NCBI GenBank assembly: GCA_963555755.3
Contig: OY820905.2
Coordinates: 1,664,001 to 1,728,000 of the forward strand
Source: Nitrospirales bacterium
GTDB lineage: Bacteria; Nitrospirota; Nitrospiria; Nitrospirales; UBA8639
Reading direction: 5' to 3'
Length of the DNA stretch: 64,000 bases
The position numbers and the translations under genes are program-made. Below the pieces are notes generated by a model. It ran no database searches and had not been told where the DNA came from. It was given only the letters and a program-made list of their open reading frames with translations. This document shows, piece after piece, positions 1 to 64,000 of this stretch. Numbering within the stretch: position 1 is the first letter of the stretch; each line of letters opens with the position of its first letter.

Positions 1-116
1 AGAACAATATTCCACACGTGACGCCAATAGAAAGCCATGCCTTGAAAATAGAAACGATCTATAGAGGTCTTCTTCCTCAAGCGCCAAGACCAAGGGCTCT
101 GGTTTCCCAAAAATAA
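1..116 (+). CDS. 3' end of a probable GT4 glycosyltransferase (runs off the window)
   Basis: Frame reads NNIPHVTPIESHALKIETIYRGLLPQAPRPRALVSQK*, near-identical to the tail of the GT4 fragment at ~2450-2729. Confidence 0.6.
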   Translation, partial: NNIPHVTPIESHALKIETIYRGLLPQAPRPRALVSQK

Positions 117-370
117 CAATTGGCGTCTATCACTGGCCAACAGTCCTCGTCTTTGGATTGGTATTGGCAATGGATGGTGGTAATTATGAAGGATCATCGG
201 GGGTTGGATAAAGTTAGGGTTAATGATAGCTGGGAAATCCCAGATCCAAAAGTGAGCACACAAACGAAGGCTGATTACCTTTGGGAGAAACCCGAAATTA
301 TTTTCGGCCATTAAGCGGGTGCACGATGGCTAAACAAGTGAATTCATAGTATGGATGCAAGCGAAATAGG

Positions 371-1405
371 TTGGTTAAAAAGTTCTGGTTAACCTGTATC
401 ATGCCACGCGTCAAAATACGACACATTTACGGAAAGAGGCACATCAATTATGCCAGGGACGAACTTATCGTGGTCACTCTGGCAAAGAATGCAGGCCAGC
501 ACATCGAGTCATTTCTTGCTCACTATATTAGATTAGGCGTTAAGCATATAATTATCCTCGATAACCACTCTACAGATGATACCATCGCGTGCGCCTCCGC
601 TTATCCCAAAGTATCTATATTTAAATGTTCACTTCCTTTTCGGGGATTCAACATATTGATGCGACAGCATCTCATGCGGCGCTTTGGGGGAAAAAACCGC
701 TGGGTGTTGTGTGTAGATATTGATGAATTGTTCGATTATCCGCATTCCGATCAACTGAGCCTCAGTGCTTTCCTGCAGTACCTTGAAGCCAATTCGTTTA
801 CCGCGGTGATTGCCTATTTGCTCGATATGTTTTCTGACCGACCACTCTCTCGGCTTAATGGCGCTACCACCAATCTCAAAGACGAATTTCCATACTACGA
901 TATATCATCTATTCGGAAATTGCCTTATTTAGGCAGCTATCCGTACAGTGGTTACAGTAACCGGTTTCAAAGGGACGTCCAGCTCCATAATGTCCTGCCC
1001 AATTCAGAGATCATGCATTATGTGGGGGGAGTTCGTGCCAAACTTTTTAATCTGCCGGATGTCTATCTTATCAAGCATCCGCTGATATTTTTGGACGGGA
1101 TGGTGGAATACGTCCATCAACATTTTGTCAACCATGCTTCTATTGCAGATGTAACAGGAGTGCTGCTTCATTATAAATTTGTTGAAGGGTTTGCCGAAAA
1201 AGTCAACGATGCGATTTCACACAAACAATATATCGAAGACTCGAAAGAATATCAGCAATATCATCAGGTGCTTGACACACATCCTCATCTTTCCCTGAAA
1301 ACTGAAAGCGCGGTTAAGTTGCACAGTGTCAATGATCTTGTGCAAGCAAGATTTTTACATGTCAGTGAACAATATCTGGACTGGATAAGCAGCCACAAAC
1401 ACTAG
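371..1405 (+). CDS. Glycosyltransferase family 2-like protein
   Basis: Motifs FLAHY..LGV, ILDNHSTDDT, WVLCVDIDE and LLHYKF. Confidence 0.85.
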   Translation: MVKKFWLTCIMPRVKIRHIYGKRHINYARDELIVVTLAKNAGQHIESFLAHYIRLGVKHIIILDNHSTDDTIACASAYPKVSIFKCSLPFRGFNILMRQHLMRRFGGKNRWVLCVDIDELFDYPHSDQLSLSAFLQYLEANSFTAVIAYLLDMFSDRPLSRLNGATTNLKDEFPYYDISSIRKLPYLGSYPYSGYSNRFQRDVQLHNVLPNSEIMHYVGGVRAKLFNLPDVYLIKHPLIFLDGMVEYVHQHFVNHASIADVTGVLLHYKFVEGFAEKVNDAISHKQYIEDSKEYQQYHQVLDTHPHLSLKTESAVKLHSVNDLVQARFLHVSEQYLDWISSHKH

Positions 1406-1499
1406 CGATAGGTTCAACCTAGAAACAGCAGTTGGGCGCAAAAAAGACGTGTAAGATATTGGTGTGCATCGTGAAAGAGAAAAAGTCGTGGTCACCTTG

Positions 1500-1656
1500 G
1501 GGTTCGCGCAAGAATACCTTCCCCGGTTTGGGCGTCGATCCATCCCGTCTGGCGGCGTTGCTCGTCCTTTCCATACCGAGAGTATGCGCAGTCCTCGCGC
1601 CTTGCCAGACAGGTGTCTCAGCACCCAAACCGGGGAAGGTATTCTTGCGCGAACCC
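1500..1656. mobile_element. MITE family B copy 1 (157 bp)
   Basis: Perfect 33-bp TIR gggttcgcgcaagaataccttccccggtttggg; second copy at 48611-48767. Confidence 0.85.
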
Positions 1657-1699
1657 TCCGTGGTGATGAGACATTTTTCTCTTTTGCGAGGTGCGCTCA

Positions 1700-1962
1700 G
1701 GGTCCGTCACGAAATAACCGGGACAATTGGGAGGCCCAGATTTGTGATCGGGGCAAGGCGCGACGAGGGAGCAGAGCGGGGCTCTGTGACCGAGGAGCAA
1801 CGCTGCCCCGGGCCAAAGATGGGCCTCCCCGGAGGGCCGGACGCTTTTGGGCTCCGCCGGCGTCGCTCATCGCTTCCATACTCCCGGTATGCGCGCTCTT
1901 CGCTCCTTGGCTCGTTCCAAAATCGTCTCGGCCAATTGTCCCGGTTATTTCGTGACGGACCC
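1700..1962. mobile_element. MITE family C (263 bp)
   Basis: Perfect 31-bp TIR gggtccgtcacgaaataaccgggacaattgg; flanks TCA/TAA. Confidence 0.8.
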
Positions 1963-1965
1963 TAA

Positions 1966-2145
1966 GGACCTGCGAGAAAATAACTTGATCAATATCGCGC
2001 CAAGATTTGGGTCGGATTTGGACGAAACGATTGAGAAACACTCGAGGCATAGCACAGCTATGGTGAGGGTTTTTCGATTGAGGCCCGTTCAAAGATGGCC
2101 CGAAGATTGGATGCGAGATTGATCAAGTTATTTTCTCGCAGGTCC
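1966..2145. mobile_element. MITE family D copy 1 (180 bp)
   Basis: 28-bp TIR ggacctgcgagaaaataacttgatcaat; TAA duplication; other copies at 32653 and 56953. Confidence 0.85.
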
Positions 2146-2448
2146 TAAGAGCTTGCGCGGACTTTTGTGATCCAACTGCTGTTTCTAGGTTCAAGCAGGA
2201 AATGCCAGGGTACAGGCAGGAACAACTCGATTACATGGGCAGTGCCGGTTTTGGTTTTAATCAATTCATGAAATGCCGGAAATAATAGGCCAGCCTTACC
2301 CCGACGAAATGCGTAAATGCAGCCTTGAGAACTCAAAGAAATGCGACGTCGGTACCCATAAAAAAATGCTCGTAGAAACGTGGCGTAGGTATTGACGCGT
2401 AGCAATCAAGCCGAGCCTGATCGATTCTCGACACCGGATTTAGGATCA

Positions 2449-2729
2449 CATGAAGCGTTTTTGGCCGAAGTCCCTGTCATGACCTCACATATCGGTGGTA
2501 TGGCAGAGTTAGTGGAAAATGGAGTGAATGGTCTTCATTTTCAGATGGGGAATGTGGCGGATCTGGCCAGGCAATGACAACGAGTGATCGATGATCCTTT
2601 ACTGCTCGCTCAGCTTAAGAAAAATATTCTACTCGTTACGCCAATAGGAAGCCATGCCTTAAAAATAGAAACGATCTATAGAGGTCTTCTTCCTCAAGCG
2701 CCACTACCAAGGACTAGTGTTTCCCAAGA
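2449..2729 (+). pseudogene. GT4 glycosyltransferase C-terminal fragment
   Basis: EAFLAEVPVMTSHIGGMAELVENGVNG motif; in-frame TGA at 2575; no N-terminus; IS1595 inserted at the 3' end; paralogous to 1-159. Confidence 0.75.
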
Positions 2730-3741
2730 TATGCCTTCCCATTTAACTAAGGTTGCTTCAGTTTATTGAATCCCAAGGGTTTTGAGCTGCTGGTCAGGAT
2801 TTTCAACAAACTCTGGAAGGTACTCATTGGAGTCTCACGGCGGTTATAGCGAAAGACAAACTCATCAAGATAGTGTTGCAGGTATTTTGAATCCACTCCA
2901 TGGTGAATCCCGTTCAGCCAGGTCTGCAGATTGCCGAACGCTCTATGGATGTGTGGAGCGTGCTTCCCAGCACTTGCTGGGTCACCCTGGGTCCGTCTCA
3001 GGTGTTCGTATCCTGCCAAGGCTTTTGCCGAGTATCCCTTCCAACCATCGGACTTGATCTTACTGCCCTCAGCGACATGGCTATTGAGGAATGCTTTGAT
3101 CTCGTTCTCTCCAGCGTCTTGAAGAATCGCTAATCGTAAACGCCCTGCTTTCTCTCGAAAGTGATCCCCTTGTGTGTACGTGACAATTTCTACGGCTCCG
3201 GCTATTAACGTCTTGGTTTTCGCTTTCGCGACGCCACGGCCCGTTTTGCCTTTTACCGGTCCACCGATATGGGTTTCATCGGCTTCAACTGTTCCTGCGA
3301 GCCGTTCACGGTTCTGTCGTACCATTCCTCGTCGCAATCTGTGGAGCAAATACCAGGCGCTATCCACCTTCTTGATACTGAGTTGACGCTGCAATTGCAC
3401 AGCACTGATGCCAGGTGTGTGCGTGGAGACGAAATAGGCAGCCCAAAACCAAAGCCGTAGCGGCAAGTGCGATCTATGCATCACTGTGCCGCTTAGCGGT
3501 GATGTCTGTCTATGACACGACGAACACTCAAACCGGAAATATTTTTTGAGCCACCAACCACCGCGATGACCGCAAGCTGGACACATAAACCCGTCTGGCC
3601 ACCGAATCGCCCGCAAGTACTCGAAGCACGCTTCTTCGGTGTGGAACCTAACAGAAAAATCCAAGATATCAGCAGCATACCCTGTGTCCATAGTCCAGCA
3701 GACTAGTCTAGGGACTAACCTTAGTCAAATGGGAAGGCATA
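2730..3741 (-). mobile_element. IS1595-family insertion sequence
   Basis: TIR tatgccttcccattt(a/g)actaagg; 8-bp TSD tcccaaga at 2722-2729 and 3742-3749. Confidence 0.92.
2747..3691 (-). CDS. IS1595-family transposase
   Basis: Zn-ribbon RWPDGFMCPAC...CSSC, VEADETHIGG, SDGWKGY and YLDEFVFRYNRR. Confidence 0.93.
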   Translation of the reverse strand: MDTGYAADILDFSVRFHTEEACFEYLRAIRWPDGFMCPACGHRGGWWLKKYFRFECSSCHRQTSPLSGTVMHRSHLPLRLWFWAAYFVSTHTPGISAVQLQRQLSIKKVDSAWYLLHRLRRGMVRQNRERLAGTVEADETHIGGPVKGKTGRGVAKAKTKTLIAGAVEIVTYTQGDHFREKAGRLRLAILQDAGENEIKAFLNSHVAEGSKIKSDGWKGYSAKALAGYEHLRRTQGDPASAGKHAPHIHRAFGNLQTWLNGIHHGVDSKYLQHYLDEFVFRYNRRETPMSTFQSLLKILTSSSKPLGFNKLKQP

Positions 3742-3805
3742 TCCCAAGAATAACAATTGGCGTATATCACTGGCCAACAGTCCTCGTCTTTGGATTTGAC
3801 CCTCC

Positions 3806-4750
3806 TCACCAATGGCCCGAAAAATTATCGACCTGTTTGAACATGGTCTGAAGCCTTCTTAAGTCTTTATAGGGCAACGGAGGACGCAAGAGGGAGGAGA
3901 CATTTGCCTGAAGGTGCTCCACGTTTCCCGTCGAAAATAAAACGACATGAATGCCCGGCTCATGACGGCAATAGCGGTATGCCGCATCGGTTAAACTCAC
4001 AGCCCCCTTCTTGTGAAAAAGGAAGTTGAGAGCGTGACCATCCTCGGCTTTGGTCTTGTCTGTCACCCCTGTTTCTGCCAATGTGGTCAATGCAGTCTTT
4101 AAATTTTCTCTACTGTTCAAGGCACGTCTCACGGCATACATTCCGAGTACACCAATATTGTTTTTCATGGCTGTCGATAGGACCTCCGTTCGTGCCGTTT
4201 GATTCAGCATATTAAACCCGACGCAAATAACGTCCCAACAATCATCCTGAACCGCACGATGTAACATTCTATGACTAGGGTCTGCCCAAAATTTTTCGGT
4301 AATTCCAAGAAAACGAATTTTGCCCTCATCACGAAGCCGTAATTGAACGGGTACGAGTTCCTCTGCGACGTATTGATATTCTTTTTCTTCTACCGCATGA
4401 AATTGATAGATATCGAGATAGTCTGTGTTGAGCTTGCGAAGACTATTTTCGGCGGACTGTACCAGATCCTTGGCGGCGATTAGTTTATTATTGAGGTACA
4501 TGGGGGCTTTGGTGGATAGCACGAGTTCTTGTCTTTTTCTCCCTTTTAGCGCTTTGCCCAGAATCTCTTCTGTCCCGTAAGTTTCAGCGGTATCAGCGAA
4601 GTTGATACCAAGGTCCAGAGCCCTGTGTACAAGGGAGATTGATTCCGCCTCGGTTTTTCCTGTTAATTGACCGAGGCGACTCATTCCACCACACCCCAAT
4701 CCCATCACACTCACACGAAGACCTGTTCTGCCTAGAATTGTATATTCCAT
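3806..4750 (-). CDS. Aldo/keto reductase
   Basis: MEYTILGRTGLRVSVMGLG, DTAETYG, STK and LNTDYLDIYQFH; start placed at the ATG at 4750. Confidence 0.93.
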   Translation of the reverse strand: MEYTILGRTGLRVSVMGLGCGGMSRLGQLTGKTEAESISLVHRALDLGINFADTAETYGTEEILGKALKGRKRQELVLSTKAPMYLNNKLIAAKDLVQSAENSLRKLNTDYLDIYQFHAVEEKEYQYVAEELVPVQLRLRDEGKIRFLGITEKFWADPSHRMLHRAVQDDCWDVICVGFNMLNQTARTEVLSTAMKNNIGVLGMYAVRRALNSRENLKTALTTLAETGVTDKTKAEDGHALNFLFHKKGAVSLTDAAYRYCRHEPGIHVVLFSTGNVEHLQANVSSLLRPPLPYKDLRRLQTMFKQVDNFSGHW

Positions 4751-5016
4751 TTCCTGTTGTGAATTTTGACCGCTGGTTTGGCCAATTTGTATTAAATGAT
4801 GAAAAAAATCGTTAAGGTATCGAGGCAACACGATATTTCTTTTTCCTCATCAAGAATGGGGGTTTACTGTCGTCTTCTCAACAATGTGTCAGAAAATGCC
4901 ACAAGGATTTGATCAATGATTCTCCTTCCAAGGTTCAGGATTGCTCACTTTTCTCCCAAAGTCCAATGAAAAATGTAGGTGTTGATTTTTGGGGCTCCTC
5001 TTTTTATGAAGGAATA

Positions 5017-5032
5017 TGGCATGCCATTTGCA
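5017..5032 (+). promoter_or_regulatory. Putative sigma-54 -24/-12 promoter upstream of the HD pair
   Basis: TGGCATGCCATTTGCA has correct GG-N10-GC spacing. Confidence 0.55.
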
Positions 5033-5099
5033 ATATAACTTTTCAGAACTCTTGCGACTTTTCCCGACCTTCAAATGAAATGCCTCTCGGGGAAAACCT

Positions 5100-6065
5100 G
5101 TGAATTTTTCAACGCTTCTGCACCAGGAGAAAATGTCAATGGCAATTGACGGCATAGGACATTCAGGTGAAGGGGGTATTTCTTCAAAGGCTTCTGAATT
5201 TCATGAGATTTCTGAGGCACATTCTTACGCACAGACCAACATTCAACTGTATAAGCAACTCAAGTCAGTGGGATATTCCTTAGACGAAATCAATCATGTT
5301 CGGAAAGCCTATGATTTAGCAAAAGAACTCTTTGCCTGTTTATATTGTCCTTCTGGTAAAACTTTTCTTGCGCATGTGGTGGGAGTCGGAAGCATTCTCG
5401 GTTCGCTTCGAATATCAAGCAATGTTGTGGCGGCCAGTCTCCTTCATGAAGTCTATGAAAGTGGCGATTTTGGGGAAGGGTGGAGTCTTGATCAGAAAAA
5501 AACTCTAGTGCGAGAGACCGTTGGCCCTAAAACAGAACAGTATATTGGAGAATATCAGGCCTTGGAATGGTCTCGTTCAACCATTCCGGTTATTCGGAAT
5601 AGGATAACTTATCTGAACCCATTTGAACGAGATGTTCTCATGGTTCGTTTATCCAGTGAATTGGAAGACCTTCTCGATGGCGGAATTTTGTTTTGTCCCG
5701 ATGCGGAAACTCGACGACTACATTTTCGTAATCTCGGTCATCTTCATGTCGAAATGGCTGAGTTGTTAGGATATCCCACTTTAGCCGTTGAATTTAATAA
5801 GGCCCTTAAAGAAACATGTGAGGCTACTTCTATTCGGCCCATAATTCCCGATGGAGCCCGAACATCGCCTGCTCCTTTTCGGCTGATTCCACTTCCCTAC
5901 ACCTACCCACCAATAATGGTCATTCGTCACTGCATGGATCATGGAATAAAGCGCCTTGCCAAGACCCTTCGACTCGCGACAATCATGGTATTCGTGATGG
6001 GAACTTATTCTTCGAATATCGCTCACTGGCTTACAACATACTTCCAATCAACCTCTGGCGGATAA
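5100..6065 (+). CDS. HD-fold protein (RelA/SpoT hydrolase-like), HD motif reads HE
   Basis: AYDLA...SGKTFLAHVVGVGSIL...VVAASLLHEVYE; exact start uncertain. Confidence 0.7.
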   Translation: MNFSTLLHQEKMSMAIDGIGHSGEGGISSKASEFHEISEAHSYAQTNIQLYKQLKSVGYSLDEINHVRKAYDLAKELFACLYCPSGKTFLAHVVGVGSILGSLRISSNVVAASLLHEVYESGDFGEGWSLDQKKTLVRETVGPKTEQYIGEYQALEWSRSTIPVIRNRITYLNPFERDVLMVRLSSELEDLLDGGILFCPDAETRRLHFRNLGHLHVEMAELLGYPTLAVEFNKALKETCEATSIRPIIPDGARTSPAPFRLIPLPYTYPPIMVIRHCMDHGIKRLAKTLRLATIMVFVMGTYSSNIAHWLTTYFQSTSGG

Positions 6066-6066
6066 T

Positions 6067-6879
6067 TTGTCTGTTTACGCCCAGACCTATCTTCAGCTTC
6101 ATCATCAAATTCGGCGAATGGGGAATTCGGAAGGGGACCTCGATTACCTTCGCGGAGCTTATGCATTCGTGATGCAGATATTATCTGGACATGTTCAGGG
6201 CTATGGTAAATCCTTTCTATCACATAATGTGGGGACGGCAAGTATTCTCGCTTCTCTAGGCACCCCTATCCAGGTGGTAGCTGCGGGTCTTATGCACAAT
6301 GTGTACGAAGGCGTGGATTTTGGAGATGGCCACACAGGCATTACCCCCTCCCACCAAAAAACAATAGTCCGAGTAGTAGGCAAGGAAGCCGAAGGGTTTT
6401 TGGCCACATTCAACACGTTGCGGTGGAATCCAGATTTGTATGCTTCTATTCGGGATCATTTAACGGACTATGACCTATTTCAACGGATGACTGTGTTGCT
6501 TCATTTAGCTGATCATCTGGAGCACAATTTGGATAATGGAACCCTGTATTTTCATGATGATGAAAGCGCCGGGCGCAGAAAAAACTATGAAGTCCTCGTT
6601 GAAATGGCGATAATTCTGGGGTATCCAGTATTAGGAAATGAGATTCAACGGGTGCATCAGGAGCATGAGGGTATCCAGATTCCTGTCGAATTCAAACCTC
6701 TCCACACCCCAGCATATAGAAAGAGAATTGTGCCAAAATCTTGCCGTAGGCGTTATGATCTGCAATTGAAGGGAGCGGTCGCCCCCTGCCTTCATCGGCT
6801 TCAACAGGGAACTGCTTCACTGTATGGCGAAATTCGACCGACGCTAAAGACCGTCAGAAATTGGTTCATGCCCATTTAG
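6067..6879 (+). CDS. HD-fold paralog, HD motif reads HN
   Basis: YAQTYLQL...GKSFLSHNVGTASIL...VVAAGLMHNVYE; TTG start 1 nt after the upstream stop. Confidence 0.7.
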   Translation: MSVYAQTYLQLHHQIRRMGNSEGDLDYLRGAYAFVMQILSGHVQGYGKSFLSHNVGTASILASLGTPIQVVAAGLMHNVYEGVDFGDGHTGITPSHQKTIVRVVGKEAEGFLATFNTLRWNPDLYASIRDHLTDYDLFQRMTVLLHLADHLEHNLDNGTLYFHDDESAGRRKNYEVLVEMAIILGYPVLGNEIQRVHQEHEGIQIPVEFKPLHTPAYRKRIVPKSCRRRYDLQLKGAVAPCLHRLQQGTASLYGEIRPTLKTVRNWFMPI

Positions 6880-7117
6880 TCAGAGATGAAAGGTGGGGAG
6901 GAAATCAAGGCCGGTTGAGAAAATCAAGAACCGAATAAAGGGAGAACATTCAGTTGTTTTAGCTAACCATAGAGTTCAAGCCTACATTCCGCACTTGAAA
7001 ACGTGTATTTTTCTGCCCCTCATGTATCGCCTCCTTTTTTTGCACCAAACTGGTGTTGAGGGATTTTGAGGAGTCGCAGCACCTGATGCTGTGGCTCGGA
7101 CAGCTCATCCCAAAAGG

Positions 7118-9020
7118 CAGGGCTATTTCATTTTAAAGTGCAACTTCATAGATAATAAGGGATAATCGATTTAGGCTGGCTTTTTCTTTTCGTTTGGGGC
7201 ATACTCTTTTTCATGCCAGACGAATCGCCAAACGGACATCCGGCCATCGATCTTGGGCAAGTCGTAGTTCGACCGATTGTCCCGGACGAGAAGGAAGCCT
7301 TCACGACCCTTCTCGCCCGACATCACTACCTCGGGCCTGCCCCGTTGATTGGCCCATCGATCCAATATCTCGCCTGTGTGCAGGATCGCTGGCTGGCCTT
7401 GCTGGTGTTTGCGGCGGCGGCCCTCAAATCGAGAGCGCGAGACCACTGGATCGGCTGGCCCCCCTGTTTCCAATGGCAACGCCTCCATTTACTTGCCAAC
7501 AACACCCGGTTTCTCATCCTGCCGGACTGTTCGCAACAAAACCTCGCCTCGAAAGTCCTGTCGCTCTGCGCGAAACGGATCGCGGCCGATTGGCACCTGT
7601 GCCACGGCTACCCCTTGCTCCTCTTAGAGACCTTCGTCGATCCTGCCCGCTTCACCGGGACCTGCTATCGAGCCGCCGGGTGGCAGGAGCTCGGGCTGAC
7701 ACGCGGGTTTCGCAAGTCCAATACGCGGTATGTTCAGCATGACCGCCCGAAACGCATCCTGGTCAAGAGCCTACATCCCCAAGCCCGAGAGATTCTTGCA
7801 CGCCCGATGCTTGATCCGACCTATCAGAAAGGAGAGGTGCCTCAGATGCGATTGAATACCAAGCAGACGGACTCCCTGTTTACCTATGTGGTGCAGCTGA
7901 CCGATCCACGCAAGTTGCAAGGGCAACGACATCCCCGACGAGCTCTCACCGCGATCATGTTCTGTGCCACCTTGTGTGGAGCACGTGGGTATGAAGCCAT
8001 AGCGGACTGGGCCCAGCATTTATCCCAGACGATGAGAAAGCGGCTGGGCTGTCCCAAGCGAGGAGGGCGCTACCTCGTCCCAAGCCGCAGCACTCTCTAC
8101 CGGTTTATCAATGCCGTCGACCCCTGTGAAGTCGATACCCTGCTCGGCCGGTGGCTGGATACCTTCGGCGGGGAGGATCAGGGCATCGCCATTGATGGCA
8201 AGACCATGCGGGGGACTTCGAAGGTCCCGAGCGAACAGACCCATGTCCTCAGTGCCGTCACCCATGACGAGGGGCGCCACCTCACCCCAAAAAAGTCGAC
8301 ACCAAGACCAATGAGATCCCCTGCGTGCGTCCCTTATTCGATGAGCTGGAGATCGAAGGGAAGGTCATCACGGCGGATGCGCTCCTCACCCAGAAAGAGA
8401 TCGCAAATTACCTTGTGCAAGAACGCGGGGCCGACTTCGTCTTCACCGTCAAGGGGAACCAGCCGACCTTGAAACGCGACATTGAGGCCTTGGCGTTGCG
8501 AGTACGACGGTGTGATACTGAAACAACCGATAAAGGCCATGGGCGGATCACGACCCGTAGGATCTGGTGTGACGACTCCTTGAATGCCTCTGTCACCTTT
8601 CCCCATGTGCAGCAAGTCTTCTGCATTGAGAGGGAAGTCGCGCATCTCAAGAAGGGCATCACGACGGTAGATACCGTATGCGGAGTCACGAGTCAGTCAC
8701 CAGCGAAGGCATCGCCGCAGAAAATCCTCTCGCAAAACCGGAACCATTGGAGTGTGGAGAATAAGCAGCATTATGTGTTGGATGTCACCTTTGATGAAGA
8801 CCGGAGTCAGATCAGACGGCTCAATGGCCCGATGGTCATGACCTGTCTGAGACGCTATGCCATCAGTCTCTTACGCGTGAAAGGCAACACCAATATCGCG
8901 CAGGCGTTTAGATGGCTCTGGGCCAAGCCGCATGTAGCCATCCGTATGGCCTTGCCCTGAAAAAGAGAGCAAAAAAACCTAATGGAACCACTTGCTTATA
9001 AAAAGAATGAAATGGCCCTG
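7118..9020 (+). mobile_element. ISAs1-family element copy 1 (intact)
   Basis: TIR cagggc(t/c)atttcatt; 9-bp TSD cccaaaagg at 7109-7117 and 9021-9029. Confidence 0.9.
7213..8960 (+). CDS. DUF4338 (DruA-like) domain fused to ISAs1 transposase; probable -1 frameshift
   Basis: N-terminal HHYLG/RDHWIGW/NNTRFLIL/LETFVD/GTCYRAAGW, then DPR..GQRH and IAIDGKT. A_AAA_AAG at 8289-8295 leads in the -1 frame to KTNEIP, TADAL, VKGNQ, HWSVEN and FDEDRSQIR. Confidence 0.85.
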
Positions 9021-10610
9021 CCCAAAAGGTCCTCACCACCTTGCCGTCACGAAGAATCTCGTACCTGCAGTGCTGGGCAAAGAGTCGCTGGACTTGTTCC
9101 CAGGTCGGGGTCGAGGTGGGTCGTTCCTCGGGGAGGGTTCGCAGGGTTCGAATACCGCTCTTCTCCATCGCCTGTCTGAGATCGCGCTGAATGAGGGCGG
9201 CCACGAGATCGGCGAGGTAGACCACGAGCATGAGAGCCTCGATGCGTTCGTTGTTCTTGAGGAACACCGGAGCCACCTGGAAATCGGATTTGAGGCCGCT
9301 GAAACGCTTCTCGATATGAGGCTGATACTTGTACGCCTCCAGGACCGCTTTGGCGGAGAGGGAGGTATTCGTGACCAGCGGAAAGATGCCATCAATGGCC
9401 TTGGCCCGAGCGAGCTGTTCCGGGTCTTGCTGGATCATGAGCTGCGGAATGTGTTTGACGGTGCGATGGTAGGTCGACGCGGGCGAGGGTTTGCCGCGGG
9501 CGGTCTGTGTGAAGGTTTCCTCCACGCGGTGGCTCACGGTCACCGTGAGCCACGGAGCCACCTGATACCTCGCGATGATCTGGTGGGCCTGCTTGAGTAA
9601 CGAGCGCTCGGTTCGGCGCCCACGCGCTTTCTTCTCGTTGAGCGCCGCGAGTTTGTGCCGAGCGATCTCCAGCCGGTCCTTGCGGCGGCTGGCATCGCGC
9701 TTTCTCTTCTCGGAGGAGCGATACCAATAGAGTCGAAACCCCTCCGCCAGCTGATACGCCTCGCTCGCGACCGAAAACACGTCATACATCCCCCGCCTTC
9801 GAGTCGAGCGCTGGCGTAGGAGCGGGTCCCAGCGGACGGTCGCCTCGTAGCAGTCGGTGGCAAACGCGTGGGTTTCGGCCCGGGTCCGAGGGACGATGGT
9901 GACAAACCGACCGTGTTCCTGGTCAATGCGCCGCATGTTGGCCGTCGTGCATAATTTGGAGTCGGCGACGTAGAGGAACCCAGCCCCGCCCACCAAGCGG
10001 CGCAACGTCAGCCAATTCTCGATATGCAGGGTGTCATCGGTCTGATGGCCCGCATGGGTCTTGAAGTGAATCGGCACGGCTCCATCGCGCGCAATCGACA
10101 AATTGTAGAGGAGCTGCTTGAGATCGGGACGATGATCCTTGCTGTGGCCCCGCGTGAGGGAGACCCCTTTGCGCGATTGCGCCGCGTAGGCCCCCGAGAA
10201 CTTGACGGAGGTGGAATCACTATGGATCTGGGAGACATCAATCGTGAACCGTTCAATGGCCGCCAGCGTGAGGGTGGTCTGCAAGGTCGCGCGATCAGCC
10301 TGGAACAACCTGTCGAGGGCCCGCCCCAGCCCATCATCGGTGAGCGGCGCGGCTCCTCGCTCAATAGGGTCGAACTGCTGGGCCCAGGCTGGGACGCGGT
10401 AGAGCGCTGCCGGTTCGATCAGCATACTTTTGATGAGAAGCTCAATCGCCGTAGCGTACCGCGCCGAACGAAGAATGTCCTCCAGGCGTTGACGCACCCC
10501 GAGGGTCGCGAAGCAGCGATTGATGAATGGGAAGGTCGCAATCCGTACCTTCCGATGCTGCAAATCTTTGGCTTGCATCACGCCCTATCTTAATGCATAA
10601 TAGCATTAAG

Positions 10611-10910
10611 ATGTCAAGCGCCAAGATGATCCACCTCAGGTCGCCCGGACCCGTTCTGCCCGGGAGTGTGTCGACAGCAAGGGCGCGATGCGGCAAACAG
10701 ACGTGCAAGTGTCGGGACGACCCGGCCCACCGACACGGGCCCTATTATCGCTGGACAGGCATCATCGACGAAAAGAAGACCACGGTCACGCTCACGCAGG
10801 AGGAAGCCAAGGAGTGCGCACGACGGATTAAGAACTTCAAGAAACTTCAGGCGAGGCTAGCAACAGTAATCAAAACGGCGCTTGAGACCGCTCCGTGGAC
10901 CCAGCGGTAA
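10611..10910 (+). CDS. DUF6788-like small Cys/His protein inside IS1634
   Basis: LPGSVS...CGKQTCKC...HGPYYRW; lies inside the TIRs. Confidence 0.75.
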   Translation: MSSAKMIHLRSPGPVLPGSVSTARARCGKQTCKCRDDPAHRHGPYYRWTGIIDEKKTTVTLTQEEAKECARRIKNFKKLQARLATVIKTALETAPWTQR

Positions 10911-10961
10911 GGGCTCTAGGCGCAGGACACCGCTAGTGGTATCCAGGCTAAATGCACGTTT

Positions 10962-11636
10962 TCAAGTGCGGAATGTAGGTTCAAGGGCTCGATCAAGGTC
11001 GATTCGTTCTGCCTGAATGACTCCGTTACCCAGGTCCTTGCCATACACGTCAACATACAGGTTCGAAGCGAAATAGCGGTTCGGATCAATATGTGTGAGT
11101 TTTGTACTGAATAAATATGAATCGTCTGTCATCGCGGTTAACCAATGGATGTTGTTTTTGTCATCGGAGTGAGAATTCCATTGGCCGGGTTGAGACACAT
11201 GGTCTGATGTCTGGCGAATATGGAAAAAGTTTTCATCGTAATGCAACCGATCGTATTGCCTGACATGAAATGCACCGGAGAGAATGAGAAATGCAGAAAC
11301 CATATTCAGATGCCCATGGGGTAAGATTGAACTTCCTTTGCTAATTTTGGCTAACCTCGTGGTGACCACCATAGGTTCAGGGGCGCCTATATGTGGCAGG
11401 AAACATACGGGGATGAAATTTTTGCTCTGGTCAATAGAGCCAAAAGCCGAATTTTTGGTCGCTGGCTCAAAGTCAATGCTTCGTAATAGTGTGCCTAGAT
11501 CAATGTTGCGATAAAGATCATCCATCCCATCCTGCCATGCCAAAGCGGTAATTTGGCCATTCAGCAAGTCTCGGCCTAGGGAATCTAGCTGGTGAATCCA
11601 ACTCCTAATATCTATCGATACGGCGAGAGAACTCAT
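10962..11636 (-). CDS. Cupin protein, thiol-dioxygenase-like (3-His)
   Basis: ILPHGHLNM...SGAFHVRQYD...NIHWL; the last codons come from the IS1634 end, and the original tail LYG* lies at ~6963-6974. Confidence 0.55.
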   Translation of the reverse strand: MSSLAVSIDIRSWIHQLDSLGRDLLNGQITALAWQDGMDDLYRNIDLGTLLRSIDFEPATKNSAFGSIDQSKNFIPVCFLPHIGAPEPMVVTTRLAKISKGSSILPHGHLNMVSAFLILSGAFHVRQYDRLHYDENFFHIRQTSDHVSQPGQWNSHSDDKNNIHWLTAMTDDSYLFSTKLTHIDPNRYFASNLYVDVYGKDLGNGVIQAERIDLDRALEPTFRT

Positions 11637-11701
11637 TATTCCTCAATGTCCGTCAATGGAAATGAATAAAGGGGAAGGCCAATAGCGCCACGCACAGCTG
11701 A

Positions 11702-12904
11702 TTACACAGCTGTAGCTTTTTCGCGGGTTGCATTTTCCCAGGCTTCGGTCAACAGGACTTTGTGCAGTTCAATGTCGCACTTCTTGGCGTTGGTGAGGCC
11801 TGCCTGTCGCATGTCATCAGGATAGGGTTTGGTTAATATGGCAGGCAGTTCGTCGATCGACTGGAAGAGGTAGCCGCCTCCACCCAAAAATGCGAGTTGT
11901 TCCTCGCGTCGACCTGGTAATTCTTGCCAACAGACACCGAGGCCGCTGGCCTGTGCCTCGGCAATAGCCGCCGGGAGTCCGACTTTGTTGATGGTTGGAT
12001 CCGAAGGGTACACGAACCAATCATAGTGAAGATAGACATCCGGCATCTCGTCTGGATCTGTATAGATGGTGCGTGCTGGGTTGCCGGCTTGTTCATTATA
12101 TGCCTGTATCGTTGCCAGGTGGCCCCCCTTGCCGTAAAGGTCAAATTGTAGGCCGCTTCCCCGCATCCGCACAGCCAAATCGATAAAATCAGCATGTGCT
12201 TTTTTCGGAATAGTCGGGCCGGCACAGAGTACTCGTCCCGTTGATGCACGACGACCCGGTTTAAAGAACCGCGCGAAGTTGATGACGGGCCAACAACTGA
12301 CAACCTTTTCACCCTGAAGGCCACTCTCTACTAGATAGTTCCGAAACGCCGGGAACGCAAGTACCCTCTGGCACCAAGGACTATTCGCTGCATCGCACAT
12401 GGTGTCTATTTTCTCTTGAGGTTCAGAAAGAATATCCATTGAATGAGTCCTGATAGTAAACGGGATCTTGTGTCGTTCAGCGAGGAATTGCAGGAGCAGT
12501 CCCATGCCGAAGTAGTGCGCATGCATCACGTCGGGTTTAAACTCCTTGATGACAGCATCAACTTCACGGATAAACTCTTGCTGGGTTGCCGAATTAAACT
12601 CACGATTGACGTTCTTGATCGGGCCGTATACAAGGCATGAATCTTTATACTCAATAACTTTATGGGGAAAGGCGTGATTGCGAGGATATGGGGAAGCCCG
12701 GTAGGTAATAATCTGGATATCGTACTCTCCGAGCAGACTCCGAATCTCTTCATGCATATAGGTTTCAGAGAAAGTTGGGTAAGACACGATGAAATACAGA
12801 ATCCGTGGTCGTCGCCCCTTCGGTGAGAGAAGCGAGTCACCGGAAGTGCCTCTCCGAAGTTTGGAAAAGAAGGTATTGAGAATCTGCCAGCGTGATGTGG
12901 TCAT
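11702..12904 (-). CDS. GT4 glycosyltransferase
   Basis: YPTFSETY, MHAHY, KKAH and GLPAAIAEAQASG. Confidence 0.82.
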   Translation of the reverse strand: MTTSRWQILNTFFSKLRRGTSGDSLLSPKGRRPRILYFIVSYPTFSETYMHEEIRSLLGEYDIQIITYRASPYPRNHAFPHKVIEYKDSCLVYGPIKNVNREFNSATQQEFIREVDAVIKEFKPDVMHAHYFGMGLLLQFLAERHKIPFTIRTHSMDILSEPQEKIDTMCDAANSPWCQRVLAFPAFRNYLVESGLQGEKVVSCWPVINFARFFKPGRRASTGRVLCAGPTIPKKAHADFIDLAVRMRGSGLQFDLYGKGGHLATIQAYNEQAGNPARTIYTDPDEMPDVYLHYDWFVYPSDPTINKVGLPAAIAEAQASGLGVCWQELPGRREEQLAFLGGGGYLFQSIDELPAILTKPYPDDMRQAGLTNAKKCDIELHKVLLTEAWENATREKATAV

Positions 12905-13128
12905 GGTGTTAACCTCTCAAATGAGTGCCCGAGTGAACGTGGGAGTCGCCGCAAAGATTTCATAATGTTATTTTTACAAAAATAATGCTTATGGCAAGAG
13001 AATAATTCAAAATGATCATCAAAGTTTTTGTTGAACCTGGCGAAATACGACGCGATGGAGGTGCACACCAATCGCTGAGAAGCTGACCATCGGGGATGCC
13101 AATCCTCGTCAGATCCAGGAAGAGGGTG

Positions 13129-13210
13129 GTAGATTAAAGCCCTGGTGCTAACCTGGAGCCGCTCTCGAACACTTCGACGCACGCGTCTATCACGAACAAC
13201 AGCGGACAGG
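13129..13210 (-). mobile_element. Group II intron 3'-end (domain VI) remnant
   Basis: Aligns with 24360-24440, including the terminal ...gcaccagggctttaatctac. Confidence 0.7.
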
Positions 13211-13224
13211 GGCGATCAGAAATT

Positions 13225-13297
13225 GGGGCCAGACTCGATGAAGAAAAAAGACACGAGCGCCGTTAACCAAAAGGAAAATTTATTCGAGTCTGACCCC
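13225..13297. repeat. REP-like inverted repeat
   Basis: ggggccagactcga ... tcgagtctgacccc (13/14 match). Confidence 0.55.
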
Positions 13298-13316
13298 TTT
13301 TAATCTCAACATCTTG

Positions 13317-14012
13317 CTAGGAAAGCAGGGACCAGGCGAGGATGCTGCCAAAACCCATGGCGAATACGCCGGCACAGGCTTTGATTCGGGGTTGCCAGTG
13401 GGTGGCTCGTTGAGCCATGACGATAAACGGCACACTCACGAGGGTGCTCATGACGAACATGCCCGCGATGGTACCTGCTCCGAAGAAAACAATATAGACC
13501 AATCCAAGGAGGGTCGAGGGCATGGTCGTCATCACAGCCAGAGTTAAGGCTGCGCTTCCTGCAACGCCATGAACCACTCCTACGCCAAAAGCTTTTCGCA
13601 AGGAATTCCTGAAATGATTGTGAGCATGGACTTCTTGATCTTGCACGTGAACATGCACATGGGTGTGGGTACTGTTATCATGCGAGTGGGTATGGGCGTG
13701 AAGAGTCAGCGGCCTTCTGGCCCGCCACAGCAAGAGCCCACCCAGCCCCATGATCATCCCGGCTACCAGGACTTCCATGCTAGTGGCAAGTGCGTCTGGT
13801 ATTTGCCACTTGAAACTCAGCACGAGTGCTCCCAGCACCGCTAGAGTGACGGTGTGCCCCATTCCCCAAAACAGTCCCAGGACTGACGATCGTTTCAGGC
13901 TCTCGGTTTCTGCCGCCAACGTGCCCACAGCTACGACATGATCCGCATCTAACGCATGCGACAGCCCAAGCAGGAATCCGAGAAACAATGATGTAAGAAT
14001 GAGGTCGTCCAT
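13317..14012 (-). CDS. Nickel/cobalt transporter (UreH / HoxN-like)
   Basis: HALDADH, GMGHT, His-rich loop and HGVAGS; hydrophobic helices. Confidence 0.85.
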   Translation of the reverse strand: MDDLILTSLFLGFLLGLSHALDADHVVAVGTLAAETESLKRSSVLGLFWGMGHTVTLAVLGALVLSFKWQIPDALATSMEVLVAGMIMGLGGLLLWRARRPLTLHAHTHSHDNSTHTHVHVHVQDQEVHAHNHFRNSLRKAFGVGVVHGVAGSAALTLAVMTTMPSTLLGLVYIVFFGAGTIAGMFVMSTLVSVPFIVMAQRATHWQPRIKACAGVFAMGFGSILAWSLLS

Positions 14013-14054
14013 GAATGTTTTTTTGTAGGGTGGGCATGGCCCACCTGACAGCCT

Positions 14055-14699
14055 TTATGAGGTACGTCGAATGACTAGCACGCCGTCCCGAATCGTGACA
14101 AGTACTGATGAAACACGATCGTCTGCCGCAACCACCCGATTCAATTCCTGAATGGCGGCGGTGGAATCATCAGGGGGTAGATGGATGATAACGTCACCGT
14201 TCCACAATACATTATCGATGAGCATGACGCCGTTGGGAGCAAGCAGTTCTAAACCCCGTTGGTAGTAATTCACATAATTGATTTTATCCGCATCGATAAA
14301 AATGACATCGAACGGTCCCTTCACCTGGTCCATCGTTTCCAACGCCGGACCAAGACGTACCTCAATCTTTTTGCCAACAGGACTTTGGGCCCAATACTGT
14401 TTCGCAAACTCCGTGGTCTCCGGATCAATATCACACGTGATGACCGTGCCATCCTCCGGTAACGCTTCGGCAAAACAGAGCGCGCTGTATCCGGTGAAGG
14501 TTCCAATTTCCAATACCCGCTTCGCCCCTACTAACTGCGCCATCATTTTGAGAAAGGCGCCCTCTAAAGCCCCGACCACCATTTGAGGAAAATCGAGCGA
14601 ACGAAAGGTTTCTTCCCGCAATCGCCGGCACACATCCGACTCGGGGACCGAATGCGCTTCGGCATAGGCTTCGATTTCAGGTGCGACGAGATCTTTCAT
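14055..14699 (-). CDS. Caffeoyl-CoA-type O-methyltransferase
   Basis: VLEIGTFTGYS, FIDADK and DNVLW. Confidence 0.92.
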   Translation of the reverse strand: MKDLVAPEIEAYAEAHSVPESDVCRRLREETFRSLDFPQMVVGALEGAFLKMMAQLVGAKRVLEIGTFTGYSALCFAEALPEDGTVITCDIDPETTEFAKQYWAQSPVGKKIEVRLGPALETMDQVKGPFDVIFIDADKINYVNYYQRGLELLAPNGVMLIDNVLWNGDVIIHLPPDDSTAAIQELNRVVAADDRVSSVLVTIRDGVLVIRRTS

Positions 14700-14880
14700 A
14701 TTGAGTACCTCATTTTCAACAGTACCTGCTTCTGCTGGGTTCTCTATCTCACCTACCCCTCCTTACAAAGGAGAGGGACTTTATCAGCCAATGCACATTG
14801 CAATCGTGTGCATGTCTTTGTACAGTCCGACCCTTACAATTTGCAATTATTGGATCTGCTCACATGAAGGAGTGCATCAC

Positions 14881-16419
14881 ATGTCACAGACGACGGACGG
14901 GCTAGAGAAACTTAAAACCACACTTCTTGAGATTCAACACTTGCGGGATGCCGCATCGTTACTTTCCTGGGATCAGGAAACGTATATGCCTACCGGCGGG
15001 GGCCAAGCCCGTGCAGATCAAATTGCCACGCTTCAGACATTGGCCCACGACAAGTTTGTGTCCACCGAGATGGAAGACCTGCTAACGCACCATATTGATC
15101 CAATGACCGGCTTGGCAAATAGCAAGGGCACTGGATTGGATGAGGCATCCCAAGCGCTGCTTCGAGAAACCTGGCGTGACTTTAGCCGGGCTAAGAAGCT
15201 GCCTTCTGAATTTATCACTCGCCTCGAACGTGAATGCTCCCTGGCGCAGCAAGTGTGGACAGAGGCCCGCCAAAACAATACGTTCGCGACATTCCTTCCG
15301 AATCTTCGGACCGTCGTCGCACTGAAGTATGAAGAAGTGGAGTACTTAGGCTACACCGATTCGCCATACAACACCCTGCTCGATACCTATGAACCAGGCG
15401 CAACCGTGGCCCAACTCCAGCCGTTGTTCACCACCATTCGGAAAAGGCTTGTGTCTTTGCTGGAGGAAATCCGGCAATCCCCTACTCCCCCAAATGATCG
15501 AATCCTGTATCAACCCTATGACACCGATCGTCAACTGGAATTCGGAAAACTCGTGTTGGCGAAAATGGGCTATGACTTCTCCCGTGGCAGACTGGACTTA
15601 TCCGCACACCCGTTTACCACCTCGTTTCATCCGACTGACGTCCGCGTCACCACGCGCGTGTTTGAAAAGGATTTACAGTCTTGCCTCTTTAGCTGCATTC
15701 ATGAGGGTGGCCATGGACTGTATGAGCAAGGGTTGCCACCCGAGCACCATGGCACACCGCTGGGGGAAGCCCTGTCCCTGGGCATTCATGAAAGCCAATC
15801 TCGCCTTTGGGAAAATAGCGTCGGACGCTCTCGCGCGTTTTGGGAATACTTCTTTCCCTTGCTGAAAGATCGGTTTCCCAATCAACTCAGCGGCATCAAT
15901 GTGGACACATTCTATGGGGCGATCAATACCGTGAAACCATCGCTCATCCGAGTCGAAGCGGACGAAGTGACCTACAACCTGCATATCATGGTGCGCTTTG
16001 AGATCGAACTCGATGTCATTGAAAAGCGTGTTGGCGTGGAAGACTTGCCGGATCTGTGGCGAACAAAAATGAAGGAGTACCTCGGGGTCGTTCCCGAACG
16101 GGATGCCGACGGTGTGCTCCAAGATGTGCATTGGTCCTTCGGCGCGTTTGGATATTTTCCAACATATACCCTGGGCAATCTCTATGCGGCCATGCTGTTC
16201 AAACAAGCAGGGACGGATTTGCCTTCACTTGAAACCGACATCGCCCAGGGAAACCTGATGCCCTTAAAACAATGGCTCAACCACCACATCCATCGCCACG
16301 GACGGCAATTCACCTCCAAAGAGTTAATTCAACGCGCCACCGGACAAACGCTAAGCGCCGAGCCATTTTTGCAATCGCTTCGAGATAAAATGCAGGAGGT
16401 TTACGGATTTCCGGCTTAA
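14881..16419 (+). CDS. M32 carboxypeptidase
   Basis: HPF, DVRVTT, HEGGH, HESQSR and IRVEADE; AAGGAG upstream of the ATG at 14881. Confidence 0.95.
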   Translation: MSQTTDGLEKLKTTLLEIQHLRDAASLLSWDQETYMPTGGGQARADQIATLQTLAHDKFVSTEMEDLLTHHIDPMTGLANSKGTGLDEASQALLRETWRDFSRAKKLPSEFITRLERECSLAQQVWTEARQNNTFATFLPNLRTVVALKYEEVEYLGYTDSPYNTLLDTYEPGATVAQLQPLFTTIRKRLVSLLEEIRQSPTPPNDRILYQPYDTDRQLEFGKLVLAKMGYDFSRGRLDLSAHPFTTSFHPTDVRVTTRVFEKDLQSCLFSCIHEGGHGLYEQGLPPEHHGTPLGEALSLGIHESQSRLWENSVGRSRAFWEYFFPLLKDRFPNQLSGINVDTFYGAINTVKPSLIRVEADEVTYNLHIMVRFEIELDVIEKRVGVEDLPDLWRTKMKEYLGVVPERDADGVLQDVHWSFGAFGYFPTYTLGNLYAAMLFKQAGTDLPSLETDIAQGNLMPLKQWLNHHIHRHGRQFTSKELIQRATGQTLSAEPFLQSLRDKMQEVYGFPA

Positions 16420-16424
16420 AAAAT

Positions 16425-16477
16425 CGGAAGGCGGGAGAAGGAAGGCGAACAGTCTCCTCTCCGCCTTCCGCCTTCCG
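16425..16477 (+). terminator. Hairpin built of heptamer repeats downstream of the M32 gene
   Basis: cggaaggcgg ... ccgccttccgccttccg followed by ttt. Confidence 0.5.
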
Positions 16478-16492
16478 TTTCACGCTTCCTTG

Positions 16493-16776
16493 TGTATCCA
16501 ATCGATACAGTGATGTATCCGATTGGATACAAATTACCCTCTTTTGCAATATAATTTTCCTCTGGTATATCTTTCTTAAGGGTTCTCAATAAACACCAAT
16601 CAAATCAGCACCTTCACACACATCACACCCACCTTTTTTTCGTTGGCATGGATTCTGCTTATGCCCAAGAAGGCACGGGCATTTCACTAATTCCTTTGTT
16701 TCGGATCGGTGAAATGACCTCATCAACCGTCAAGCGTGCAGATCGTGTGTAGCCTCGAACTGGCATACATACTGCT
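16493..16776 (+). promoter_or_regulatory. Palindromic site plus two sigma-54-like promoters upstream of comEA
   Basis: 12-bp IR tgtatccaatcg/cgattggataca (16493-16531); TGGCATGGATTCTGCT at 16644 and TGGCATACATACTGCT at 16761. Confidence 0.5.
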
Positions 16777-16837
16777 TTATGAAAAGTCAGGAGTGTTTCT
16801 CCTGGTCATTTAATCTTATTCAAAGGAGGGAAAGTGT

Positions 16838-17158
16838 ATGAATCCGTTTCAACAATTTGCTCGGTCTTACATGACCATTGGACTGTTGGCCTTCGTATTG
16901 TGTTTGAGTTTTCCTGGTCTGGTGCTCGCCGCTGAGGGCACAATCGATCTCAATACCGCCACGACCAAACAGCTTGAACTATTGCCAGGCATTGGCAAAG
17001 AAATCGCCCAACGCATTGTCAGCTATCGAACGGACGTTGGGCCCTTCACGAGTATCAATGAGCTGATGAAAGTCAATGGCATTGGCACAGGAAAATTCGC
17101 CAAACTAAAAGAACTCATCACGATTGGGGTTGCCACCCAATCACCTTCATCCAACTAG
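16838..17158 (+). CDS. comEA: ComEA-family helix-hairpin-helix DNA-binding protein
   Basis: Signal peptide, then IDLNTAT..LELLPGIG...AQRIV.YR...GPF...LMKVNGIG. Confidence 0.9.
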   Translation: MNPFQQFARSYMTIGLLAFVLCLSFPGLVLAAEGTIDLNTATTKQLELLPGIGKEIAQRIVSYRTDVGPFTSINELMKVNGIGTGKFAKLKELITIGVATQSPSSN

Positions 17159-17183
17159 TCCCCATCGGTTCGGAGGGTCTTCG

Positions 17184-17333
17184 GAGCCTGTCCGAGATTA
17201 GCGATCGTTACGAGGGAGTGCTGGTTTGAGTCAGATATTTCGATCATTTGAGGCGAATAGTTGGGCTATTCAACGAAAAGGATCGGGAGATCTGGCCAAA
17301 TCCAGCGCACCCGCAGTAGATCCGTCTAATCTT
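17184..17333. mobile_element. MITE family E copy 1, right end truncated
   Basis: Reverse-complement match to 49030-49189, lacking the last ~10 bp. Confidence 0.8.
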
Positions 17334-17485
17334 GGTTCTGTCGCAAATAATAGAATTGTGAGTTACGCCACTGGTTTTCATGTTGGACCAAGTTGAAAAA
17401 CTCCAGTCAAGTTGACAATTCTCGTCTGCGGGACACGGAGATGAAACCCCTTATTGCCTTCAAAAACATTGTTTGCGACAGAACC
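17334..17485. mobile_element. Non-autonomous element F with IS6-like ends
   Basis: TIR ggttctgtcgcaaa(t/c)aat resembles IS6-family ends; no TSD. Confidence 0.6.
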
Positions 17486-17527
17486 ATAGAATGACGAATA
17501 CAGGGAATGTCGTTTGATCCACTGGTT

Positions 17528-17972
17528 CTAGCGATATCTCGAGATTTCTTGAAATAGAACAGGAAGGTTCTTCAAGAATTTGAACAATAGAGCAAGGCCT
17601 ACCAAGCCCCCTACAATGAGGCCTAAACGAAACATGATCATGCCTGCTAGTAAGTGGCGGCTGACTTCAGCGGCATCCCCATGATAACACACAAAGGCTT
17701 GGACCCACGCGTTCATGAGTAACCAAAGCGCGACCCATGAGGGCATGCGAACTCCAGAAGCGTAACGTACGCTCCATAAAGCTCCGCACACAGCGAGGAA
17801 CCAGAGTCCTAAAGGAACTGGAATATTGGGATACATGAATTGAGTGAGGGTTTGGGTCGCTGCCGTCTGGCCGGCTTCCTGGCCATACACTCTATTCTGG
17901 TCATTAATGGTTTCTTGCAATGCATGAGTCGCCCCAAGGATTGCGTGAAATGGTCTGTCTAGGGTCAGGTAC
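17528..17972 (-). pseudogene. C-terminal fragment of a polytopic membrane protein, truncated by IS256
   Basis: Hydrophobic helices with HGDAAEVSRHLL; the upstream side abuts the IS end. Confidence 0.55.
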
Positions 17973-19406
17973 GAGTCAAGCCCAAAGTTAGTTGAAATTC
18001 TCCATGGTTCCCGGGTTCATGTTACGCGGCCTTCTTTGGTCCGGCCTTCCCAATTTTTAAGTCTCGTCGCAGGGCCTCGCGTAAGCGGGGTAAGTGCCGA
18101 TAGCCCTTCACCTTGTTGAGCCGAGGCTCGATCTCCAGCAAGGCGGTGGCCAGCCACCGCTGCCGCTGATTCGAGTTCGTCCAGCGATCCACCTTGGCAC
18201 ACCGCTCCTCCACTAAGGCATTGATGGATTCCAGGCAATTCGTTGTTTTGAAGGACAGCCCGACGAGGGCAAACACTCCCAGCCGATGCAAGGTCAACGT
18301 CTCCTCCTGGCCTTCCGCCAGACTCTGCGCGGCCGATTGGTTGCGGCCCTCCAGCTCCGTCTGCAAGCGATGCAGGGCGGTGGACGCCTCCGCATACGTC
18401 GGGCGCTGATAGGCCCGGTGCAGCCGGGCCCGCCAGGTGGCCTGTTCGCCTTTCGGTAAGTGCTTCACCACATTCTCCCGTTTGTGCCACTGGCACCGTT
18501 GGACCACGGCCGAGGCGCCAAAGGCTTGCCGCACGGCGGCGCGCAGGCCTTTGGCCCCATCAATGCTGACCAAGAGGCCGTCAGAACTGTCGAGGCCCCG
18601 GTCACATAACGAGTGCAGAAAGGGCGTCAAGACTTTCTCGTTTTCAGTCCCCGTTTCCACAAACCCCAGGACGTGTTTCTCCCCCGTGAGCGTGATGCCC
18701 ACGGCGATCACCATCGTCATGTCGGCGAAGGCTTTCCCGTCGAGAAAGACGGCAACGATGTCCAGGTCGCTCAGGTCGCGGTTCTGAAACGCCTGGAGCT
18801 GCTTGGCGCTGGCTTGCGTAAAGCTCCGAGACACCGTCGAGCTTGACAGGCCAATCGCCCCCGGGACCGCCGCTGCGGCCGCTTCATAGTTCCGGCAGGA
18901 AATCCCATAGAGCACGCGCTTGAGCAGGCCCTCATCCAGCTGGCCCGGGCCGCGAAGGTGGCCCACGCTCTGTAAGGAAATCTCACCGCCTTCCACATGC
19001 TGGACACGAGGGATCCGAACCGGATGGCGTTGACCCGCCAGTTGGACACTCCCCGGATTGCTCCCATGCCGATAGCCGGGCAGATGCGAAGCCTTCCGCG
19101 CATACCGAGCCCCGGCCAACGTGTACACCTCCTCCTCTAGGAGTTCTTGAATCCGCATTAAGCCCAACGGGATGAGGGCTTGAATACATTCCACCTTGCT
19201 GTTCACATCGAAGGCCTCATACTGCTCAGGCCGAATCACCCGCACCGGCCCCAACCGTTTCGCCTTCTTGCTTCTTGGTCTTGATTGCGGGATACGTTCC
19301 ATCGTGGCTCCTTTCTCGTTTGAGTAATGATGTTTAATTAGGTAATCACCATTACAACATAGCAGGGGGAGCCACTTCAAATTTCAACTAACAATAGCAC
19401 ACACTC
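17973..19406 (-). mobile_element. IS256-family element
   Basis: Imperfect 27-bp TIR gagt...gttagttgaaatt; flanks not duplicated. Confidence 0.85.
18022..19302 (-). CDS. IS256-family transposase
   Basis: VFLDG, GEKHVLG, IDGAKGL, QRCQWHKREN and TTNCLESIN. Confidence 0.93.
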   Translation of the reverse strand: MERIPQSRPRSKKAKRLGPVRVIRPEQYEAFDVNSKVECIQALIPLGLMRIQELLEEEVYTLAGARYARKASHLPGYRHGSNPGSVQLAGQRHPVRIPRVQHVEGGEISLQSVGHLRGPGQLDEGLLKRVLYGISCRNYEAAAAAVPGAIGLSSSTVSRSFTQASAKQLQAFQNRDLSDLDIVAVFLDGKAFADMTMVIAVGITLTGEKHVLGFVETGTENEKVLTPFLHSLCDRGLDSSDGLLVSIDGAKGLRAAVRQAFGASAVVQRCQWHKRENVVKHLPKGEQATWRARLHRAYQRPTYAEASTALHRLQTELEGRNQSAAQSLAEGQEETLTLHRLGVFALVGLSFKTTNCLESINALVEERCAKVDRWTNSNQRQRWLATALLEIEPRLNKVKGYRHLPRLREALRRDLKIGKAGPKKAA

Positions 19407-19692
19407 AGATCCACCACGAAAAGCTTTCAACAACATGCAACCTCTAGCATTCCTCCGATAAGACATCCCGTTTGGCATCTTTGGAAAAGACCCAACTCTT
19501 CAAGGTGTCATGGGAGAAAAAGGGCTAAATTGAAATATTCAGAATCCGTTTTTTTTCCACCAAAATTAGGGATCAACAACCATTGACTCAGGAAAACCAT
19601 AATTCGTACCGAAATAACAACAAGGACTAGTAGTTTCACATACTCGCAATTTTCCACGTACTTACCTGAGCTAAGGTCCCAGCCATTGCGTT

Positions 19693-21204
19693 TTGAAAGC
19701 TTCAGTCCAAATTATTGAATCCATGATACCTACACTTACGCTAGAACAAGACATTCCAACATGGTCTGATTGTAACATGGGCCACGATCTTCCGGTCTTA
19801 TGTGTTGACCTAGATGGAACATTATTGGCCACCGACACATTCCTGGAATCAACGATCCTGCTTCTTAAACAAAATCCCTTTTTCATTTTACTCCTTCCTC
19901 TCTGGGCCTGGAGAGGGATAGCCTACCTCAAACAACAAGTGACAAAAAGAATTAGGTTGGATGCTTCGTCCTTACCGTATCGACAGGATATCCTCAGCTA
20001 CATCAAACAGGAATTTCATGAGGGCAGAACACTCGTCCTGGCAACAGGTGCCGACCAGCAAGTAGCTGAAGCTGTAGGAAAGCATTTGAATATTTTTTCG
20101 GAAATCATCGCGAGTGACGGCATCAACAATATTGTAGGATCCAACAAACGTCGAGTGCTAGAAGCACGATTCGGATTACGGGGTTTCGATTATATTGGGA
20201 ATGATTCCGCGGATCTCGAGGTTTGGAAAAGCGCACATGGGGCACTTGTCGCATCCTCTTCCAATACCCTTCTTCAACAAACGGCACAACACGTTCCTGT
20301 CCTTCATTTTTTCCCCAAACCCAGACCTTCATTGAGGATCGTCTTGAAGGCACTGCGCATTCATCAATGGATCAAAAACATCCTCATTTTTCTCCCCCTT
20401 GCCGCGGCTCACATGATACTTGAACCGACGCTGTTACTCCCGGCCTGTCTCGCATTCCTATGCTTTAGTATCTGTGCCTCAGGAATTTACCTATTCAATG
20501 ATCTACTTGATCTTCCCGCTGACCGAAAGCATCCCAAGAAAAAAGGGCGCCCCTTTGCATCTGGATCTCTTCCCCTACACGTCGGGTTGCTTGGCCACCC
20601 CCTTCTCATTATAGGAAGTTTCTTTCTTGCCTGGGCGACACTCCCGCCCTCCTTCCTCCATATTTTGCTTCTCTATGCCCTCACGACGATGACATATTCC
20701 ATCTATCTAAAGAAAATGATGATGGTGGATGTCCTGACCTTAGCTGGCCTCTACACGTTGAGAGTGTTGGCAGGTGGAGTCGCGGTTGGGATTTCAGTCT
20801 CGTCCTGGTTACTCGCCTTTTCCCTTTTCTTTTTTCTGAGTCTCGCCTTTGCCAAACGCCATGGCGAACTACAAATCAGAAAGGTTTCGACCTACCAAGG
20901 AATTGAGCGAAGAGCATACATCGGAGGGGACAAAGAAATCTTGGGCACGATGGGAATAATCAGTGGCTACATGTCTGTATTAGTATTGGCCTTATATATC
21001 AATGGGCAAGAAGTCACGTCCTCCTACGAAAATCCGGAGATGCTGTGGTTAACCTGCCCCATACTCCTATACTGGGTAAGCCGCACTTGGCTACTTGCCC
21101 ATCGGGGCAATTTGAATGATGACCCTCTTGTTGTGGCCTTGCGTGACCCACGCAGTTACGTGATTGCTTTGGCGATGGGAATATGCGGAATACTCGCCAT
21201 ATAA
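19693..21204 (+). CDS. HAD-like domain fused to a UbiA-family polyprenyl-phosphate phosphoribosyltransferase
   Basis: VDLDGTL N-terminal domain; HQWIKN and NDLLDLPADRKHPKKKGRPFASG; start may be 19777. Confidence 0.88.
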   Translation: MKASVQIIESMIPTLTLEQDIPTWSDCNMGHDLPVLCVDLDGTLLATDTFLESTILLLKQNPFFILLLPLWAWRGIAYLKQQVTKRIRLDASSLPYRQDILSYIKQEFHEGRTLVLATGADQQVAEAVGKHLNIFSEIIASDGINNIVGSNKRRVLEARFGLRGFDYIGNDSADLEVWKSAHGALVASSSNTLLQQTAQHVPVLHFFPKPRPSLRIVLKALRIHQWIKNILIFLPLAAAHMILEPTLLLPACLAFLCFSICASGIYLFNDLLDLPADRKHPKKKGRPFASGSLPLHVGLLGHPLLIIGSFFLAWATLPPSFLHILLLYALTTMTYSIYLKKMMMVDVLTLAGLYTLRVLAGGVAVGISVSSWLLAFSLFFFLSLAFAKRHGELQIRKVSTYQGIERRAYIGGDKEILGTMGIISGYMSVLVLALYINGQEVTSSYENPEMLWLTCPILLYWVSRTWLLAHRGNLNDDPLVVALRDPRSYVIALAMGICGILAI

Positions 21205-21225
21205 CCAAATGGTGTTGCGAAAAAG

Positions 21226-22641
21226 ATGAATGCCATGAATCAATACCAATCTTGGGGCCAGTACCCTCAAAGCTCTCCTCATTCCATACAACCGGTTTTT
21301 TGGCAAAACGACCCCATTGATTTTGATTCCCCTAACCAAACCTATCTCCCCTATGCCTATGGGCGAAGCTATGGGGACAGTTGCTTAAACAATGAAGGAA
21401 CTCTTTTGGATGTTAGCTCACTGAAACGGATGTTGAGTTTCAGCGAAGACACTGGGGTGTTTCGCTGTGAAGCAGGTGTCACATTTTCCGACATTCTTCA
21501 GGTCGTTGTTCCCAAAGGATGGTTTCTACCGGTCACTCCAGGCACACAGCATATTTCAGTTGGAGGAGCCATTGCGAATGATGTCCATGGGAAAAATCAC
21601 CATCGCGCCGGCACTTTTGGAATCCATGTCCGAGAATTTGAACTATTACGCTCCACAGGGGAGCGTTTCATATGTTCCAAGAATCACAATGCAGGATTCT
21701 TTTCTGCAACGATAGGAGGCCTCGGACTCACCGGCGTGATCCTGTGGGCAGAATTTCAACTGATCCCAATTTGGGGACCATGGATTGAGACGGAACGAAC
21801 CCGCTTCCATCACCTATCCGAATTCTTTTCTCTTTCCGCCCAGGCAGACCAGCATTCCGAATATACCGTGGCGTGGATTGATTGTTTTGCGGGCAAGAAA
21901 AGCCAAGGCCGAGGAATTTTTATCACTGGGAATCACCAACACAAAGACACATCGACACCCTCCTCGATCACACCACGGCGAACGGTTTCGGTACCATTCA
22001 AGGCCCCTTCTTTTCTATTAAATCGACATTCCCTACGCTTATGTAATACCCTTTATTTCCATCTCTCCTTTCGCTCACCAACGGGAAGTATTGAACCTTT
22101 TGACACGTTCTTTTACCCCCTGGATCGCCTACTTCACTGGAATCGCCTGTATGGCTCGCGCGGTTTCCTTCAATACCAATGCGTCGTTCCTCCACCCAAC
22201 CAGAAAGCTGGCATCGCTGAGTTGCTTGACCACATTCGCCGATCCAGGCAGGGATCTTTTTTGGCGGTCCTCAAGCAATTTGGCTCAATGTCTTCTCCCG
22301 GGCTTTTGTCCTTTCCACGGGAAGGCACCACCTTGGCTTTGGATTTCCCAAATAGGGGCGAAGACACGCTCAATCTGTTACGTATACTTGACGATATTGT
22401 GTGTGAATGCAGCGGTGCGGTGTATCCAGCAAAAGACGCAAGAATGTCGGCTCAGCACTTTCGTTCGTATTTCCCGAATTGGGAGGTGTTTGCCCCATTG
22501 ATAGACCCCAAGTTTTCTTCCAGTTTTTGGCGACGAGTGGCAGACTCAGACCTTCCCTCAGAAGCTCCCAGCATCCCCCCTACTCACGGTTCATTGCAAA
22601 CGCCACAACACGATGAACTATCCATGGGGATTTCATCTTAG
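21226..22641 (+). CDS. dprE1: DprE1-like FAD oxidoreductase
   Basis: GRSYGD, PVTPGT, DVHGKNHH, SFLAVLKQFG and YPAKDARM. Confidence 0.85.
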   Translation: MNAMNQYQSWGQYPQSSPHSIQPVFWQNDPIDFDSPNQTYLPYAYGRSYGDSCLNNEGTLLDVSSLKRMLSFSEDTGVFRCEAGVTFSDILQVVVPKGWFLPVTPGTQHISVGGAIANDVHGKNHHRAGTFGIHVREFELLRSTGERFICSKNHNAGFFSATIGGLGLTGVILWAEFQLIPIWGPWIETERTRFHHLSEFFSLSAQADQHSEYTVAWIDCFAGKKSQGRGIFITGNHQHKDTSTPSSITPRRTVSVPFKAPSFLLNRHSLRLCNTLYFHLSFRSPTGSIEPFDTFFYPLDRLLHWNRLYGSRGFLQYQCVVPPPNQKAGIAELLDHIRRSRQGSFLAVLKQFGSMSSPGLLSFPREGTTLALDFPNRGEDTLNLLRILDDIVCECSGAVYPAKDARMSAQHFRSYFPNWEVFAPLIDPKFSSSFWRRVADSDLPSEAPSIPPTHGSLQTPQHDELSMGISS

Positions 22642-22654
22642 AGAGTTTGTATCC

Positions 22655-23389
22655 ATGAACATACTGATATTAGGTGCGACATCAGCCATTGCACAAGAGA
22701 CAGCAAAATATTGGGCACAAGAAGGGGCCAATCTTTTCCTGGTTGCTCGAGACAAGGAAAAACTTGCAGCGGTGGCATCGGATCTACAAGTTCGTGGGGC
22801 ATCACAAGTTGTAGAATACCCACTCGATCTTGGTCACATCGATGTGCATCAACAACTCATCCAAGTGGCCATCCACAACCTTGGAGACTTGGATGTCGCT
22901 TTCGTGGCCTACGGAACTTTGAGTGACCAAGCAACCTGTACACAAAGTGTTACTGAAACACTCAAAGAGTTTACCGTGAACTGCACTAGCGTCATTTCTC
23001 TCTTAACCTTACTGGCCAACCATTTTGAACAACAGAAAAAAGGATGTTTAGCCGTTATTACGTCTGTGGCTGGAGACCGTGGGAGGCAAAGTAATTACGT
23101 CTATGGTGCAGCTAAAGGTGCCGTGAGTATTTTTTTGCAGGGCCTACGCAATCGCCTGACCCCCTTCGGAGTCACCGTTCTCACGCTCAAACCCGGTTTT
23201 GTGGATACACCAATGACAGCCCATATCCCCAAAAATCCGCTTTTTGCAAACCCCAAATCCGTAGGGAAACGCATATACAAAGCCGTAAAAAACCAAGAAG
23301 ATGTAGTCTACATCCCAAGTTTTTGGCGTCCCATTATGACGATGATCACTCACATCCCAGAACGATTTTTTAAAAGACTTGAATTATGA
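22655..23389 (+). CDS. dprE2: DprE2-like short-chain reductase
   Basis: LGATSAIA, SVAGDRGRQSNYVYGAAK and KPGFVDTPMT; follows dprE1. Confidence 0.82.
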   Translation: MNILILGATSAIAQETAKYWAQEGANLFLVARDKEKLAAVASDLQVRGASQVVEYPLDLGHIDVHQQLIQVAIHNLGDLDVAFVAYGTLSDQATCTQSVTETLKEFTVNCTSVISLLTLLANHFEQQKKGCLAVITSVAGDRGRQSNYVYGAAKGAVSIFLQGLRNRLTPFGVTVLTLKPGFVDTPMTAHIPKNPLFANPKSVGKRIYKAVKNQEDVVYIPSFWRPIMTMITHIPERFFKRLEL

Positions 23390-23395
23390 TGACGA

Positions 23396-23724
23396 GAATA
23401 GGAAATTCAAAAAGCCTTTTTGACTGGATAGGAAAGTACCAAAGAACGCGGTGAGGGGTCAATCCGCAAACTTCGCCGTCTGAAAGGCGGGAGTTCATCC
23501 GGTGAGTCGGGGCTTCCTGGCCCTTGGGCCAAGGTTCATGTCAGTTCTAGAAAACCAAACGTAGCACGATCCCACTGTTAGGCTCTGGCTTAGTCGGCCT
23601 CATCGGCTACTGGATGAGGAAGATACACGCGTAAAATAAGTTATTAATAACGGAATCACGCAGACAAAGAGCCTCATCGCTTCGGCGGTGGGGCTTTCTC
23701 TCATTCAAACATCAATCCCCATCA
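23396..23724. repeat. Repeat unit 1: minus-strand promoter-like block, PEP-CTERM remnant and hairpin
   Basis: 23396-23463 resembles 27625-27692; STIPLLGSGLVGLIGYWMRKIHA* ends at 23634; 23670-23724 resembles 27797-27851. Confidence 0.7.
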
Positions 23725-23949
23725 CTAAAATGTTCGTACTAGTTTAGATAGGACAAACGTGCTGGTTATCCTAATATGTTACTGGCATCCCATCATGACA
23801 GCAGGTGGGAAAATGGTAGAACCACAAACGGGATTCAGGTAAAGTTCTGCCTAGGTTTACTGTTAAGGAGATTGGAGAAGCGAGGGATTTTGCCGAAGGG
23901 GAAATGGAGGTGAACCTCATTATGAACGCGTCGAGGCGGGCTGGGGTCC

Positions 23950-24348
23950 GTGGTGGGGCGCGGGTGGGTAACCCCAGGTGAAGTTTATTATGAGTTTGTA
24001 GACGGCATATGGGTAAACCAGACTGATGGCTCACCGGTTCTACCGGACTCTGAATTATCAGAGCCTGCCGTCATGGCTGAACTAACCATTCAAAGAAATC
24101 GATATCGCAGATTACTTATTGCCGTAATAAACGGTTCCATTAGTGACGATGAGGCTTTTGATCTGATTGCAGATATTGGTATGCAAATCAGTATGATCTT
24201 TTTGAGCAACGCAAATGCATCTCCTCCTGTTTCGCTAATGCAAAACATTCAATCACTACACGATTATATAATGTCAATGATACGCCCCTCTCTTTTTATT
24301 GATGAAGGGCCTACAGGATACGATCATCCGGGAAAGCAGGACGCATGA
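23950..24348 (+). CDS. Hypothetical protein, possibly a fragment
   Basis: 132-aa AT-rich ORF with no recognised motif. Confidence 0.35.
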   Translation: MVGRGWVTPGEVYYEFVDGIWVNQTDGSPVLPDSELSEPAVMAELTIQRNRYRRLLIAVINGSISDDEAFDLIADIGMQISMIFLSNANASPPVSLMQNIQSLHDYIMSMIRPSLFIDEGPTGYDHPGKQDA

Positions 24349-24463
24349 GCATAGTAAGGGTAGAGTAGAGCACTGGTGCATACATGGAGCTGCTCTCGAA
24401 CGCTTCGACGCACGCGTCTACCACGGACCATAGCAGTCAGCACTTCCCAGCGCCCCCTCATCA

Positions 24464-26457
24464 GTAGGGTCGAGGACTGGCGCGCCAACGGTAGGGTTCG
24501 GTGGCTCCTCCACCCCTTTCGGAATGGGCCTCAGTCCGACTCCCCTGGTCACGGTTCCAGTCCCCGCCACCTCAAACCCGGCGTGCTGATTTCCAGCACC
24601 GGGCTTTCCTGGATGCTTCACCTCAAGGGTTATGTGACCTATCAGCCTGGAAGGACTTTCATGCCGACCCGTTGTACCGCACTCGGTAATCTCCATATAA
24701 GCCAAGTACCGTGTAGAGCCAAACCTTACTCCACCTCTTCCAGCCAAAACCTCGACGGTGGCGCACTCGCATCATGTGCCGCCGGACCTTCCGCTCCACC
24801 CAATCCTTCACGTAGGATAAACACCGACTCGCATGCCCAATCCGGAAGTAGTTCACCCAGCCCCGTACGATCGGATTGATCATGGCGATCATCCGTCCCA
24901 CCGGCTGGGATTGCCCGCGTCGGAACACTTCCTTGAGCTTCCGCAGCAACGCGGTGCGCCGCTTCACCTTCGGTATGTACTGCGGGCGCCACACTCCACG
25001 CCGCGACCGCACACGCCGAAAGTCAAAGCCCAGAAAGCCGAAGCTGCCTCCCTGACTCAGGTCCACGATTCGGCTCTTCTCCTCATTCACCTGAAGGTCT
25101 AATTGGGCCAACGCCTCTCGCAGCTTCCGCTCCGCAACCTGCGCCAGTTGTGCGTGGCGGCGATAGCCATCCACTAACACGACGAGGTCATCCGCAAACC
25201 GGACATACTCGAGATACGTATACTGGCCCTGCCGGGTTGTCTCCTTCAGCTGCTCCAGCCTCTCATCCACTTCCGTGAGATAGAGGTTGGCCAGCAGCGG
25301 GGAAATCACACCCCCTTGAGGCACCCCACGCGGGCCGGACGCCTTGACGATGAGTTTCACCAGCCGCAGGATCGCGGGATCCTGGATGCGTCGGGCCACC
25401 TTCGCCAGCAGCCGGTCATGCCGCACCGTGTCGAAGAAGGCCGCCAGATCCACATCAATCACTCGCGTCTTGTTCTGCACCATCGCCTGAGCCACCCGGC
25501 CAATCGCCTGGTGGGCTGTCCGTTTCGGTCGATACCCATACGACCCATCACGAAAATCCGCCTCAAAGATCGGTTCCAGCAGGAGCTTGAGCGCTCCCTG
25601 TACCACGCGGTCCCGAATCGCGGGTATCCCTAAGACGCGGACTCGTCCACCGCCTTTCGAAATCTCCACGTGCCGGTTCCGCATCGGTCGGTAGGTCTGC
25701 GTGACCAGTTCGTCCCGTAGTCGTGCAAGAAAGGGCTCCACCCCCGTGGCCTCGATGCCAGCAAACGTCACCCCATCAATGCCGGGGGCTCCGTTGTTTT
25801 TCTTGGCCATCGAATAGGCCGCGCGTAGCGTCGCCTCTTTGCACACGTGGACGTACAGGCCCCACACCCGCCATCGCTTCTCAGCCTTCGCCTTGACGTA
25901 GAGCCGCTGTCGCAGGTCTTGCAGTGTAATGGACGCCGTTGTCATCTCGTCCCTGCCTCCCATGTTGATCACAGCCTACAGCCAGTAGGGCTCCTTTGCT
26001 CCACAGGCATGACCCTGCTTCCTCGCTCCTACGAGCCCCTCCGCCACCCTCTCGTCTTCGGCTCACTTCCCAGAGAGCTGGTTATAGAGCCGATCTTCCT
26101 CCAGGGATTTCTCCCTGGGACGAGGAGGGCTTCTCCAGTTGCGTCGTCTGTCCTTGCTCCCGTGCTGTCGCTCTCACCCCGCCGGAGTGGCCAGGCGTCT
26201 CAGCCTTGGTTCGCCTGTCCATGCCGTCTTCGTCCTACGGACAGGGACTCGACCTCCGAGGTTTCATACTTTCGAGGCTACCTCTGCGTTCACTTGCGTT
26301 ACGGCCCGGGAACTCGCTCACCATCCTCTACGATGGCTTTGTCGATGGGCTTCAGCGTCTCGGTTTCTCTCCACGCTGCCATCCAAGCTACAGGGCTCAG
26401 GCTCTTACCCTGGTGGGCTTGCTTCCCACTGAACAGTCTCGCCTTACCTGGACACAC
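24464..26457 (-). mobile_element. Inner group II intron (1994 nt) encoding an RT
   Basis: 5' GTGTG; DV GAAAGCCCGGTGCTGGAAATCAGCACGCCGGGTTTG; 3' end ...cgaccctac. Confidence 0.9.
24659..25945 (-). CDS. ltrA: Group II intron reverse transcriptase/maturase, no endonuclease domain
   Basis: GAPGIDG, LGIPAIRDRVVQ, SYGYRP, PQGGVISPLLAN, RFADD, FLGF and GWVNYF. Confidence 0.95.
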   Translation of the reverse strand: MTTASITLQDLRQRLYVKAKAEKRWRVWGLYVHVCKEATLRAAYSMAKKNNGAPGIDGVTFAGIEATGVEPFLARLRDELVTQTYRPMRNRHVEISKGGGRVRVLGIPAIRDRVVQGALKLLLEPIFEADFRDGSYGYRPKRTAHQAIGRVAQAMVQNKTRVIDVDLAAFFDTVRHDRLLAKVARRIQDPAILRLVKLIVKASGPRGVPQGGVISPLLANLYLTEVDERLEQLKETTRQGQYTYLEYVRFADDLVVLVDGYRRHAQLAQVAERKLREALAQLDLQVNEEKSRIVDLSQGGSFGFLGFDFRRVRSRRGVWRPQYIPKVKRRTALLRKLKEVFRRGQSQPVGRMIAMINPIVRGWVNYFRIGHASRCLSYVKDWVERKVRRHMMRVRHRRGFGWKRWSKVWLYTVLGLYGDYRVRYNGSA

Positions 26458-27172
26458 ATCCGTGCGTATGGTTTTCCCATACACGGCTTTCCGATGTTCT
26501 TCTTCCAGCGGCATGCGTCTGTCATCAGGCAATAGCCACATTCAGACTTGGCCTTCTGAGATAGTTTCCTCTGTAGTGTCCTGATCGTGCTCGGGGTGGT
26601 TAGCGCAATGGCAATCCCCTGATCCTCCACTCGTCGGAAACGTGAACAAAGTAGGGTCCCTTCCCTCGGGCCGGGTTGTGTTGTCCCAGGCTCTCCAACG
26701 GTACTATGAACCCCTCCGACTCCCACGACGGCCCGCAGCGATTTCGGTATCCCTTATACGCCTCAGTTGCTGGTTCTGCGCCAGCACCGTCGCGGGTCTC
26801 CCGTCCTGCACGGTGTCTCTTCCGCCACATGCCATCCCTGCTACCCCGGAAGATCCTGAGGGTGGGTGTTCGTTCTACTCCCTCAAACGGCGGCCTTCCC
26901 CTTCTGACCACAGGGTCGGCATCTCCAATTCGTTTACGAGGCTACATCTAGGTTCGCTTGCGCTACGGCCTGCGGCTTTGCCCATGGGAAACTTCAACCC
27001 CTGATTACTCAGACGCTGCTTCCTGGTGCTAGAAAGGTGTACGAACAACTCCTTTCGCGGGACTTCAACCCGCTAGACACACCGCCGATGACGGCATGCG
27101 GTCAAGTCGTCCTTTGGCGTACTTTCAATAATGCCGTTGGATGGCTTAACTCCTATTCCTTAATTGACATGT

Positions 27173-27364
27173 CTAGAATAAGCCGAAAAACTGACCGACG
27201 CCGGTAAGTGTGACTATGGGACCGGCAATCTTAAGAAACTTGCCATACTTTTTCCGCCACAACTCCATTTTCTCAGGATTCTTAGGCTTTTTTGGCAATA
27301 CCCCACTTGCCATTAGGTACATATAAATGCCGCCGAAAATCATTATTAGCGCGCTCCAATCCAT
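27173..27364 (-). CDS. Small two-TM hypothetical protein
   Basis: 63 aa, two hydrophobic segments, G-rich SD upstream. Confidence 0.55.
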   Translation of the reverse strand: MDWSALIMIFGGIYMYLMASGVLPKKPKNPEKMELWRKKYGKFLKIAGPIVTLTGVGQFFGLF

Positions 27365-27405
27365 TAGTTGCCCCCCCTTTCTCTAGATCTGAAAACAATT
27401 TATAG

Positions 27406-27586
27406 GGCGGAGAGTAGAGGTCCGGCTACTACGGTCGCAGGGGCTCCCTGCGCAGCCCATCCGCACTCGCTGATGCCAGTCTTCGACTAACGGCTATTCC
27501 TCCCTTGGGTCGGCGCTCGTTTGTTTCGAATCCTCTCCCCTTGATCATTTCGGCGTGGGCCGAAATTGGCGGAGAGTAGAGGATTC
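27406..27586 (-). other. Two tRNA 3'-end-like fragments (possible att scars)
   Basis: gaatcctctactctccgcca (27586-27567), repeated in part at 27420-27406. Confidence 0.55.
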
Positions 27587-27624
27587 CTGAGACCTCAATT
27601 TCCCCAATTCATTTGATCATCAAG

Positions 27625-27851
27625 GAATAGGAATTTTAAACGGCCTTTTTGACTGGGCAGGAAAGTACCAAAGAATTTACTGAAGGGTCAATGACCAGGC
27701 TCTGATGTTACTGTCAACCGGCCTGGTTGGGCTGATTGGGTACAGGATGAAGAAGAAAGCGTAACCGAGTCGTCGAACAAGACGACCACACATATAAGCC
27801 TCATCGTTGCGGCGGTGGGGCTTTCTCTCATTCAAACACCAACCCCCATCA
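27625..27851. repeat. Repeat unit 2 with a PEP-CTERM remnant
   Basis: ALMLLSTGLVGLIGYRMKKKA* at 27699-27764, with the same flanking blocks as unit 1. Confidence 0.7.
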
Positions 27852-27866
27852 TACTCACTTTTTTGC

Positions 27867-28232
27867 TTATTTAATTCCCAAAATCTCCAATTTTTCCCGC
27901 ATCACATCTTTGGAAAATGGCTTCAGCACATAATCATTAGCCCCGGCGGCCAGCGCTTTTATTATTTGTGAAGATTCGGATTCGGTCGTCACCATCATCA
28001 AGGTCAATGCTTGACACTCAGGATTGCCCCGAACTGCGCGAATAAATTCCAAACCACTCATCTCGGGCATATTCCAGTCCACGAAGGCAATGTCGGGGTT
28101 ACTCATGGTTTTCAGCTTTTCCAATCCTTCCTTGCCGTTACCCGCTTCTTCAACCATGCAGCCCAAGGATTGCAAAAATTGCTTCAAAATACTCCTCGTG
28201 GCCTTTGAATCATCAATCACCAACGCTTGCAT
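27867..28232 (-). CDS. CheY-like single-domain response regulator
   Basis: LVIDDS, VDWNMP, MMVTT and YVLKPF. Confidence 0.9.
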   Translation of the reverse strand: MQALVIDDSKATRSILKQFLQSLGCMVEEAGNGKEGLEKLKTMSNPDIAFVDWNMPEMSGLEFIRAVRGNPECQALTLMMVTTESESSQIIKALAAGANDYVLKPFSKDVMREKLEILGIK

Positions 28233-28580
28233 ATAATCCCTCCTTTGAAGATCCGGGAGAGGTGAAAAGTGAGAAGTAAGGGGTAACAATGGGAAATATC
28301 CAAACTCCTTGCTTCTCTCTTCACTCTTGCTTCTAACTCCTTATATTTCACTTCTCATTTTTTTATCTTCTCTTTTCCCCGTCAGGGGATTATACCAGAA
28401 ACTCACCCTCATATTGGCCTGAAAAAATGGAGAACCGGCCAAGGGCGCACCCCTTAATTGCCCCATGAACTCCAACACCATGCGGAAGCAGTTGGGGTCG
28501 ATTATTTTGGTTTCTACCTTTGACCAAGCAAGGTAGAATACGATCCTTGTTTTATTGGTTACTACTAAAACTGACTTGAA

Positions 28581-28760
28581 ATGGACCTACTAAAAGACTT
28601 CGCACCGTTTGGGTTCCAAATAGATCCCATTGTCGTGGTTGATGGCAGCGTGACTGTGACGGCCGTGGTCGCCCCCATCCCCGAACCCAGCACGATGTTG
28701 CTATTAGGGTCAGGCTTAGTTGGGTTGATTGGCTATCGGTGGAAGAAAGCACAGGTGTAA
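28581..28760 (+). pseudogene. 59-aa PEP-CTERM C-terminal fragment (not in the ORF track)
   Basis: ...DGSVTVTAVVAPIPEPSTMLLLGSGLVGLIGYRWKKAQV*; no signal peptide. Confidence 0.75.
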
Positions 28761-29864
28761 CCGAGTCGCCATACAGGCAGGGCCATTTCATTCTTTTTAT
28801 AAGCAAGTGGTTCCATTAGGTTTTTTTGCTCTCTTTTTCAGGGCAAGGCCATACGGATGGCTACATGCGGCTTGGCCCAGAGCCATCTAAACGCCTGCGC
28901 GATATTGGTGTTGCCTTTCACGCGTAAGAGACTGATGGCATAGCGTCTCAGACAGGTCATGACCATCGGGCCATTGAGCCGTCTGATCTGACTCCGGTCT
29001 TCATCAAAGGTGACATCCAACACATAATGCTGCTTATTCTCCACACTCCAATGGTTCCGGTTTTGCGAGAGGATTTTCTGCGGCGATGCCTTCGCTGGTG
29101 ACTGACTCGTGACTCCGCATACGGTATCTACCGTCGTGATGCCCTTCTTGAGATGCGCGACTTCCCTCTCAATGCAGAAGACTTGCTGCACATGGGGAAA
29201 GGTGACAGAGGCATTCAAGGAGTCGTCACACCAGATCCTACGGGTCGTGATCCGCCCATGGCCTTTATCGGTTGTTTCAGTATCACACCGTCGTACTCGC
29301 AACGCCAAGGCCTCAATGTCGCGTTTCAAGGTCGGCTGGTTCCCCTTGACGGTGAAGACGAAGTCGGCCCCGCGTTCTTGCACAAGGTAATTTGCGATCT
29401 CTTTCTGGGTGAGGAGCGCATCCGCCGTGATGACCTTCCCTTCGATCTCCAGCTCATCGAATAAGGGACGCACGCAGGGGATCTCATTGGTCTTGGTGTC
29501 GACTTTTTTGGGGTGAGGTGGCGCCCCTCGTCATGGGTGACGGCACTGAGGACATGGGTCTGTTCGCTCGGGACCTTCGAAGTCCCCCGCATGGTCTTGC
29601 CATCAATGGCGATGCCCTGATCCTCCCCGCCGAAGGTATCCAGCCACCGGCCGAGCAGGGTATCGACTTCACAGGGGTCGACGGCATTGATAAACCGGTA
29701 GAGAGTGCTGCGGCTTGGGACGAGGTAGCGCCCTCCTCGCTTGGGACAGCCCAGCCGCTTTCTCATCGTCTGGGATAAATGCTGGGCCCAGTCCGCTATG
29801 GCTTCATACCCACGTGCTCCACACAAGGTGGCACAGAACATGATCGCGGTGAGAGCTCGTCGGG

Positions 29865-31712
29865 CGGATCTTCCCCCCATGTTTGCCACCTAAGCTGTTG
29901 GAATTCTTCAGGGAAAGATTGGATTGCTCTCTGGAATGTAGGCATGTAATTGTTGTTTTATCTTGACTATAATGCTTTATTTATGCTATACATAAAGCAT
30001 GTATATCGCCACCGTTCCTAACCGCACCTCCCCGCCCGCCATTTTATTGCGCGAAAGCTACCGAGCGGGCGGCAAGGTGAAGACCCGGACCCTGGCCAAT
30101 CTGACCTCGTGGCCTCCGGCTCGCGTAGACGCGCTCAAGCGCTGCCTCCGTGGGGATTTCGATGGAACGGAAGACGAGGCGGGCCCCGTGAGTGATCGGA
30201 TCTTTGGCGTCCTCTTCGCCCTGAAAGCGGTGGCCCAACGGGTGGGAGTGGTGTCGGCCTTGGGTCCGAAACGAGTAGCCAAGCTCGCCCTGTTCCTGGT
30301 GCTGGCACGAGTGGCTCATCAGGGTTCGCGGCTGTCAGCCGTGCGGTGGGCCACCGATCATGCGGTCGCTGAGGTGTTGGGATTGCCCGCCTTTGACGAG
30401 GATGACCTGTACGAGGCCTTAGACTGGTTGGGCACCCAACAAGAAGCCATCGAGAAGAAACTGTATCGGGCCTATGTCCAGCGGACCGGCCAGCCACCGG
30501 TCTTGGTGCTCTATGACGTGACCTCCTCCTATTTTGAGGGGGACAAGAATGAACTGGCCGCCTATGGGTATAACCGGGACGGCAAGAAACACAAGAAGCA
30601 GATTGTCATTGGCTTGCTGACAGGGCCGGATGGTGAGCCGCTGGCCGTCACGGTGTTCAAGGGGAATACGGCGGATCCCCGCACGGTCGCCGAGCAGATT
30701 GAACGGATCAAGACCCAGTTCAAGATCACCGACGTCGTGTGTGTGGGGGATCGGGGGATGGTGAAAGCCGCAGGCAAGGCGGCCCTCACCGAGCAGGGAC
30801 TCAAGTACCTCACCGCCCTCACTGACCCGCAGATTCGCACCTTGCTGAAGAAAGATGTGCTCCAACTCAATTTGTTTGATGAGACGATACAGGAAGTGGA
30901 GGATGGGTCTCGTCGGCTGATCCTGCGGCGGAATGAGGCGTTGCGCCACACGGTGGCCACGCGACGTCAGGACAAAGTGGCCACACTGCAGCAGAAGGTC
31001 GCGGCGCGCAATGCGTTTGTTCAGACGGCCAAGCGGGCCACCCCGGCGGCGGGACAGCGGCAGCTGACCCAGTGGGCCAAGAAGCACAAGCTCTCCGCCT
31101 TCACCACCCTCGCCCTGCAGGGGACCCAGCTTGTGGTCGAGATTGATGAGGCCAAGCAGGCCGAGGCGGCCCTGTTGGATGGCTGTTCGGTGCTGGAAAC
31201 CGATGTGGCTCGGGACACGATGGATGCCGCGACGGTGGATGCCCGGTACCGGGACCTGCAACGGGTGGAACGCGACTTCCGGACGATGAAGACGGGCTTG
31301 CTCGAACTGCGCCCCATCTTTGTGCGGAAGGAGAGCCGCACGCGTGGCCATGTCTTTGCCGCGATGCTCGCCCTGAAAGTGGCCCGGGAAGGCGAGCGAG
31401 GCCTGAAGGAGGCGTTTGGGACGACGGAGCAGAGCGCCCAGGCGCTGACCCTTCAAGACGCCCTGGGGGCCCTGTCACGATTGTGTTTCCAACGCCATGC
31501 AATCGGCGGGCAGGAGGTGCTTCAGCTGGCTCGCCCCGATGCTAGGCAGGCAACCATCTTTGCCGCATTGGGGATCACCCCGCCTGCCACCACCACACGG
31601 CCAGCCAAGGTGCATGTGTAGGCAGAGACGTGGCCTCGCCCAAACCGTGACTTCTTCAATGACATCAAAAGGTTAGAGCCAAAAATCCGCCCAAAACTCG
31701 GGGGAAGATCCG
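29865..31712 (+). mobile_element. Second, distinct IS1634-family element
   Basis: TIR cggatcttccccc; 5-bp TSD tcggg at 29860-29864 and 31713-31717. Confidence 0.9.
29999..31621 (+). CDS. IS1634-family transposase
   Basis: LLRESYR..GKVKTRTLANL, YDVTSSYFEG, GYNRDGK, VGDRGM and VERDFRTMK. Confidence 0.93.
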   Translation: MYIATVPNRTSPPAILLRESYRAGGKVKTRTLANLTSWPPARVDALKRCLRGDFDGTEDEAGPVSDRIFGVLFALKAVAQRVGVVSALGPKRVAKLALFLVLARVAHQGSRLSAVRWATDHAVAEVLGLPAFDEDDLYEALDWLGTQQEAIEKKLYRAYVQRTGQPPVLVLYDVTSSYFEGDKNELAAYGYNRDGKKHKKQIVIGLLTGPDGEPLAVTVFKGNTADPRTVAEQIERIKTQFKITDVVCVGDRGMVKAAGKAALTEQGLKYLTALTDPQIRTLLKKDVLQLNLFDETIQEVEDGSRRLILRRNEALRHTVATRRQDKVATLQQKVAARNAFVQTAKRATPAAGQRQLTQWAKKHKLSAFTTLALQGTQLVVEIDEAKQAEAALLDGCSVLETDVARDTMDAATVDARYRDLQRVERDFRTMKTGLLELRPIFVRKESRTRGHVFAAMLALKVAREGERGLKEAFGTTEQSAQALTLQDALGALSRLCFQRHAIGGQEVLQLARPDARQATIFAALGITPPATTTRPAKVHV

Positions 31713-32537
31713 TCGGGGATGCCGTTGCCCTTGCAACTTGCGTGGATCGGTCAGCTTCACCACATAGGTAAACAGGGAGTCCGTCTGCTTGGTATTCAAT
31801 CGCATCTGAGGCACCTTTCCTTTCTGATAGGTCGGATCAAGCATCGGGCGTGCAAGAATCTCTCGGGCTTGGGGATGGAGGCTCTTGACCAGGATGCGTT
31901 TCGGGCGGTCATGCTGAACATACCGCGTATTGGACTTGCGAAACCCGCGTGTCAGCCCGAGCTCCTGCCACCCGGCGGCTCGATAGCAGGTCCCGGTGAA
32001 GCGGGCAGGATCGACGAAGGTCTCTAAGAGGAGCAAGGGGTAGCCGTGGCACAGGTGCCAATCGGCCGCGATCCGTTTCGCGCAGAGCGACAGGACTTTC
32101 GAGGCGAGGTTTTGTTGCGAACAGTCCGGCAGGATGAGAAACCGGGTGTTGTTGGCAAGTAAATGGAGGCGTTGCCATTGGAAACAGGGGGGCCAGCCGA
32201 TCCAGTGGTCTCGCGCTCTCGATTTGAGGGCCGCCGCCGCAAACACCCGCAAGGCCAGCCAGCGATCCTGCACACAGGCGAGATATTGGATCGAGGGGCC
32301 AATCAACGGGGCAGGCCCGAGGTAGTGATGTCGGGCGAGAAGGGTCGTGAAGGCTTCCTTCTCGTCCGGGACAATCGGTCGAACTACGACTTGCCCAAGA
32401 TCGATGGCCGGATGTCCGCTTGGCGATTCGTCTGGCATGAAAAAGAGTATGCCCCAAACGAAAAGAAAAAGCCAGCCTAAATCGATTATCCCTTATTATC
32501 TATGAAGTTGCACTTTAAAATGAAATAGCCCTGGACT

Positions 32538-32575
32538 CCCCCTCACCCCAACCCTCTCCCCAAAGGGGCGAGGGA
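32538..32575. repeat. REP-like GC-rich palindrome
   Basis: cccctcaccccaaccctctccccaaaggggcgaggga. Confidence 0.5.
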
Positions 32576-32652
32576 GCATTGAGATGTCCGTTCGCTCTGA
32601 GCGCCACGAGTCGAAGGGATCAAGAGTTTCTCACTTCCGTTTTTGGAGTTAA

Positions 32653-32832
32653 GGACCTGAGAGAAAATAACTTGAACAATTTCGCGCCAAGATTTGGGTT
32701 GGATTTGGACGGAACGATTGAGAAAACCCCGAGGCATAGCACAGCGATGTTGAGGGTGTTTCGATTGAGGCCCGTTCAAAGATGGCCCGAAGATTGGATG
32801 CGAAATTGTTCAAGTTATTTTCTCTCAGGTCC
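32653..32832. mobile_element. MITE family D copy 2 (180 bp)
   Basis: 33-bp perfect TIR, TAA duplication, overlaps the fimT-like stop. Confidence 0.85.
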
Positions 32833-33317
32833 TAAGGCGATTTGACTTTTACTCGGCCTGTGATACTCACCGTGATGGCCTTTTCTCCAGCCTTATTAGC
32901 AAGAATGATGGTCCCTAGACTTGATGCGGTTCCCCTGGGATGAAAAATTGGATTTCGATTGGAGCGAACCGTCACGCCAGCATAGTCCTCTTGAATCGAT
33001 CGATTTTCAACCATTTCGCCTGGATCCGCTTTCCCGTTATTATTGTCATCATCCAAGATGTCGTAATGGTGCTCATCCTGGAAGAATACACGGAATTCAT
33101 TGCCCTGACTCACGGCTTGCATTCTGGCGGCTAGAAGATCGGCCCGAACCTGTCGAACCGCACCATTGAGTTGATAGTAAGGGATTTGCGTGGAAAGCCA
33201 TGACCCACCGATAAGGCTCACCACTCCGAGAATACCGAGAACGATCAACAACTCGGTGAGTGAAAAACCTTGCTGGTTTGGAAAATGAGAGCGACGGGGA
33301 AGCATGTTCATGATCAA
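32832..33317 (-). CDS. GspH/FimT-family minor pilin
   Basis: QQGFSLTELLIVL prepilin motif; C-terminal FHPRG...VSITGRVK. Confidence 0.88.
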   Translation of the reverse strand: MIMNMLPRRSHFPNQQGFSLTELLIVLGILGVVSLIGGSWLSTQIPYYQLNGAVRQVRADLLAARMQAVSQGNEFRVFFQDEHHYDILDDDNNNGKADPGEMVENRSIQEDYAGVTVRSNRNPIFHPRGTASSLGTIILANKAGEKAITVSITGRVKVKSP

Positions 33318-33335
33318 TTTCGCTGGCAGTTGTTT

Positions 33336-34112
33336 CTACCACATGGTCTTGATATACCACTGCAGCAGGTCGGCATGAAAGAACAACGCCACCAGCGCTC
33401 CAAACACGAGAAACGGTCCAAAGGGAATGTATTGCCCTCGTTCCATCACCTTGAACACAACCAGTCCGATTCCCACAACTGCCCCAAATACCGAGGCAAT
33501 CATGAGTGTCAACAACACCGGCTGCCAGCCCAAAAAGGCTCCAATCATCGCTAACAATTTAATATCCCCACCGCCTAAGCCTTCTTTCCCGAACAGATAG
33601 GGACTCAGAATGGCGAGCATCCAGAGAATCCCTCCACCCAATAGAACCCCGATGACGGCGTGTACAAACCCAAGGGGAAGCACTGTTGCCGCAGCAAGCA
33701 CACCAATGACGATGCCAGGGAGAGAGATCACATCGGGAATAATGAGATGGTCCAAATCAATCCAGGCTACGACGAGAAGCGCTGAAAAAAATAAGGCATA
33801 CACTCCCGCAGCCAGCGTCCATCCAAATGTGGCCACAACGCCGACATATCCCAGGCCATTCATCAGTTCGATGAGGGGATAACGAAGGGAAATGGAGGTC
33901 TGGCAATGTCGGCAGCGGCGACTGAGCCAGATGTAACTCAGGATAGGGATATTATCGAACCAGGCAATGGGTGTTTGGCAGGCAGGACATTGGGACCGTG
34001 GCGAGATGACAGACTGACCGGCAGGCACTCGATACACGCACACATTGAGGAAACTCCCCACCACCAAACCGACGGGAAATACCCACACATAGAGCCACCA
34101 GGAATCTATCAT
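33336..34112 (-). CDS. pilD: Prepilin peptidase
   Basis: GSFLNV, RSQCPAC, CRHC, GGGDIKL and IPFGPFL. Confidence 0.95.
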   Translation of the reverse strand: MIDSWWLYVWVFPVGLVVGSFLNVCVYRVPAGQSVISPRSQCPACQTPIAWFDNIPILSYIWLSRRCRHCQTSISLRYPLIELMNGLGYVGVVATFGWTLAAGVYALFFSALLVVAWIDLDHLIIPDVISLPGIVIGVLAAATVLPLGFVHAVIGVLLGGGILWMLAILSPYLFGKEGLGGGDIKLLAMIGAFLGWQPVLLTLMIASVFGAVVGIGLVVFKVMERGQYIPFGPFLVFGALVALFFHADLLQWYIKTMW

Positions 34113-34243
34113 ATCTGCATCGTGTGATAGACAGAAAATCCGATCATATGAGCTGAATTACGTACTTAATAGTCTTTACTTTCAAACAAATATATTGCTA
34201 GTATTACCTACATAATTTATCTTGAGGAAAAGTGCGGTGATCC

Positions 34244-34504
34244 ATGACTACGCAAACCAAAACAAAAAAGCGAGACGTCCTTCCCTTGAAACGAAAACGC
34301 CCTGAAGCCTTAACAGAGCGTGAGCAGGAAATTCTGCAATTGATATGGTCAGGACTGAAGAATAAAGAGATTGCTCTGAGTCTGAAAATCAGCGTAAAAA
34401 CCGTTGAGGCCCATCGGGCTAATATGATGAAAAAAGTACGGGTATCGAATGCCGCCCAACTCCTCAATGCGGCCATTCAAGAAGGCCTCATTCAAGTTCG
34501 ATAA
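34244..34504 (+). CDS. Stand-alone LuxR-type HTH regulator
   Basis: LTEREQEIL...NKEIA..LKISVKTVEAHRANMMKK. Confidence 0.9.
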   Translation: MTTQTKTKKRDVLPLKRKRPEALTEREQEILQLIWSGLKNKEIALSLKISVKTVEAHRANMMKKVRVSNAAQLLNAAIQEGLIQVR

Positions 34505-35279
34505 GGTCTGCTTTCCCTTCCTTCCTACGCTGCCGCACCGCCTCAAACACGACGACTGCGACACTTGCCGACACATTGAGCGACTCAACCTGGCCATGCA
34601 TAGGAATCTTCGCGTGATTCTCACATTTCTGAAGCACTCCCGGCCGAACACCTTTTCCCTCACCGCCAAATACTAGCAGAATAGGGCCATTCATCTCCAC
34701 TTTATCATACGATTGGTCAGCACCTGGATGGAAGGCCACAGCCGAAATACCGTCAGCTTGTAATCGCTCGATAAGTTTCCCAATGTTCGAACATCGGGCC
34801 ACGGACATATGCTCCAGAGCACCAGCTGATGTGCGAGCGACTGTGGAGGTCAAACCAACCGAACGCCGGTCCGGAATAAATATCCCATGGACACCCGCAG
34901 CCTCCGAAGTTCGAATGATTGCGCCGAGATTTTGAGGATCTTCGACTCCATCCAACGCCAGGAGCAGTGGGGCTTCTTGCAGTCTCGACACCCGAGAAAG
35001 GATATTTTCTTCGGTATCGTAAGATTTTGCAGCCACCAACCCCACGACGCCTTGATGATTCTCACCACGGGAGACAATTCGATCGAGATACTGCCGTTGT
35101 TCAATCGCAAGAGGAACCCCTTGAGACTTGGCCAATTGAATGATTTTGGAGAACTGACGATCTCGATGCGTAAGCAAAATCTTCACAAAACTTCGGGTCT
35201 TCGCCCGAAGCGCTTCTGTCACCGCATGGATGCCACAGATCCGTTCTCCAGGATCACCGCTTCCATCGCGTGGTTCCAT
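34488..35279 (-). CDS. rlmB: 23S rRNA Gm2251 methyltransferase
   Basis: GIHAVTEAL, HQGV, DPQNLGAIIR and ESLNVS; follows cysS. Confidence 0.92.
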   Translation of the reverse strand: MEPRDGSGDPGERICGIHAVTEALRAKTRSFVKILLTHRDRQFSKIIQLAKSQGVPLAIEQRQYLDRIVSRGENHQGVVGLVAAKSYDTEENILSRVSRLQEAPLLLALDGVEDPQNLGAIIRTSEAAGVHGIFIPDRRSVGLTSTVARTSAGALEHMSVARCSNIGKLIERLQADGISAVAFHPGADQSYDKVEMNGPILLVFGGEGKGVRPGVLQKCENHAKIPMHGQVESLNVSASVAVVVFEAVRQRRKEGKADLIELE

Positions 35280-36717
35280 CTGGACGGTCTTCGAGGATAA
35301 TTCCTTGGGCCGCCAGGTCTTGCCGGATTTGGTCTGCGGCTGCAAAGTCTTTCCCGAGTCGCGCTTGGGCCCTTTGGTGAATCTGCTCTTGTATCCACTC
35401 ATCCGTCAATTCCTTCTGTTCATCCTGCATTGTTCCAGACGCGCCACTAAACTCCAAAGGACGGGACACCCATTCATGGTCAGGTAGCTGAAAAAGTCCT
35501 AAGGGATCACCGCAACGTCGGAAGGCTTCCCGAACCTGTTTTCGAGATGAATCAGACAGGCCTGTGGGAAGCATCTGATTGATCTCCGTTCGCAGTTGCT
35601 GAAACTCTGCGAATGCTTTGGGGGTATTGAAGTCATCATCCATCGCATCTTCAAATGCCTGGGCAAACTGATCGAGCCGTGGCTGAATCGTGGTTTCTTC
35701 ATGAGATTCGTGTGAAGACGATTCCTGTAACCGTTGAAACAATCCATACAAATTATCCAGCGCCGACTTGGCTTCCGACACGGCCTGATTGGAGAAATTC
35801 ACATCGCTTCGATAATGTGTCATCAAAAGAAAATATCGAAGGGTTTCGGCCGTCACTGTTTCCGGACAATTCGATTTGTCGAAAATTTCTCGGACCGTGA
35901 AAAAGTTCCCCAACGACTTCGACATTTTCTCTTCATCGATCGTCACAAATCCATTGTGCACCCAAAACTTTGAAAACTCTTGACCTGTGGCCGCACACGA
36001 CTGTGCAATTTCGTTTTCATGGTGAGGAAAAATCAGATCTTTGCCACCTCCATGAATATCGAATACTCCCCCAAGATGATGAACGGACATGGCCGAACAT
36101 TCAATGTGCCACCCCGGACGCCCAGGTCCCCACGGACTGTCCCAAACCGGCTCCCCTGGCTTGGCGCCCTTCCATAACGCGAAATCCGTGGGGTCCCGTT
36201 TGCGCGTATCGATTTCAACACGAGCACCGGCCTGCATATCCTCCAGCTTTCTTCGTCCCAACTGGCCATACGAGGCAAAAGTTGAGACTTCGTAAAACAC
36301 ATCGTGATCAACTTGGTAGGCATGCCCCTTCTCCACCAACGCCTGGATCATCTTGATAATGTCTGTCATGTGATCTGTGGCCCGCGGCTCGATATCCGGA
36401 TTGGTGACTCCTAATCGATGCATATCGCGATAATACGTACGCACGTATTTTTCGGTCACCTGCTTCCAGGGGATGGATTCCTCTGCCGCACGATTGAGAA
36501 TTTTGTCATCCACATCCGTAAAGTTTTTGACGTAATTCACTTGATACCCTCGGTACTCGAGGTATTGTCTGATGACGTCAAACACAATGGCACTTCGGGC
36601 ATGGCCGAGATGACATTCATCGTACACCGTCACTCCACAGACATACATACCGACTTTGTGAGGAATGAGTGGAACGAATTCTTCTTTTTGATTGGTGAGG
36701 GTATTGAATATCTTCAC
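35254..36717 (-). CDS. cysS: Cysteine--tRNA ligase
   Basis: CGVTVYD, HLGH, GWHIECS and KMSKS; GTG start overlaps the upstream stop. Confidence 0.97.
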   Translation of the reverse strand: MKIFNTLTNQKEEFVPLIPHKVGMYVCGVTVYDECHLGHARSAIVFDVIRQYLEYRGYQVNYVKNFTDVDDKILNRAAEESIPWKQVTEKYVRTYYRDMHRLGVTNPDIEPRATDHMTDIIKMIQALVEKGHAYQVDHDVFYEVSTFASYGQLGRRKLEDMQAGARVEIDTRKRDPTDFALWKGAKPGEPVWDSPWGPGRPGWHIECSAMSVHHLGGVFDIHGGGKDLIFPHHENEIAQSCAATGQEFSKFWVHNGFVTIDEEKMSKSLGNFFTVREIFDKSNCPETVTAETLRYFLLMTHYRSDVNFSNQAVSEAKSALDNLYGLFQRLQESSSHESHEETTIQPRLDQFAQAFEDAMDDDFNTPKAFAEFQQLRTEINQMLPTGLSDSSRKQVREAFRRCGDPLGLFQLPDHEWVSRPLEFSGASGTMQDEQKELTDEWIQEQIHQRAQARLGKDFAAADQIRQDLAAQGIILEDRPDGTTRWKR

Positions 36718-37334
36718 GGCGTGTTGGCTTCCCCGCTTGGAGACGAGGAGGTCTTGGCCGCTTTTTTGGCGTAAACTTTGACTATCCAAAAACCAATGGC
36801 AATCAAGACCACGAGCAGAATCGTAATGAGGTTAAAATAATTTTCGATCACGTCCTTCACCCACGGGCCAAAGAGTTGGAGCGTGCCAGCCACGAGAAAG
36901 AAACGAGCCCCTCGGCTGATGAGTGACGCAATCACGAAGACCTTAAAGTTTACAAAAAAGGCCCCCGCTCCAATGGTAAACAATTTATACGGAATTGGCG
37001 TCAACCCTGCAATTAAAATCGCCCATCCCTCATATTTTTCAAAGGTTTGGTGAATCATGGCGACACGTTCTTTTCCCATAAACCGCAGGAGCAGAGGCCG
37101 GCCTCCCCACCAGCCAATCGCATAGCCAAACATTCCCCCTAATACGGATCCTGCCGTGGTAATTGCGGCGTAGTACATTCCCCATGAAGGATTGCCCAAG
37201 GTTAAGGCCATCAGTAACACATCTGGAGGCAAGGGGAAAAAGGAAGATTCCGCGAAAGACAGGATAAATAAGGCAGGAATCGCGTAGGGCGATTCCGACC
37301 AGGACAACATCCACTCATAGAGTTCGTGAATCAT
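36714..37334 (-). CDS. YqaA/DedA-family membrane protein
   Basis: FAESSFFPLPPD, TPIPYK and RGARFF. Confidence 0.9.
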   Translation of the reverse strand: MIHELYEWMLSWSESPYAIPALFILSFAESSFFPLPPDVLLMALTLGNPSWGMYYAAITTAGSVLGGMFGYAIGWWGGRPLLLRFMGKERVAMIHQTFEKYEGWAILIAGLTPIPYKLFTIGAGAFFVNFKVFVIASLISRGARFFLVAGTLQLFGPWVKDVIENYFNLITILLVVLIAIGFWIVKVYAKKAAKTSSSPSGEANTP

Positions 37335-37347
37335 AGGGAAAGGTTCT

Positions 37348-38130
37348 TTACGAAGGCTGTTGAATGGAACGTACGCATGTATTTAACCTGTGTTCCCACG
37401 CGTGCAGTTTGGTCAGCACCCGATAGTGCGTCATGTCAAAATGGAGCGGGGTCAACGACACAAAACCTTGTGAAATAGCATCCACATCCGAATGTTTCTT
37501 TCGATTCCATGTCACCTGTTCACCAGCAATCCAGTAGTACTTCCCCCCGCGTGGATCGGTTTTTTCAACCACCGGATTGTCATATCGGCGCCGACTCAAT
37601 GAAGTAAATTTCATCCCCTGAAGACGGTTGGGCTGAAGATCCGGCACGTTCACATTCAAAAATGTGTCTGCTGGAAGCCCCTGCTGCAACACTATGCTCG
37701 CAATCTCGAGGGCAACCTTGGCTCCAAGGGTAAATCGAAAACGTTGCTGCCCATCCATCGACACCGCGATCGATGGAATGCCACGAATGGCTCCCTCTAA
37801 CGCAGCCGCCACGGTTCCTGAATTCGTGACATCATCACCTAGATTTAGCCCCTTATTGATCCCTGAGACCACAAGATCCAGATGCTGACCTTTCAATAAT
37901 TGCCCGACGGCCAACGTAATGCAATCGGAAGGGGTCCCGTTTACGGAAAACATTTGCCGGCCCACTTGGTTGAGTCTCAGCGGTTTATGTAGGGTGATGG
38001 CCCGTCCCATCGCATTTTGCGCACGTTCCGGAGCGACCACCCACACGTCTCCAAGGGATGCCAATGCTTTGGCAAGGGCTCGAATTCCAGGTGAATCAAT
38101 GCCATCATCATTGGCCACTAAGATTGTCAT
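37348..38130 (-). CDS. surE: 5'/3'-nucleotidase SurE
   Basis: NDDG, GTPSDC, SGIN.G.N and SGTV. Confidence 0.96.
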   Translation of the reverse strand: MTILVANDDGIDSPGIRALAKALASLGDVWVVAPERAQNAMGRAITLHKPLRLNQVGRQMFSVNGTPSDCITLAVGQLLKGQHLDLVVSGINKGLNLGDDVTNSGTVAAALEGAIRGIPSIAVSMDGQQRFRFTLGAKVALEIASIVLQQGLPADTFLNVNVPDLQPNRLQGMKFTSLSRRRYDNPVVEKTDPRGGKYYWIAGEQVTWNRKKHSDVDAISQGFVSLTPLHFDMTHYRVLTKLHAWEHRLNTCVRSIQQPS

Positions 38131-38288
38131 AACGGTGCAGAAAAAGTCGCTCTTTCTGAATAACTCAGAGGGAGTGGCCTAAAGCAAAGAAATCCGAGAT
38201 GTTGCCCTGGACACGGTATCAAGATCGGTAAAACATCACTTAGACCTTAGTGGATTGAGAGAGTAAAGTCATGGTTTATCCCTAAAGC

Positions 38289-38326
38289 AAAAGAGCCCGC
38301 CCCCATTGATGGAGGCAGGCTCTTTT
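38289..38326 (-). terminator. Intrinsic terminator after the for operon
   Basis: aaaagagcccgcc...ggcaggctctttt. Confidence 0.7.
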
Positions 38327-38363
38327 CTATCTTCTCTCAAGTTTGTCGTGATTCAACGTCGCG

Positions 38364-39725
38364 TTAAATATTTTGCATGAAATGGGCCACCTCTTCAGGA
38401 TCAACTTCGGTTCCCAAAATGGCTGAGGAGGGAACTGTGGCTGATCTTTTCCCAGTGAGTCCACATTCGATCTCTTCAAATATCATTTCCACAGGCATAG
38501 ACATCCCACCATACACATGGGGACCTGCCACGATTTTGGCTTTGGAATACCCATAAATGGCAGTGGCCACCTCCTTGGCCAACCAACCGACATAATTAAA
38601 TTCTGGCACCACAATCAGTTTGGCGCCAGTACACAATTTGCGGAGTTCTTTCTTGGGGAATGGTCTCAACGATCTGATTTTAATGAGACCAGCTTGAATC
38701 CCCTTATCATTACACAGACGAATGGCTTCACGACATTGGCCCGCCATACTGCCGGAAGCAATGAGAAGCACTTCAGCCCCTTCGACGTTTTGCGCTTCAA
38801 CAAGTCCGCCCATATACTGTTCAATGTATTTGCGCGACCGTTCAACTGCTGCCCACACTTCCTGCTGCCACACAGCATGGATGTTATAGGCCATGAAGTT
38901 GGACTTTTGAACTGGCGCATCACGCGACAGTCGCGCTGGAGGATTTTCAGCATCCAAGACTGGCACTGCCCCTCGCCAGGCCTCACGACCAGGTAATTTG
39001 AGTCCCTTATCCTGCATCGAACAGTATCCCCGTGCATGGGTCACGAAAAATCCATCACAGCAGACACCCACAGGGAGGGTCACATCATTCTTTTCGCTAA
39101 TGATAAATGCCATCATGATGTAATCAAACAGATCCTGTTGATTCTCTGCATGCCATATGATCATCCCGCAATTCAACAGGTAGGCAATTTCAATATTGTC
39201 CGGTTGAATGGCTAATGGAGCATTCACCACACGACAGGTAAACATCGCCACTACAGGCAACCGATGGCCTGGCCAAGAAGCAATGGGCTCCAACCCTCGA
39301 AGCGTTCCGGGACCTGCCGTTGCGGTAAAACAACGAACGCCAGCACGAGATCCACCAGCCATCGCTGACATCACCCCATATTCTTCTTCACCACGATAAA
39401 ATTCTTTCACATACCCTTCTCCATATAACACCCCAATAAGCTGCAGGGTCTCACTTTGTGGTGTAATCGGGTAGGCAACCGTCATATCAACGTTGGACCG
39501 ACGAACTGCTTCTTTCGCACACTCACTGCCAGTGATAAACTCTCTTTCTCGAGGAGCCTCCAAAAACATATATTCTGGGGTGACTATTTTTTGCTTTTTC
39601 GCAGCAGCATGAGGATCTTTTCTCCCCCCTTTTGTGGCGGGGGCTGAAGAGGGAGCTGGTGCTGCGCTCGTAATTGGGTCGCCTTGTGGATTGGTTTTCA
39701 CTTCACTCTCTAATGCATCACTCAT
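38364..39725 (-). CDS. forA: Five-subunit 2-oxoacid:ferredoxin oxidoreductase alpha subunit (probably OGOR)
   Basis: YPITPQSE motif, ATAGPG; operon context. Confidence 0.8.
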   Translation of the reverse strand: MSDALESEVKTNPQGDPITSAAPAPSSAPATKGGRKDPHAAAKKQKIVTPEYMFLEAPREREFITGSECAKEAVRRSNVDMTVAYPITPQSETLQLIGVLYGEGYVKEFYRGEEEYGVMSAMAGGSRAGVRCFTATAGPGTLRGLEPIASWPGHRLPVVAMFTCRVVNAPLAIQPDNIEIAYLLNCGMIIWHAENQQDLFDYIMMAFIISEKNDVTLPVGVCCDGFFVTHARGYCSMQDKGLKLPGREAWRGAVPVLDAENPPARLSRDAPVQKSNFMAYNIHAVWQQEVWAAVERSRKYIEQYMGGLVEAQNVEGAEVLLIASGSMAGQCREAIRLCNDKGIQAGLIKIRSLRPFPKKELRKLCTGAKLIVVPEFNYVGWLAKEVATAIYGYSKAKIVAGPHVYGGMSMPVEMIFEEIECGLTGKRSATVPSSAILGTEVDPEEVAHFMQNI

Positions 39726-39795
39726 GGCTTAACCCCTTTATGGGTGGGTACAATCCTTCCTGAATGAAAGGACGACATTGATCAAAAGTTTTTCT

Positions 39796-40551
39796 CTAAC
39801 CTTCTCGTTGCATGTTTTCCGCTTTATGGCCGAATGCGCCGGCACTCGCGGTTCCTTCACCCCCGAGTTGAATATCTAGTGGATTCGTATGGGTTATCCC
39901 GCCATGCACTAAGGACTGGAATCCCGTAAATCGAACATTTTCGCCGTTCTCCGGTAACGTGAGGCCCATTTCTTCACGGACTCGCTTAAACACTTGGGCG
40001 GCCATCCGAATTTTTGTCGCATCGGAATCTCTGATAGTAAACATCGCATCTTCATGACCTTGTTCAGCACAAATCGCCGATGTCCAGCAATTCGTACCAG
40101 CACGAATCATTTTCAACGTCAGATTGGCATAATGACAGTGCACGCCAATGAAAATACAGACTTCAATTTTATTTCCCCAAATCGTGAGATTCGGGTGATT
40201 CGGATTAATCATTTCCTCTGGTTCAATTTTTGGATATTTGGGCCGATAGTCAGGCATTGGAATGATTAAAACATCTGGAATTTGTGCCGCAAGCTCGAGA
40301 ACGGCTTTCGCTTTATCCGCTGCATGATCATTCCAATTCCATAAAACGAGTGGACCAGGAAAAATGGTGGCGTTTTTTCTGGTGAACATGGCTTTTGCCA
40401 TTTCTTCCAGGGCTTTAACTTCTGGAACCTCATTACCAAAAGTCAGACCATAGTCTTCTTTTGGAGGGAGAACACCCAATTCAGCGGCTGATGGAGGATG
40501 AAACCCAGCTGGGCCTGGCTCAATAAGTCTTTCTAACTCAGTTACTCCCAC
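39796..40551 (-). CDS. forD: Five-subunit oxidoreductase delta subunit
   Basis: PGPAGFHPPSAA, PMPDYRPK and GVHCHYAN; operon context. Confidence 0.75.
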   Translation of the reverse strand: MGVTELERLIEPGPAGFHPPSAAELGVLPPKEDYGLTFGNEVPEVKALEEMAKAMFTRKNATIFPGPLVLWNWNDHAADKAKAVLELAAQIPDVLIIPMPDYRPKYPKIEPEEMINPNHPNLTIWGNKIEVCIFIGVHCHYANLTLKMIRAGTNCWTSAICAEQGHEDAMFTIRDSDATKIRMAAQVFKRVREEMGLTLPENGENVRFTGFQSLVHGGITHTNPLDIQLGGEGTASAGAFGHKAENMQREG

Positions 40552-40604
40552 GTGTTTCCTCCAATCATTCAGGTCGGGAAAGAATGGTTTATTGACGTCA
40601 CAAC

Positions 40605-40928
40605 CTACCCGCGAACCGGACTGGCTAACACGGCAGTACAGTTCTTTTCAGAATACGTCAAATTTTCCGTCAATGCTTGGTCACCAATCTGGTCAATCAT
40701 TTCCATTTTGATGGCATTATGTTTGGCCATATTGTCACACACCCAGACACATTGAGCGCAGCCCTTACAACGATCCACCGCCACATAGGCTGATCCATAC
40801 TTCAGACCTCTGTCTTTTCCCGCCTCGGTATTATAGAGAATCGTATTGGCCTCAGGACAAAATTGCGTACATAACTTACAACTCGTGGCAGCACAAATAT
40901 CTGTATCAATATGCGCAACTAAATACAT
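40605..40928 (-). CDS. forE: Ferredoxin-like epsilon subunit
   Basis: CAATSCKLCTQFCP and CKGCAQCVWVC. Confidence 0.75.
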   Translation of the reverse strand: MYLVAHIDTDICAATSCKLCTQFCPEANTILYNTEAGKDRGLKYGSAYVAVDRCKGCAQCVWVCDNMAKHNAIKMEMIDQIGDQALTENLTYSEKNCTAVLASPVRG

Positions 40929-40948
40929 AATATCCTCTCTTTTTTTCG

Positions 40949-41656
40949 CTATGCTGGTGCAGCAGAAGCAACCTCTTTGTCTTGTTTCTTCGCCCAACCC
41001 TTATCGACGGCATATTCCCAGGCCGCTCTTACCACGGCAAGATTTTTATCAATTAACTCCGCCTTTTTCTTAAACTTTCTTTCCACAACGCTATCTAACG
41101 CCGCCGTTCCTCCTGAGACCACAAAGCCTTTACCAAGAAAACGATCTTTCACCGCTTGGGCCAACGCCTCCATGTTTGTCAAACCCGTAATGGCACCAAT
41201 AGCCCCGACCATCGCCATATTCGTGGCAAGGTCAATTCCAGCCACCTCAAGAGAAAGTTTTGTTGCTGGCAAATAGTACAATTGGGCATTGAGTGCTTCG
41301 AGTTCCCGCGCCTGATCCGGCTCCAACTTCATCGTCCTCTCATGATTGATCAATGCCACTCCATCTTGCTTCAGTCCAAAATAGAATGGATTGGTATAGC
41401 TTTTGCCATGGGTAATGACCTGAGGATGAAAAATCATGATAATGTGAGGAAAGGTGATTTCGCCAATTTCATAAATTGGCTCATCAGACACTCTCACGTA
41501 ACTTTCCACTGGCGCCATTCGCTTTTCAGATCCATAGAATGGGACAATGGTGCTCTCTCCGCCCGCGTTAATGACCGCGGTGCTAAAAATATGAGAGCCC
41601 GTCACCACACCTTGCCCACCGACACCAGCCATGCGGATGTTATAACGAATCGCCAT
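40949..41656 (-). CDS. forC: Oxidoreductase gamma subunit (forC/forG)
   Basis: AGVGGQGVVT and YGSEKRMAP. Confidence 0.8.
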   Translation of the reverse strand: MAIRYNIRMAGVGGQGVVTGSHIFSTAVINAGGESTIVPFYGSEKRMAPVESYVRVSDEPIYEIGEITFPHIIMIFHPQVITHGKSYTNPFYFGLKQDGVALINHERTMKLEPDQARELEALNAQLYYLPATKLSLEVAGIDLATNMAMVGAIGAITGLTNMEALAQAVKDRFLGKGFVVSGGTAALDSVVERKFKKKAELIDKNLAVVRAAWEYAVDKGWAKKQDKEVASAAPA

Positions 41657-41715
41657 GTCCCAAACCCTCCTCTATCCTTAATGCCTTCAAAAAGCCTGAC
41701 GTGCTTAAGCCAGCG

Positions 41716-42606
41716 TTACTTTTGTTCTACTGCCGCCACTGGTTTTGGCAAATATTCTTTGTATCCATACAACTGCGACAGACATTCCTTGGCTTCATCT
41801 GTCATATATTCCTCAAATTTATATCGATCTTTTTCGACCACATTACAGTCTTCCAACACCTTTTCCGTTGGAATCGCATATTCGATATTACAGGAGGTAT
41901 AGGCCTGAATATAGGTAGGGCCAACCTCACGAGCGATTAATACAGCCTTCTTTATCACACTTTCCACCCGTCGTGGATTATTAGGAACCACAGTGGCCAC
42001 ATACGCACACCCTGCCACCTTTGCCATTCCCAGCATATCCATCTTTTCAAATTTTTTCCCAACCGGGGCCATTTTTAAGACTTGGCCTTTATTGGTCATA
42101 CCGCTTTCCTGACCACCCGTATTTCCATACACCTCGTTGTCCAACATGATCGTCGTGAACTTTTCTTTTCTAAACCATGAGTGCAGCGTTTGCGAAAACC
42201 CGATATCAGCCATACCACCGTCACCCGCCATCACAACAACATCTTTGGGTTTATCACCGAATCGGAGCTTAAGACCACGAGTTAGGCCACTGGCCACCCC
42301 ATTCTGATCTCCATAATTTCCATACACAAATTGAATGGCTGCTTGAGAGATGGCCAACCGACCACAACCAGCCGTTCCCACCGTAATGGTATCCTCAGGA
42401 TTCGGAAATGCGATCACGGCAAGCCGAATAAATAACGTCATGGCACAACCCGCACACATGGGATGTTCTTCCATGATTTCTTTAAACGATCCAACCTGGG
42501 ATACAGTAGTTTTCTTCCCAAATGGACCATGGTCCACCATATCCCGATATTCTTTTGGCATGAATTTGCCAAAGCCTGGTGTGAATTTCACATAATCGAG
42601 GCTCAT
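41716..42606 (-). CDS. forB: Oxidoreductase beta (TPP-binding) subunit
   Basis: CAGC and GDGG...DNEVYGNTGGQ. Confidence 0.8.
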   Translation of the reverse strand: MSLDYVKFTPGFGKFMPKEYRDMVDHGPFGKKTTVSQVGSFKEIMEEHPMCAGCAMTLFIRLAVIAFPNPEDTITVGTAGCGRLAISQAAIQFVYGNYGDQNGVASGLTRGLKLRFGDKPKDVVVMAGDGGMADIGFSQTLHSWFRKEKFTTIMLDNEVYGNTGGQESGMTNKGQVLKMAPVGKKFEKMDMLGMAKVAGCAYVATVVPNNPRRVESVIKKAVLIAREVGPTYIQAYTSCNIEYAIPTEKVLEDCNVVEKDRYKFEEYMTDEAKECLSQLYGYKEYLPKPVAAVEQK

Positions 42607-43022
42607 CGTAGACCCTCCCTTTTGTATGGTTTAGCTAAAAGTTTAGACAAACGTAATACTCGTTTTCTTCTATCTTCTCTCGCAGGAAAAATGCCTTCAC
42701 TCAAACTGAAAATAATATAGACCCATTACCGTAGCAAAGCATTGAAAATAATGTCAATCTTGATAAATTTCTATCCCCCCAATTGATCCTGAAAATACTC
42801 GACATCAACGTCTTATAATCCTAAGGCGAAAGGACAAAGAAGGCAACCAAAAAGAAGACCCAGCACTCCAAAAAGAAGGCCTACCATTCTACATCGCACC
42901 TAGGGCTTTGGGCCTACCCCCTTGACAACCTTGTATGATATAGACTCGAGGACGGATGAAACGATGGAAAAATGACTTTGTGGCAGGAATTGATTTTCAG
43001 AAGGACAAAGGAAAACAAATTA

Positions 43023-43997
43023 TTAATCCAAAATATATTGGACAGGATTCACAACCTTATCGTTAATGGCGACCTGGTAGTGAAGGTGAGGGCCGGTAGA
43101 GAATTTACCTGAACTACCCACCAACCCAATGACATCACCACGTTTAACCTTTTTGCCATATTTCACCAACATCTTGGCCAAGTGGCCATAGGTTGTCTCA
43201 ATCCCAAATCCGTGGTTGATGCGAATAAAATTCCCCAACCGGGTATCATAGGCAGCCACCACAACTTTTCCCGAAGCTGGCGCCCTTATCACACGCCCTC
43301 GAGGAGATCCAATGTCCAGACCTGAGTGAAAGGCCTTTTTCCCAGTGTAAGGGGAAATTCTTGGACCAAACTTTGAGGTAATATGACCTTTGACCGGCCA
43401 AATAGAGGGCGTTGCTGCCCATCGCTCCACACGTTCACCAGCCGTCTCAGCCAAATCATCCAGGATTTGCTGTTCTTTCAAAGCCTGGCGGTCCAGCCAA
43501 ACTAACCCTTGTTCAATATTGACAACCAACGAGAATTGTGTGGTCCCTTGATTTGGCGTGATCCGACTCTCGACCCCCGAAGAATCCAAGGATTGACCCG
43601 GCTCACCATAAATGTCGCTCTCATAGGGAAATTCTTCACCACCCTGTCCATTTACTTCAACACCTTCAACATTATTGGGCTCCAACCCAAAGATGGTTTG
43701 AAGTTTGCGATTGAGCTCTTGCATCACCAGCATCCGTTGCTTCATGCCGTCGATGGCAGACGAAAAGTTTTTGGTCTGCCCCCGAGTTTCCACAATCTCT
43801 GTTCGTAATGCATTGAGTTCAGAAACCTGGCTAGTTTGGACCACATAGTGAGCCATAATCCCCATTTGCACCACAATGAGAACCACCGCCGTGATCAACA
43901 CCCGTCGAAGCGTGACTTTTCGCAATCTCACCCGAAGAGGGTTTGACGTCGCTCCCCGAAAGATCATGATGGTATAGGCTTCGTCAAGGGTCTTCAT
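43023..43997 (-). CDS. M23 family metallopeptidase
   Basis: PSIWP, HSGLD and STGPHLHY. Confidence 0.93.
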   Translation of the reverse strand: MKTLDEAYTIMIFRGATSNPLRVRLRKVTLRRVLITAVVLIVVQMGIMAHYVVQTSQVSELNALRTEIVETRGQTKNFSSAIDGMKQRMLVMQELNRKLQTIFGLEPNNVEGVEVNGQGGEEFPYESDIYGEPGQSLDSSGVESRITPNQGTTQFSLVVNIEQGLVWLDRQALKEQQILDDLAETAGERVERWAATPSIWPVKGHITSKFGPRISPYTGKKAFHSGLDIGSPRGRVIRAPASGKVVVAAYDTRLGNFIRINHGFGIETTYGHLAKMLVKYGKKVKRGDVIGLVGSSGKFSTGPHLHYQVAINDKVVNPVQYILD

Positions 43998-44127
43998 ACA
44001 TCTCCTCTTAATGGTAACTTCTTCAGTTCATCAAAAGTTTAAAGTACTCTACTGGAGTCGATCCTAAGGGTCAATGCCAAAATGCAAAAGTTCGATTTGG
44101 CTTGTATTATGGAACATTGATCACAAA

Positions 44128-44457
44128 TTAACGACTATCGTGATTTCTGGTCATATCATGAACCCAAGATAAATACGATGCCGACCCTTCCACAATTGGC
44201 AACGCAATAATTTCAGGCACATCATAACTGTGCTGGGCAATTATCATTTTCTCTAGCGCCTTGAAAAGTGGTTTCCTGGTTTTGAGAATCATCAAACACT
44301 CTTCTTCTTCGGATATTTTGTCATTCCACTGAAAGATTGACTTCACTTTAGGAAGGACATTCACGCAAGCCACGAGCCGGTGCTCGACTAACATTTTACC
44401 TAAAGCGATGGCCTCTTTTTCGGAAGACGTGGTGACCAATACAACAATTGCATCCAC
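44128..44457 (-). CDS. cutA: Divalent-cation tolerance protein
   Basis: LVACVN, HSYDVPEII and YLSWV. Confidence 0.93.
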   Translation of the reverse strand: MDAIVVLVTTSSEKEAIALGKMLVEHRLVACVNVLPKVKSIFQWNDKISEEEECLMILKTRKPLFKALEKMIIAQHSYDVPEIIALPIVEGSASYLSWVHDMTRNHDSR

Positions 44458-44752
44458 TTTCAGCCATCCTGGCTCAAGCCCACTGTTCCCAAAATACTGT
44501 ACTTAAACACGGCACATGCGTTTTCAGGTGCACTTAGGACTCGTTTCTGTTCTACCATTGCCGAATCCTTACTCTGATAAAAATTATCGGCAGTTCCTGC
44601 TGAGACCTAAAGATTAAAGCGCGAAAAAAATAAATAGGCTATTTTACCTAACTATTTTAACTTAAATGCGATAGGCTATGACCCAGAAAATCTGGCGTGA
44701 GGCTACAGGCATTTAAAATTTGGCCCTATCTTAGATTAAGACCGCCGTGATC

Positions 44753-45499
44753 TTATTGCCCTTCCAGGCGAGCTTTTGCTTTTTCAGCCAAGTCCCGAAT
44801 GGCTGGACGCAACGCATCCTGAAGTGCAACGGGATAACTCTGTACTGAAACTCCCAACCCATAATACACCCCATCAATTTCTGAACCACGAAATTCCATG
44901 GCAAAACTCCATAAGACCTGGGATGGATCACCCGTGGGAGTAAGCCGCAGATCCATCTTCACCTCGGTAGTAGTTTCTCCCATAGGCAATCCAGCCATCC
45001 AAAGAACCGTCCCCAGTGGACCCAAGAGATAGGTTGTAAGGCGCCGTTCCCACTTGGTGGAATAGAGGCGTCCCCGCAACACGTAATCACTTGGTGGAGG
45101 AGTCTGGTCTCCAGAAAATATCACCGTGGAATAAATATTGGCCTCACGAATCTCATCGGCCAGGGCTCGGGCAAAATCCTTAGGGGGATCAAAAAACACT
45201 TCATCAATTTGTTCGGGATCCACCGCTGTTTCCGGACGATCATACGACGTCACCCCATGCGGCACCAAGGGAATGGCCACTCGCCAATATTCCTCGCTCA
45301 CTTCGGTGCCACGAAGATCTTCAAGCGGGAGCACGGCAAGACGGGCGGGAATGGAATCCTTGGCCGAAACATTCAAATAGGTCTTGACCGGAGGGGGTGG
45401 ATAGCTCCACTCTCGAGGCCCTAAACACCCCGAAATACTAAGAGCCCCAATAATTAGGAGAATACACCAGACTTTGAAAAATGATGACGAACGAATCAT
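44753..45499 (-). CDS. Hypothetical lipoprotein
   Basis: Signal peptide with lipobox ISGC. Confidence 0.75.
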   Translation of the reverse strand: MIRSSSFFKVWCILLIIGALSISGCLGPREWSYPPPPVKTYLNVSAKDSIPARLAVLPLEDLRGTEVSEEYWRVAIPLVPHGVTSYDRPETAVDPEQIDEVFFDPPKDFARALADEIREANIYSTVIFSGDQTPPPSDYVLRGRLYSTKWERRLTTYLLGPLGTVLWMAGLPMGETTTEVKMDLRLTPTGDPSQVLWSFAMEFRGSEIDGVYYGLGVSVQSYPVALQDALRPAIRDLAEKAKARLEGQ

Positions 45500-45744
45500 G
45501 TCATGCCTCCTTTAATAGCAACAGATGGCACAATTGGAATTTTGGCACATCCGGCAGGCAAGTTTCCAGTGCTTCTTAAGTCCCATCGCAATATCTACCC
45601 TGACCTATGATATGAAGAACTGATCCACGGTTTAACCTCAGGTCTCACCAAGCTTCCAATCCTAATTTTGTCTATGCCCTGGACCCGACTGTCCAGCTAA
45701 CAGATTGCCTAAATAGCCGCTGGGATGACAATGACCTGAATTCC

Positions 45745-46365
45745 TTACGGGACAAGTCCCCCGACACGGCAAAATTCATCTTGGAGTTCGCTATAGGATT
45801 GAACCACAGAAAATTGAGGAAATTCCGACTTGATTGAATCCGGTGGGCAAAAGAATACTCCCGCATCAGCTTCTTTCAGCATCGAAATATCGTTATAAGA
45901 ATCCCCGGCCGCCAGGACACGAAATTTCAAATTCTTCAGAGCCGCCACCGCATGGCGTTTTTGATCAGCTTGGCGAAGGTGATAGTTTCGAATAAACCCT
46001 TCCTCGTCAATGTCCAATGTATGACAAAATATGGTCGGATAGTGAAGCTGCTCCATCAAAGGCGCCACGAGATCATAAAACGTGTCAGAGAGAATGATCA
46101 CCTGGCATCGCGTTCGGAGCCAGTCTAAAAATGCCGAACTCCCTGCCAGAGGTCGCAACTCAGCCACCACATTTCTAATATCAGCAATCCGCACCTGATG
46201 ATCCGCCAAAATTTTGAGCCGTAATTGCATCAACTCGTCGTAATCCGGAATATCACGTGTGGTGACTTTCAGATCCGCAATGCCCGTTTTATCCGCAACC
46301 GCCAGCCAAATCTCTGGGGTCAAGACCCCTTCTAAATCTAAGCAGGTGATGACTGGTTGTGTCAT
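45745..46365 (-). CDS. thrH: Phosphoserine phosphatase / homoserine phosphotransferase
   Basis: CLDLEGVLTPEIW, TTRDIPDYDELM and GDSYND. Confidence 0.93.
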   Translation of the reverse strand: MTQPVITCLDLEGVLTPEIWLAVADKTGIADLKVTTRDIPDYDELMQLRLKILADHQVRIADIRNVVAELRPLAGSSAFLDWLRTRCQVIILSDTFYDLVAPLMEQLHYPTIFCHTLDIDEEGFIRNYHLRQADQKRHAVAALKNLKFRVLAAGDSYNDISMLKEADAGVFFCPPDSIKSEFPQFSVVQSYSELQDEFCRVGGLVP

Positions 46366-46470
46366 AAGATCCTTAACTTCTTTTTCTTCTTCTATCGTGC
46401 GACAGTGGTCAGTCAAAAACAAAACCCATGTATCTTAAAGAACCCACGCCGGGACTACAATCATCGAGAG

Positions 46471-47454
46471 CTATTTCTCGAACACTTCAGGATTCACGCA
46501 ATGAGGCAAGGGTTGGCCTGCCAAACCCGCGCGGAGATTTTCTGCCGCCATCACGGCCATTTTGCTCCGAGTGGCCACCGAGGCACTCGCAATATGCGGG
46601 ACGATCAAACAATTGGGCAACATGACAAGAGGGTCCTGGGCTGAAAGGGGTTCGGGGTCGGTGACATCCAGGGCAGCATACGCAATGGTTCGATCGCGGA
46701 GAGCATCCAGCAAAGCCTCCGAATCCACGACCTTTCCTCGTGCCGTATTGATTAGGATAGCCGTCGGCTTCATACGATTGAAGACCTGTCGATCGATCAA
46801 ATGCTGGGTCTCGGGTGTCAGAGGAACGTGCACACTCAGAAAGTCAGATTCCGCAACGACTTGATCAAATGGCAACTGTTCCACATGGCTCTGACTAAGA
46901 ATATCGTCAGCAATTGGTCGCGAATGGTACACTAATACTCGCATCCCAAATCCAGTGGCACGACGCGCCACGGCCTGACCTATTCGACCGAATCCAATAA
47001 TGCCCAAGGTAGCGCCATACACATCGTGGCCAACCAACAGTGTGGGATCCCACGCTCCCCAGCACCCGGCCTTCACAAACTCAGCGGCCTCACCAATTCG
47101 GCGCGCCGCAGCCATTAACAACGCAAACGCACAATCTGCCGTGGTTTCAGTCAATACTCCGGGAGTGTTCCCCACAGGAATCTTCCGTGTCGTGCAGGCA
47201 TGCACATCAATATGGTCATACCCAACGGCCATGGTACTGACCACACGAAGCCGTGGGGCCTGAGCCAACAACGCTTCATCGACTGCATCGGTCAGCAGGC
47301 AATAAAGCCCTTCAACAGACGCGATTTTTTGAAGGAGCACATCGCGAGGAATAGGACCCTTTCCCTCCCACACCTCGACATCGGCACAGTCTTGCACGGC
47401 TTGCAATCCGGCATCGGGAATCCGTCTGGTCACAAGAACGCGTGGTTTAGACAT
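46471..47454 (-). CDS. D-2-hydroxyacid dehydrogenase (glyoxylate reductase-like)
   Basis: NTPGVLTETTAD, GFGRIG, INTARG and PHIASA. Confidence 0.92.
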   Translation of the reverse strand: MSKPRVLVTRRIPDAGLQAVQDCADVEVWEGKGPIPRDVLLQKIASVEGLYCLLTDAVDEALLAQAPRLRVVSTMAVGYDHIDVHACTTRKIPVGNTPGVLTETTADCAFALLMAAARRIGEAAEFVKAGCWGAWDPTLLVGHDVYGATLGIIGFGRIGQAVARRATGFGMRVLVYHSRPIADDILSQSHVEQLPFDQVVAESDFLSVHVPLTPETQHLIDRQVFNRMKPTAILINTARGKVVDSEALLDALRDRTIAYAALDVTDPEPLSAQDPLVMLPNCLIVPHIASASVATRSKMAVMAAENLRAGLAGQPLPHCVNPEVFEK

Positions 47455-47498
47455 GGGAAACTTTGACCTTCAAGGCATCAAATCTGAAAAATGAGCGA

Positions 47499-47549
47499 CT
47501 GGCTCAAACCAGCATCCCCTCGTAACGATCGCTAATCGCGAACAGGCTC
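47499..47549. mobile_element. MITE family E end fragment
   Basis: Matches 49139-49189; abuts the antiporter stop (ctaa). Confidence 0.65.
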
Positions 47550-48554
47550 CTAAAGAACCGTCAATATGACCACGAAGGCCACATAGCACAAACCATTGAG
47601 AATAAGGTGAGCCGGTTTGATCTCCTGCCGCCTGGCCAAAAGCCAAAGGTAGGTGGTGGCAAAAAATGTCAATCCCATGCCGAGAAGCACTTCGGTCCGA
47701 GGCACCCAAGGAGTCAGCATGATGCCTAATGCCGGAAGCAGGCTGCCTTGAAACACCATGGCGCCGGTGATATTCCCAAACGCCAGAGTATCCCGGCCCC
47801 GCCGAATCCAAATGATGCTATTCACTTTCTCCGGCAATTCGGTCGCCACCGGTATAATAAGGAGGGACAAGGCTAACGTCGAGATTCCTAACCAAGACGC
47901 TAAATGCTCCACACCGTAAACAAACCCTTTCGCTCCCCCCACGATCAGACCAAGCCCCAACAACAGCTGCATGCTGATGGTGACAAGATTGTCCGGTAAA
48001 TGGACCCGGCTAAGAAAAAGCGGATGATCGGCTTCTGTCCCATGGCCTTCCTCGACCAGCCCACGTGAGGCGCGAATCGTCAGCATGAGGTAGATCATAT
48101 AGCTGAGGACTAACCCCAGAGCTAACGTCCCGCGAGTCACCCGCCACTCGACAGGCACGAACACCGCAATCGTCGCCAAGGCAAACGCAAACAGAAACCA
48201 ATTCAGATCTCGTCGCAATCCCGTTGGTTCAGGACGAAACGGACTGTTCCATCCACGGCGGTGCGCCGCAAACATCCCCATCAAAAACAACGTCAAGGTC
48301 GAGAGCATGAGTGGAGCCCCTAAAATAGCCCCCACGCCAACTTCGTGCCGTATTTCGAGACTGCCGGAACTCGCCAACACTGCCACGATAGGAACCATGG
48401 CTTCAGGCAACGCCGTTCCGACGGCAGCAAAAATCGACCCTGTCACGCCTTCGGAAATACCTAATCGTTGGCCAAGATGTTCCAACGCATTGGTAAAGGC
48501 TTCCGCACCGACCAATATCAAAATTAACGCAATAAGGAGAATCCAAAGTTCCAT
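47550..48554 (-). CDS. Sodium:calcium antiporter (CaCA family)
   Basis: GTALPE and ATELPE repeats; GNITG. Confidence 0.9.
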   Translation of the reverse strand: MELWILLIALILILVGAEAFTNALEHLGQRLGISEGVTGSIFAAVGTALPEAMVPIVAVLASSGSLEIRHEVGVGAILGAPLMLSTLTLFLMGMFAAHRRGWNSPFRPEPTGLRRDLNWFLFAFALATIAVFVPVEWRVTRGTLALGLVLSYMIYLMLTIRASRGLVEEGHGTEADHPLFLSRVHLPDNLVTISMQLLLGLGLIVGGAKGFVYGVEHLASWLGISTLALSLLIIPVATELPEKVNSIIWIRRGRDTLAFGNITGAMVFQGSLLPALGIMLTPWVPRTEVLLGMGLTFFATTYLWLLARRQEIKPAHLILNGLCYVAFVVILTVL

Positions 48555-48610
48555 CGTAGTCTTATCTCTCAGTTAATACGGCTGTCTCACGAACTCCGTA
48601 ATGTGCCTAA

Positions 48611-48767
48611 GGGCTCGCGTAAGAATAACTTCCCCTATTTGGGTGCTGAGACACCTGTCTGGCAAGGCGCGAGGACTGCGCATACTCTCGGTATGGAAAG
48701 GACGAGCAACGCCGCCAGACGGGATGGATCGACGCCCAAATAGGGGAAGTTATTCTTACGCGAGCCC
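48611..48767. mobile_element. MITE family B copy 2 (inverted relative to copy 1)
   Basis: Perfect 33-bp TIR gggctcgcgtaagaataacttcccctatttggg; TAA duplication. Confidence 0.88.
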
Positions 48768-48815
48768 TAAGTAAAGGGCTTGATCCTTACCCAGACCATC
48801 CACTAGACTAGACGG

Positions 48816-48968
48816 ATGGACGATTGGATGTTGATTGGGGTGCTTGGATGCATCGCTATGGTTGCCTATCGGTTCGGATACCGTTGGTGGCGCGACCGAC
48901 AAGCGGGGAAACAAGCGGATGCCTTACTCGCCAATATTCTGAAGCGCAAGGATTCCTTTCGTCGATAA
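48816..48968 (+). CDS. 50-aa single-TM small protein (below the ORF-track cutoff)
   Basis: MDDWMLIGVLGCIAMVAYRFGYRWWRDRQAGKQADALLANILKRKDSFRR*. Confidence 0.5.
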   Translation: MDDWMLIGVLGCIAMVAYRFGYRWWRDRQAGKQADALLANILKRKDSFRR

Positions 48969-49029
48969 CCGTGCCGGCCATTGGTTCTAATCTCATTCCT
49001 ATTTCTAGATTCTTCGAGCCCCATTCTCG

Positions 49030-49189
49030 GAGCTTGTCCAAGATTAGACGGATCTACTGCGGATGCCCTGGATTTGACCAGATCTTCCGATCCTTTTCGT
49101 TGAATAGCCCAACTATTCGCCTCAAACGATCGAAACATCTGACTCAAACCAGCACATCCTCGTGACGATCGCTAATCTCGGACAGGCTC
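49030..49189. mobile_element. MITE family E copy 2 (full length, 160 bp)
   Basis: TIR gagc(t/c)tgtcc(a/g)agattag. Confidence 0.82.
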
Positions 49190-49235
49190 CGAGATTAAAG
49201 GCAAAACGAGGCCTGTTTCCTGACTCCCATTCCCC

Positions 49236-50054
49236 ATGACCACAAACGCCTCCCGACAAGGTGAAATCTACCTCCATCGAGGCAATCTCACGCAGGCTCA
49301 GTATTGGTACGCACAGGCCGTGGATGAGGCCCGAGCGGAAGGCACGTGGGACTTGCTGGCATCGGCGCTAGGAAACCTGGGGAATGTCTATGCTTTGATG
49401 GAAGATTTCCATCAAGCGGATACCTGTTATCAAGAAGTCCTCACCATCCAACGCACACAATCCAACCCGAATACGATCGGTGAAACCCTGGGGAACCTTG
49501 GAAACTTGAAAGCCGATGCGGGAGACTATTCTAAAGCCCGCGCCTATTACTTAGAAGCCATCGACGCGTTAACCGCGACCGACAACCATCGAGGACTGGG
49601 CATTCTGTACTGCAACTTGGCCTTACAAGAAGTCGCAACCAACCAACTACCGGATGCGATTGGCCACTTTAAATACGCACTAGAATTCCATCGTGTAGTT
49701 GGTGATGAGGTCAGTCTCGCCAACACCTACAGCCAACTGGGTCAAGCTTTTCTCACGCAGGGAGAGATTCGTCAAGCCGAGCGCTGCCTCAACAACGCAA
49801 GTGAGCACTTTATTAAACTGGGCAATGAGCCAAGTGAAGCAGCAGTCCTGCGGGTGTTGGCCGACTTATACCAAAAACGGGGAGACACGATTTCAGCGGT
49901 ACGATGCCTGGAACGGACAATTCAAATTGATATTCGCTACCAACTCCCGGAACAGAATAATGATTATTCTCGACTGGCCCAATTACGAAAAGAAACCACC
50001 CCAGCCTCAAACAGCCCTCCCGACGACCCAAAGATAAAGATCAATCCGACATAA
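49236..50054 (+). CDS. Tetratricopeptide repeat protein
   Basis: Repeated LGNLG...A...Y..AL units. Confidence 0.88.
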   Translation: MTTNASRQGEIYLHRGNLTQAQYWYAQAVDEARAEGTWDLLASALGNLGNVYALMEDFHQADTCYQEVLTIQRTQSNPNTIGETLGNLGNLKADAGDYSKARAYYLEAIDALTATDNHRGLGILYCNLALQEVATNQLPDAIGHFKYALEFHRVVGDEVSLANTYSQLGQAFLTQGEIRQAERCLNNASEHFIKLGNEPSEAAVLRVLADLYQKRGDTISAVRCLERTIQIDIRYQLPEQNNDYSRLAQLRKETTPASNSPPDDPKIKINPT

Positions 50055-50808
50055 ACGCAAAGGCCAGTTGAATCGGTTTGAGTACACCACCTCCATGGCC
50101 AGCCTGCTGTTTTGATTTCACTTCCCCATGCAGGCTCCCCCACTTGGTACTCGGACTCACTTCACGAAGTTCACCCTGACAATACCCACATCGATGAGTC
50201 TTGGACGAAATGCTCTTTCGTTGCCGATGATACGCCCGACCACATTGCTGGCATTGCCAGGCATACTTGGATAACGCCTCCACCTCTGGGGTCAACGCGT
50301 GGTAAATCGTAATACCCAAACCATCCTCATTCATGACTTTCATCATTCGCCGAAATTCACGACCATGGGACGGGTGACATTTTTTCACATCAAACTGCCA
50401 TTGATGAATCATCTCATGGGCCAAAGTGCCTCGAATTTCAGCCAAGGGTTGATCACGAAGAAGCGGGAGGGATAACCGGATAACCCGACCCGAACCATGA
50501 CGTATTTCAGGAGCAACCAGGTGAGTGCGTGGCCCGCTTTGGGTGACAAACAGGCCAACGGAGGACGTCAAGCGCGTACTCCATTGAATCTCAATCGAAG
50601 GAAGCCGATTGTCAAAATACGATGCATTGAGCGAACTCCACATGCTCTGGAGTTCGCTCGACGAGAGCGGCAGGCGGGATGAAAGAGATGTGGTGCTCAC
50701 ATGTTTTATGATGTTGTTCCCAAGTATACGCGAAGCGGTCCATATGGTACCATGCCTGCGGTTCCATCCCAACCCCAAATACGACGCAACTTGAACACAC
50801 GTAATCAA
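50041..50808 (-). CDS. SprT-family zinc metalloprotein
   Basis: HEMIH, HGREF and CQQC...CGYC; start uncertain. Confidence 0.88.
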   Translation of the reverse strand: MITCVQVASYLGLGWNRRHGTIWTASRILGNNIIKHVSTTSLSSRLPLSSSELQSMWSSLNASYFDNRLPSIEIQWSTRLTSSVGLFVTQSGPRTHLVAPEIRHGSGRVIRLSLPLLRDQPLAEIRGTLAHEMIHQWQFDVKKCHPSHGREFRRMMKVMNEDGLGITIYHALTPEVEALSKYAWQCQQCGRAYHRQRKSISSKTHRCGYCQGELREVSPSTKWGSLHGEVKSKQQAGHGGGVLKPIQLAFAFMSD

Positions 50809-50831
50809 CTAGGTATAGGAATTCGCAGGTC

Positions 50832-51320
50832 ATGACCAGCGACCATCACAGAGATACGGAATTTATGGGGGCTGCCCTCGAAGAAGCCCAACAGGCTTTC
50901 TCCTTAGGCGAAGTGCCGGTGGGGGCAATTCTCGTGCATGAAGGCACCATCATCGCTCGCGGGCACAACCGGCGGGAATGGCAACACGACCCAACCGCAC
51001 ATGCGGAACTGCTCGTGATTCAACGTGCTGCTGAACAGTTGCAATCGTGGCGCCTCATCGATACCACATTGTATGTCACGCTGGAGCCTTGTCTCATGTG
51101 TGCTGGAGCCATGCTCCAAGCAAGAATCCCACGACTCGTGTTTGGCACATTGGATCCCAAAGCCGGAGCCTGCGGGTCATTATTTACCGTCCACCAGGAT
51201 TCACGCTTGAATCACCAAATCGACATCCGTCACGGCGTCCAAGAAGAATCGTGCCGGAACATCTTAAAGGAGTTTTTTCAACAAATCCGGCAAGACCATG
51301 CCGTGACCACAAAAAGTTAG
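50832..51320 (+). CDS. tadA: tRNA adenosine(34) deaminase
   Basis: EVPVGA, PTAHAE, TLEPCLMC and DPKAG. Confidence 0.95.
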   Translation: MTSDHHRDTEFMGAALEEAQQAFSLGEVPVGAILVHEGTIIARGHNRREWQHDPTAHAELLVIQRAAEQLQSWRLIDTTLYVTLEPCLMCAGAMLQARIPRLVFGTLDPKAGACGSLFTVHQDSRLNHQIDIRHGVQEESCRNILKEFFQQIRQDHAVTTKS

Positions 51321-51644
51321 GACTCGAAGAACGACTAAACTAAATGGGGAAGCACCATAAACCTATCGACCTCATTAGGGAGAAGGATCAACATTGGAGA
51401 AACCGTCCGTGGGTTGGGAGCTCCACAAGATATATGCAAGATGTTTAAGGAAGGTCAAAAAGAATCTTATCCAGGGTTTGAACACCTTGTTGGCAAATAA
51501 TTTGAAAGTACAAGGATTTGATGAATAAGGTTTTGCGGAATTCTCTTTCAGAATTCGAAAAGGACGCTACAAAGGACTACATTTCGTTTGGATTGAACCC
51601 TTTCTTCTAAAAGTTCGACAGCAGCGAAATAAAACCTGACTTAC

Positions 51645-51732
51645 GGAGAGGTGCGAGAGTGGCCGAATCGGGCGGTCTCGAAAACCGTTGACCTGAAAGG
51701 GTCCGTGGGTTCGAATCCCACCCTCTCCGCCA
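51645..51732 (+). tRNA. tRNA-Ser(CGA)
   Basis: GGAGAGG/CCTCTCC acceptor stem, CT-CGA-AA loop, long variable arm, GTTCGAATC and GCCA end. Confidence 0.95.
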
Positions 51733-52298
51733 ATTCACTAGGGTTTGTATCAGATGTAGGCCAGAGACAACACGTTCGTGTATTAACTTTCATGGCCTAA
51801 CACCAATGGGTAAACCACCTTCTAGGTATTCACCCTATTGACAAAACTATTTACAAACGTCATGGTCTTTAAACTTCCCAGTTTTCATAACTGCCTAATA
51901 TTCCTAAAGGTTTTTTTGTTTTACGCTTGGCCTTATTCTTGCTTCTCTTTTGATCAACCCTCACTTTCTTCAAACGGAGAACTGCATGAATTGCCATGAC
52001 AAAATCTCGAAAGATCCACGTATCACGCTGCCACTGGCTGAATTGTTAAAAAAAATACAAGAAACATTGAATCCCCCTCAGGAACCGACCAACCACTCAC
52101 CTTTTTCCAACACCCAGGATTCGCCCTCTTCCAAGACACAAGGCAAGCCATAGACCGTTTGACTTTCCAGAATTCGGATTATCACTTTGAATCCTACCCA
52201 TCGGGGATGAGCTATCATCCAAAAGAGCTACGTCATCCGTTGTAAGACGGAACCATGGTTGCATAGGCTAGTGAACCTCTAGCGCATCCTCCTTTTGT

Positions 52299-52338
52299 GA
52301 AAGGGCCTACTCGGGTTTTTCGAGTAGGCCCTTTCTTT
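52299..52338 (+). terminator. Strong hairpin, probable terminator
   Basis: gaaagggcctactcg-ggttttt-cgagtaggccctttc. Confidence 0.7.
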
Positions 52339-52426
52339 GGGGTATTCCTGACGACATCATGTTCCAACCATTCACCTGTGTACCACACCTTAGGTTTTCC
52401 TCGCCATTGACCTTCTGCTCTATTCA

Positions 52427-52590
52427 ACCTAGAAACGGCAGTTGGGCGCAAAAAAGACGTGTAAGATATTGGTGTGCATGGTGAAATACAAAAAGTCGTG
52501 TCACCTCTCTGGTGATGAGACCTTTTTGTATTTTGCCAGGTGCGCCAAGGGCTTGCGCGGACTTTTGTGATCCAACTGCCGTTTCTAGGT
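52427..52590. mobile_element. MITE family A copy 2 (no nested inserts, 164 bp)
   Basis: TIR acctagaaacggcagttgg; TCA on both flanks. Confidence 0.85.
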
Positions 52591-52695
52591 TCAACCTAGG
52601 AGCCTGTCCCAGAGCAGTCAAACGGCCCACGTGCGTTGCGATAGAAAGACATTCTGAATGGATTCTGAGTAAAACGTGAACAGTAAGGAGAGACG

Positions 52696-53937
52696 CTACA
52701 AACTACGTAGGTTCGGGGTACGTCGATGAGGCGTCTTTTCTTGCATGGTGAGGGGTAAAATCGCATCCAAGAAGTGATGCGCGATGAGGGGTTTGGCCAT
52801 TCTGGCAAGGTGTTGCACCTCTCCAGTCCGGGTCAAAAGCGTCAGCTCATTGGTGTCGTTTCCAAAGGCACAATCCGGCCCACTGACGTGATTGATCGCA
52901 ATCAAGTCGAGGGATTTTTGCTGAAGTTTCTTTTTCCCATTTTCGATGTGATGATCGGTTTCCGCTGCAAAGCCAACCAAAATTTGGTGAGTTCGCTGTT
53001 GTGATAATCCAGCGAGGATATCAGGGGTTCGTTCCAGTTCAAGGGGCTCTCCAGTCCACTCGTCCTTTTTGATCTTTTGTGTCGTGATCTGGCGTAGTCG
53101 AAAATCTCCGATTGCCGCGGTCATGATCAGCACAGTCGCCCAAGAAAATCGGTCCTGAAGGACCTGCTGCATATTCTCAGCGGTAATCACCGAAATCGTT
53201 TCAACGTTCGCTGGAGGAGTTAAGAATGTCGGCCCACTCACAAGCACCACCTCGGCTCCCCGTTGGGCCGCGGCTTCGGCACAGGCATATCCCATTTTTC
53301 CTGTGGAGGCATTCGTCATAAACCGGACCGCGTCAATGGGTTCCCTGGTCGGTCCGGCAGAAACCAAGACGCGCTGTCCAACCCAATCCTGTTGACGGCA
53401 CACGCAGGCATCGACAGCCGCCAGAATGGCCTCTTCTGAAGGCAGCCGCCCCTTTCCAATCAACCCCGAGGCTAACCCACCTTCTTCGGGTTCAAGAACC
53501 GTGACCCCACGTTGACGAAGGATGCGCGTATGGTCAACCACGGAAGGATGATCCCACATGTCCCCATCCATGGCTGGAGCCATGACTATCGGACACCGGG
53601 CGGCCAATATCATTGTACTCAAGAGATCATCGGCTAAACCCAACGCGCTCTTGGCCAGCATGTTGGCTGTGGTCGGGGCCACAAGCACCAGATCAGCAGA
53701 TTCCGTCAAGGTGAGATGCGGCATGGGAGCTCGGTCAGAAAACAGCTCTTGATACACCGGCTGCTTCGACAGCACTTCAAATGTGAGTGGGGCCACAAAC
53801 TGCGTGGCGGATGACGTCATCACCACGGAAACGTTCGCCCCTTCCTCAACAAGGGAGCGAAGAAGAGACACGGCCTTATAGGCGGCAATACTCCCGGTCA
53901 CCCCAAGAACGATTCGCGTATTGTCCCATTTTCCCAT
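52696..53937 (-). CDS. coaBC: Phosphopantothenoylcysteine decarboxylase/synthetase
   Basis: GVTGSIAAYK, APAM, AGPTRE and VGFAAET. Confidence 0.96.
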   Translation of the reverse strand: MGKWDNTRIVLGVTGSIAAYKAVSLLRSLVEEGANVSVVMTSSATQFVAPLTFEVLSKQPVYQELFSDRAPMPHLTLTESADLVLVAPTTANMLAKSALGLADDLLSTMILAARCPIVMAPAMDGDMWDHPSVVDHTRILRQRGVTVLEPEEGGLASGLIGKGRLPSEEAILAAVDACVCRQQDWVGQRVLVSAGPTREPIDAVRFMTNASTGKMGYACAEAAAQRGAEVVLVSGPTFLTPPANVETISVITAENMQQVLQDRFSWATVLIMTAAIGDFRLRQITTQKIKKDEWTGEPLELERTPDILAGLSQQRTHQILVGFAAETDHHIENGKKKLQQKSLDLIAINHVSGPDCAFGNDTNELTLLTRTGEVQHLARMAKPLIAHHFLDAILPLTMQEKTPHRRTPNLRSL

Positions 53938-53957
53938 GGAGATAACGTGGAATAACC

Positions 53958-54341
53958 TTATTTGGTTGACTTAGTCGTTTCAGTCGCTTCTGCTGGCTCG
54001 GCCGCTTTCGGGGTATCGTCAATATACACACTCAATTGTTTTTGAATTTCTTTGGCGTTTTCATCGCTCTCGATCAAGAGGGAATGGTCAAACTCCGGTC
54101 CGACACTGCGCTTGGCGTCACGGATCGCTTCTCGAGCATCTTCCCCAATAAAATAAGGCACATCACCACGCAGCACCTCTTCCAGGGCCATGGATGTTTC
54201 TTTTGCATATTTGCTGGTCTCGGCCTGTTTCCCACTCCGCATGATTTGCTTGGCTCGCTGGGCCGCCACAAGAACCACCCGGTAGCGGGAATCAAATAGT
54301 TCACTGTTGTCATCAGGCAGTAACGGAAGCGTATCAATCAT
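53958..54341 (-). CDS. rpoZ: RNA polymerase omega subunit
   Basis: SRYRVVLVAAQRAKQ and ALEE; lies between gmk and coaBC. Confidence 0.9.
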   Translation of the reverse strand: MIDTLPLLPDDNSELFDSRYRVVLVAAQRAKQIMRSGKQAETSKYAKETSMALEEVLRGDVPYFIGEDAREAIRDAKRSVGPEFDHSLLIESDENAKEIQKQLSVYIDDTPKAAEPAEATETTKSTK

Positions 54342-54364
54342 AATGGAGACTCCTTTTTGCTGCT

Positions 54365-55012
54365 TTAGAATATTGTTGAATTTTCCTGAATCGCATTTTC
54401 TTCGATTAATCCCTTTTCCTTGAGCCATTGTGTATTCAGCCGCTCGGTTTTGACACGTTCTGCAAGGAGAATAGATTCGAGTTCTTTGGTGGCTTGCGGT
54501 AACTCCTCATTACGAATCAAGTAATGATAGGAACGAAAATTGGCAATTTCATCACTCGCGCGTTGAAGACGGAGCTGAATTTCATCAGGTGAATCTGACG
54601 CTCGTCGATTTAACCGTGTCCGCAACACCTCTAAGGACGGGGGCGTAACAAAGACATAGACCGCACCCGAAAACCGCTTCAGGATCTGACGGGCACCTTG
54701 GGCATCAATATCTAACAAGACGTCAGTCCCTTGATTCATCGCCTCCTCCAGCTGCCGCTGTGGGGTTCCATATAAATTCCCGTAGACTTCAGCCCACTCC
54801 ACAAATTCATCACGCTGAATCATCTCACGAAACTGGCCTTCATCAGTAAAACAATAATCCACCCCATCTTGTTCGCCTGGCCGAGGATTTCTTGTGGTAT
54901 AGGATACTGAGAGTATCGTCTGAGGAACTTGTGCAATCATCGTCTTGCACAAGGTGCTTTTTCCTACACCAGAAGGCCCTGATACCACAAATAATATACC
55001 GGTTCGATTCAT
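54365..55012 (-). CDS. gmk: Guanylate kinase
   Basis: SGPSGVGKST, SYTTRNPRPGE and YGT. Confidence 0.97.
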   Translation of the reverse strand: MNRTGILFVVSGPSGVGKSTLCKTMIAQVPQTILSVSYTTRNPRPGEQDGVDYCFTDEGQFREMIQRDEFVEWAEVYGNLYGTPQRQLEEAMNQGTDVLLDIDAQGARQILKRFSGAVYVFVTPPSLEVLRTRLNRRASDSPDEIQLRLQRASDEIANFRSYHYLIRNEELPQATKELESILLAERVKTERLNTQWLKEKGLIEENAIQENSTIF

Positions 55013-55062
55013 GCTTCTTTACTCGTAACTTTGGTGAAGGGGTAGCCCGATTTGAACCCCAT

Positions 55063-55146
55063 CGTGATGCGTGACCCGTAATGCGTGAAGCGTAAGGACC
55101 TGAGAGAAGTTTAGGACGCTTCACGCCTTACGCTTTACACATCACG
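55063..55146. repeat. Inverted arrays of degenerate heptamers
   Basis: cgtgatg cgtgacc cgtaatg cgtgaag cgtaagg ... cgcttca cgcctta cgcttta cacatca cg. Confidence 0.7.
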
Positions 55147-55154
55147 TCCGTAGA

Positions 55155-56033
55155 TTATTCCACATTTTGCACTTGTTCGCGAATCTTTTCCAGTTCCGCT
55201 TTAAGCTGGACTACAGACTTGGAAATATCGGCATCGTTGGCCTTCGACCCAATGGTGTTCACTTCTCGCCCCATTTCCTGTAGCAAAAAGTCTAACTGCC
55301 GGCCAACGGGCTCTTTGCTTTTCACCATCGCATCAAATTGCTGGCCATGACTATCAAGCCGAGTGAGTTCTTCTGTGATGTCACACCGATCGGCGAACAT
55401 CGCTAATTCCTGTCTGAGCCGTTGGTCGTCAACCGCACCATTGCCCAGGACATCTTTGATACGCACCTTCATGCGATCATAGTAGCCTTTGGTCACCTTC
55501 GGCAACCGGCGACGAATGTGGCCCTGAACCTGTTGGACCACCTGAATACGTTTCATCATATCCGTCTGTAAGGCTTTCCCTTCACGCCGACGCATACGAT
55601 CGAGATCGTCCACCGCTCCCGACACCAAGCGTTTGACGACCCGGTTCACCGCTTTTGGGTCAACCATGTGCTCCCCCACAGAGAAAATCTCACGAAATGA
55701 TCCCAATAAGGAAACATCGACACTCCCACCTAATTTGAGATCTCGCTGCATCTCTCGAAGGACCTGATGATATTGCCGAGCCATGTGACGATCCAGCTTT
55801 AAGGTTTTGGAGGTTTCTTTCCCCCCGCCACACACCACAGACACCTCAATTCGCCCTCGACTGCACTGCTTGGCGACCACCGCTTTCAGTTCTTCCTCCA
55901 GCTCCGCTTTTCCTTTGGGGAGACGCATCACAATTTCCCGGAATCGATGATTCACCGATCGAATTTCCACAGAAATGGTCATGCCCTGAACTGCGGCTTC
56001 ACGTTTTCCAAATCCTGTCATGCTGTTTATCAT
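55155..56033 (-). CDS. yicC: YicC/YloC-family endoribonuclease
   Basis: SMTGFG, EIRSVNHR, LDFLLQEMGREVNTIGSK and REQVQNVE. Confidence 0.95.
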   Translation of the reverse strand: MINSMTGFGKREAAVQGMTISVEIRSVNHRFREIVMRLPKGKAELEEELKAVVAKQCSRGRIEVSVVCGGGKETSKTLKLDRHMARQYHQVLREMQRDLKLGGSVDVSLLGSFREIFSVGEHMVDPKAVNRVVKRLVSGAVDDLDRMRRREGKALQTDMMKRIQVVQQVQGHIRRRLPKVTKGYYDRMKVRIKDVLGNGAVDDQRLRQELAMFADRCDITEELTRLDSHGQQFDAMVKSKEPVGRQLDFLLQEMGREVNTIGSKANDADISKSVVQLKAELEKIREQVQNVE

Positions 56034-56677
56034 GATCGCGCTATTTTCCCCTTCCATTCGCACGCTGAATAAATCACACAGGACTCGCACCTTGGCGTGC
56101 GCGCCACACACACATAGCGACCGTGAAGCAACAACCGCTGTGAACCACCGGTCCAATCTTTTTGAGGAAGCAAGACTTGAAGATCATATTCAATTTTTGT
56201 GGGATCAGCATAAGCCGTGAGATGCAACCGATTGGCCACTCGTTTCACATGAGTATCAACAATAATCCCGGGTTTCTGAAAGCACGCACCCAATATCACA
56301 TTCGCTGTTTTTCTCCCAATGCCCGGCAATGAGGTTAACTCTTCCATCGTGGCCGGAACTTTGCCATCGAATTGATGAACCAAGGCTTGACTGCAATGAA
56401 TTAAGCTCTTGGCTTTATTGCGATAAAACCCCGTCGAATGAATAATCGTTTCAAGCTCAGCAGGCTTAGCCTTGGACAACTGTTGCGGTCCTGGATATTT
56501 CGCAAACAGTGTTGGCGTCACTCCATTGACCCGTTCATCCGTACACTGAGCAGACAAAATAGTGGCGACAAGCAATTCAAATGGCACGCGGTGTTGAAGT
56601 TCAACAATCGCCTCAGGCATGGTCCGCTTGAGTGTCGAGATGATTCGACGGGCCCGCGCTTTTGCATCCAGTTTCAC
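56030..56677 (-). CDS. nth: Endonuclease III
   Basis: LSAQCTD, LPGIGRKTAN, VDTHV and 4Fe-4S Cys motif. Confidence 0.96.
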   Translation of the reverse strand: MKLDAKARARRIISTLKRTMPEAIVELQHRVPFELLVATILSAQCTDERVNGVTPTLFAKYPGPQQLSKAKPAELETIIHSTGFYRNKAKSLIHCSQALVHQFDGKVPATMEELTSLPGIGRKTANVILGACFQKPGIIVDTHVKRVANRLHLTAYADPTKIEYDLQVLLPQKDWTGGSQRLLLHGRYVCVARTPRCESCVIYSACEWKGKIARS

Positions 56678-56701
56678 CTACGTTCACATTTCCATGGCAG
56701 T

Positions 56702-56824
56702 GGGGGCTGTTGAAAAAGTCCGCCAGCGGCGTTCTCGGCCCGTTGTCGTGCTCACGTACGCGCGTACGCTCCGCGCGCCAACGGCCCTGTGGCCTTGCTG
56801 GACGGGCCTTTTTGAACAGCCCCC
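56702..56824. mobile_element. MITE family G copy 1
   Basis: TIR gggggctgtt(g/c)aaaaag. Confidence 0.75.
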
Positions 56825-56952
56825 CTTCCTCTAGGCACTCGAGGAGTTAGGCGACAATCGACATTTTATTTTTTTGAAATTATTCAACCGTCCCCCTTAG
56901 TTAAATTCGAGGTTACTTCGCCAGAGTTTTAGGCCTAAGAAGCCGAGCATAC

Positions 56953-57131
56953 GTGCCTGTGACACAATAACTTTGAAATCTCGCATCCCATCTTCGGGCC
57001 ATCTTTGAACGGGTCTCAATCGAAAAAGCCTCAACATCGCCGTGCGATGCCTCGCCTTTTCCTCAATCGTTCCGTCCAAATCCGACCCAAATCTAGGCGC
57101 GATATTGTCATAGCTATTGTGTCACAGGCAC
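56953..57131. mobile_element. MITE family D copy 3 (inverted, variant TIR)
   Basis: Interior matches D1/D2; TIR gtgcctgtgacacaata; supplies the hflX stop. Confidence 0.8.
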
Positions 57132-58805
57132 TAACGGGCTTTCGGCTTCGCCATCGTCCGCATCCAGGATCTGGCCTTCTCCCACCCATCCTAACCCTTC
57201 GGCAATGGCCGAGTGAACGAGAGGCAGCGTCTCTTTATGAATGGCCGACACTCCCACAGCCTGGTTCCTGCGGCACAGGGATTCCACTTCATGAGGCTGT
57301 AACCGATCACATTTATTCATCACAAAAATTCGTGGCACTTGGGCTAATTCCAGCTCCGCGAGAATGTTTTCAACGACCTGCATTTGCTGACCAAAATCCG
57401 AGGCACTCGCATCGATGACATGCAACAATAAGTCTGCATCATGCAACTCCTCAAGGGTGCTTCGAAAGGCTTTCAATAATCCTTGAGGCAGGTCTCGAAT
57501 AAAACCGACCGTATCGGTGATGATGACTTCCTGTCCCATGGGCAATCGCAAGCGACGACTCACGGTATCGAGTGTCTCAAACGGCCGATCCTCAACCGAT
57601 ACCTGACTACCCGTCAACGCATTGAGCAAGGTGGATTTCCCCGCATTGGTATAGCCGACAATCGAAACTACAGGGACCTGGTTGCGTGTACGCTTGGTCC
57701 GTTGTTGAATCCGTTGCTTGGTCAAAGAATCCAATTGACACTCAAGATGACTCACGCGGTCACGGACTCGCCGAAGATCCGTTTCCAGTTTGGTTTCCCC
57801 AGGACCTCGCGCCCCAATACCACCACCTAATCGAGAAAAGGCTGTACTGGATTGAGAGAGTCGCGGCAACAGATACTTCAGCTGAGCCAACTCAACCTGG
57901 ACTTTTCCGGATCGGGAATGCGCCCGTCTCGCAAAAATATCTAAAATAACCTGCGTGCGATCCAGAACTTTCATCTCGGTCATTTTTGAAATTGATCGAA
58001 TCTGGGTGGGGGTGAGATCTCGATCAAAAATCAACATTTCCGCGCCGCTTTCGAGAGCATGAATAATCACCTCGGTCAACTTTCCGGCTCCTAGGACATA
58101 TTTGGGATTCACCTTCGTTAGGCGTTGTTCTATAGTTCCTAAGACCTCGATCCCTTGAGAGACCATGAGTTGCCTGGTCTCTTCGAGTCGTTCTTCTTGC
58201 TCAACAGGACTTCTTGAAAACACACTGATGAGCAACGCTCCCGGCCGATCATTCGTCGTTCGAAGCGAGGGGGTTTCTTGAGTGATTTCCGATTCTAGGG
58301 ATTGGACGAACTCCTGACATTCCATGTGAAAAGAATGAAACGCCGTCCGCCCTAATTCCGCGTAAGACTTTCCTGCAGGGTTTGGCGGAAGGAGGTGAGC
58401 CACGGAGATATGCGCCGGCTCTCCATGTTCTCCTACTCCAATTGCGACCATCAAATCCAAACGCAGCAACGCAAGGTCGGTTAAATCATCCTTGGTCAAG
58501 GGCTGATCTTTGAGGTGCGTGTGCACAAAGCGCACACCTCTCAACAACCGAGGGCCGGATCGGCTACGCGCGAGAAGAGGAATCACGAGTTGCCGATCGG
58601 TGCCGACGATAACCGACTCGATCACTCCTCGTCGATTGATCAAAAAACCAATTTGCCGACGCATCTCGTGTGACAATTCCGTTGCCGCACGTGCTAATTC
58701 TGGCGTGATGACACGCTCAACCGGAATACGCCGCCGATAGAATCGCCCGAGGCGTGCCAATTGGCTGGCTTTGAGCCCACTCAGATATCCTGTAGGATCC
58801 GGGAT
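57114..58805 (-). CDS. hflX: GTPase HflX, long form, probable ATC start
   Basis: HTH-containing N-terminal extension, GPGETKLE, GYTNAGKST and DTVGFI; AAGGAGG lies 8 nt before an in-frame ATC. Confidence 0.93.
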   Translation of the reverse strand: MPDPTGYLSGLKASQLARLGRFYRRRIPVERVITPELARAATELSHEMRRQIGFLINRRGVIESVIVGTDRQLVIPLLARSRSGPRLLRGVRFVHTHLKDQPLTKDDLTDLALLRLDLMVAIGVGEHGEPAHISVAHLLPPNPAGKSYAELGRTAFHSFHMECQEFVQSLESEITQETPSLRTTNDRPGALLISVFSRSPVEQEERLEETRQLMVSQGIEVLGTIEQRLTKVNPKYVLGAGKLTEVIIHALESGAEMLIFDRDLTPTQIRSISKMTEMKVLDRTQVILDIFARRAHSRSGKVQVELAQLKYLLPRLSQSSTAFSRLGGGIGARGPGETKLETDLRRVRDRVSHLECQLDSLTKQRIQQRTKRTRNQVPVVSIVGYTNAGKSTLLNALTGSQVSVEDRPFETLDTVSRRLRLPMGQEVIITDTVGFIRDLPQGLLKAFRSTLEELHDADLLLHVIDASASDFGQQMQVVENILAELELAQVPRIFVMNKCDRLQPHEVESLCRRNQAVGVSAIHKETLPLVHSAIAEGLGWVGEGQILDADDGEAESPLVPVTQ

Positions 58806-58822
58806 GGACTGACCCTCCTTGA

Positions 58823-58872
58823 ACCTGGAAACAGCAGTTGAACCACAAAAGTCTACGCAAGCTCTTGGCGCA
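58823..58872. mobile_element. MITE family A end fragment
   Basis: Reverse complement of the family A right end, preceded by TGA. Confidence 0.7.
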
Positions 58873-58878
58873 ACCTAG

Positions 58879-59207
58879 GTGCCTGTCCAAGATTAGACTG
58901 ATCTACTACGGACGTACTGGATGTGGCCAGATCTTCCGATCCTTTTTGGGGAATGTTGAAAAAGGCCCCCAGCTGCGTTCTCGGGCTTTTGGCGTGCTCA
59001 CGTACTCCGTGTACGCTCCGCCCGCCAAGCCTACTCCGCCAAAGTAGCCTTGGGCTACGAAGGCCGGGAAGCCCTGCGGCCTTGCTGGATGGCCTTTTTG
59101 AACATTCCCCCTTCTCGTTGAATAGTCCCACTATTCGCCTCACACGATCGAAACATCTGACTCAAACCCGCACAATCTCGCGACGATCCCTAATGTCGGA
59201 CAGCCTC
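58879..59207. mobile_element. MITE family E copy 3 with nested MITE G copy 2 (58948-59110)
   Basis: E halves colinear with 49030-49189; flanks ctag/ctaa; G TIR ggggaatgtt(g/c)aaaaag. Confidence 0.82.
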
Positions 59208-60259
59208 CTAAGTTGAAGATTCGCCTTGGCATCCACATCCCAGGATGCCAAATCTCCTCGATCGTACGCCCAAAGTCCTGCTGTGGCAATCATCGCAGCA
59301 TTGTCCGTGCACAATCCAAGGCTTGGCACAATCAGTTGCACTCCGAATTCAGCCGACCGATCCTTGAGTACGGCCCGAAGACGACTATTAGCCGAGACCC
59401 CGCCAACTACGGCTACCGTTTTCACCTTGTAACAACGAACGGCACGAAAGGTTTTTTCAACTAACACGTCGACTATCGCTTCTTGATAACCCGCCGCCAC
59501 ATCGGCGAGAACACAGTCCTGCCCATTTTTTTTTAGATCTCTGAGGTAATACAACAAGGAAGTTTTGAGTCCACTGAAACTAAAGTTCAACCCGCCTCGA
59601 TTCAGGTACGGCCGTGGGAACCGAACCGCCTGAGGATTTCCCGAACGCGCTAGTTGATCAAGTGCCGGCCCACCGGGAAAGTCCAACCCAAGCATTTTGG
59701 CCCCTTTATCAAACGCTTCTCCTGCGGCATCATCCAGGGTCCGGCCAATGAGATGGTATTCCTGGAGCTGTGGCACGAAGTATACATGCGTATGTCCGCC
59801 TGATACGATTAAAATCACGCATGGTGTGCCGAGCTCTGGCTGCTCCACCCAAGCCGACGCCAGGTGTCCCTCAAGATGATTCACGGCAATCCACGGAATG
59901 CCCTGCGCGTAGGCCAAGGCTTTCCCAAAACTCACCCCAACCAAAAGCGCACCGGCCAACCCAGGGCCTTGGGTCACGGCAATGGCTTTGACATCTGCCA
60001 AATTGATTTTTGCACAACGGAGGGCCTCCTGAACAATATCCTCGATTTGCTCCGTATGTTTCCGCGAAGCCAGTTCCGGGACAACACCTCCAAATCGTCG
60101 ATGCACTTCATGTTGGGAAGCCACGATATTGGAGCACAACACCCCGTCTAGCGATAACACCGCCGCAGCGGTTTCATCGCACGAGGTTTCAATCCCCAGA
60201 ATGTATCCACGTTCTGCTGATGTTCTGTCCAAAGCGTTGGAATGATTTTGCAAAATCAT
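59162..60259 (-). CDS. tsaD: tRNA t6A37 threonylcarbamoyltransferase subunit
   Basis: LGIETSCDET, GGVVPE, HLEGH, SGGHT and TDNAAMI. Confidence 0.96.
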   Translation of the reverse strand: MILQNHSNALDRTSAERGYILGIETSCDETAAAVLSLDGVLCSNIVASQHEVHRRFGGVVPELASRKHTEQIEDIVQEALRCAKINLADVKAIAVTQGPGLAGALLVGVSFGKALAYAQGIPWIAVNHLEGHLASAWVEQPELGTPCVILIVSGGHTHVYFVPQLQEYHLIGRTLDDAAGEAFDKGAKMLGLDFPGGPALDQLARSGNPQAVRFPRPYLNRGGLNFSFSGLKTSLLYYLRDLKKNGQDCVLADVAAGYQEAIVDVLVEKTFRAVRCYKVKTVAVVGGVSANSRLRAVLKDRSAEFGVQLIVPSLGLCTDNAAMIATAGLWAYDRGDLASWDVDAKANLQLRRLSDIRDRREIVRV

Positions 60260-60294
60260 TCAGGTGGCAGGAAGTTATTTAACCATAAAAACAC

Positions 60295-60330
60295 AACGAC
60301 CCTCATCGCTCGTCGGCCATGAGGGTCGTT
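60295..60330 (-). terminator. Hairpin downstream of clpC
   Basis: aacgaccctcat...atgagggtcgtt. Confidence 0.6.
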
Positions 60331-60377
60331 CTCTGTCTTACACAATAGTATGGTGTCACAGTCGAAAGGTCATGAGG

Positions 60378-62807
60378 TTACACACTTACCATAGCTTCTT
60401 CCTCAATAAAGAATGGGGCCTTGTCTCGAAGTACGACTTTAATTTTTCGCACGTCCTTGAATCGCCCTTTAATCAGTTCCTCCGACAGCGGATCACCTAA
60501 GAGCTTTTGAAGGGTACGCCGCATCGGTCTCGCCCCGTATTGCGGCTGATATCCTTCCTCAATGAGCCATTGCTTGACTTCTTCTTCAATATCCAACTCC
60601 ACATCCCGCTCAGCAAGCCGTTGATTCAATTCCTTAATCAGAATATTCATAATCTCAATGAGATGCGTTTTTTCCAAAGGATGAAAGACCACGAATTCGT
60701 CAACGCGATTCAAAAATTCAGGGCTGAAAGTACGTTTTAACTCATCAAGGACCTCACCCTTCATACGCTCTCGACTGTCGGCTATATCTTCTTTTTGAAA
60801 TCCGAGCGAGACACCTTTTTGAATCAACTTGGTTCCCAAATTTGAGGTCATCACAAGAATCGTATTTTTGAAATCGACTTTTCGGCCCAAGCTATCCGTC
60901 AACACACCATCGTCCAAGACTTGGAGCAACACATTGAAGATGTCTGGATGGGCCTTTTCAATTTCGTCAAACAAGACAACCGAATACGGACGTCTCCGCA
61001 CTTTCTCGGTTAATTGTCCACCTTCTTCGTACCCGACGTAGCCAGGAGGGGCACCAAACAACCGCGAACTGGTAAATTTTTCTTGATACTCGGACATATC
61101 AATTCTGATCAGAGAATCCTCGGTATTAAAGAGAAATTCTGCTAAGGCTCTCGCTAACTCCGTTTTCCCAACACCGGTTGGGCCTAAGTAGATAAAGGAC
61201 CCAATCGGCTTACGAGCATCTTTCAACCCGGCACGAGACCGCCGAATAGCCCGACATACTGCGGAAATGGCCTCGTCCTGACCAATAATCCGTTTGTGTA
61301 GGAACTCCTCCATGTGAAGAAGCTTTTCCGATTCCTCTTCTTCAAGTTTGAAAAGGGGAATGCCCGTAATCTTGGAGACCACGAAGCTAATATCTTCGCC
61401 CTTAATAACTGGTTTATCCTTCTCTTGTTTCTTTTTCCAATCGCGCTTGGCATCCTCTAACAGCTTCCGAAGACGTTCTTCTTCTTCCCGAAACTTCACG
61501 GCCTCTTCAAAATTTTGGAGACCAATCGCTACTTCCTTCTCACGAGCCACACGTTTTAATTCCTGTTCTAAGGACTTTAACTCCGGGGGCAAGGCATACG
61601 ATTGGAGTTTGGCTCGTGAACCCGTTTCGTCGATCAAATCGATGGCTTTGTCAGGAAAGAACCGATCAGTAATATATCGATCGGAGAGTTTCACGGCTTC
61701 TATCACGGCCTCATCCGAATATTCCACTCCATGATGTTCTTCATATCGATCTCGTAAACCGTGAATGATTTTAATGGTTTCATCGATGGATGGAGGATTC
61801 ACATAAATTGATTGGAACCGCCGCTTGAGCGCACCATCTTTTTCAATGTGCTTGCGATATTCATCCAATGTCGTGGCGCCAATGCATTGGATTTCTCCAC
61901 GTGACAAGGCTGGCTTGAGCATATTCGCCGCGTCAATAGACCCTTCCGCAGCTCCTGCTCCCACTAATGTATGCAACTCATCAATAAATAAAATAATATT
62001 GCCCGCTTGAACAATTTCTTTCATGACGACTTTCAGGCGTTCTTCAAATTGACCACGATATTTGGTGCCGGCAACCAACGAGCCAAGATCCAACGCAATA
62101 ACCCGTCGGTTTAATAAATTATCAGGGACATCCATCGAGACAATCCGTTGCGCAAGCCCCTCGACGATGGCCGTCTTTCCCACACCCGATTCTCCAATCA
62201 AGGCCGGATTGTTCTTTGTACGCCGGCTTAAGATCTGCAGGACTCTCTCTATTTCATCGCTACGACCAATTACCGGATCTAGCAGGGACTCTTGAGCGAG
62301 CTGAGTCAGATCTCTTCCAAATTCATCAAGGGCTGGAGTGCTGCTTTTCTTGTCTCGTTCACGAGTACCTGATTTTCGAAGGAAGGTGACGGTCAATTGT
62401 CGGGCTGTCAACAGATTTCCACCAAGACTTCTTAACACTTTTCCGCCGATTCCTTCTTCTTCTCGAAGGAGCCCGAGGAGAAGATGTTCGCTGCCAATAT
62501 GATTGTGCCCGAGTAGTCTTGCTTCTTCGACACCATATTCGATCACTTTTTTCACACGAGGACTAAAAGGAATTTCTCCAAACGTGACGGTGGTCCCGCC
62601 GCTTGGCAAATTCCGTTCAATCTCCAAACGGATTTGTTCAGGAGACAGCCCCATTTTCTTGATGATCATGAGGGCAATGCCATCCGATTCACGGAGAATA
62701 GCAAGCACAAGATGCTCCGTGCCCAGATAGTCATTCTGGTGGCGTTCAGCCTCTTCGCGGGCCAGGATAATGATCTTTCGGCCTCTGTCCGTAAATCGTT
62801 CGAACAT
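60378..62807 (-). CDS. clpC: ATP-dependent Clp protease ATP-binding subunit
   Basis: Clp N domain, two AAA+ modules (GVGKT) and a UVR-like middle domain. Confidence 0.96.
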
Positions 62808-63116
62808 TTTCCCCTCCTCCAGGGCAAGAAAATTTCGCGTCTGCTAACGACCAACCCTAAACTGACATGATGAAAGTCTAGCCACCATCCATTCACACTG
62901 TCAAGGTTGTACCACTACTCTATAACCCTAGGTTTTCATAATCATCGAGCCCCGTCAAGAGCCCCTATTTTCGACCACGCATTTTGATTGACTCAAGCAG
63001 CTGCACTGGATACAATTTTTGGTTCAGGTCCCCAGGTATCTGACCAAAGGGATATGTATGGACTGCGCCTGTTCTTCCCACCGTACAACCACTTTTCGTA
63101 AAATGACGAGTCGATC

Positions 63117-63968
63117 TTGAACACTATCGGCATTCTCACGAAACCCCAGTTCCCGGAATTAGAAACGGTGCTCAAGCAATTGGTGCGCTGGCTTCAATCC
63201 CAAAACAAAACCATCGTACTCGGTTCCTCAGCCGCCGCACTCCTTCACGAAGACAATTCCCACGGAGATCTAGCACTTGCCTCACAATCAGAACTGGTCA
63301 TTGTCCTCGGAGGTGACGGGACCATGCTCAGTGCCGCCCGCTTGGTTGAAACACGTTGCACCCCGATTCTTGGGGTGAATATGGGCGGCCTTGGATTTCT
63401 GACCGAGGTCACGGTTGAGAATCTATATGACTCACTGGAAAAAGTTTTCACTCAACAATTCTTCCTCGACAACCGCCTACGATTACAAGCAAGAATTTCC
63501 CACCATGATAGTCGTGAAGAGCAGGGCACGGCACTCAACGATATCGTGATCAGCAAGGGTGCCATGGGAAGAATGATTAAAACCCACATTCAGGTCGACA
63601 AACAATTTGTCACCCTCTTACGAGGCGATGGGGTCATCGTGTCTTCTCCTACTGGTTCCACGGCCTATAGCATGTCTTCTGGAGGACCCATTCTCGATCC
63701 TTCGTTAGATGCGCTCTTACTCACCCCTATTAGCCCCCATACGTTGACCCACCGCCCTCTTCTCGTCCCAAGTGACGTCTCTCTTGAGATCGCTCTGACC
63801 AACGGGGTTGAAGTTCGGGCCATATTCGACGGTCAGATTGGATTTGTCATGAATCAAGGTGACTCGATTTTGATCAGTGCATCCCCGCATCGGACCCACC
63901 TGATTCGTTTCCCAGACCGCACCTATTACGACATCCTACGCAACAAACTCAAATGGGGAAACGGGTAA
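63117..63968 (+). CDS. nadK: NAD kinase
   Basis: GGDGT, GLGFL, ND and PTGSTAYSMSSGGP. Confidence 0.96.
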   Translation: MNTIGILTKPQFPELETVLKQLVRWLQSQNKTIVLGSSAAALLHEDNSHGDLALASQSELVIVLGGDGTMLSAARLVETRCTPILGVNMGGLGFLTEVTVENLYDSLEKVFTQQFFLDNRLRLQARISHHDSREEQGTALNDIVISKGAMGRMIKTHIQVDKQFVTLLRGDGVIVSSPTGSTAYSMSSGGPILDPSLDALLLTPISPHTLTHRPLLVPSDVSLEIALTNGVEVRAIFDGQIGFVMNQGDSILISASPHRTHLIRFPDRTYYDILRNKLKWGNG

Positions 63969-64000
63969 GTTTCCCCATCGATTCACACCAATCTATTGGC

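What the first reader, a model, noticed from the sequence alone, without database searches (positions are those of the whole stretch)
1500..48767. MITE terminal repeats vary in mirror image while the interior is conserved
Seen: B1 (1500-1656) and B2 (48611-48767) have identical 91-bp interiors. Their 33-bp TIRs differ at 5 positions (4, 10, 18, 26, 27), and every change is present at both ends, so each copy is a perfect IR. The same pattern appears in D (2 mirrored changes between D1 and D2, 5 in D3), A (acagc/acggc) and G (gggggc/ggggaa). Established: DDE-element TIRs are usually the most conserved part. Inference: one end may be templated from the other during copying or repair, selection may act on the stem structure rather than its sequence, or a conserved core may be swapping between transposase-specific ends. 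This is the best candidate here for an undescribed mechanism.
Basis: partly seen in the sequence, partly recalled or inferred. Interest (0 to 1): 0.8.

Follow-up and report, generated by a model that had tools for sequence, protein, structure and literature searches.

The report
Mini-transposon ends copy each other
In a family of about 160 small non-coding transposon copies, mutations in one end repeat turn up mirrored in the other end far more often than chance allows, even in copies that stayed at the same site, likely because DNA replication occasionally copies one arm of the hairpin onto the other, a known repair-like process that my literature searches did not find described for these bacterial elements.

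Summary
The B1/B2 observation is exact. B is a 157-bp MITE with ISAzo13-type ends and a 3-bp TWA duplication; there are 161 near-full copies in G000, and no ISAzo13 transposase was found there.

Mirroring is real but partial. Only 26 of 120 solo copies are perfect repeats, yet 30 of 128 rare arm changes are mirrored (shuffles: mean 1.15, max 7). Mirroring is confined to the arm centre (29/102; edges 1/26; interior stems 0/173).

Orthologous copies in sister species differ as one-sided versus mirrored, so the change happens in place. Transposition does not template ends: asymmetric copies multiplied unchanged, and a 1-kb IS keeps its end mismatch in 36 of 36 copies.

'Interior conserved' is overstated: singleton density is equal in arms and interior. 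B1/B2 are near-consensus interiors sharing a 3-base patch.

Best reading: sporadic short-tract arm-to-arm copying, likely quasi-palindrome template switching. This is a known process in a new setting, not an undescribed mechanism. The scan noted similar mirrored MITE ends in two other genomes. Family G's ends and a biased duplication middle base remain unexplained.

The parts
1500..1656 (+). B1, 157-bp MITE with perfect 33-bp arms (1500-1532, 1624-1656), nested in element A; flanking triplets damaged (TTG/TCC), so likely a passenger
48611..48767 (-). B2, solo 157-bp MITE with perfect arms and a direct TAA duplication (48608-48610, 48768-48770); one of 3 copies of a young subfamily (4C, 10T, 27A mirrored)
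1417..2190 (+). A1, host MITE (TCA flanks 1414-1416 and 2191-2193) carrying B1, C1 and D1 as nested insertions
1700..1962 (+). C1, 263-bp MITE with 31-bp arms; this family shows little mirroring (1 of 25 rare changes)
1966..2145 (+). D1, 180-bp MITE with TAA flanks
32653..32832 (+). D2, solo 180-bp MITE; differs from D1 by mirrored changes at 8, 24 and 29
56953..57131 (-). D3, divergent 179-bp D copy; 5 mirrored and 3 unmatched arm changes
52427..52590 (+). A2, empty A element with no nested B, C or D
56702..56822 (+). G1, about 122-bp hairpin repeat without a detectable target duplication; outer hexamer mirrored
58948..59108 (+). G2, G copy nested in element F, with an internal insertion
2728..3743 (.). 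1-kb IS used as a long-spacer control: its single end mismatch is kept in all 36 genomic copies (the IS1595-like label is recalled from protein motifs, not tested)

Best explanation
These are ordinary ISAzo13-type MITEs whose two 33-bp end repeats are sporadically made identical in place, in short patches, likely by replication template switching, in which the new strand would fold back and copy one arm from the other. Shown: mirrored rare alleles far above chance, concentration in the arm centre, one-sided and mirrored states at the same insertion site in sister species, no inversion of the interior, and faithful copying of asymmetric ends by transposition. Inferred: a mutation arises on one arm, or arrives by recombination with another of the roughly 160 copies; the 91-bp spacer, itself partly paired, lets the arms meet in single-stranded DNA; a fold-back switch then copies a few bases across, either duplicating or erasing the change. 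The innermost and outermost bases escape because they would be needed to prime the switch and to realign. In-place arm-to-arm copying by any route I put at about 0.85; template switching as the route at about 0.6.
For: Rare-allele test on 120 of 127 solo copies (7 dropped for arm gaps or more than 8 mismatches): 6 of 21 singletons mirrored (shuffle mean 0.08, max 2) and 28 of 97 alleles in 5 or fewer copies (mean 0.70, max 5); 20 of those 28 are transversions. After collapsing to 93 clusters: 30 of 128 (mean 1.15, max 7); centre 29/102, edges 1/26, interior stems 0/173 (Fisher p 0.008 and 2e-14). Left-right arm distance correlates at 0.48, against 0.28-0.29 for arm versus the adjacent interior. 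Orthologs: 15 same-site pairs among 65 copies from G005, G006 and G018 show 9 sites one-sided in one genome and mirrored-derived in the other, plus 2 changes on both arms, e.g. G000:4377908 versus L239 at positions 15 and 25. My hand estimate of about 2 expected gives p about 3e-4. Passenger ladders in 34 A-nested copies: 26G right-only then both; 8T right-only then both; and a 4C/20A/26C trio with partial and erasing tracts. Orientation is unchanged in 34 of 34 B-in-A and 34 of 34 G-in-F, and no inverted ortholog was found. Long-spacer controls keep their mismatches: 36 of 36 copies of a 1-kb IS and 17 full-length copies of an autonomous ISAzo13. D repeats the signal (9 of 32, shuffle mean 0.35, max 6; 42 of 92 copies used). 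The process is described in bacteria (PMC5941160 introduction; PMC7202029 passages) and as a source of apparent compensatory changes (PMC8794818 abstract).
Against: No replication-strand bias: 103 versus 96 one-sided changes on the fork-proximal versus distal arm, and position-4 outcomes are equal in both orientations, whereas E. coli template-switch mutations show strand bias. The test is weak because copies were reshuffled by recombination. One copy needs transfers in both directions (4377908), which suits patch repair equally well. About 3 of the 9 ortholog sites are more simply fresh mutations on an already mirrored arm, polarity is unrooted for most, and one G000 copy is counted twice. 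Families A, C, F and E show little signal (3/43, 1/25, 2/41, 1/13). Family G shows the opposite profile: the outer hexamer is mirrored while a central G/C mismatch is kept in 81 of 108 copies. The 91-bp spacer exceeds the 70-bp limit used in PMC5941160.
Confidence: 0.6

Rival explanations
1. In-place copying, but by mismatch repair of the folded hairpin (single-stranded template or extruded cruciform), which would fix a mismatch in either direction without strand discrimination.
For: Very short tracts (18C copied while 13 and 23 were not, L159), both directions within one copy, no strand bias, edge protection, and mutS is present.
Against: Mismatches in the perfectly paired interior stems are never mirrored (0 of 173). 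Multi-site private haplotypes such as G000:3918551 fit one copying event. No NucS was found.
Confidence: 0.18
2. Gene conversion between different copies alone: each arm independently picks up alleles from other copies, or whole mirrored copies overwrite others.
For: Inter-copy exchange is evident: all four combinations of 49C and the CGA patch exist, and several relatives' copies join flanks of two different G000 copies.
Against: Six mirrored alleles have no other carrier among the 120 solo copies. Such exchange would lower left-right concordance, which is instead the highest correlation measured.
Confidence: 0.07
3. Independent compensatory mutations selected to keep an RNA or DNA stem, or two matching transposase sites.
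For: Unmatched sites lean weakly to G-U wobble on one strand (B 54 vs 35, p 0.056; G 19 vs 9, p 0.09). G's mirrored outer hexamer could be a selected closing stem.
Against: 0 of 173 in interior stems; 20 of 28 mirrored rare changes are transversions; 57 of 146 unmatched sites are non-wobble on either strand; 94 of 120 copies are imperfect; passengers with broken flanks also change.
Confidence: 0.06
4. The ISAzo13 transposase (or repair of its breaks) rebuilds one end from the other during or after mobilisation.
For: The duplication's middle base is unmatched in 23 of 101 solo B copies, with a 13:1 bias among mirrored triplets, and in 14 of 17 autonomous copies, so junction processing in this family is not simple.
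Against: An 8-copy subfamily multiplied with unmatched arms. 17 autonomous copies keep clearly different ends. Edges, where a transposase acts, are the least mirrored. No such transposase was found in G000.
Confidence: 0.05
5. A few fixed subfamilies, each matched to its own autonomous IS.
For: Small subfamilies exist (B2 type 3 copies, B1 type about 13 nested copies). Alleles 4C and 13A match the second end of the autonomous relative.
Against: 104 distinct arm pairs among 120 copies and 17 perfect haplotypes; the signal survives collapsing; same-site orthologs differ.
Confidence: 0.04

Closest known systems
Quasi-palindrome correction by template switching in bacteria (Lavi et al. 2018, PMC5941160: read the introduction and passages; Klaric-type E. 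coli lacZ reporters, PMC7202029: passages)
   Same: Imperfect inverted repeats are made perfect by templated change; the intramolecular form leaves the spacer in place; the correction is expected to depend on arm and spacer length.
   Different: Here the substrate is a multicopy MITE with 33-bp arms 91 bp apart (that survey capped spacers at 70 bp), the frequency can be read directly from about 160 copies, and no strand bias was detected.
Template switching as a source of apparent compensatory substitutions in RNA stems (PMC8794818: abstract and opening paragraphs)
   Same: Mirrored double changes arise in one step and mimic selection on structure.
   Different: That work concerns RNA genes; here the interior stems show no mirroring and the arms are transposon ends.
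Galileo TIR dynamics in Drosophila (Marzo et al. 2013, PMC3573991: passages)
   Same: The two TIRs of a copy are 98-100% identical, repair of one TIR from another TIR is proposed, and chimeric copies have unmatched target duplications.
   Different: Long eukaryotic TIRs repaired by homologous recombination, versus 33-bp bacterial arms with patches of a few bases.
ISAzo13 family insertion sequences (NF033519, PF07592) and bacterial MITEs in general (Delihas 2011, PMC3184786: passages)
   Same: B's consensus end is identical over 23 bases to the left end of an autonomous ISAzo13 in G041; GG...CC ends with TWA flanks.
   Different: B encodes nothing. My search for ISAzo13 plus MITE returned 1 paper, whose passages do not link the two.
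REPINs (PMC3337134: passages)
   Same: Hairpin-forming doublets whose two ends are highly conserved within a copy.
   Different: B has DDE-type ends and a target duplication. Family G, which lacks a duplication, is the closer look-alike.

Membership tests
MITE (DDE-derived) | Short, multicopy, with terminal inverted repeats | tested here: met
   161 near-full copies, 157 bp, 33-bp arms
MITE (DDE-derived) | Target-site duplication | tested here: met
   78 of 101 solo copies with T.A triplets on both sides are direct repeats. Of 5 empty orthologous sites, 2 hold the single triplet exactly, 1 a mutated triplet and 2 are unclear.
MITE (DDE-derived) | Cognate transposase available in trans in the same genome | tested here: not met
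   No PF07592 or L038-protein match in G000 (99.4% complete), with the family search shown to work in G041, G042 and G006; G006 holds only fragments.
ISAzo13-derived MITE | Ends match an autonomous ISAzo13 element | tested here: met
   The first 23 bases of the B consensus equal the left end of the 1893-bp element in G041 (PF07592 393 bits). L038 has near-identical ends and scores 403.9 bits on NF033519, cut-off 200.
ISAzo13-derived MITE | Mobilised by that transposase | not testable with these tools
   Needs a transposition assay.
Quasi-palindrome template-switch mutation | Changes perfect the repeat using the other arm's base | tested here: met
   30 of 128 rare changes mirrored vs 1.15 expected; ortholog pairs
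Quasi-palindrome template-switch mutation | Intramolecular form leaves the spacer uninverted | tested here: met
   34 of 34 nested B and 34 of 34 nested G in one orientation; no inverted ortholog
Quasi-palindrome template-switch mutation | Replication-strand bias | tested here: inconclusive
   103 vs 96, p 0.67; confounded by later rearrangement
Quasi-palindrome template-switch mutation | Falls with longer spacers and shorter arms | tested here: inconclusive
   B 18/69, D 9/32, G 9/40, A 3/43, F 2/41, C 1/25; 1-kb IS 0 of 36. Consistent, but family age is not controlled.
Quasi-palindrome template-switch mutation | Independent of RecA and coupled to DNA synthesis | not testable with these tools
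   Needs genetics.
REPIN (HUH/RAYT-mobilised) | No DDE-type target duplication | tested here: not met
   B has one. G has none at any fixed offset (best 4-bp offset 4 of 108).
REPIN (HUH/RAYT-mobilised) | Associated RAYT transposase | not tested
   No RAYT search was run.

The most novel reading that the evidence does not exclude
These MITEs are self-symmetrising: their folded ERIC-like core brings the two ends together so efficiently that about one in four central arm mutations is copied to the other end, letting orphan elements keep matched ends and shift both ends in one step to a new transposase's specificity. In family G an element-specific reaction, not ordinary replication slippage, writes the mirrored outer hexamer (20 different perfect hexamers among 66 perfect copies, no target duplication).
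Probability: 0.15. Interest if true: 0.7.

Novelty: new variant of a known kind. Interest (0 to 1): 0.42.

Why it matters
It shows that mirrored ('compensatory') changes in transposon ends need not mean selection on an RNA structure or a special transposition chemistry, which is a trap for covariation-based RNA discovery. It offers a natural, many-copy readout of template-switch frequency, tract length and edge effects across a 91-bp spacer, and a route by which both ends of a MITE can drift together. It also ties a widespread set of TWA-flanked MITEs to the little-studied ISAzo13 family.

Tried and rejected
Rfam scan of the window: 3 matches (two group II intron pieces and a tRNA), none on the MITEs.

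Autonomous partner in G000: none by paired-end scan, family search or protein search.

Replication-strand test: null.

Conversion running into B's flanks: no mirror excess at -3 to -7; a lone excess at -8 (0.40 vs 0.26) is unexplained.

Laying public contigs on B2 and on the sister pair at G000:3966992/3967222: other strains carry the insertions and some one-sided differences, but contigs break inside the repeat, so arms could not be phased. Inconclusive.

Empty copy of the hairpin target in G041: 0 matches, so 2-bp versus 3-bp duplication for the autonomous element stays open.

G orthologs: 8 filled same-site pairs and 0 empty sites among 32 copies, with no clear two-arm change, so G's origin is untested.

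Literature: searches found no paper, in the listings I saw, reporting arm-to-arm conversion in bacterial MITE ends. Subscription journals are largely not held, and the Lovett 2017 review was not available. No supplements were read. R-scape was not available; permutation tests were used instead.
Full report
OBSERVATION. B1 (1500-1656) and the reverse complement of B2 (48611-48767) have identical 91-bp interiors, differ at arm positions 4, 10, 18, 26 and 27, and are each perfect 33-bp inverted repeats. Contigs of run X3 match the outer 26 bases of both B2 arms without a difference; X3 may be the source sample, so this excludes an assembly slip only. The D, A and G examples are present as stated, except that D3 also has three unmatched positions.

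WHAT B IS. I kept 161: 34 nested at one site in element A and 127 solo. Solo copies sit in T-W-A triplets, direct in 78 of the 101 with T.A on both sides. One, L038, scores 403.9 bits on the ISAzo13 model NF033519 (cut-off 200) and 320.5 on PF07592. The other, in G041, has 17 full-length copies and a left end identical to the B consensus over 23 bases. Its right end carries 4C and 13A, the two alleles enriched on one B arm (61 vs 31 and 28 vs 15 copies), so B likely began with unequal ends. No ISAzo13 transposase was found in G000; G006 has fragments. B occurs in 4 of 40 relatives searched, one only weakly.

IS THE MIRRORING MORE THAN CHANCE? Yes, though it is partial. Of 120 solo copies analysed (7 dropped for arm gaps or more than 8 mismatches), 26 are perfect, in 17 different haplotypes, and there are 104 distinct arm pairs. 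Mean left-right distance is 2.30 within copies and 4.05 between. Six of 21 singleton alleles are mirrored (shuffle mean 0.08, max 2), and 28 of 97 alleles carried by five or fewer copies (mean 0.70, max 5); 20 of the 28 are transversions. Collapsing near-identical copies to 93 clusters leaves 30 of 128 (mean 1.15, max 7). Positions 5-28 give 29 of 102, the edges 1 of 26, and the predicted interior stems 0 of 173 (Fisher p 0.008 and 2e-14). In 45 of the 49 G005 copies the figure is 12 of 70 (mean 0.7, max 6), but some of these are orthologous to G000 copies. For alleles in three or fewer copies, other families gave: D 9 of 32 (42 of 92 copies used; the 178/179-bp type was dropped for an arm gap), G 9 of 40 (140 of 199 used), A 3 of 43, F 2 of 41, C 1 of 25 and E 1 of 13.

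IS THE INTERIOR CONSERVED? Not specially. Singletons per site are 0.61, 0.73 and 0.66 for left arm, right arm and interior. The arms' higher diversity (0.12-0.13 vs 0.074) is mostly four common polymorphisms. B1 and B2 both have the consensus interior plus one 3-base patch at 78-80 that occurs in 7 copies, in all four combinations with the 49C allele, which points to exchange between copies. Of 190 pairs with identical interiors, 29 differ at five or more left-arm positions, so B1/B2 is a tail case, not a rule.

WHERE DOES IT HAPPEN? In place. First, among 65 copies fetched from G005, G006 and G018, 15 pair with a G000 solo copy by both flanks. They show 9 sites that are one-sided in one genome and mirrored for the derived base in the other, 2 changes on both arms, 1 swap, and 35 ordinary one-sided differences. 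G000:4377908 is mirrored for 15C and 25T, where the G005 ortholog has 15C on the left only and 25T on the right only. L159 has 18C mirrored while positions 13 and 23 stay unmatched, a tract of under 10 bases. L164, matched by its left flank only, gains 11G on both arms and lacks 13A. My hand estimate of independent mutation is about 2 such sites (p about 3e-4). About 3 of the 9 are more simply new mutations on an already mirrored arm, most pairs are unrooted, and one G000 copy is used twice. Second, the 34 A-nested passengers, all in one orientation, form ladders: 18C both, then 26G right only, then both; 13C and 22T both, then 8T right only, then both; and three copies sharing interior 55A in which 20A is copied without 7T and 12G, or the left arm overwrites the right. 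Third, G000:1965208 has a private mirrored 16C that its same-flank sister 3934033 lacks.

WHAT IT IS NOT. It is not part of transposition: eight copies multiplied with the same unmatched arms, the 17 autonomous copies keep different ends, and a 1-kb IS keeps one end mismatch in 36 of 36 copies. It is not selection on a stem in B: interior stems show none, transversions dominate, and most copies are imperfect, though unmatched sites lean weakly to wobble on one strand (54 vs 35, p 0.056). It is not a set of fixed subfamilies, and not crossover between the arms, since no inversion was seen.

MECHANISM. I commit to intramolecular template switching at a quasi-palindrome (0.6), with mismatch repair of the folded hairpin as the main rival (0.18). 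The model fits short non-inverting tracts, protection of both edges (inferred: priming and realignment need paired bases), and the loss of signal with long spacers. Against it, I found no strand bias (103 vs 96), one copy needs both directions, and the spacer is longer than in published surveys. mutS is present and NucS was not found.

KNOWN WORK. Arm homogenisation by template switching is established in bacteria (PMC5941160, introduction and passages; PMC7202029, passages) and explains apparent compensatory changes (PMC8794818, abstract and opening). TIR-to-TIR repair is proposed for Galileo (PMC3573991, passages). Searches listed no paper on this in bacterial MITE ends or on ISAzo13 MITEs; the library lacks most subscription journals. 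Earlier notes of this scan report mirrored MITE ends in two other genomes and an ERIC-like core in this one; they are unchecked leads, not support.

LOOSE ENDS. Family G has no fixed target duplication, a hypervariable mirrored outer hexamer (20 of 51 rare alleles mirrored, shuffle mean 0.3; 20 perfect hexamers among 66 perfect of 108 solo copies), and a central mismatch kept in 81 of 108, the reverse of B's profile. Its orthologs were all filled (8 of 8). The middle base of the B triplet is mirrored as TTA..TAA 13 times and TAA..TTA once (p 0.002), and only 3 of 17 autonomous copies have a direct triplet.

VERDICT. A real, quantifiable phenomenon, best read as a known mutational process acting on a new substrate. 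New variant of a known kind; interest 0.42.

Noticed in passing
G041 loci L126-L150: The autonomous ISAzo13 (17 near-identical full-length copies) often sits in the centre of hairpin-like targets (e.g. L142, L147, L133), and only 3 of 17 have a direct 3-bp duplication; 7 read TAA..TTA and 4 share a longer right junction. The family's cut and target rule look unusual (possibly a TA target with variable extra bases).
   Followed up: partly
window 56702-56822 and 58948-59108 (family G, about 199 copies): No target duplication; outer 6-7 bases hypervariable yet mirrored; several subgroups share a right flank that decays with distance, as if flanking DNA travels with the element; orthologous across the genus.
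   Followed up: partly
solo B flanks genome-wide; C nested in A (window 1697-1699, 1963-1965): The middle base of the T-W-A flank is unmatched in 23 of 101 solo B copies, with a 13:1 bias among mirrored triplets; C family flanks read TCA/TAA 12, TAA/TGA 8 and TAA/TAA 6.
   Followed up: partly
window 1417-2190: Russian-doll array: MITE A carries B, C and D; 34 B-in-A and 34 G-in-F composites exist, each in a single orientation.
   Followed up: partly
B, C, G interiors; L018, L020, L074, L092: The interiors share a central hairpin design (ERIC-like, recalled and noted in e1-5205291), and ISAzo13-type ends enclose G-like or B-like cores in Acidobacteria and Desulfobacterales.
   Followed up: partly
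L199, L226, L247, L258 (G005): Single B copies whose left and right flanks match two different G000 sites: B copies act as recombination points for rearrangements and tandem deletions or duplications.
   Followed up: partly
window 26294-26431 and 26834-27066 (-): Two group II intron domain matches (Rfam RF02003, RF02005), next to a D copy at 26226.
   Followed up: no
window 7118-9022 vs 28776-32533: Long, near-identical inverted duplicates (823 and 1089 bp), probably copies of a recent IS, one interrupted.
   Followed up: no
G000:C1:3331512 and 2332331-2333548: Full insertion sequences inserted inside B copies, including two tandem copies of the 1-kb IS within a B arm.
   Followed up: no

Follow-up and report, generated by a model that had tools for sequence, protein, structure and literature searches.

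On the minus strand of a 64,000-nt window from a Nitrospirales bacterium (the window is the whole stretch of contig OY820905.2, positions 1,664,001 to 1,728,000, that was analysed, and bare positions below refer to it), a group II intron with an RT gene lies within domain V (DV) of a second, ORF-less group II intron. The locus raises the question whether the inner intron reached this position by chance or is specialised in the DVs of other introns, as an earlier note on this DNA had proposed. The inner element is an intact RT intron that sits at the base of the DV of a 746-nt ORF-less intron, and both of its guides, EBS1 and EBS2, can pair with that hairpin; very probably, it retrohomes into the DVs of other introns. 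This reading is based on the observed position of the insertion, the guide pairing, the genomic copies, the covariation across relatives, and the occurrence of empty alleles. The features are collected in Table 1.

Table 1. Features of the nested introns, in positions of the window.
Feature	Positions	Strand	Remarks
Inner group II intron, 1,994 nt, g2-like, DV-targeting	24464..26457	-	genome copies, Rfam, Pfam
Inner domain I, Rfam group-II-D1D4-4	26294..26431	-	112 bits
Inner EBS2 GUAUG	26265..26269	-	pairs with upper 3' strand of host DV
Inner EBS1 GUCCGU, Id3 loop	26237..26242	-	pairs with IBS1
Inner RT/maturase ORF, intact, RVT_1 and GIIM	24659..25972	-	437 aa from GTG
Inner intron's own DV	24574..24606	-	atypical lower stem; 3/6 pairs with own EBS1
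Inner DVI	24464..24571	-	bulged branch A at 24470, AC 3' end
Outer IBS1 TTGACC	27100..27105	-	5' exon end, outside intron
Outer intron 5' part: DI-DIV and DV nt 1-32	26458..27099	-	GCATG at 27099
Outer EBS1 GGUCAG	26904..26909	-	IBS1 pairing, fold
Outer IEP remnant, 76 nt, about 25 codons	26534..26609	-	sibling's ATG is ATT here
Outer DV nt 1-32	26458..26489	-	triad AGC 26488-26486; IBS2 26470-26466; IBS1 26463-26458
Outer intron 3' part: final DV nt (24463) and DVI	24360..24463	-	bulged branch A 24366, AC at 24360

Both ends of the inner intron, GTGTG at the 5' start and CCTAC at the 3' end, are defined by genome BLAST, which gave 14 junctions for the former and 15 for the latter. A Logan contig of run X10 has a length of exactly 1,994 nt and corresponds to 24464-26457, and a contig of run X2 contains a joint that omits exactly 1,994 nt. 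The element shows the hallmarks of a group II intron, namely a GUGYG start, an AY end, DI, a DV with an AGC triad, and a DVI with a bulged A, whereby its Intron_gpII match (24491-24608; 36.7 bits, E 1e-4) remains slightly below the gathering score of 40. The RT gene that had been claimed for it was recovered intact in DIV, with scores of 104.9 bits for RVT_1 and 61.5 bits for GIIM. Its true start is likely the ATG at 25945, which follows GGAGG and would give a protein of 428 aa. The protein carries FADD in RT5, and the Pfam search of its sequence yielded no endonuclease (En) family. It is 49% identical to the IEP of the g2 intron B.th.I3 of pBMB67 and 37% and 30% identical to those of two g3 members; the term g2-like refers to these pairwise identities with one g2 and two g3 references. 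Among 71 relatives with at least 55% identity, FADD occurs in 63 and YADD in two, and neither motif was found in six. Class F group g2 of Toro and Martinez-Abarca (2013; PMC3552965) shares the missing En, the FADD in RT5, an intron length of about 2.0 kb, and a protein length of 430-447 aa; in the accessible text and table of that paper, no g2 intron is given an insertion site in DV, and B.th.I3 of pBMB67 is not located at a DV. Thirteen full copies at different sites of the genome imply that the inner intron is a mobile element.

The empty state of the insertion site is preserved in the same genome. An uninterrupted full-length sibling of the outer intron (G000:C1:228319-230290, where G000 denotes this genome) crosses the same junction with zero letters gained or lost, and thus the inner intron comprises exactly 24464-26457. 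Its removal restores the outer DV-DVI letter for letter as it stands in the sibling, and sibling and copy junctions together establish that one intron is precisely nested in another; both claims had been made from the window's letters alone. The further statement that the insertion lies within DV holds for the domain, but the site is at its base: 32 of the 33 nt of the host DV precede the insertion and one follows; the cut comes immediately after the pairing partner of the triad A, on its 3' side. Only the DV closing pair and the DV-DVI link are broken, with DV and DVI now 2 kb apart, and the host hairpin is predicted to fold upstream of the insertion in the precursor. The DV-DVI (branching) arrangement is surely blocked in the unspliced host, and the outer intron would probably splice only after the inner one. 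Contigs of two metatranscriptome runs (X9 and X11) include the element and not the flanks of this copy; no spliced joint is listed among them, and contigs of this kind cannot show absence. No reads of the raw run X21 aligned. The insertion also creates a blind spot for searches, since the split outer DV-DVI in the window gives no Intron_gpII match, while the empty sibling (42.8 bits) and an empty host of genome G001 (44.7 bits) do. Pipelines anchored on Rfam DV-DVI miss outer introns (PMC8919778), and a review calls bacterial ORF-less introns rare based on a DV-motif search (PMC4424553; both cited from the accessible parts of the papers).

The outer intron extends from 27099 to 24360. The earlier note had it span 24360..27105; the 3' end stands, whereas 27100-27105 belong to the exon, where they form the IBS1. 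A 5' end at 27105 and one at the GTGTG 17 nt downstream were both ruled out by the junctions of the copies and by base pairing with the outer EBS1, to which YTGACC is complementary in 15 of the 15 outer and cousin copies listed. Domain I matches Rfam D1D4-6 (26834-27066, 63.4 bits), and the helices of DI, DII, and DIII fold across six relatives with 129 predicted pairs, 33 of which show two-sided changes, in an alignment of few and related sequences. This bears out the description of the host as an ORF-less intron with about 25 codons left, compared to 443 aa in the full-length sibling, and with its DI-DIII structure retained. The outer family departs from the usual signatures. The canonical GUGYG is absent from its 5' ends, which read GCATG here, GTATG in G001, and GTTCG in the cousins, and the triad G of the host faces an A instead of a U, as it does in 7 of 10 host-family copies. 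Such copies occur at several sites, which suggests that outer introns with noncanonical ends and triad are functional. The IEP of this family carries YADD and is 47% identical to that of Ni.ha.I1, a g3 intron in the accessible grouping of PMC3552965. The twintron is intergenic; its neighbours are a plus-strand ORF of 132 codons and a minus-strand ORF of 63 codons, and a scan for promoters and terminators gave no more matches than in shuffles.

An ORF-less host would need a maturase in trans, and candidates are present in G000: two siblings, one at C1:228k, with a product of 443 aa, and one at C1:240k, possess complete RT ORFs, and their DI-DIII are about 93% identical to those of the window host. 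A full-length host sibling with a complete IEP and a DI 90% identical is likewise found in genome G004. It could also be that the host uses the RT of the invader as its maturase and that the twintron is a two-part element of mutually dependent introns. In 13 of 24 DV loci scanned among the relatives of the inner intron, the host domain I lies less than 800 nt upstream, too near to leave room for an IEP, and a full upstream RT was found in only three of the 24. In genome G003 the invader RT is even the only intact group II RT found (four RVT_1 matches, including two truncated and one weak), and yet two host copies are 98.5% identical. G003 is a single genome, however, in which a sibling may have been lost, and the complete sibling IEPs of G000 and G004 stand against such a dependence. 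Moreover, the window host retains the start of its own ORF region, which is the usual IEP-binding subdomain (PMC12584367, accessible part), and inner and sibling IEPs are just 40% identical. We therefore regard mutual dependence as improbable and a sibling protein acting on the host in trans as the better candidate.

The choice of the DV site is reflected in the guide sequences of the inner intron. Its EBS1 pairs with ACGGAT (positions -1 to -6) at 6/6 and its EBS2 with CATAC (positions -9 to -13) at 5/5, both on the DV 3' strand, so that the pairing with the sequence ending CACGGAT, which had been proposed as a check, was found in full. Single-sequence folds of the EBS regions were not better than those of shuffles, and thus the EBS assignment rests on alignment and covariation. 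Eleven of the 12 primary insertion sites in G000 are the same DV position: nine are DVs of the host family (seven in ORF-less and two in full-length introns) and two are IS-bearing DV halves, whereas the remaining one is not a DV and pairs 6/6 with EBS1 and with EBS1 only. None of the 12 corresponds to RT active-site codons (RYADD motif). Two further inner copies form a tandem trimer at G000:C1:2.16 Mb. Two EBS1 alleles occur, whereby copies with GACCGU are located at ACGGTT in three of three cases and copies with GUCCGU at ACGGAT (six), ACGGAC (one), and ACGGTT (two).

Pairing alone leaves the choice of DV unexplained. The genome contains 58 sites with ACGGWY and five EBS2 pairs, of which just nine are occupied, and no insertion is present in six DVs that have the usual orientation and 5+4 pairs. 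A further determinant is therefore likely, either a DNA hairpin or IEP contacts, or else selection acts against insertions at other sites. All five sites with an upstream DNA hairpin at -7 kcal/mol or better are occupied; they are copies of one hairpin. The GC skew indicates an origin near 2.71 Mb and a terminus near 0.57 Mb, and all 14 inner copies are oriented as expected for insertion into the lagging-strand template, a strand bias that is confounded by the 18 of 21 listed DVs sharing that orientation. The perfect-match sibling at 228k is empty and lies opposite to all invaded sites (9/9 versus 0/1), which as the explanation of its emptiness is only a hint from one site.

The same targeting was found among relatives in other phyla. 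The best 80 of 597 related loci were fetched; 61 of them gave a 5' end and 58 had a flank of at least 36 nt. A DV ending at the junction was found in 26 of the 58 loci, compared to 127 of 20,000 random positions, in the examination of homologous flanks that had been suggested. These 26 loci belong to 21 genomes and at least eight named phyla, and their hosts include the Rfam domain I types D1D4-2, -4, and -6. The rule misses L019, which has an unusual triad, and L002, which lies at a half DV; L005 (false 5' end) and L008 (broken domain I) were kept in the 58 and excluded from the EBS1 average. EBS1 and IBS1 form on average 5.69 of 6 pairs over the 58 loci versus 3.23 when shuffled (maximum 3.69 in 2,000), and EBS2 and IBS2 form 4.17 of 5 over 24 DV loci versus 3.04, a value that 0 of 5,000 shuffles reach, whereby the shuffles ignore kinship in both cases. 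Of the 15 loci in G004 whose 5' flank is visible, 13 lie at DVs, which belong to three types of host, and two are non-DV. The specialisation in DVs is thus borne out by 11 of 12 sites in the own genome and 26 of 58 among the relatives, but it is not absolute: 32 of the 58 fail the rule, and most of these carry other EBS1 sequences that match their own sites. A quick tree shows DV-labelled members dispersed over a clade of 70 rows, for which 11 changes are needed. Targeting is therefore labile, a pattern that fits ancestral targeting with repeated loss as well as repeated gain. Of 25 related genomes searched, four contained pieces, mostly fragments.

This lability, with non-DV members interspersed in the tree, would also be expected if there were no specialisation at all and the intron retargeted freely to ACGG(A/T)Y-like sites, with insertions into DVs surviving in intergenic mobile DNA. 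The non-DV insertion in G000 with its EBS1 pairing alone, the two in G004, and the many well-pairing sites that are empty, some of them probably in genes, agree with this. Against it, EBS2 and EBS1 both follow the host hairpin across 24 loci, EBS1 even matches the unusual host variants ACGGAA, CCGGGT, and GCCGTT, insertion occurs at one and the same phosphodiester in 21 genomes, and intergenic DNA outside DVs far exceeds DVs in abundance. Free retargeting is thus very improbable, and targeting of DVs accounts better for these data. The deviating DV of the inner intron was considered as an adaptation for self-avoidance. This was rejected, as the atypical lower stem occurs in DV-targeting and non-DV members alike in all loci for which the own DV was found (16 loci each); it may predate or outlast the targeting.

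Host and invader probably do not share one history. The seven ORF-less hosts in G000 fall into four haplotypes that do not track those of the inner introns; identical hosts carry different inner introns, and identical or near-identical inner introns occupy different hosts as well as full-length siblings and the non-DV site. This discordance could also result from recombination or from the assembly of repeats. Empty ORF-less hosts were found in four other genomes (G001, G002, G003, and G004), with 21 empty-site matches in G002, at least 13 of them on near-identical ORF-less hosts, and about 17 empty versus four occupied hosts in G004, where 40 of 95 candidates were scored. Since haplotypes are discordant and empty hosts exist in four other genomes, the host likely moves separately; judged from these sequences, it probably moves alone with the intact sibling protein in trans and is then re-invaded. 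A single historic insertion, after which host and inner intron co-transposed as one unit and DV occupancy reflects descent, would fit the occupation of all seven ORF-less hosts in G000 (98-100% identical over 2.7 kb) and the at least 21 near-identical composites in G002, but is already largely refuted and scarcely credible in view of the discordant pairings, the non-DV site, the empty hosts of G002 and G004, and the hosts of different Rfam types across phyla.

With the inner intron taken as a DV-targeting element, the following cycle can be proposed. The inner intron would splice from a read-through transcript and thereby rejoin the host DV-DVI. The ORF-less host would then splice and, with a sibling IEP in trans, retrohome to YTGACC|CC sites, which would provide new empty DV sites. 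Finally, the inner RNP would reverse-splice into these empty DVs, probably on the lagging-strand template, which is proposed because no endonuclease domain was found. As IBS1 and IBS2 remain upstream of the insertion, the inner intron can land there again and form tandem arrays. DV is indispensable to functional group II introns, so the invader would have a renewable intergenic landing site that is made by other introns.

A rather speculative extension, which we consider doubtful, is an arms race with a hyperparasite, in which hosts alter the DV nucleotides facing the triad A and G and the EBS1 of the invader follows. A broken pair opposite the triad occurs in 11 of the 26 DV hosts of the relatives (perhaps five lineages) and in the window host, and both EBS1 alleles segregate in G000 together with the host allele that matches each. 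The position facing the triad G can tolerate changes; the literature searched yielded no mutagenesis data for DV. If the arms race were true, the invader would exert selection on the part of the group II ribozyme that is most conserved, and DV-based surveys would undercount ORF-less introns. Irrespective of this, the relatives provide a naturally occurring set in which EBS variants correspond to DV variants, and the locus offers a simple system in which to study the order of splicing, the specificity of maturases in trans, and the recognition of hairpins by an RNP that lacks En.

We found no description of a bacterial lineage homing into DV in the open literature searched; subscription papers and theses lay outside this search, and an earlier mention is possible, if somewhat unlikely. 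Already known, as far as the accessible parts of the papers cited here and below go, are twintrons, RYADD homing (PMC2504315), the mobilisation of ORF-less introns in trans, and a single DV twintron from an organelle (PMC8393795). The RYADD-homing introns M.a.I5, UA.I3, P.l.I2, and B.th.I3 (B. thuringiensis israelensis), for which fork-dependent mobility has been proposed (PMC2504315), are similar in being endonuclease-less and IIB-like, in having IBS1/IBS2 in a conserved retroelement motif, and in making twintrons. They target RT active-site codons in an ORF, whereas the target here is the catalytic hairpin of the ribozyme, which is present in ORF-less introns too. The intron-in-intron strategy, known for the RT gene, thereby takes in the core of the ribozyme as well, and ORF-less hosts become reachable. 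The RYADD lineage was compared by its description, and the B.th.I3 (pBMB67) of Toro is listed with a different locus.

In Thermosynechococcus elongatus, TeI3 has inserted repeatedly and independently into dispersed copies of TeI4, and ORF-less introns are mobilised by an IEP in trans; the spread of hosts followed by re-invasion resembles the argument made for that organism (PMC2882425). TeI3 is, however, an ORF-less inner intron whose site in a close relative is DIV, where it lies between two start codons, whereas here the inner intron carries the RT, the host is ORF-less and distant, and the site is DV. In the psbF twintron of Euglena gracilis, too, one group II intron lies within the DV of a second, a likeness drawn at the level of the domain; this twintron is a single chloroplast locus in a gene, and the accessible text describes no DV-aimed mobile lineage (PMC8393795). 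T.e.I7/T.e.I8 of Trichodesmium is a bacterial twintron for which sequential splicing was shown in vivo, but its inner intron lies in domain I, both introns contain ORFs, and the pair occupies one conserved gene locus (PMC4649490). In the case of EcKTE56.groEL a second copy enters the retained 5' exon and gives rise to head-to-tail arrays, which can be compared to the trimer at 2.16 Mb, although that element belongs to the IIB1 introns and targets the stop codon of groEL (PMC12584367).

Non-canonical 5' ends mark the 746-nt ORF-less host intron and its relatives, both at the window's own junction (27095-27105) and in 14 further copies; they read GCATG or GTTCG, and GTATG in G001, a second genome with an empty ORF-less host. 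In this same set, the homing site of the family is YTGACC|CC, which often lies within short low-complexity tandem repeats.

The inner, RT-encoding intron also occurs as a tandem array and as a partial copy within the source genome (G000, contig C1). Three head-to-tail copies, whose haplotypes differ, share one ORF-less host at 2159913-2166640. Behind the outer intron at 2226040, beyond a short spacer, lie a 3' segment of a further inner copy and a host DVI (2222683-2223301), an arrangement that points to an older twintron as the target of an insertion or the partner in a recombination.

Possible other targets were seen among the loci of inner-intron relatives fetched from other genomes (the best 80 of 597). 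At L023 (91-379), the host DV shares its atypical stem with the invader's own family, a fragment upstream is 70% identical to the start of the invader's RT, and the EBS1 of the invader is altered to match this DV, an apparent within-family attack. Five members not located in DV (L020, L022, L028, L029, and L035) carry other recurring motifs in their 5' flanks, namely short GC-rich hairpins or IS-end-like sequence, which are possibly further specialised targets.

Some hosts carry a second element. In two introns of G000 contig C1 (1024305-1024330 and 1251095-1252977), an IS-like element, bearing inverted ends and apparently a 12-bp duplication, interrupts the DV loop, and the invader is also present in the 3' half of both DVs; two parasites occupy one hairpin. 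On the same contig, a third intron, with RT matches at 7019-7765 and 800816-800070, interrupts the ORFs of cousin and sibling introns (5129-11269 and 802706-796872), which carry the DV invader as well.

In the window, a dispersed repeat flanks the twintron region on both sides; each copy has about 50 BLAST matches within the genome, and an Rfam search of the repeat gave nothing at gathering score. A nearby single-copy segment, in which ARAGORN found no tRNA, is bounded by a short direct repeat resembling a minus-strand tRNA 3' end. Several of the surrounding ORFs are putative transposase genes (IS256-, ISAs1-, and IS1634-like, and a Druantia/DUF4338-like frame).

Features surrounding the twintron (window positions)
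Feature	Position
Dispersed repeat	23385-23720
Dispersed repeat	27600-27860
Single-copy segment	27395-27605
ORF	18022-19380
ORF	28838-29889
ORF	29999-31621
ORF	31665-32438
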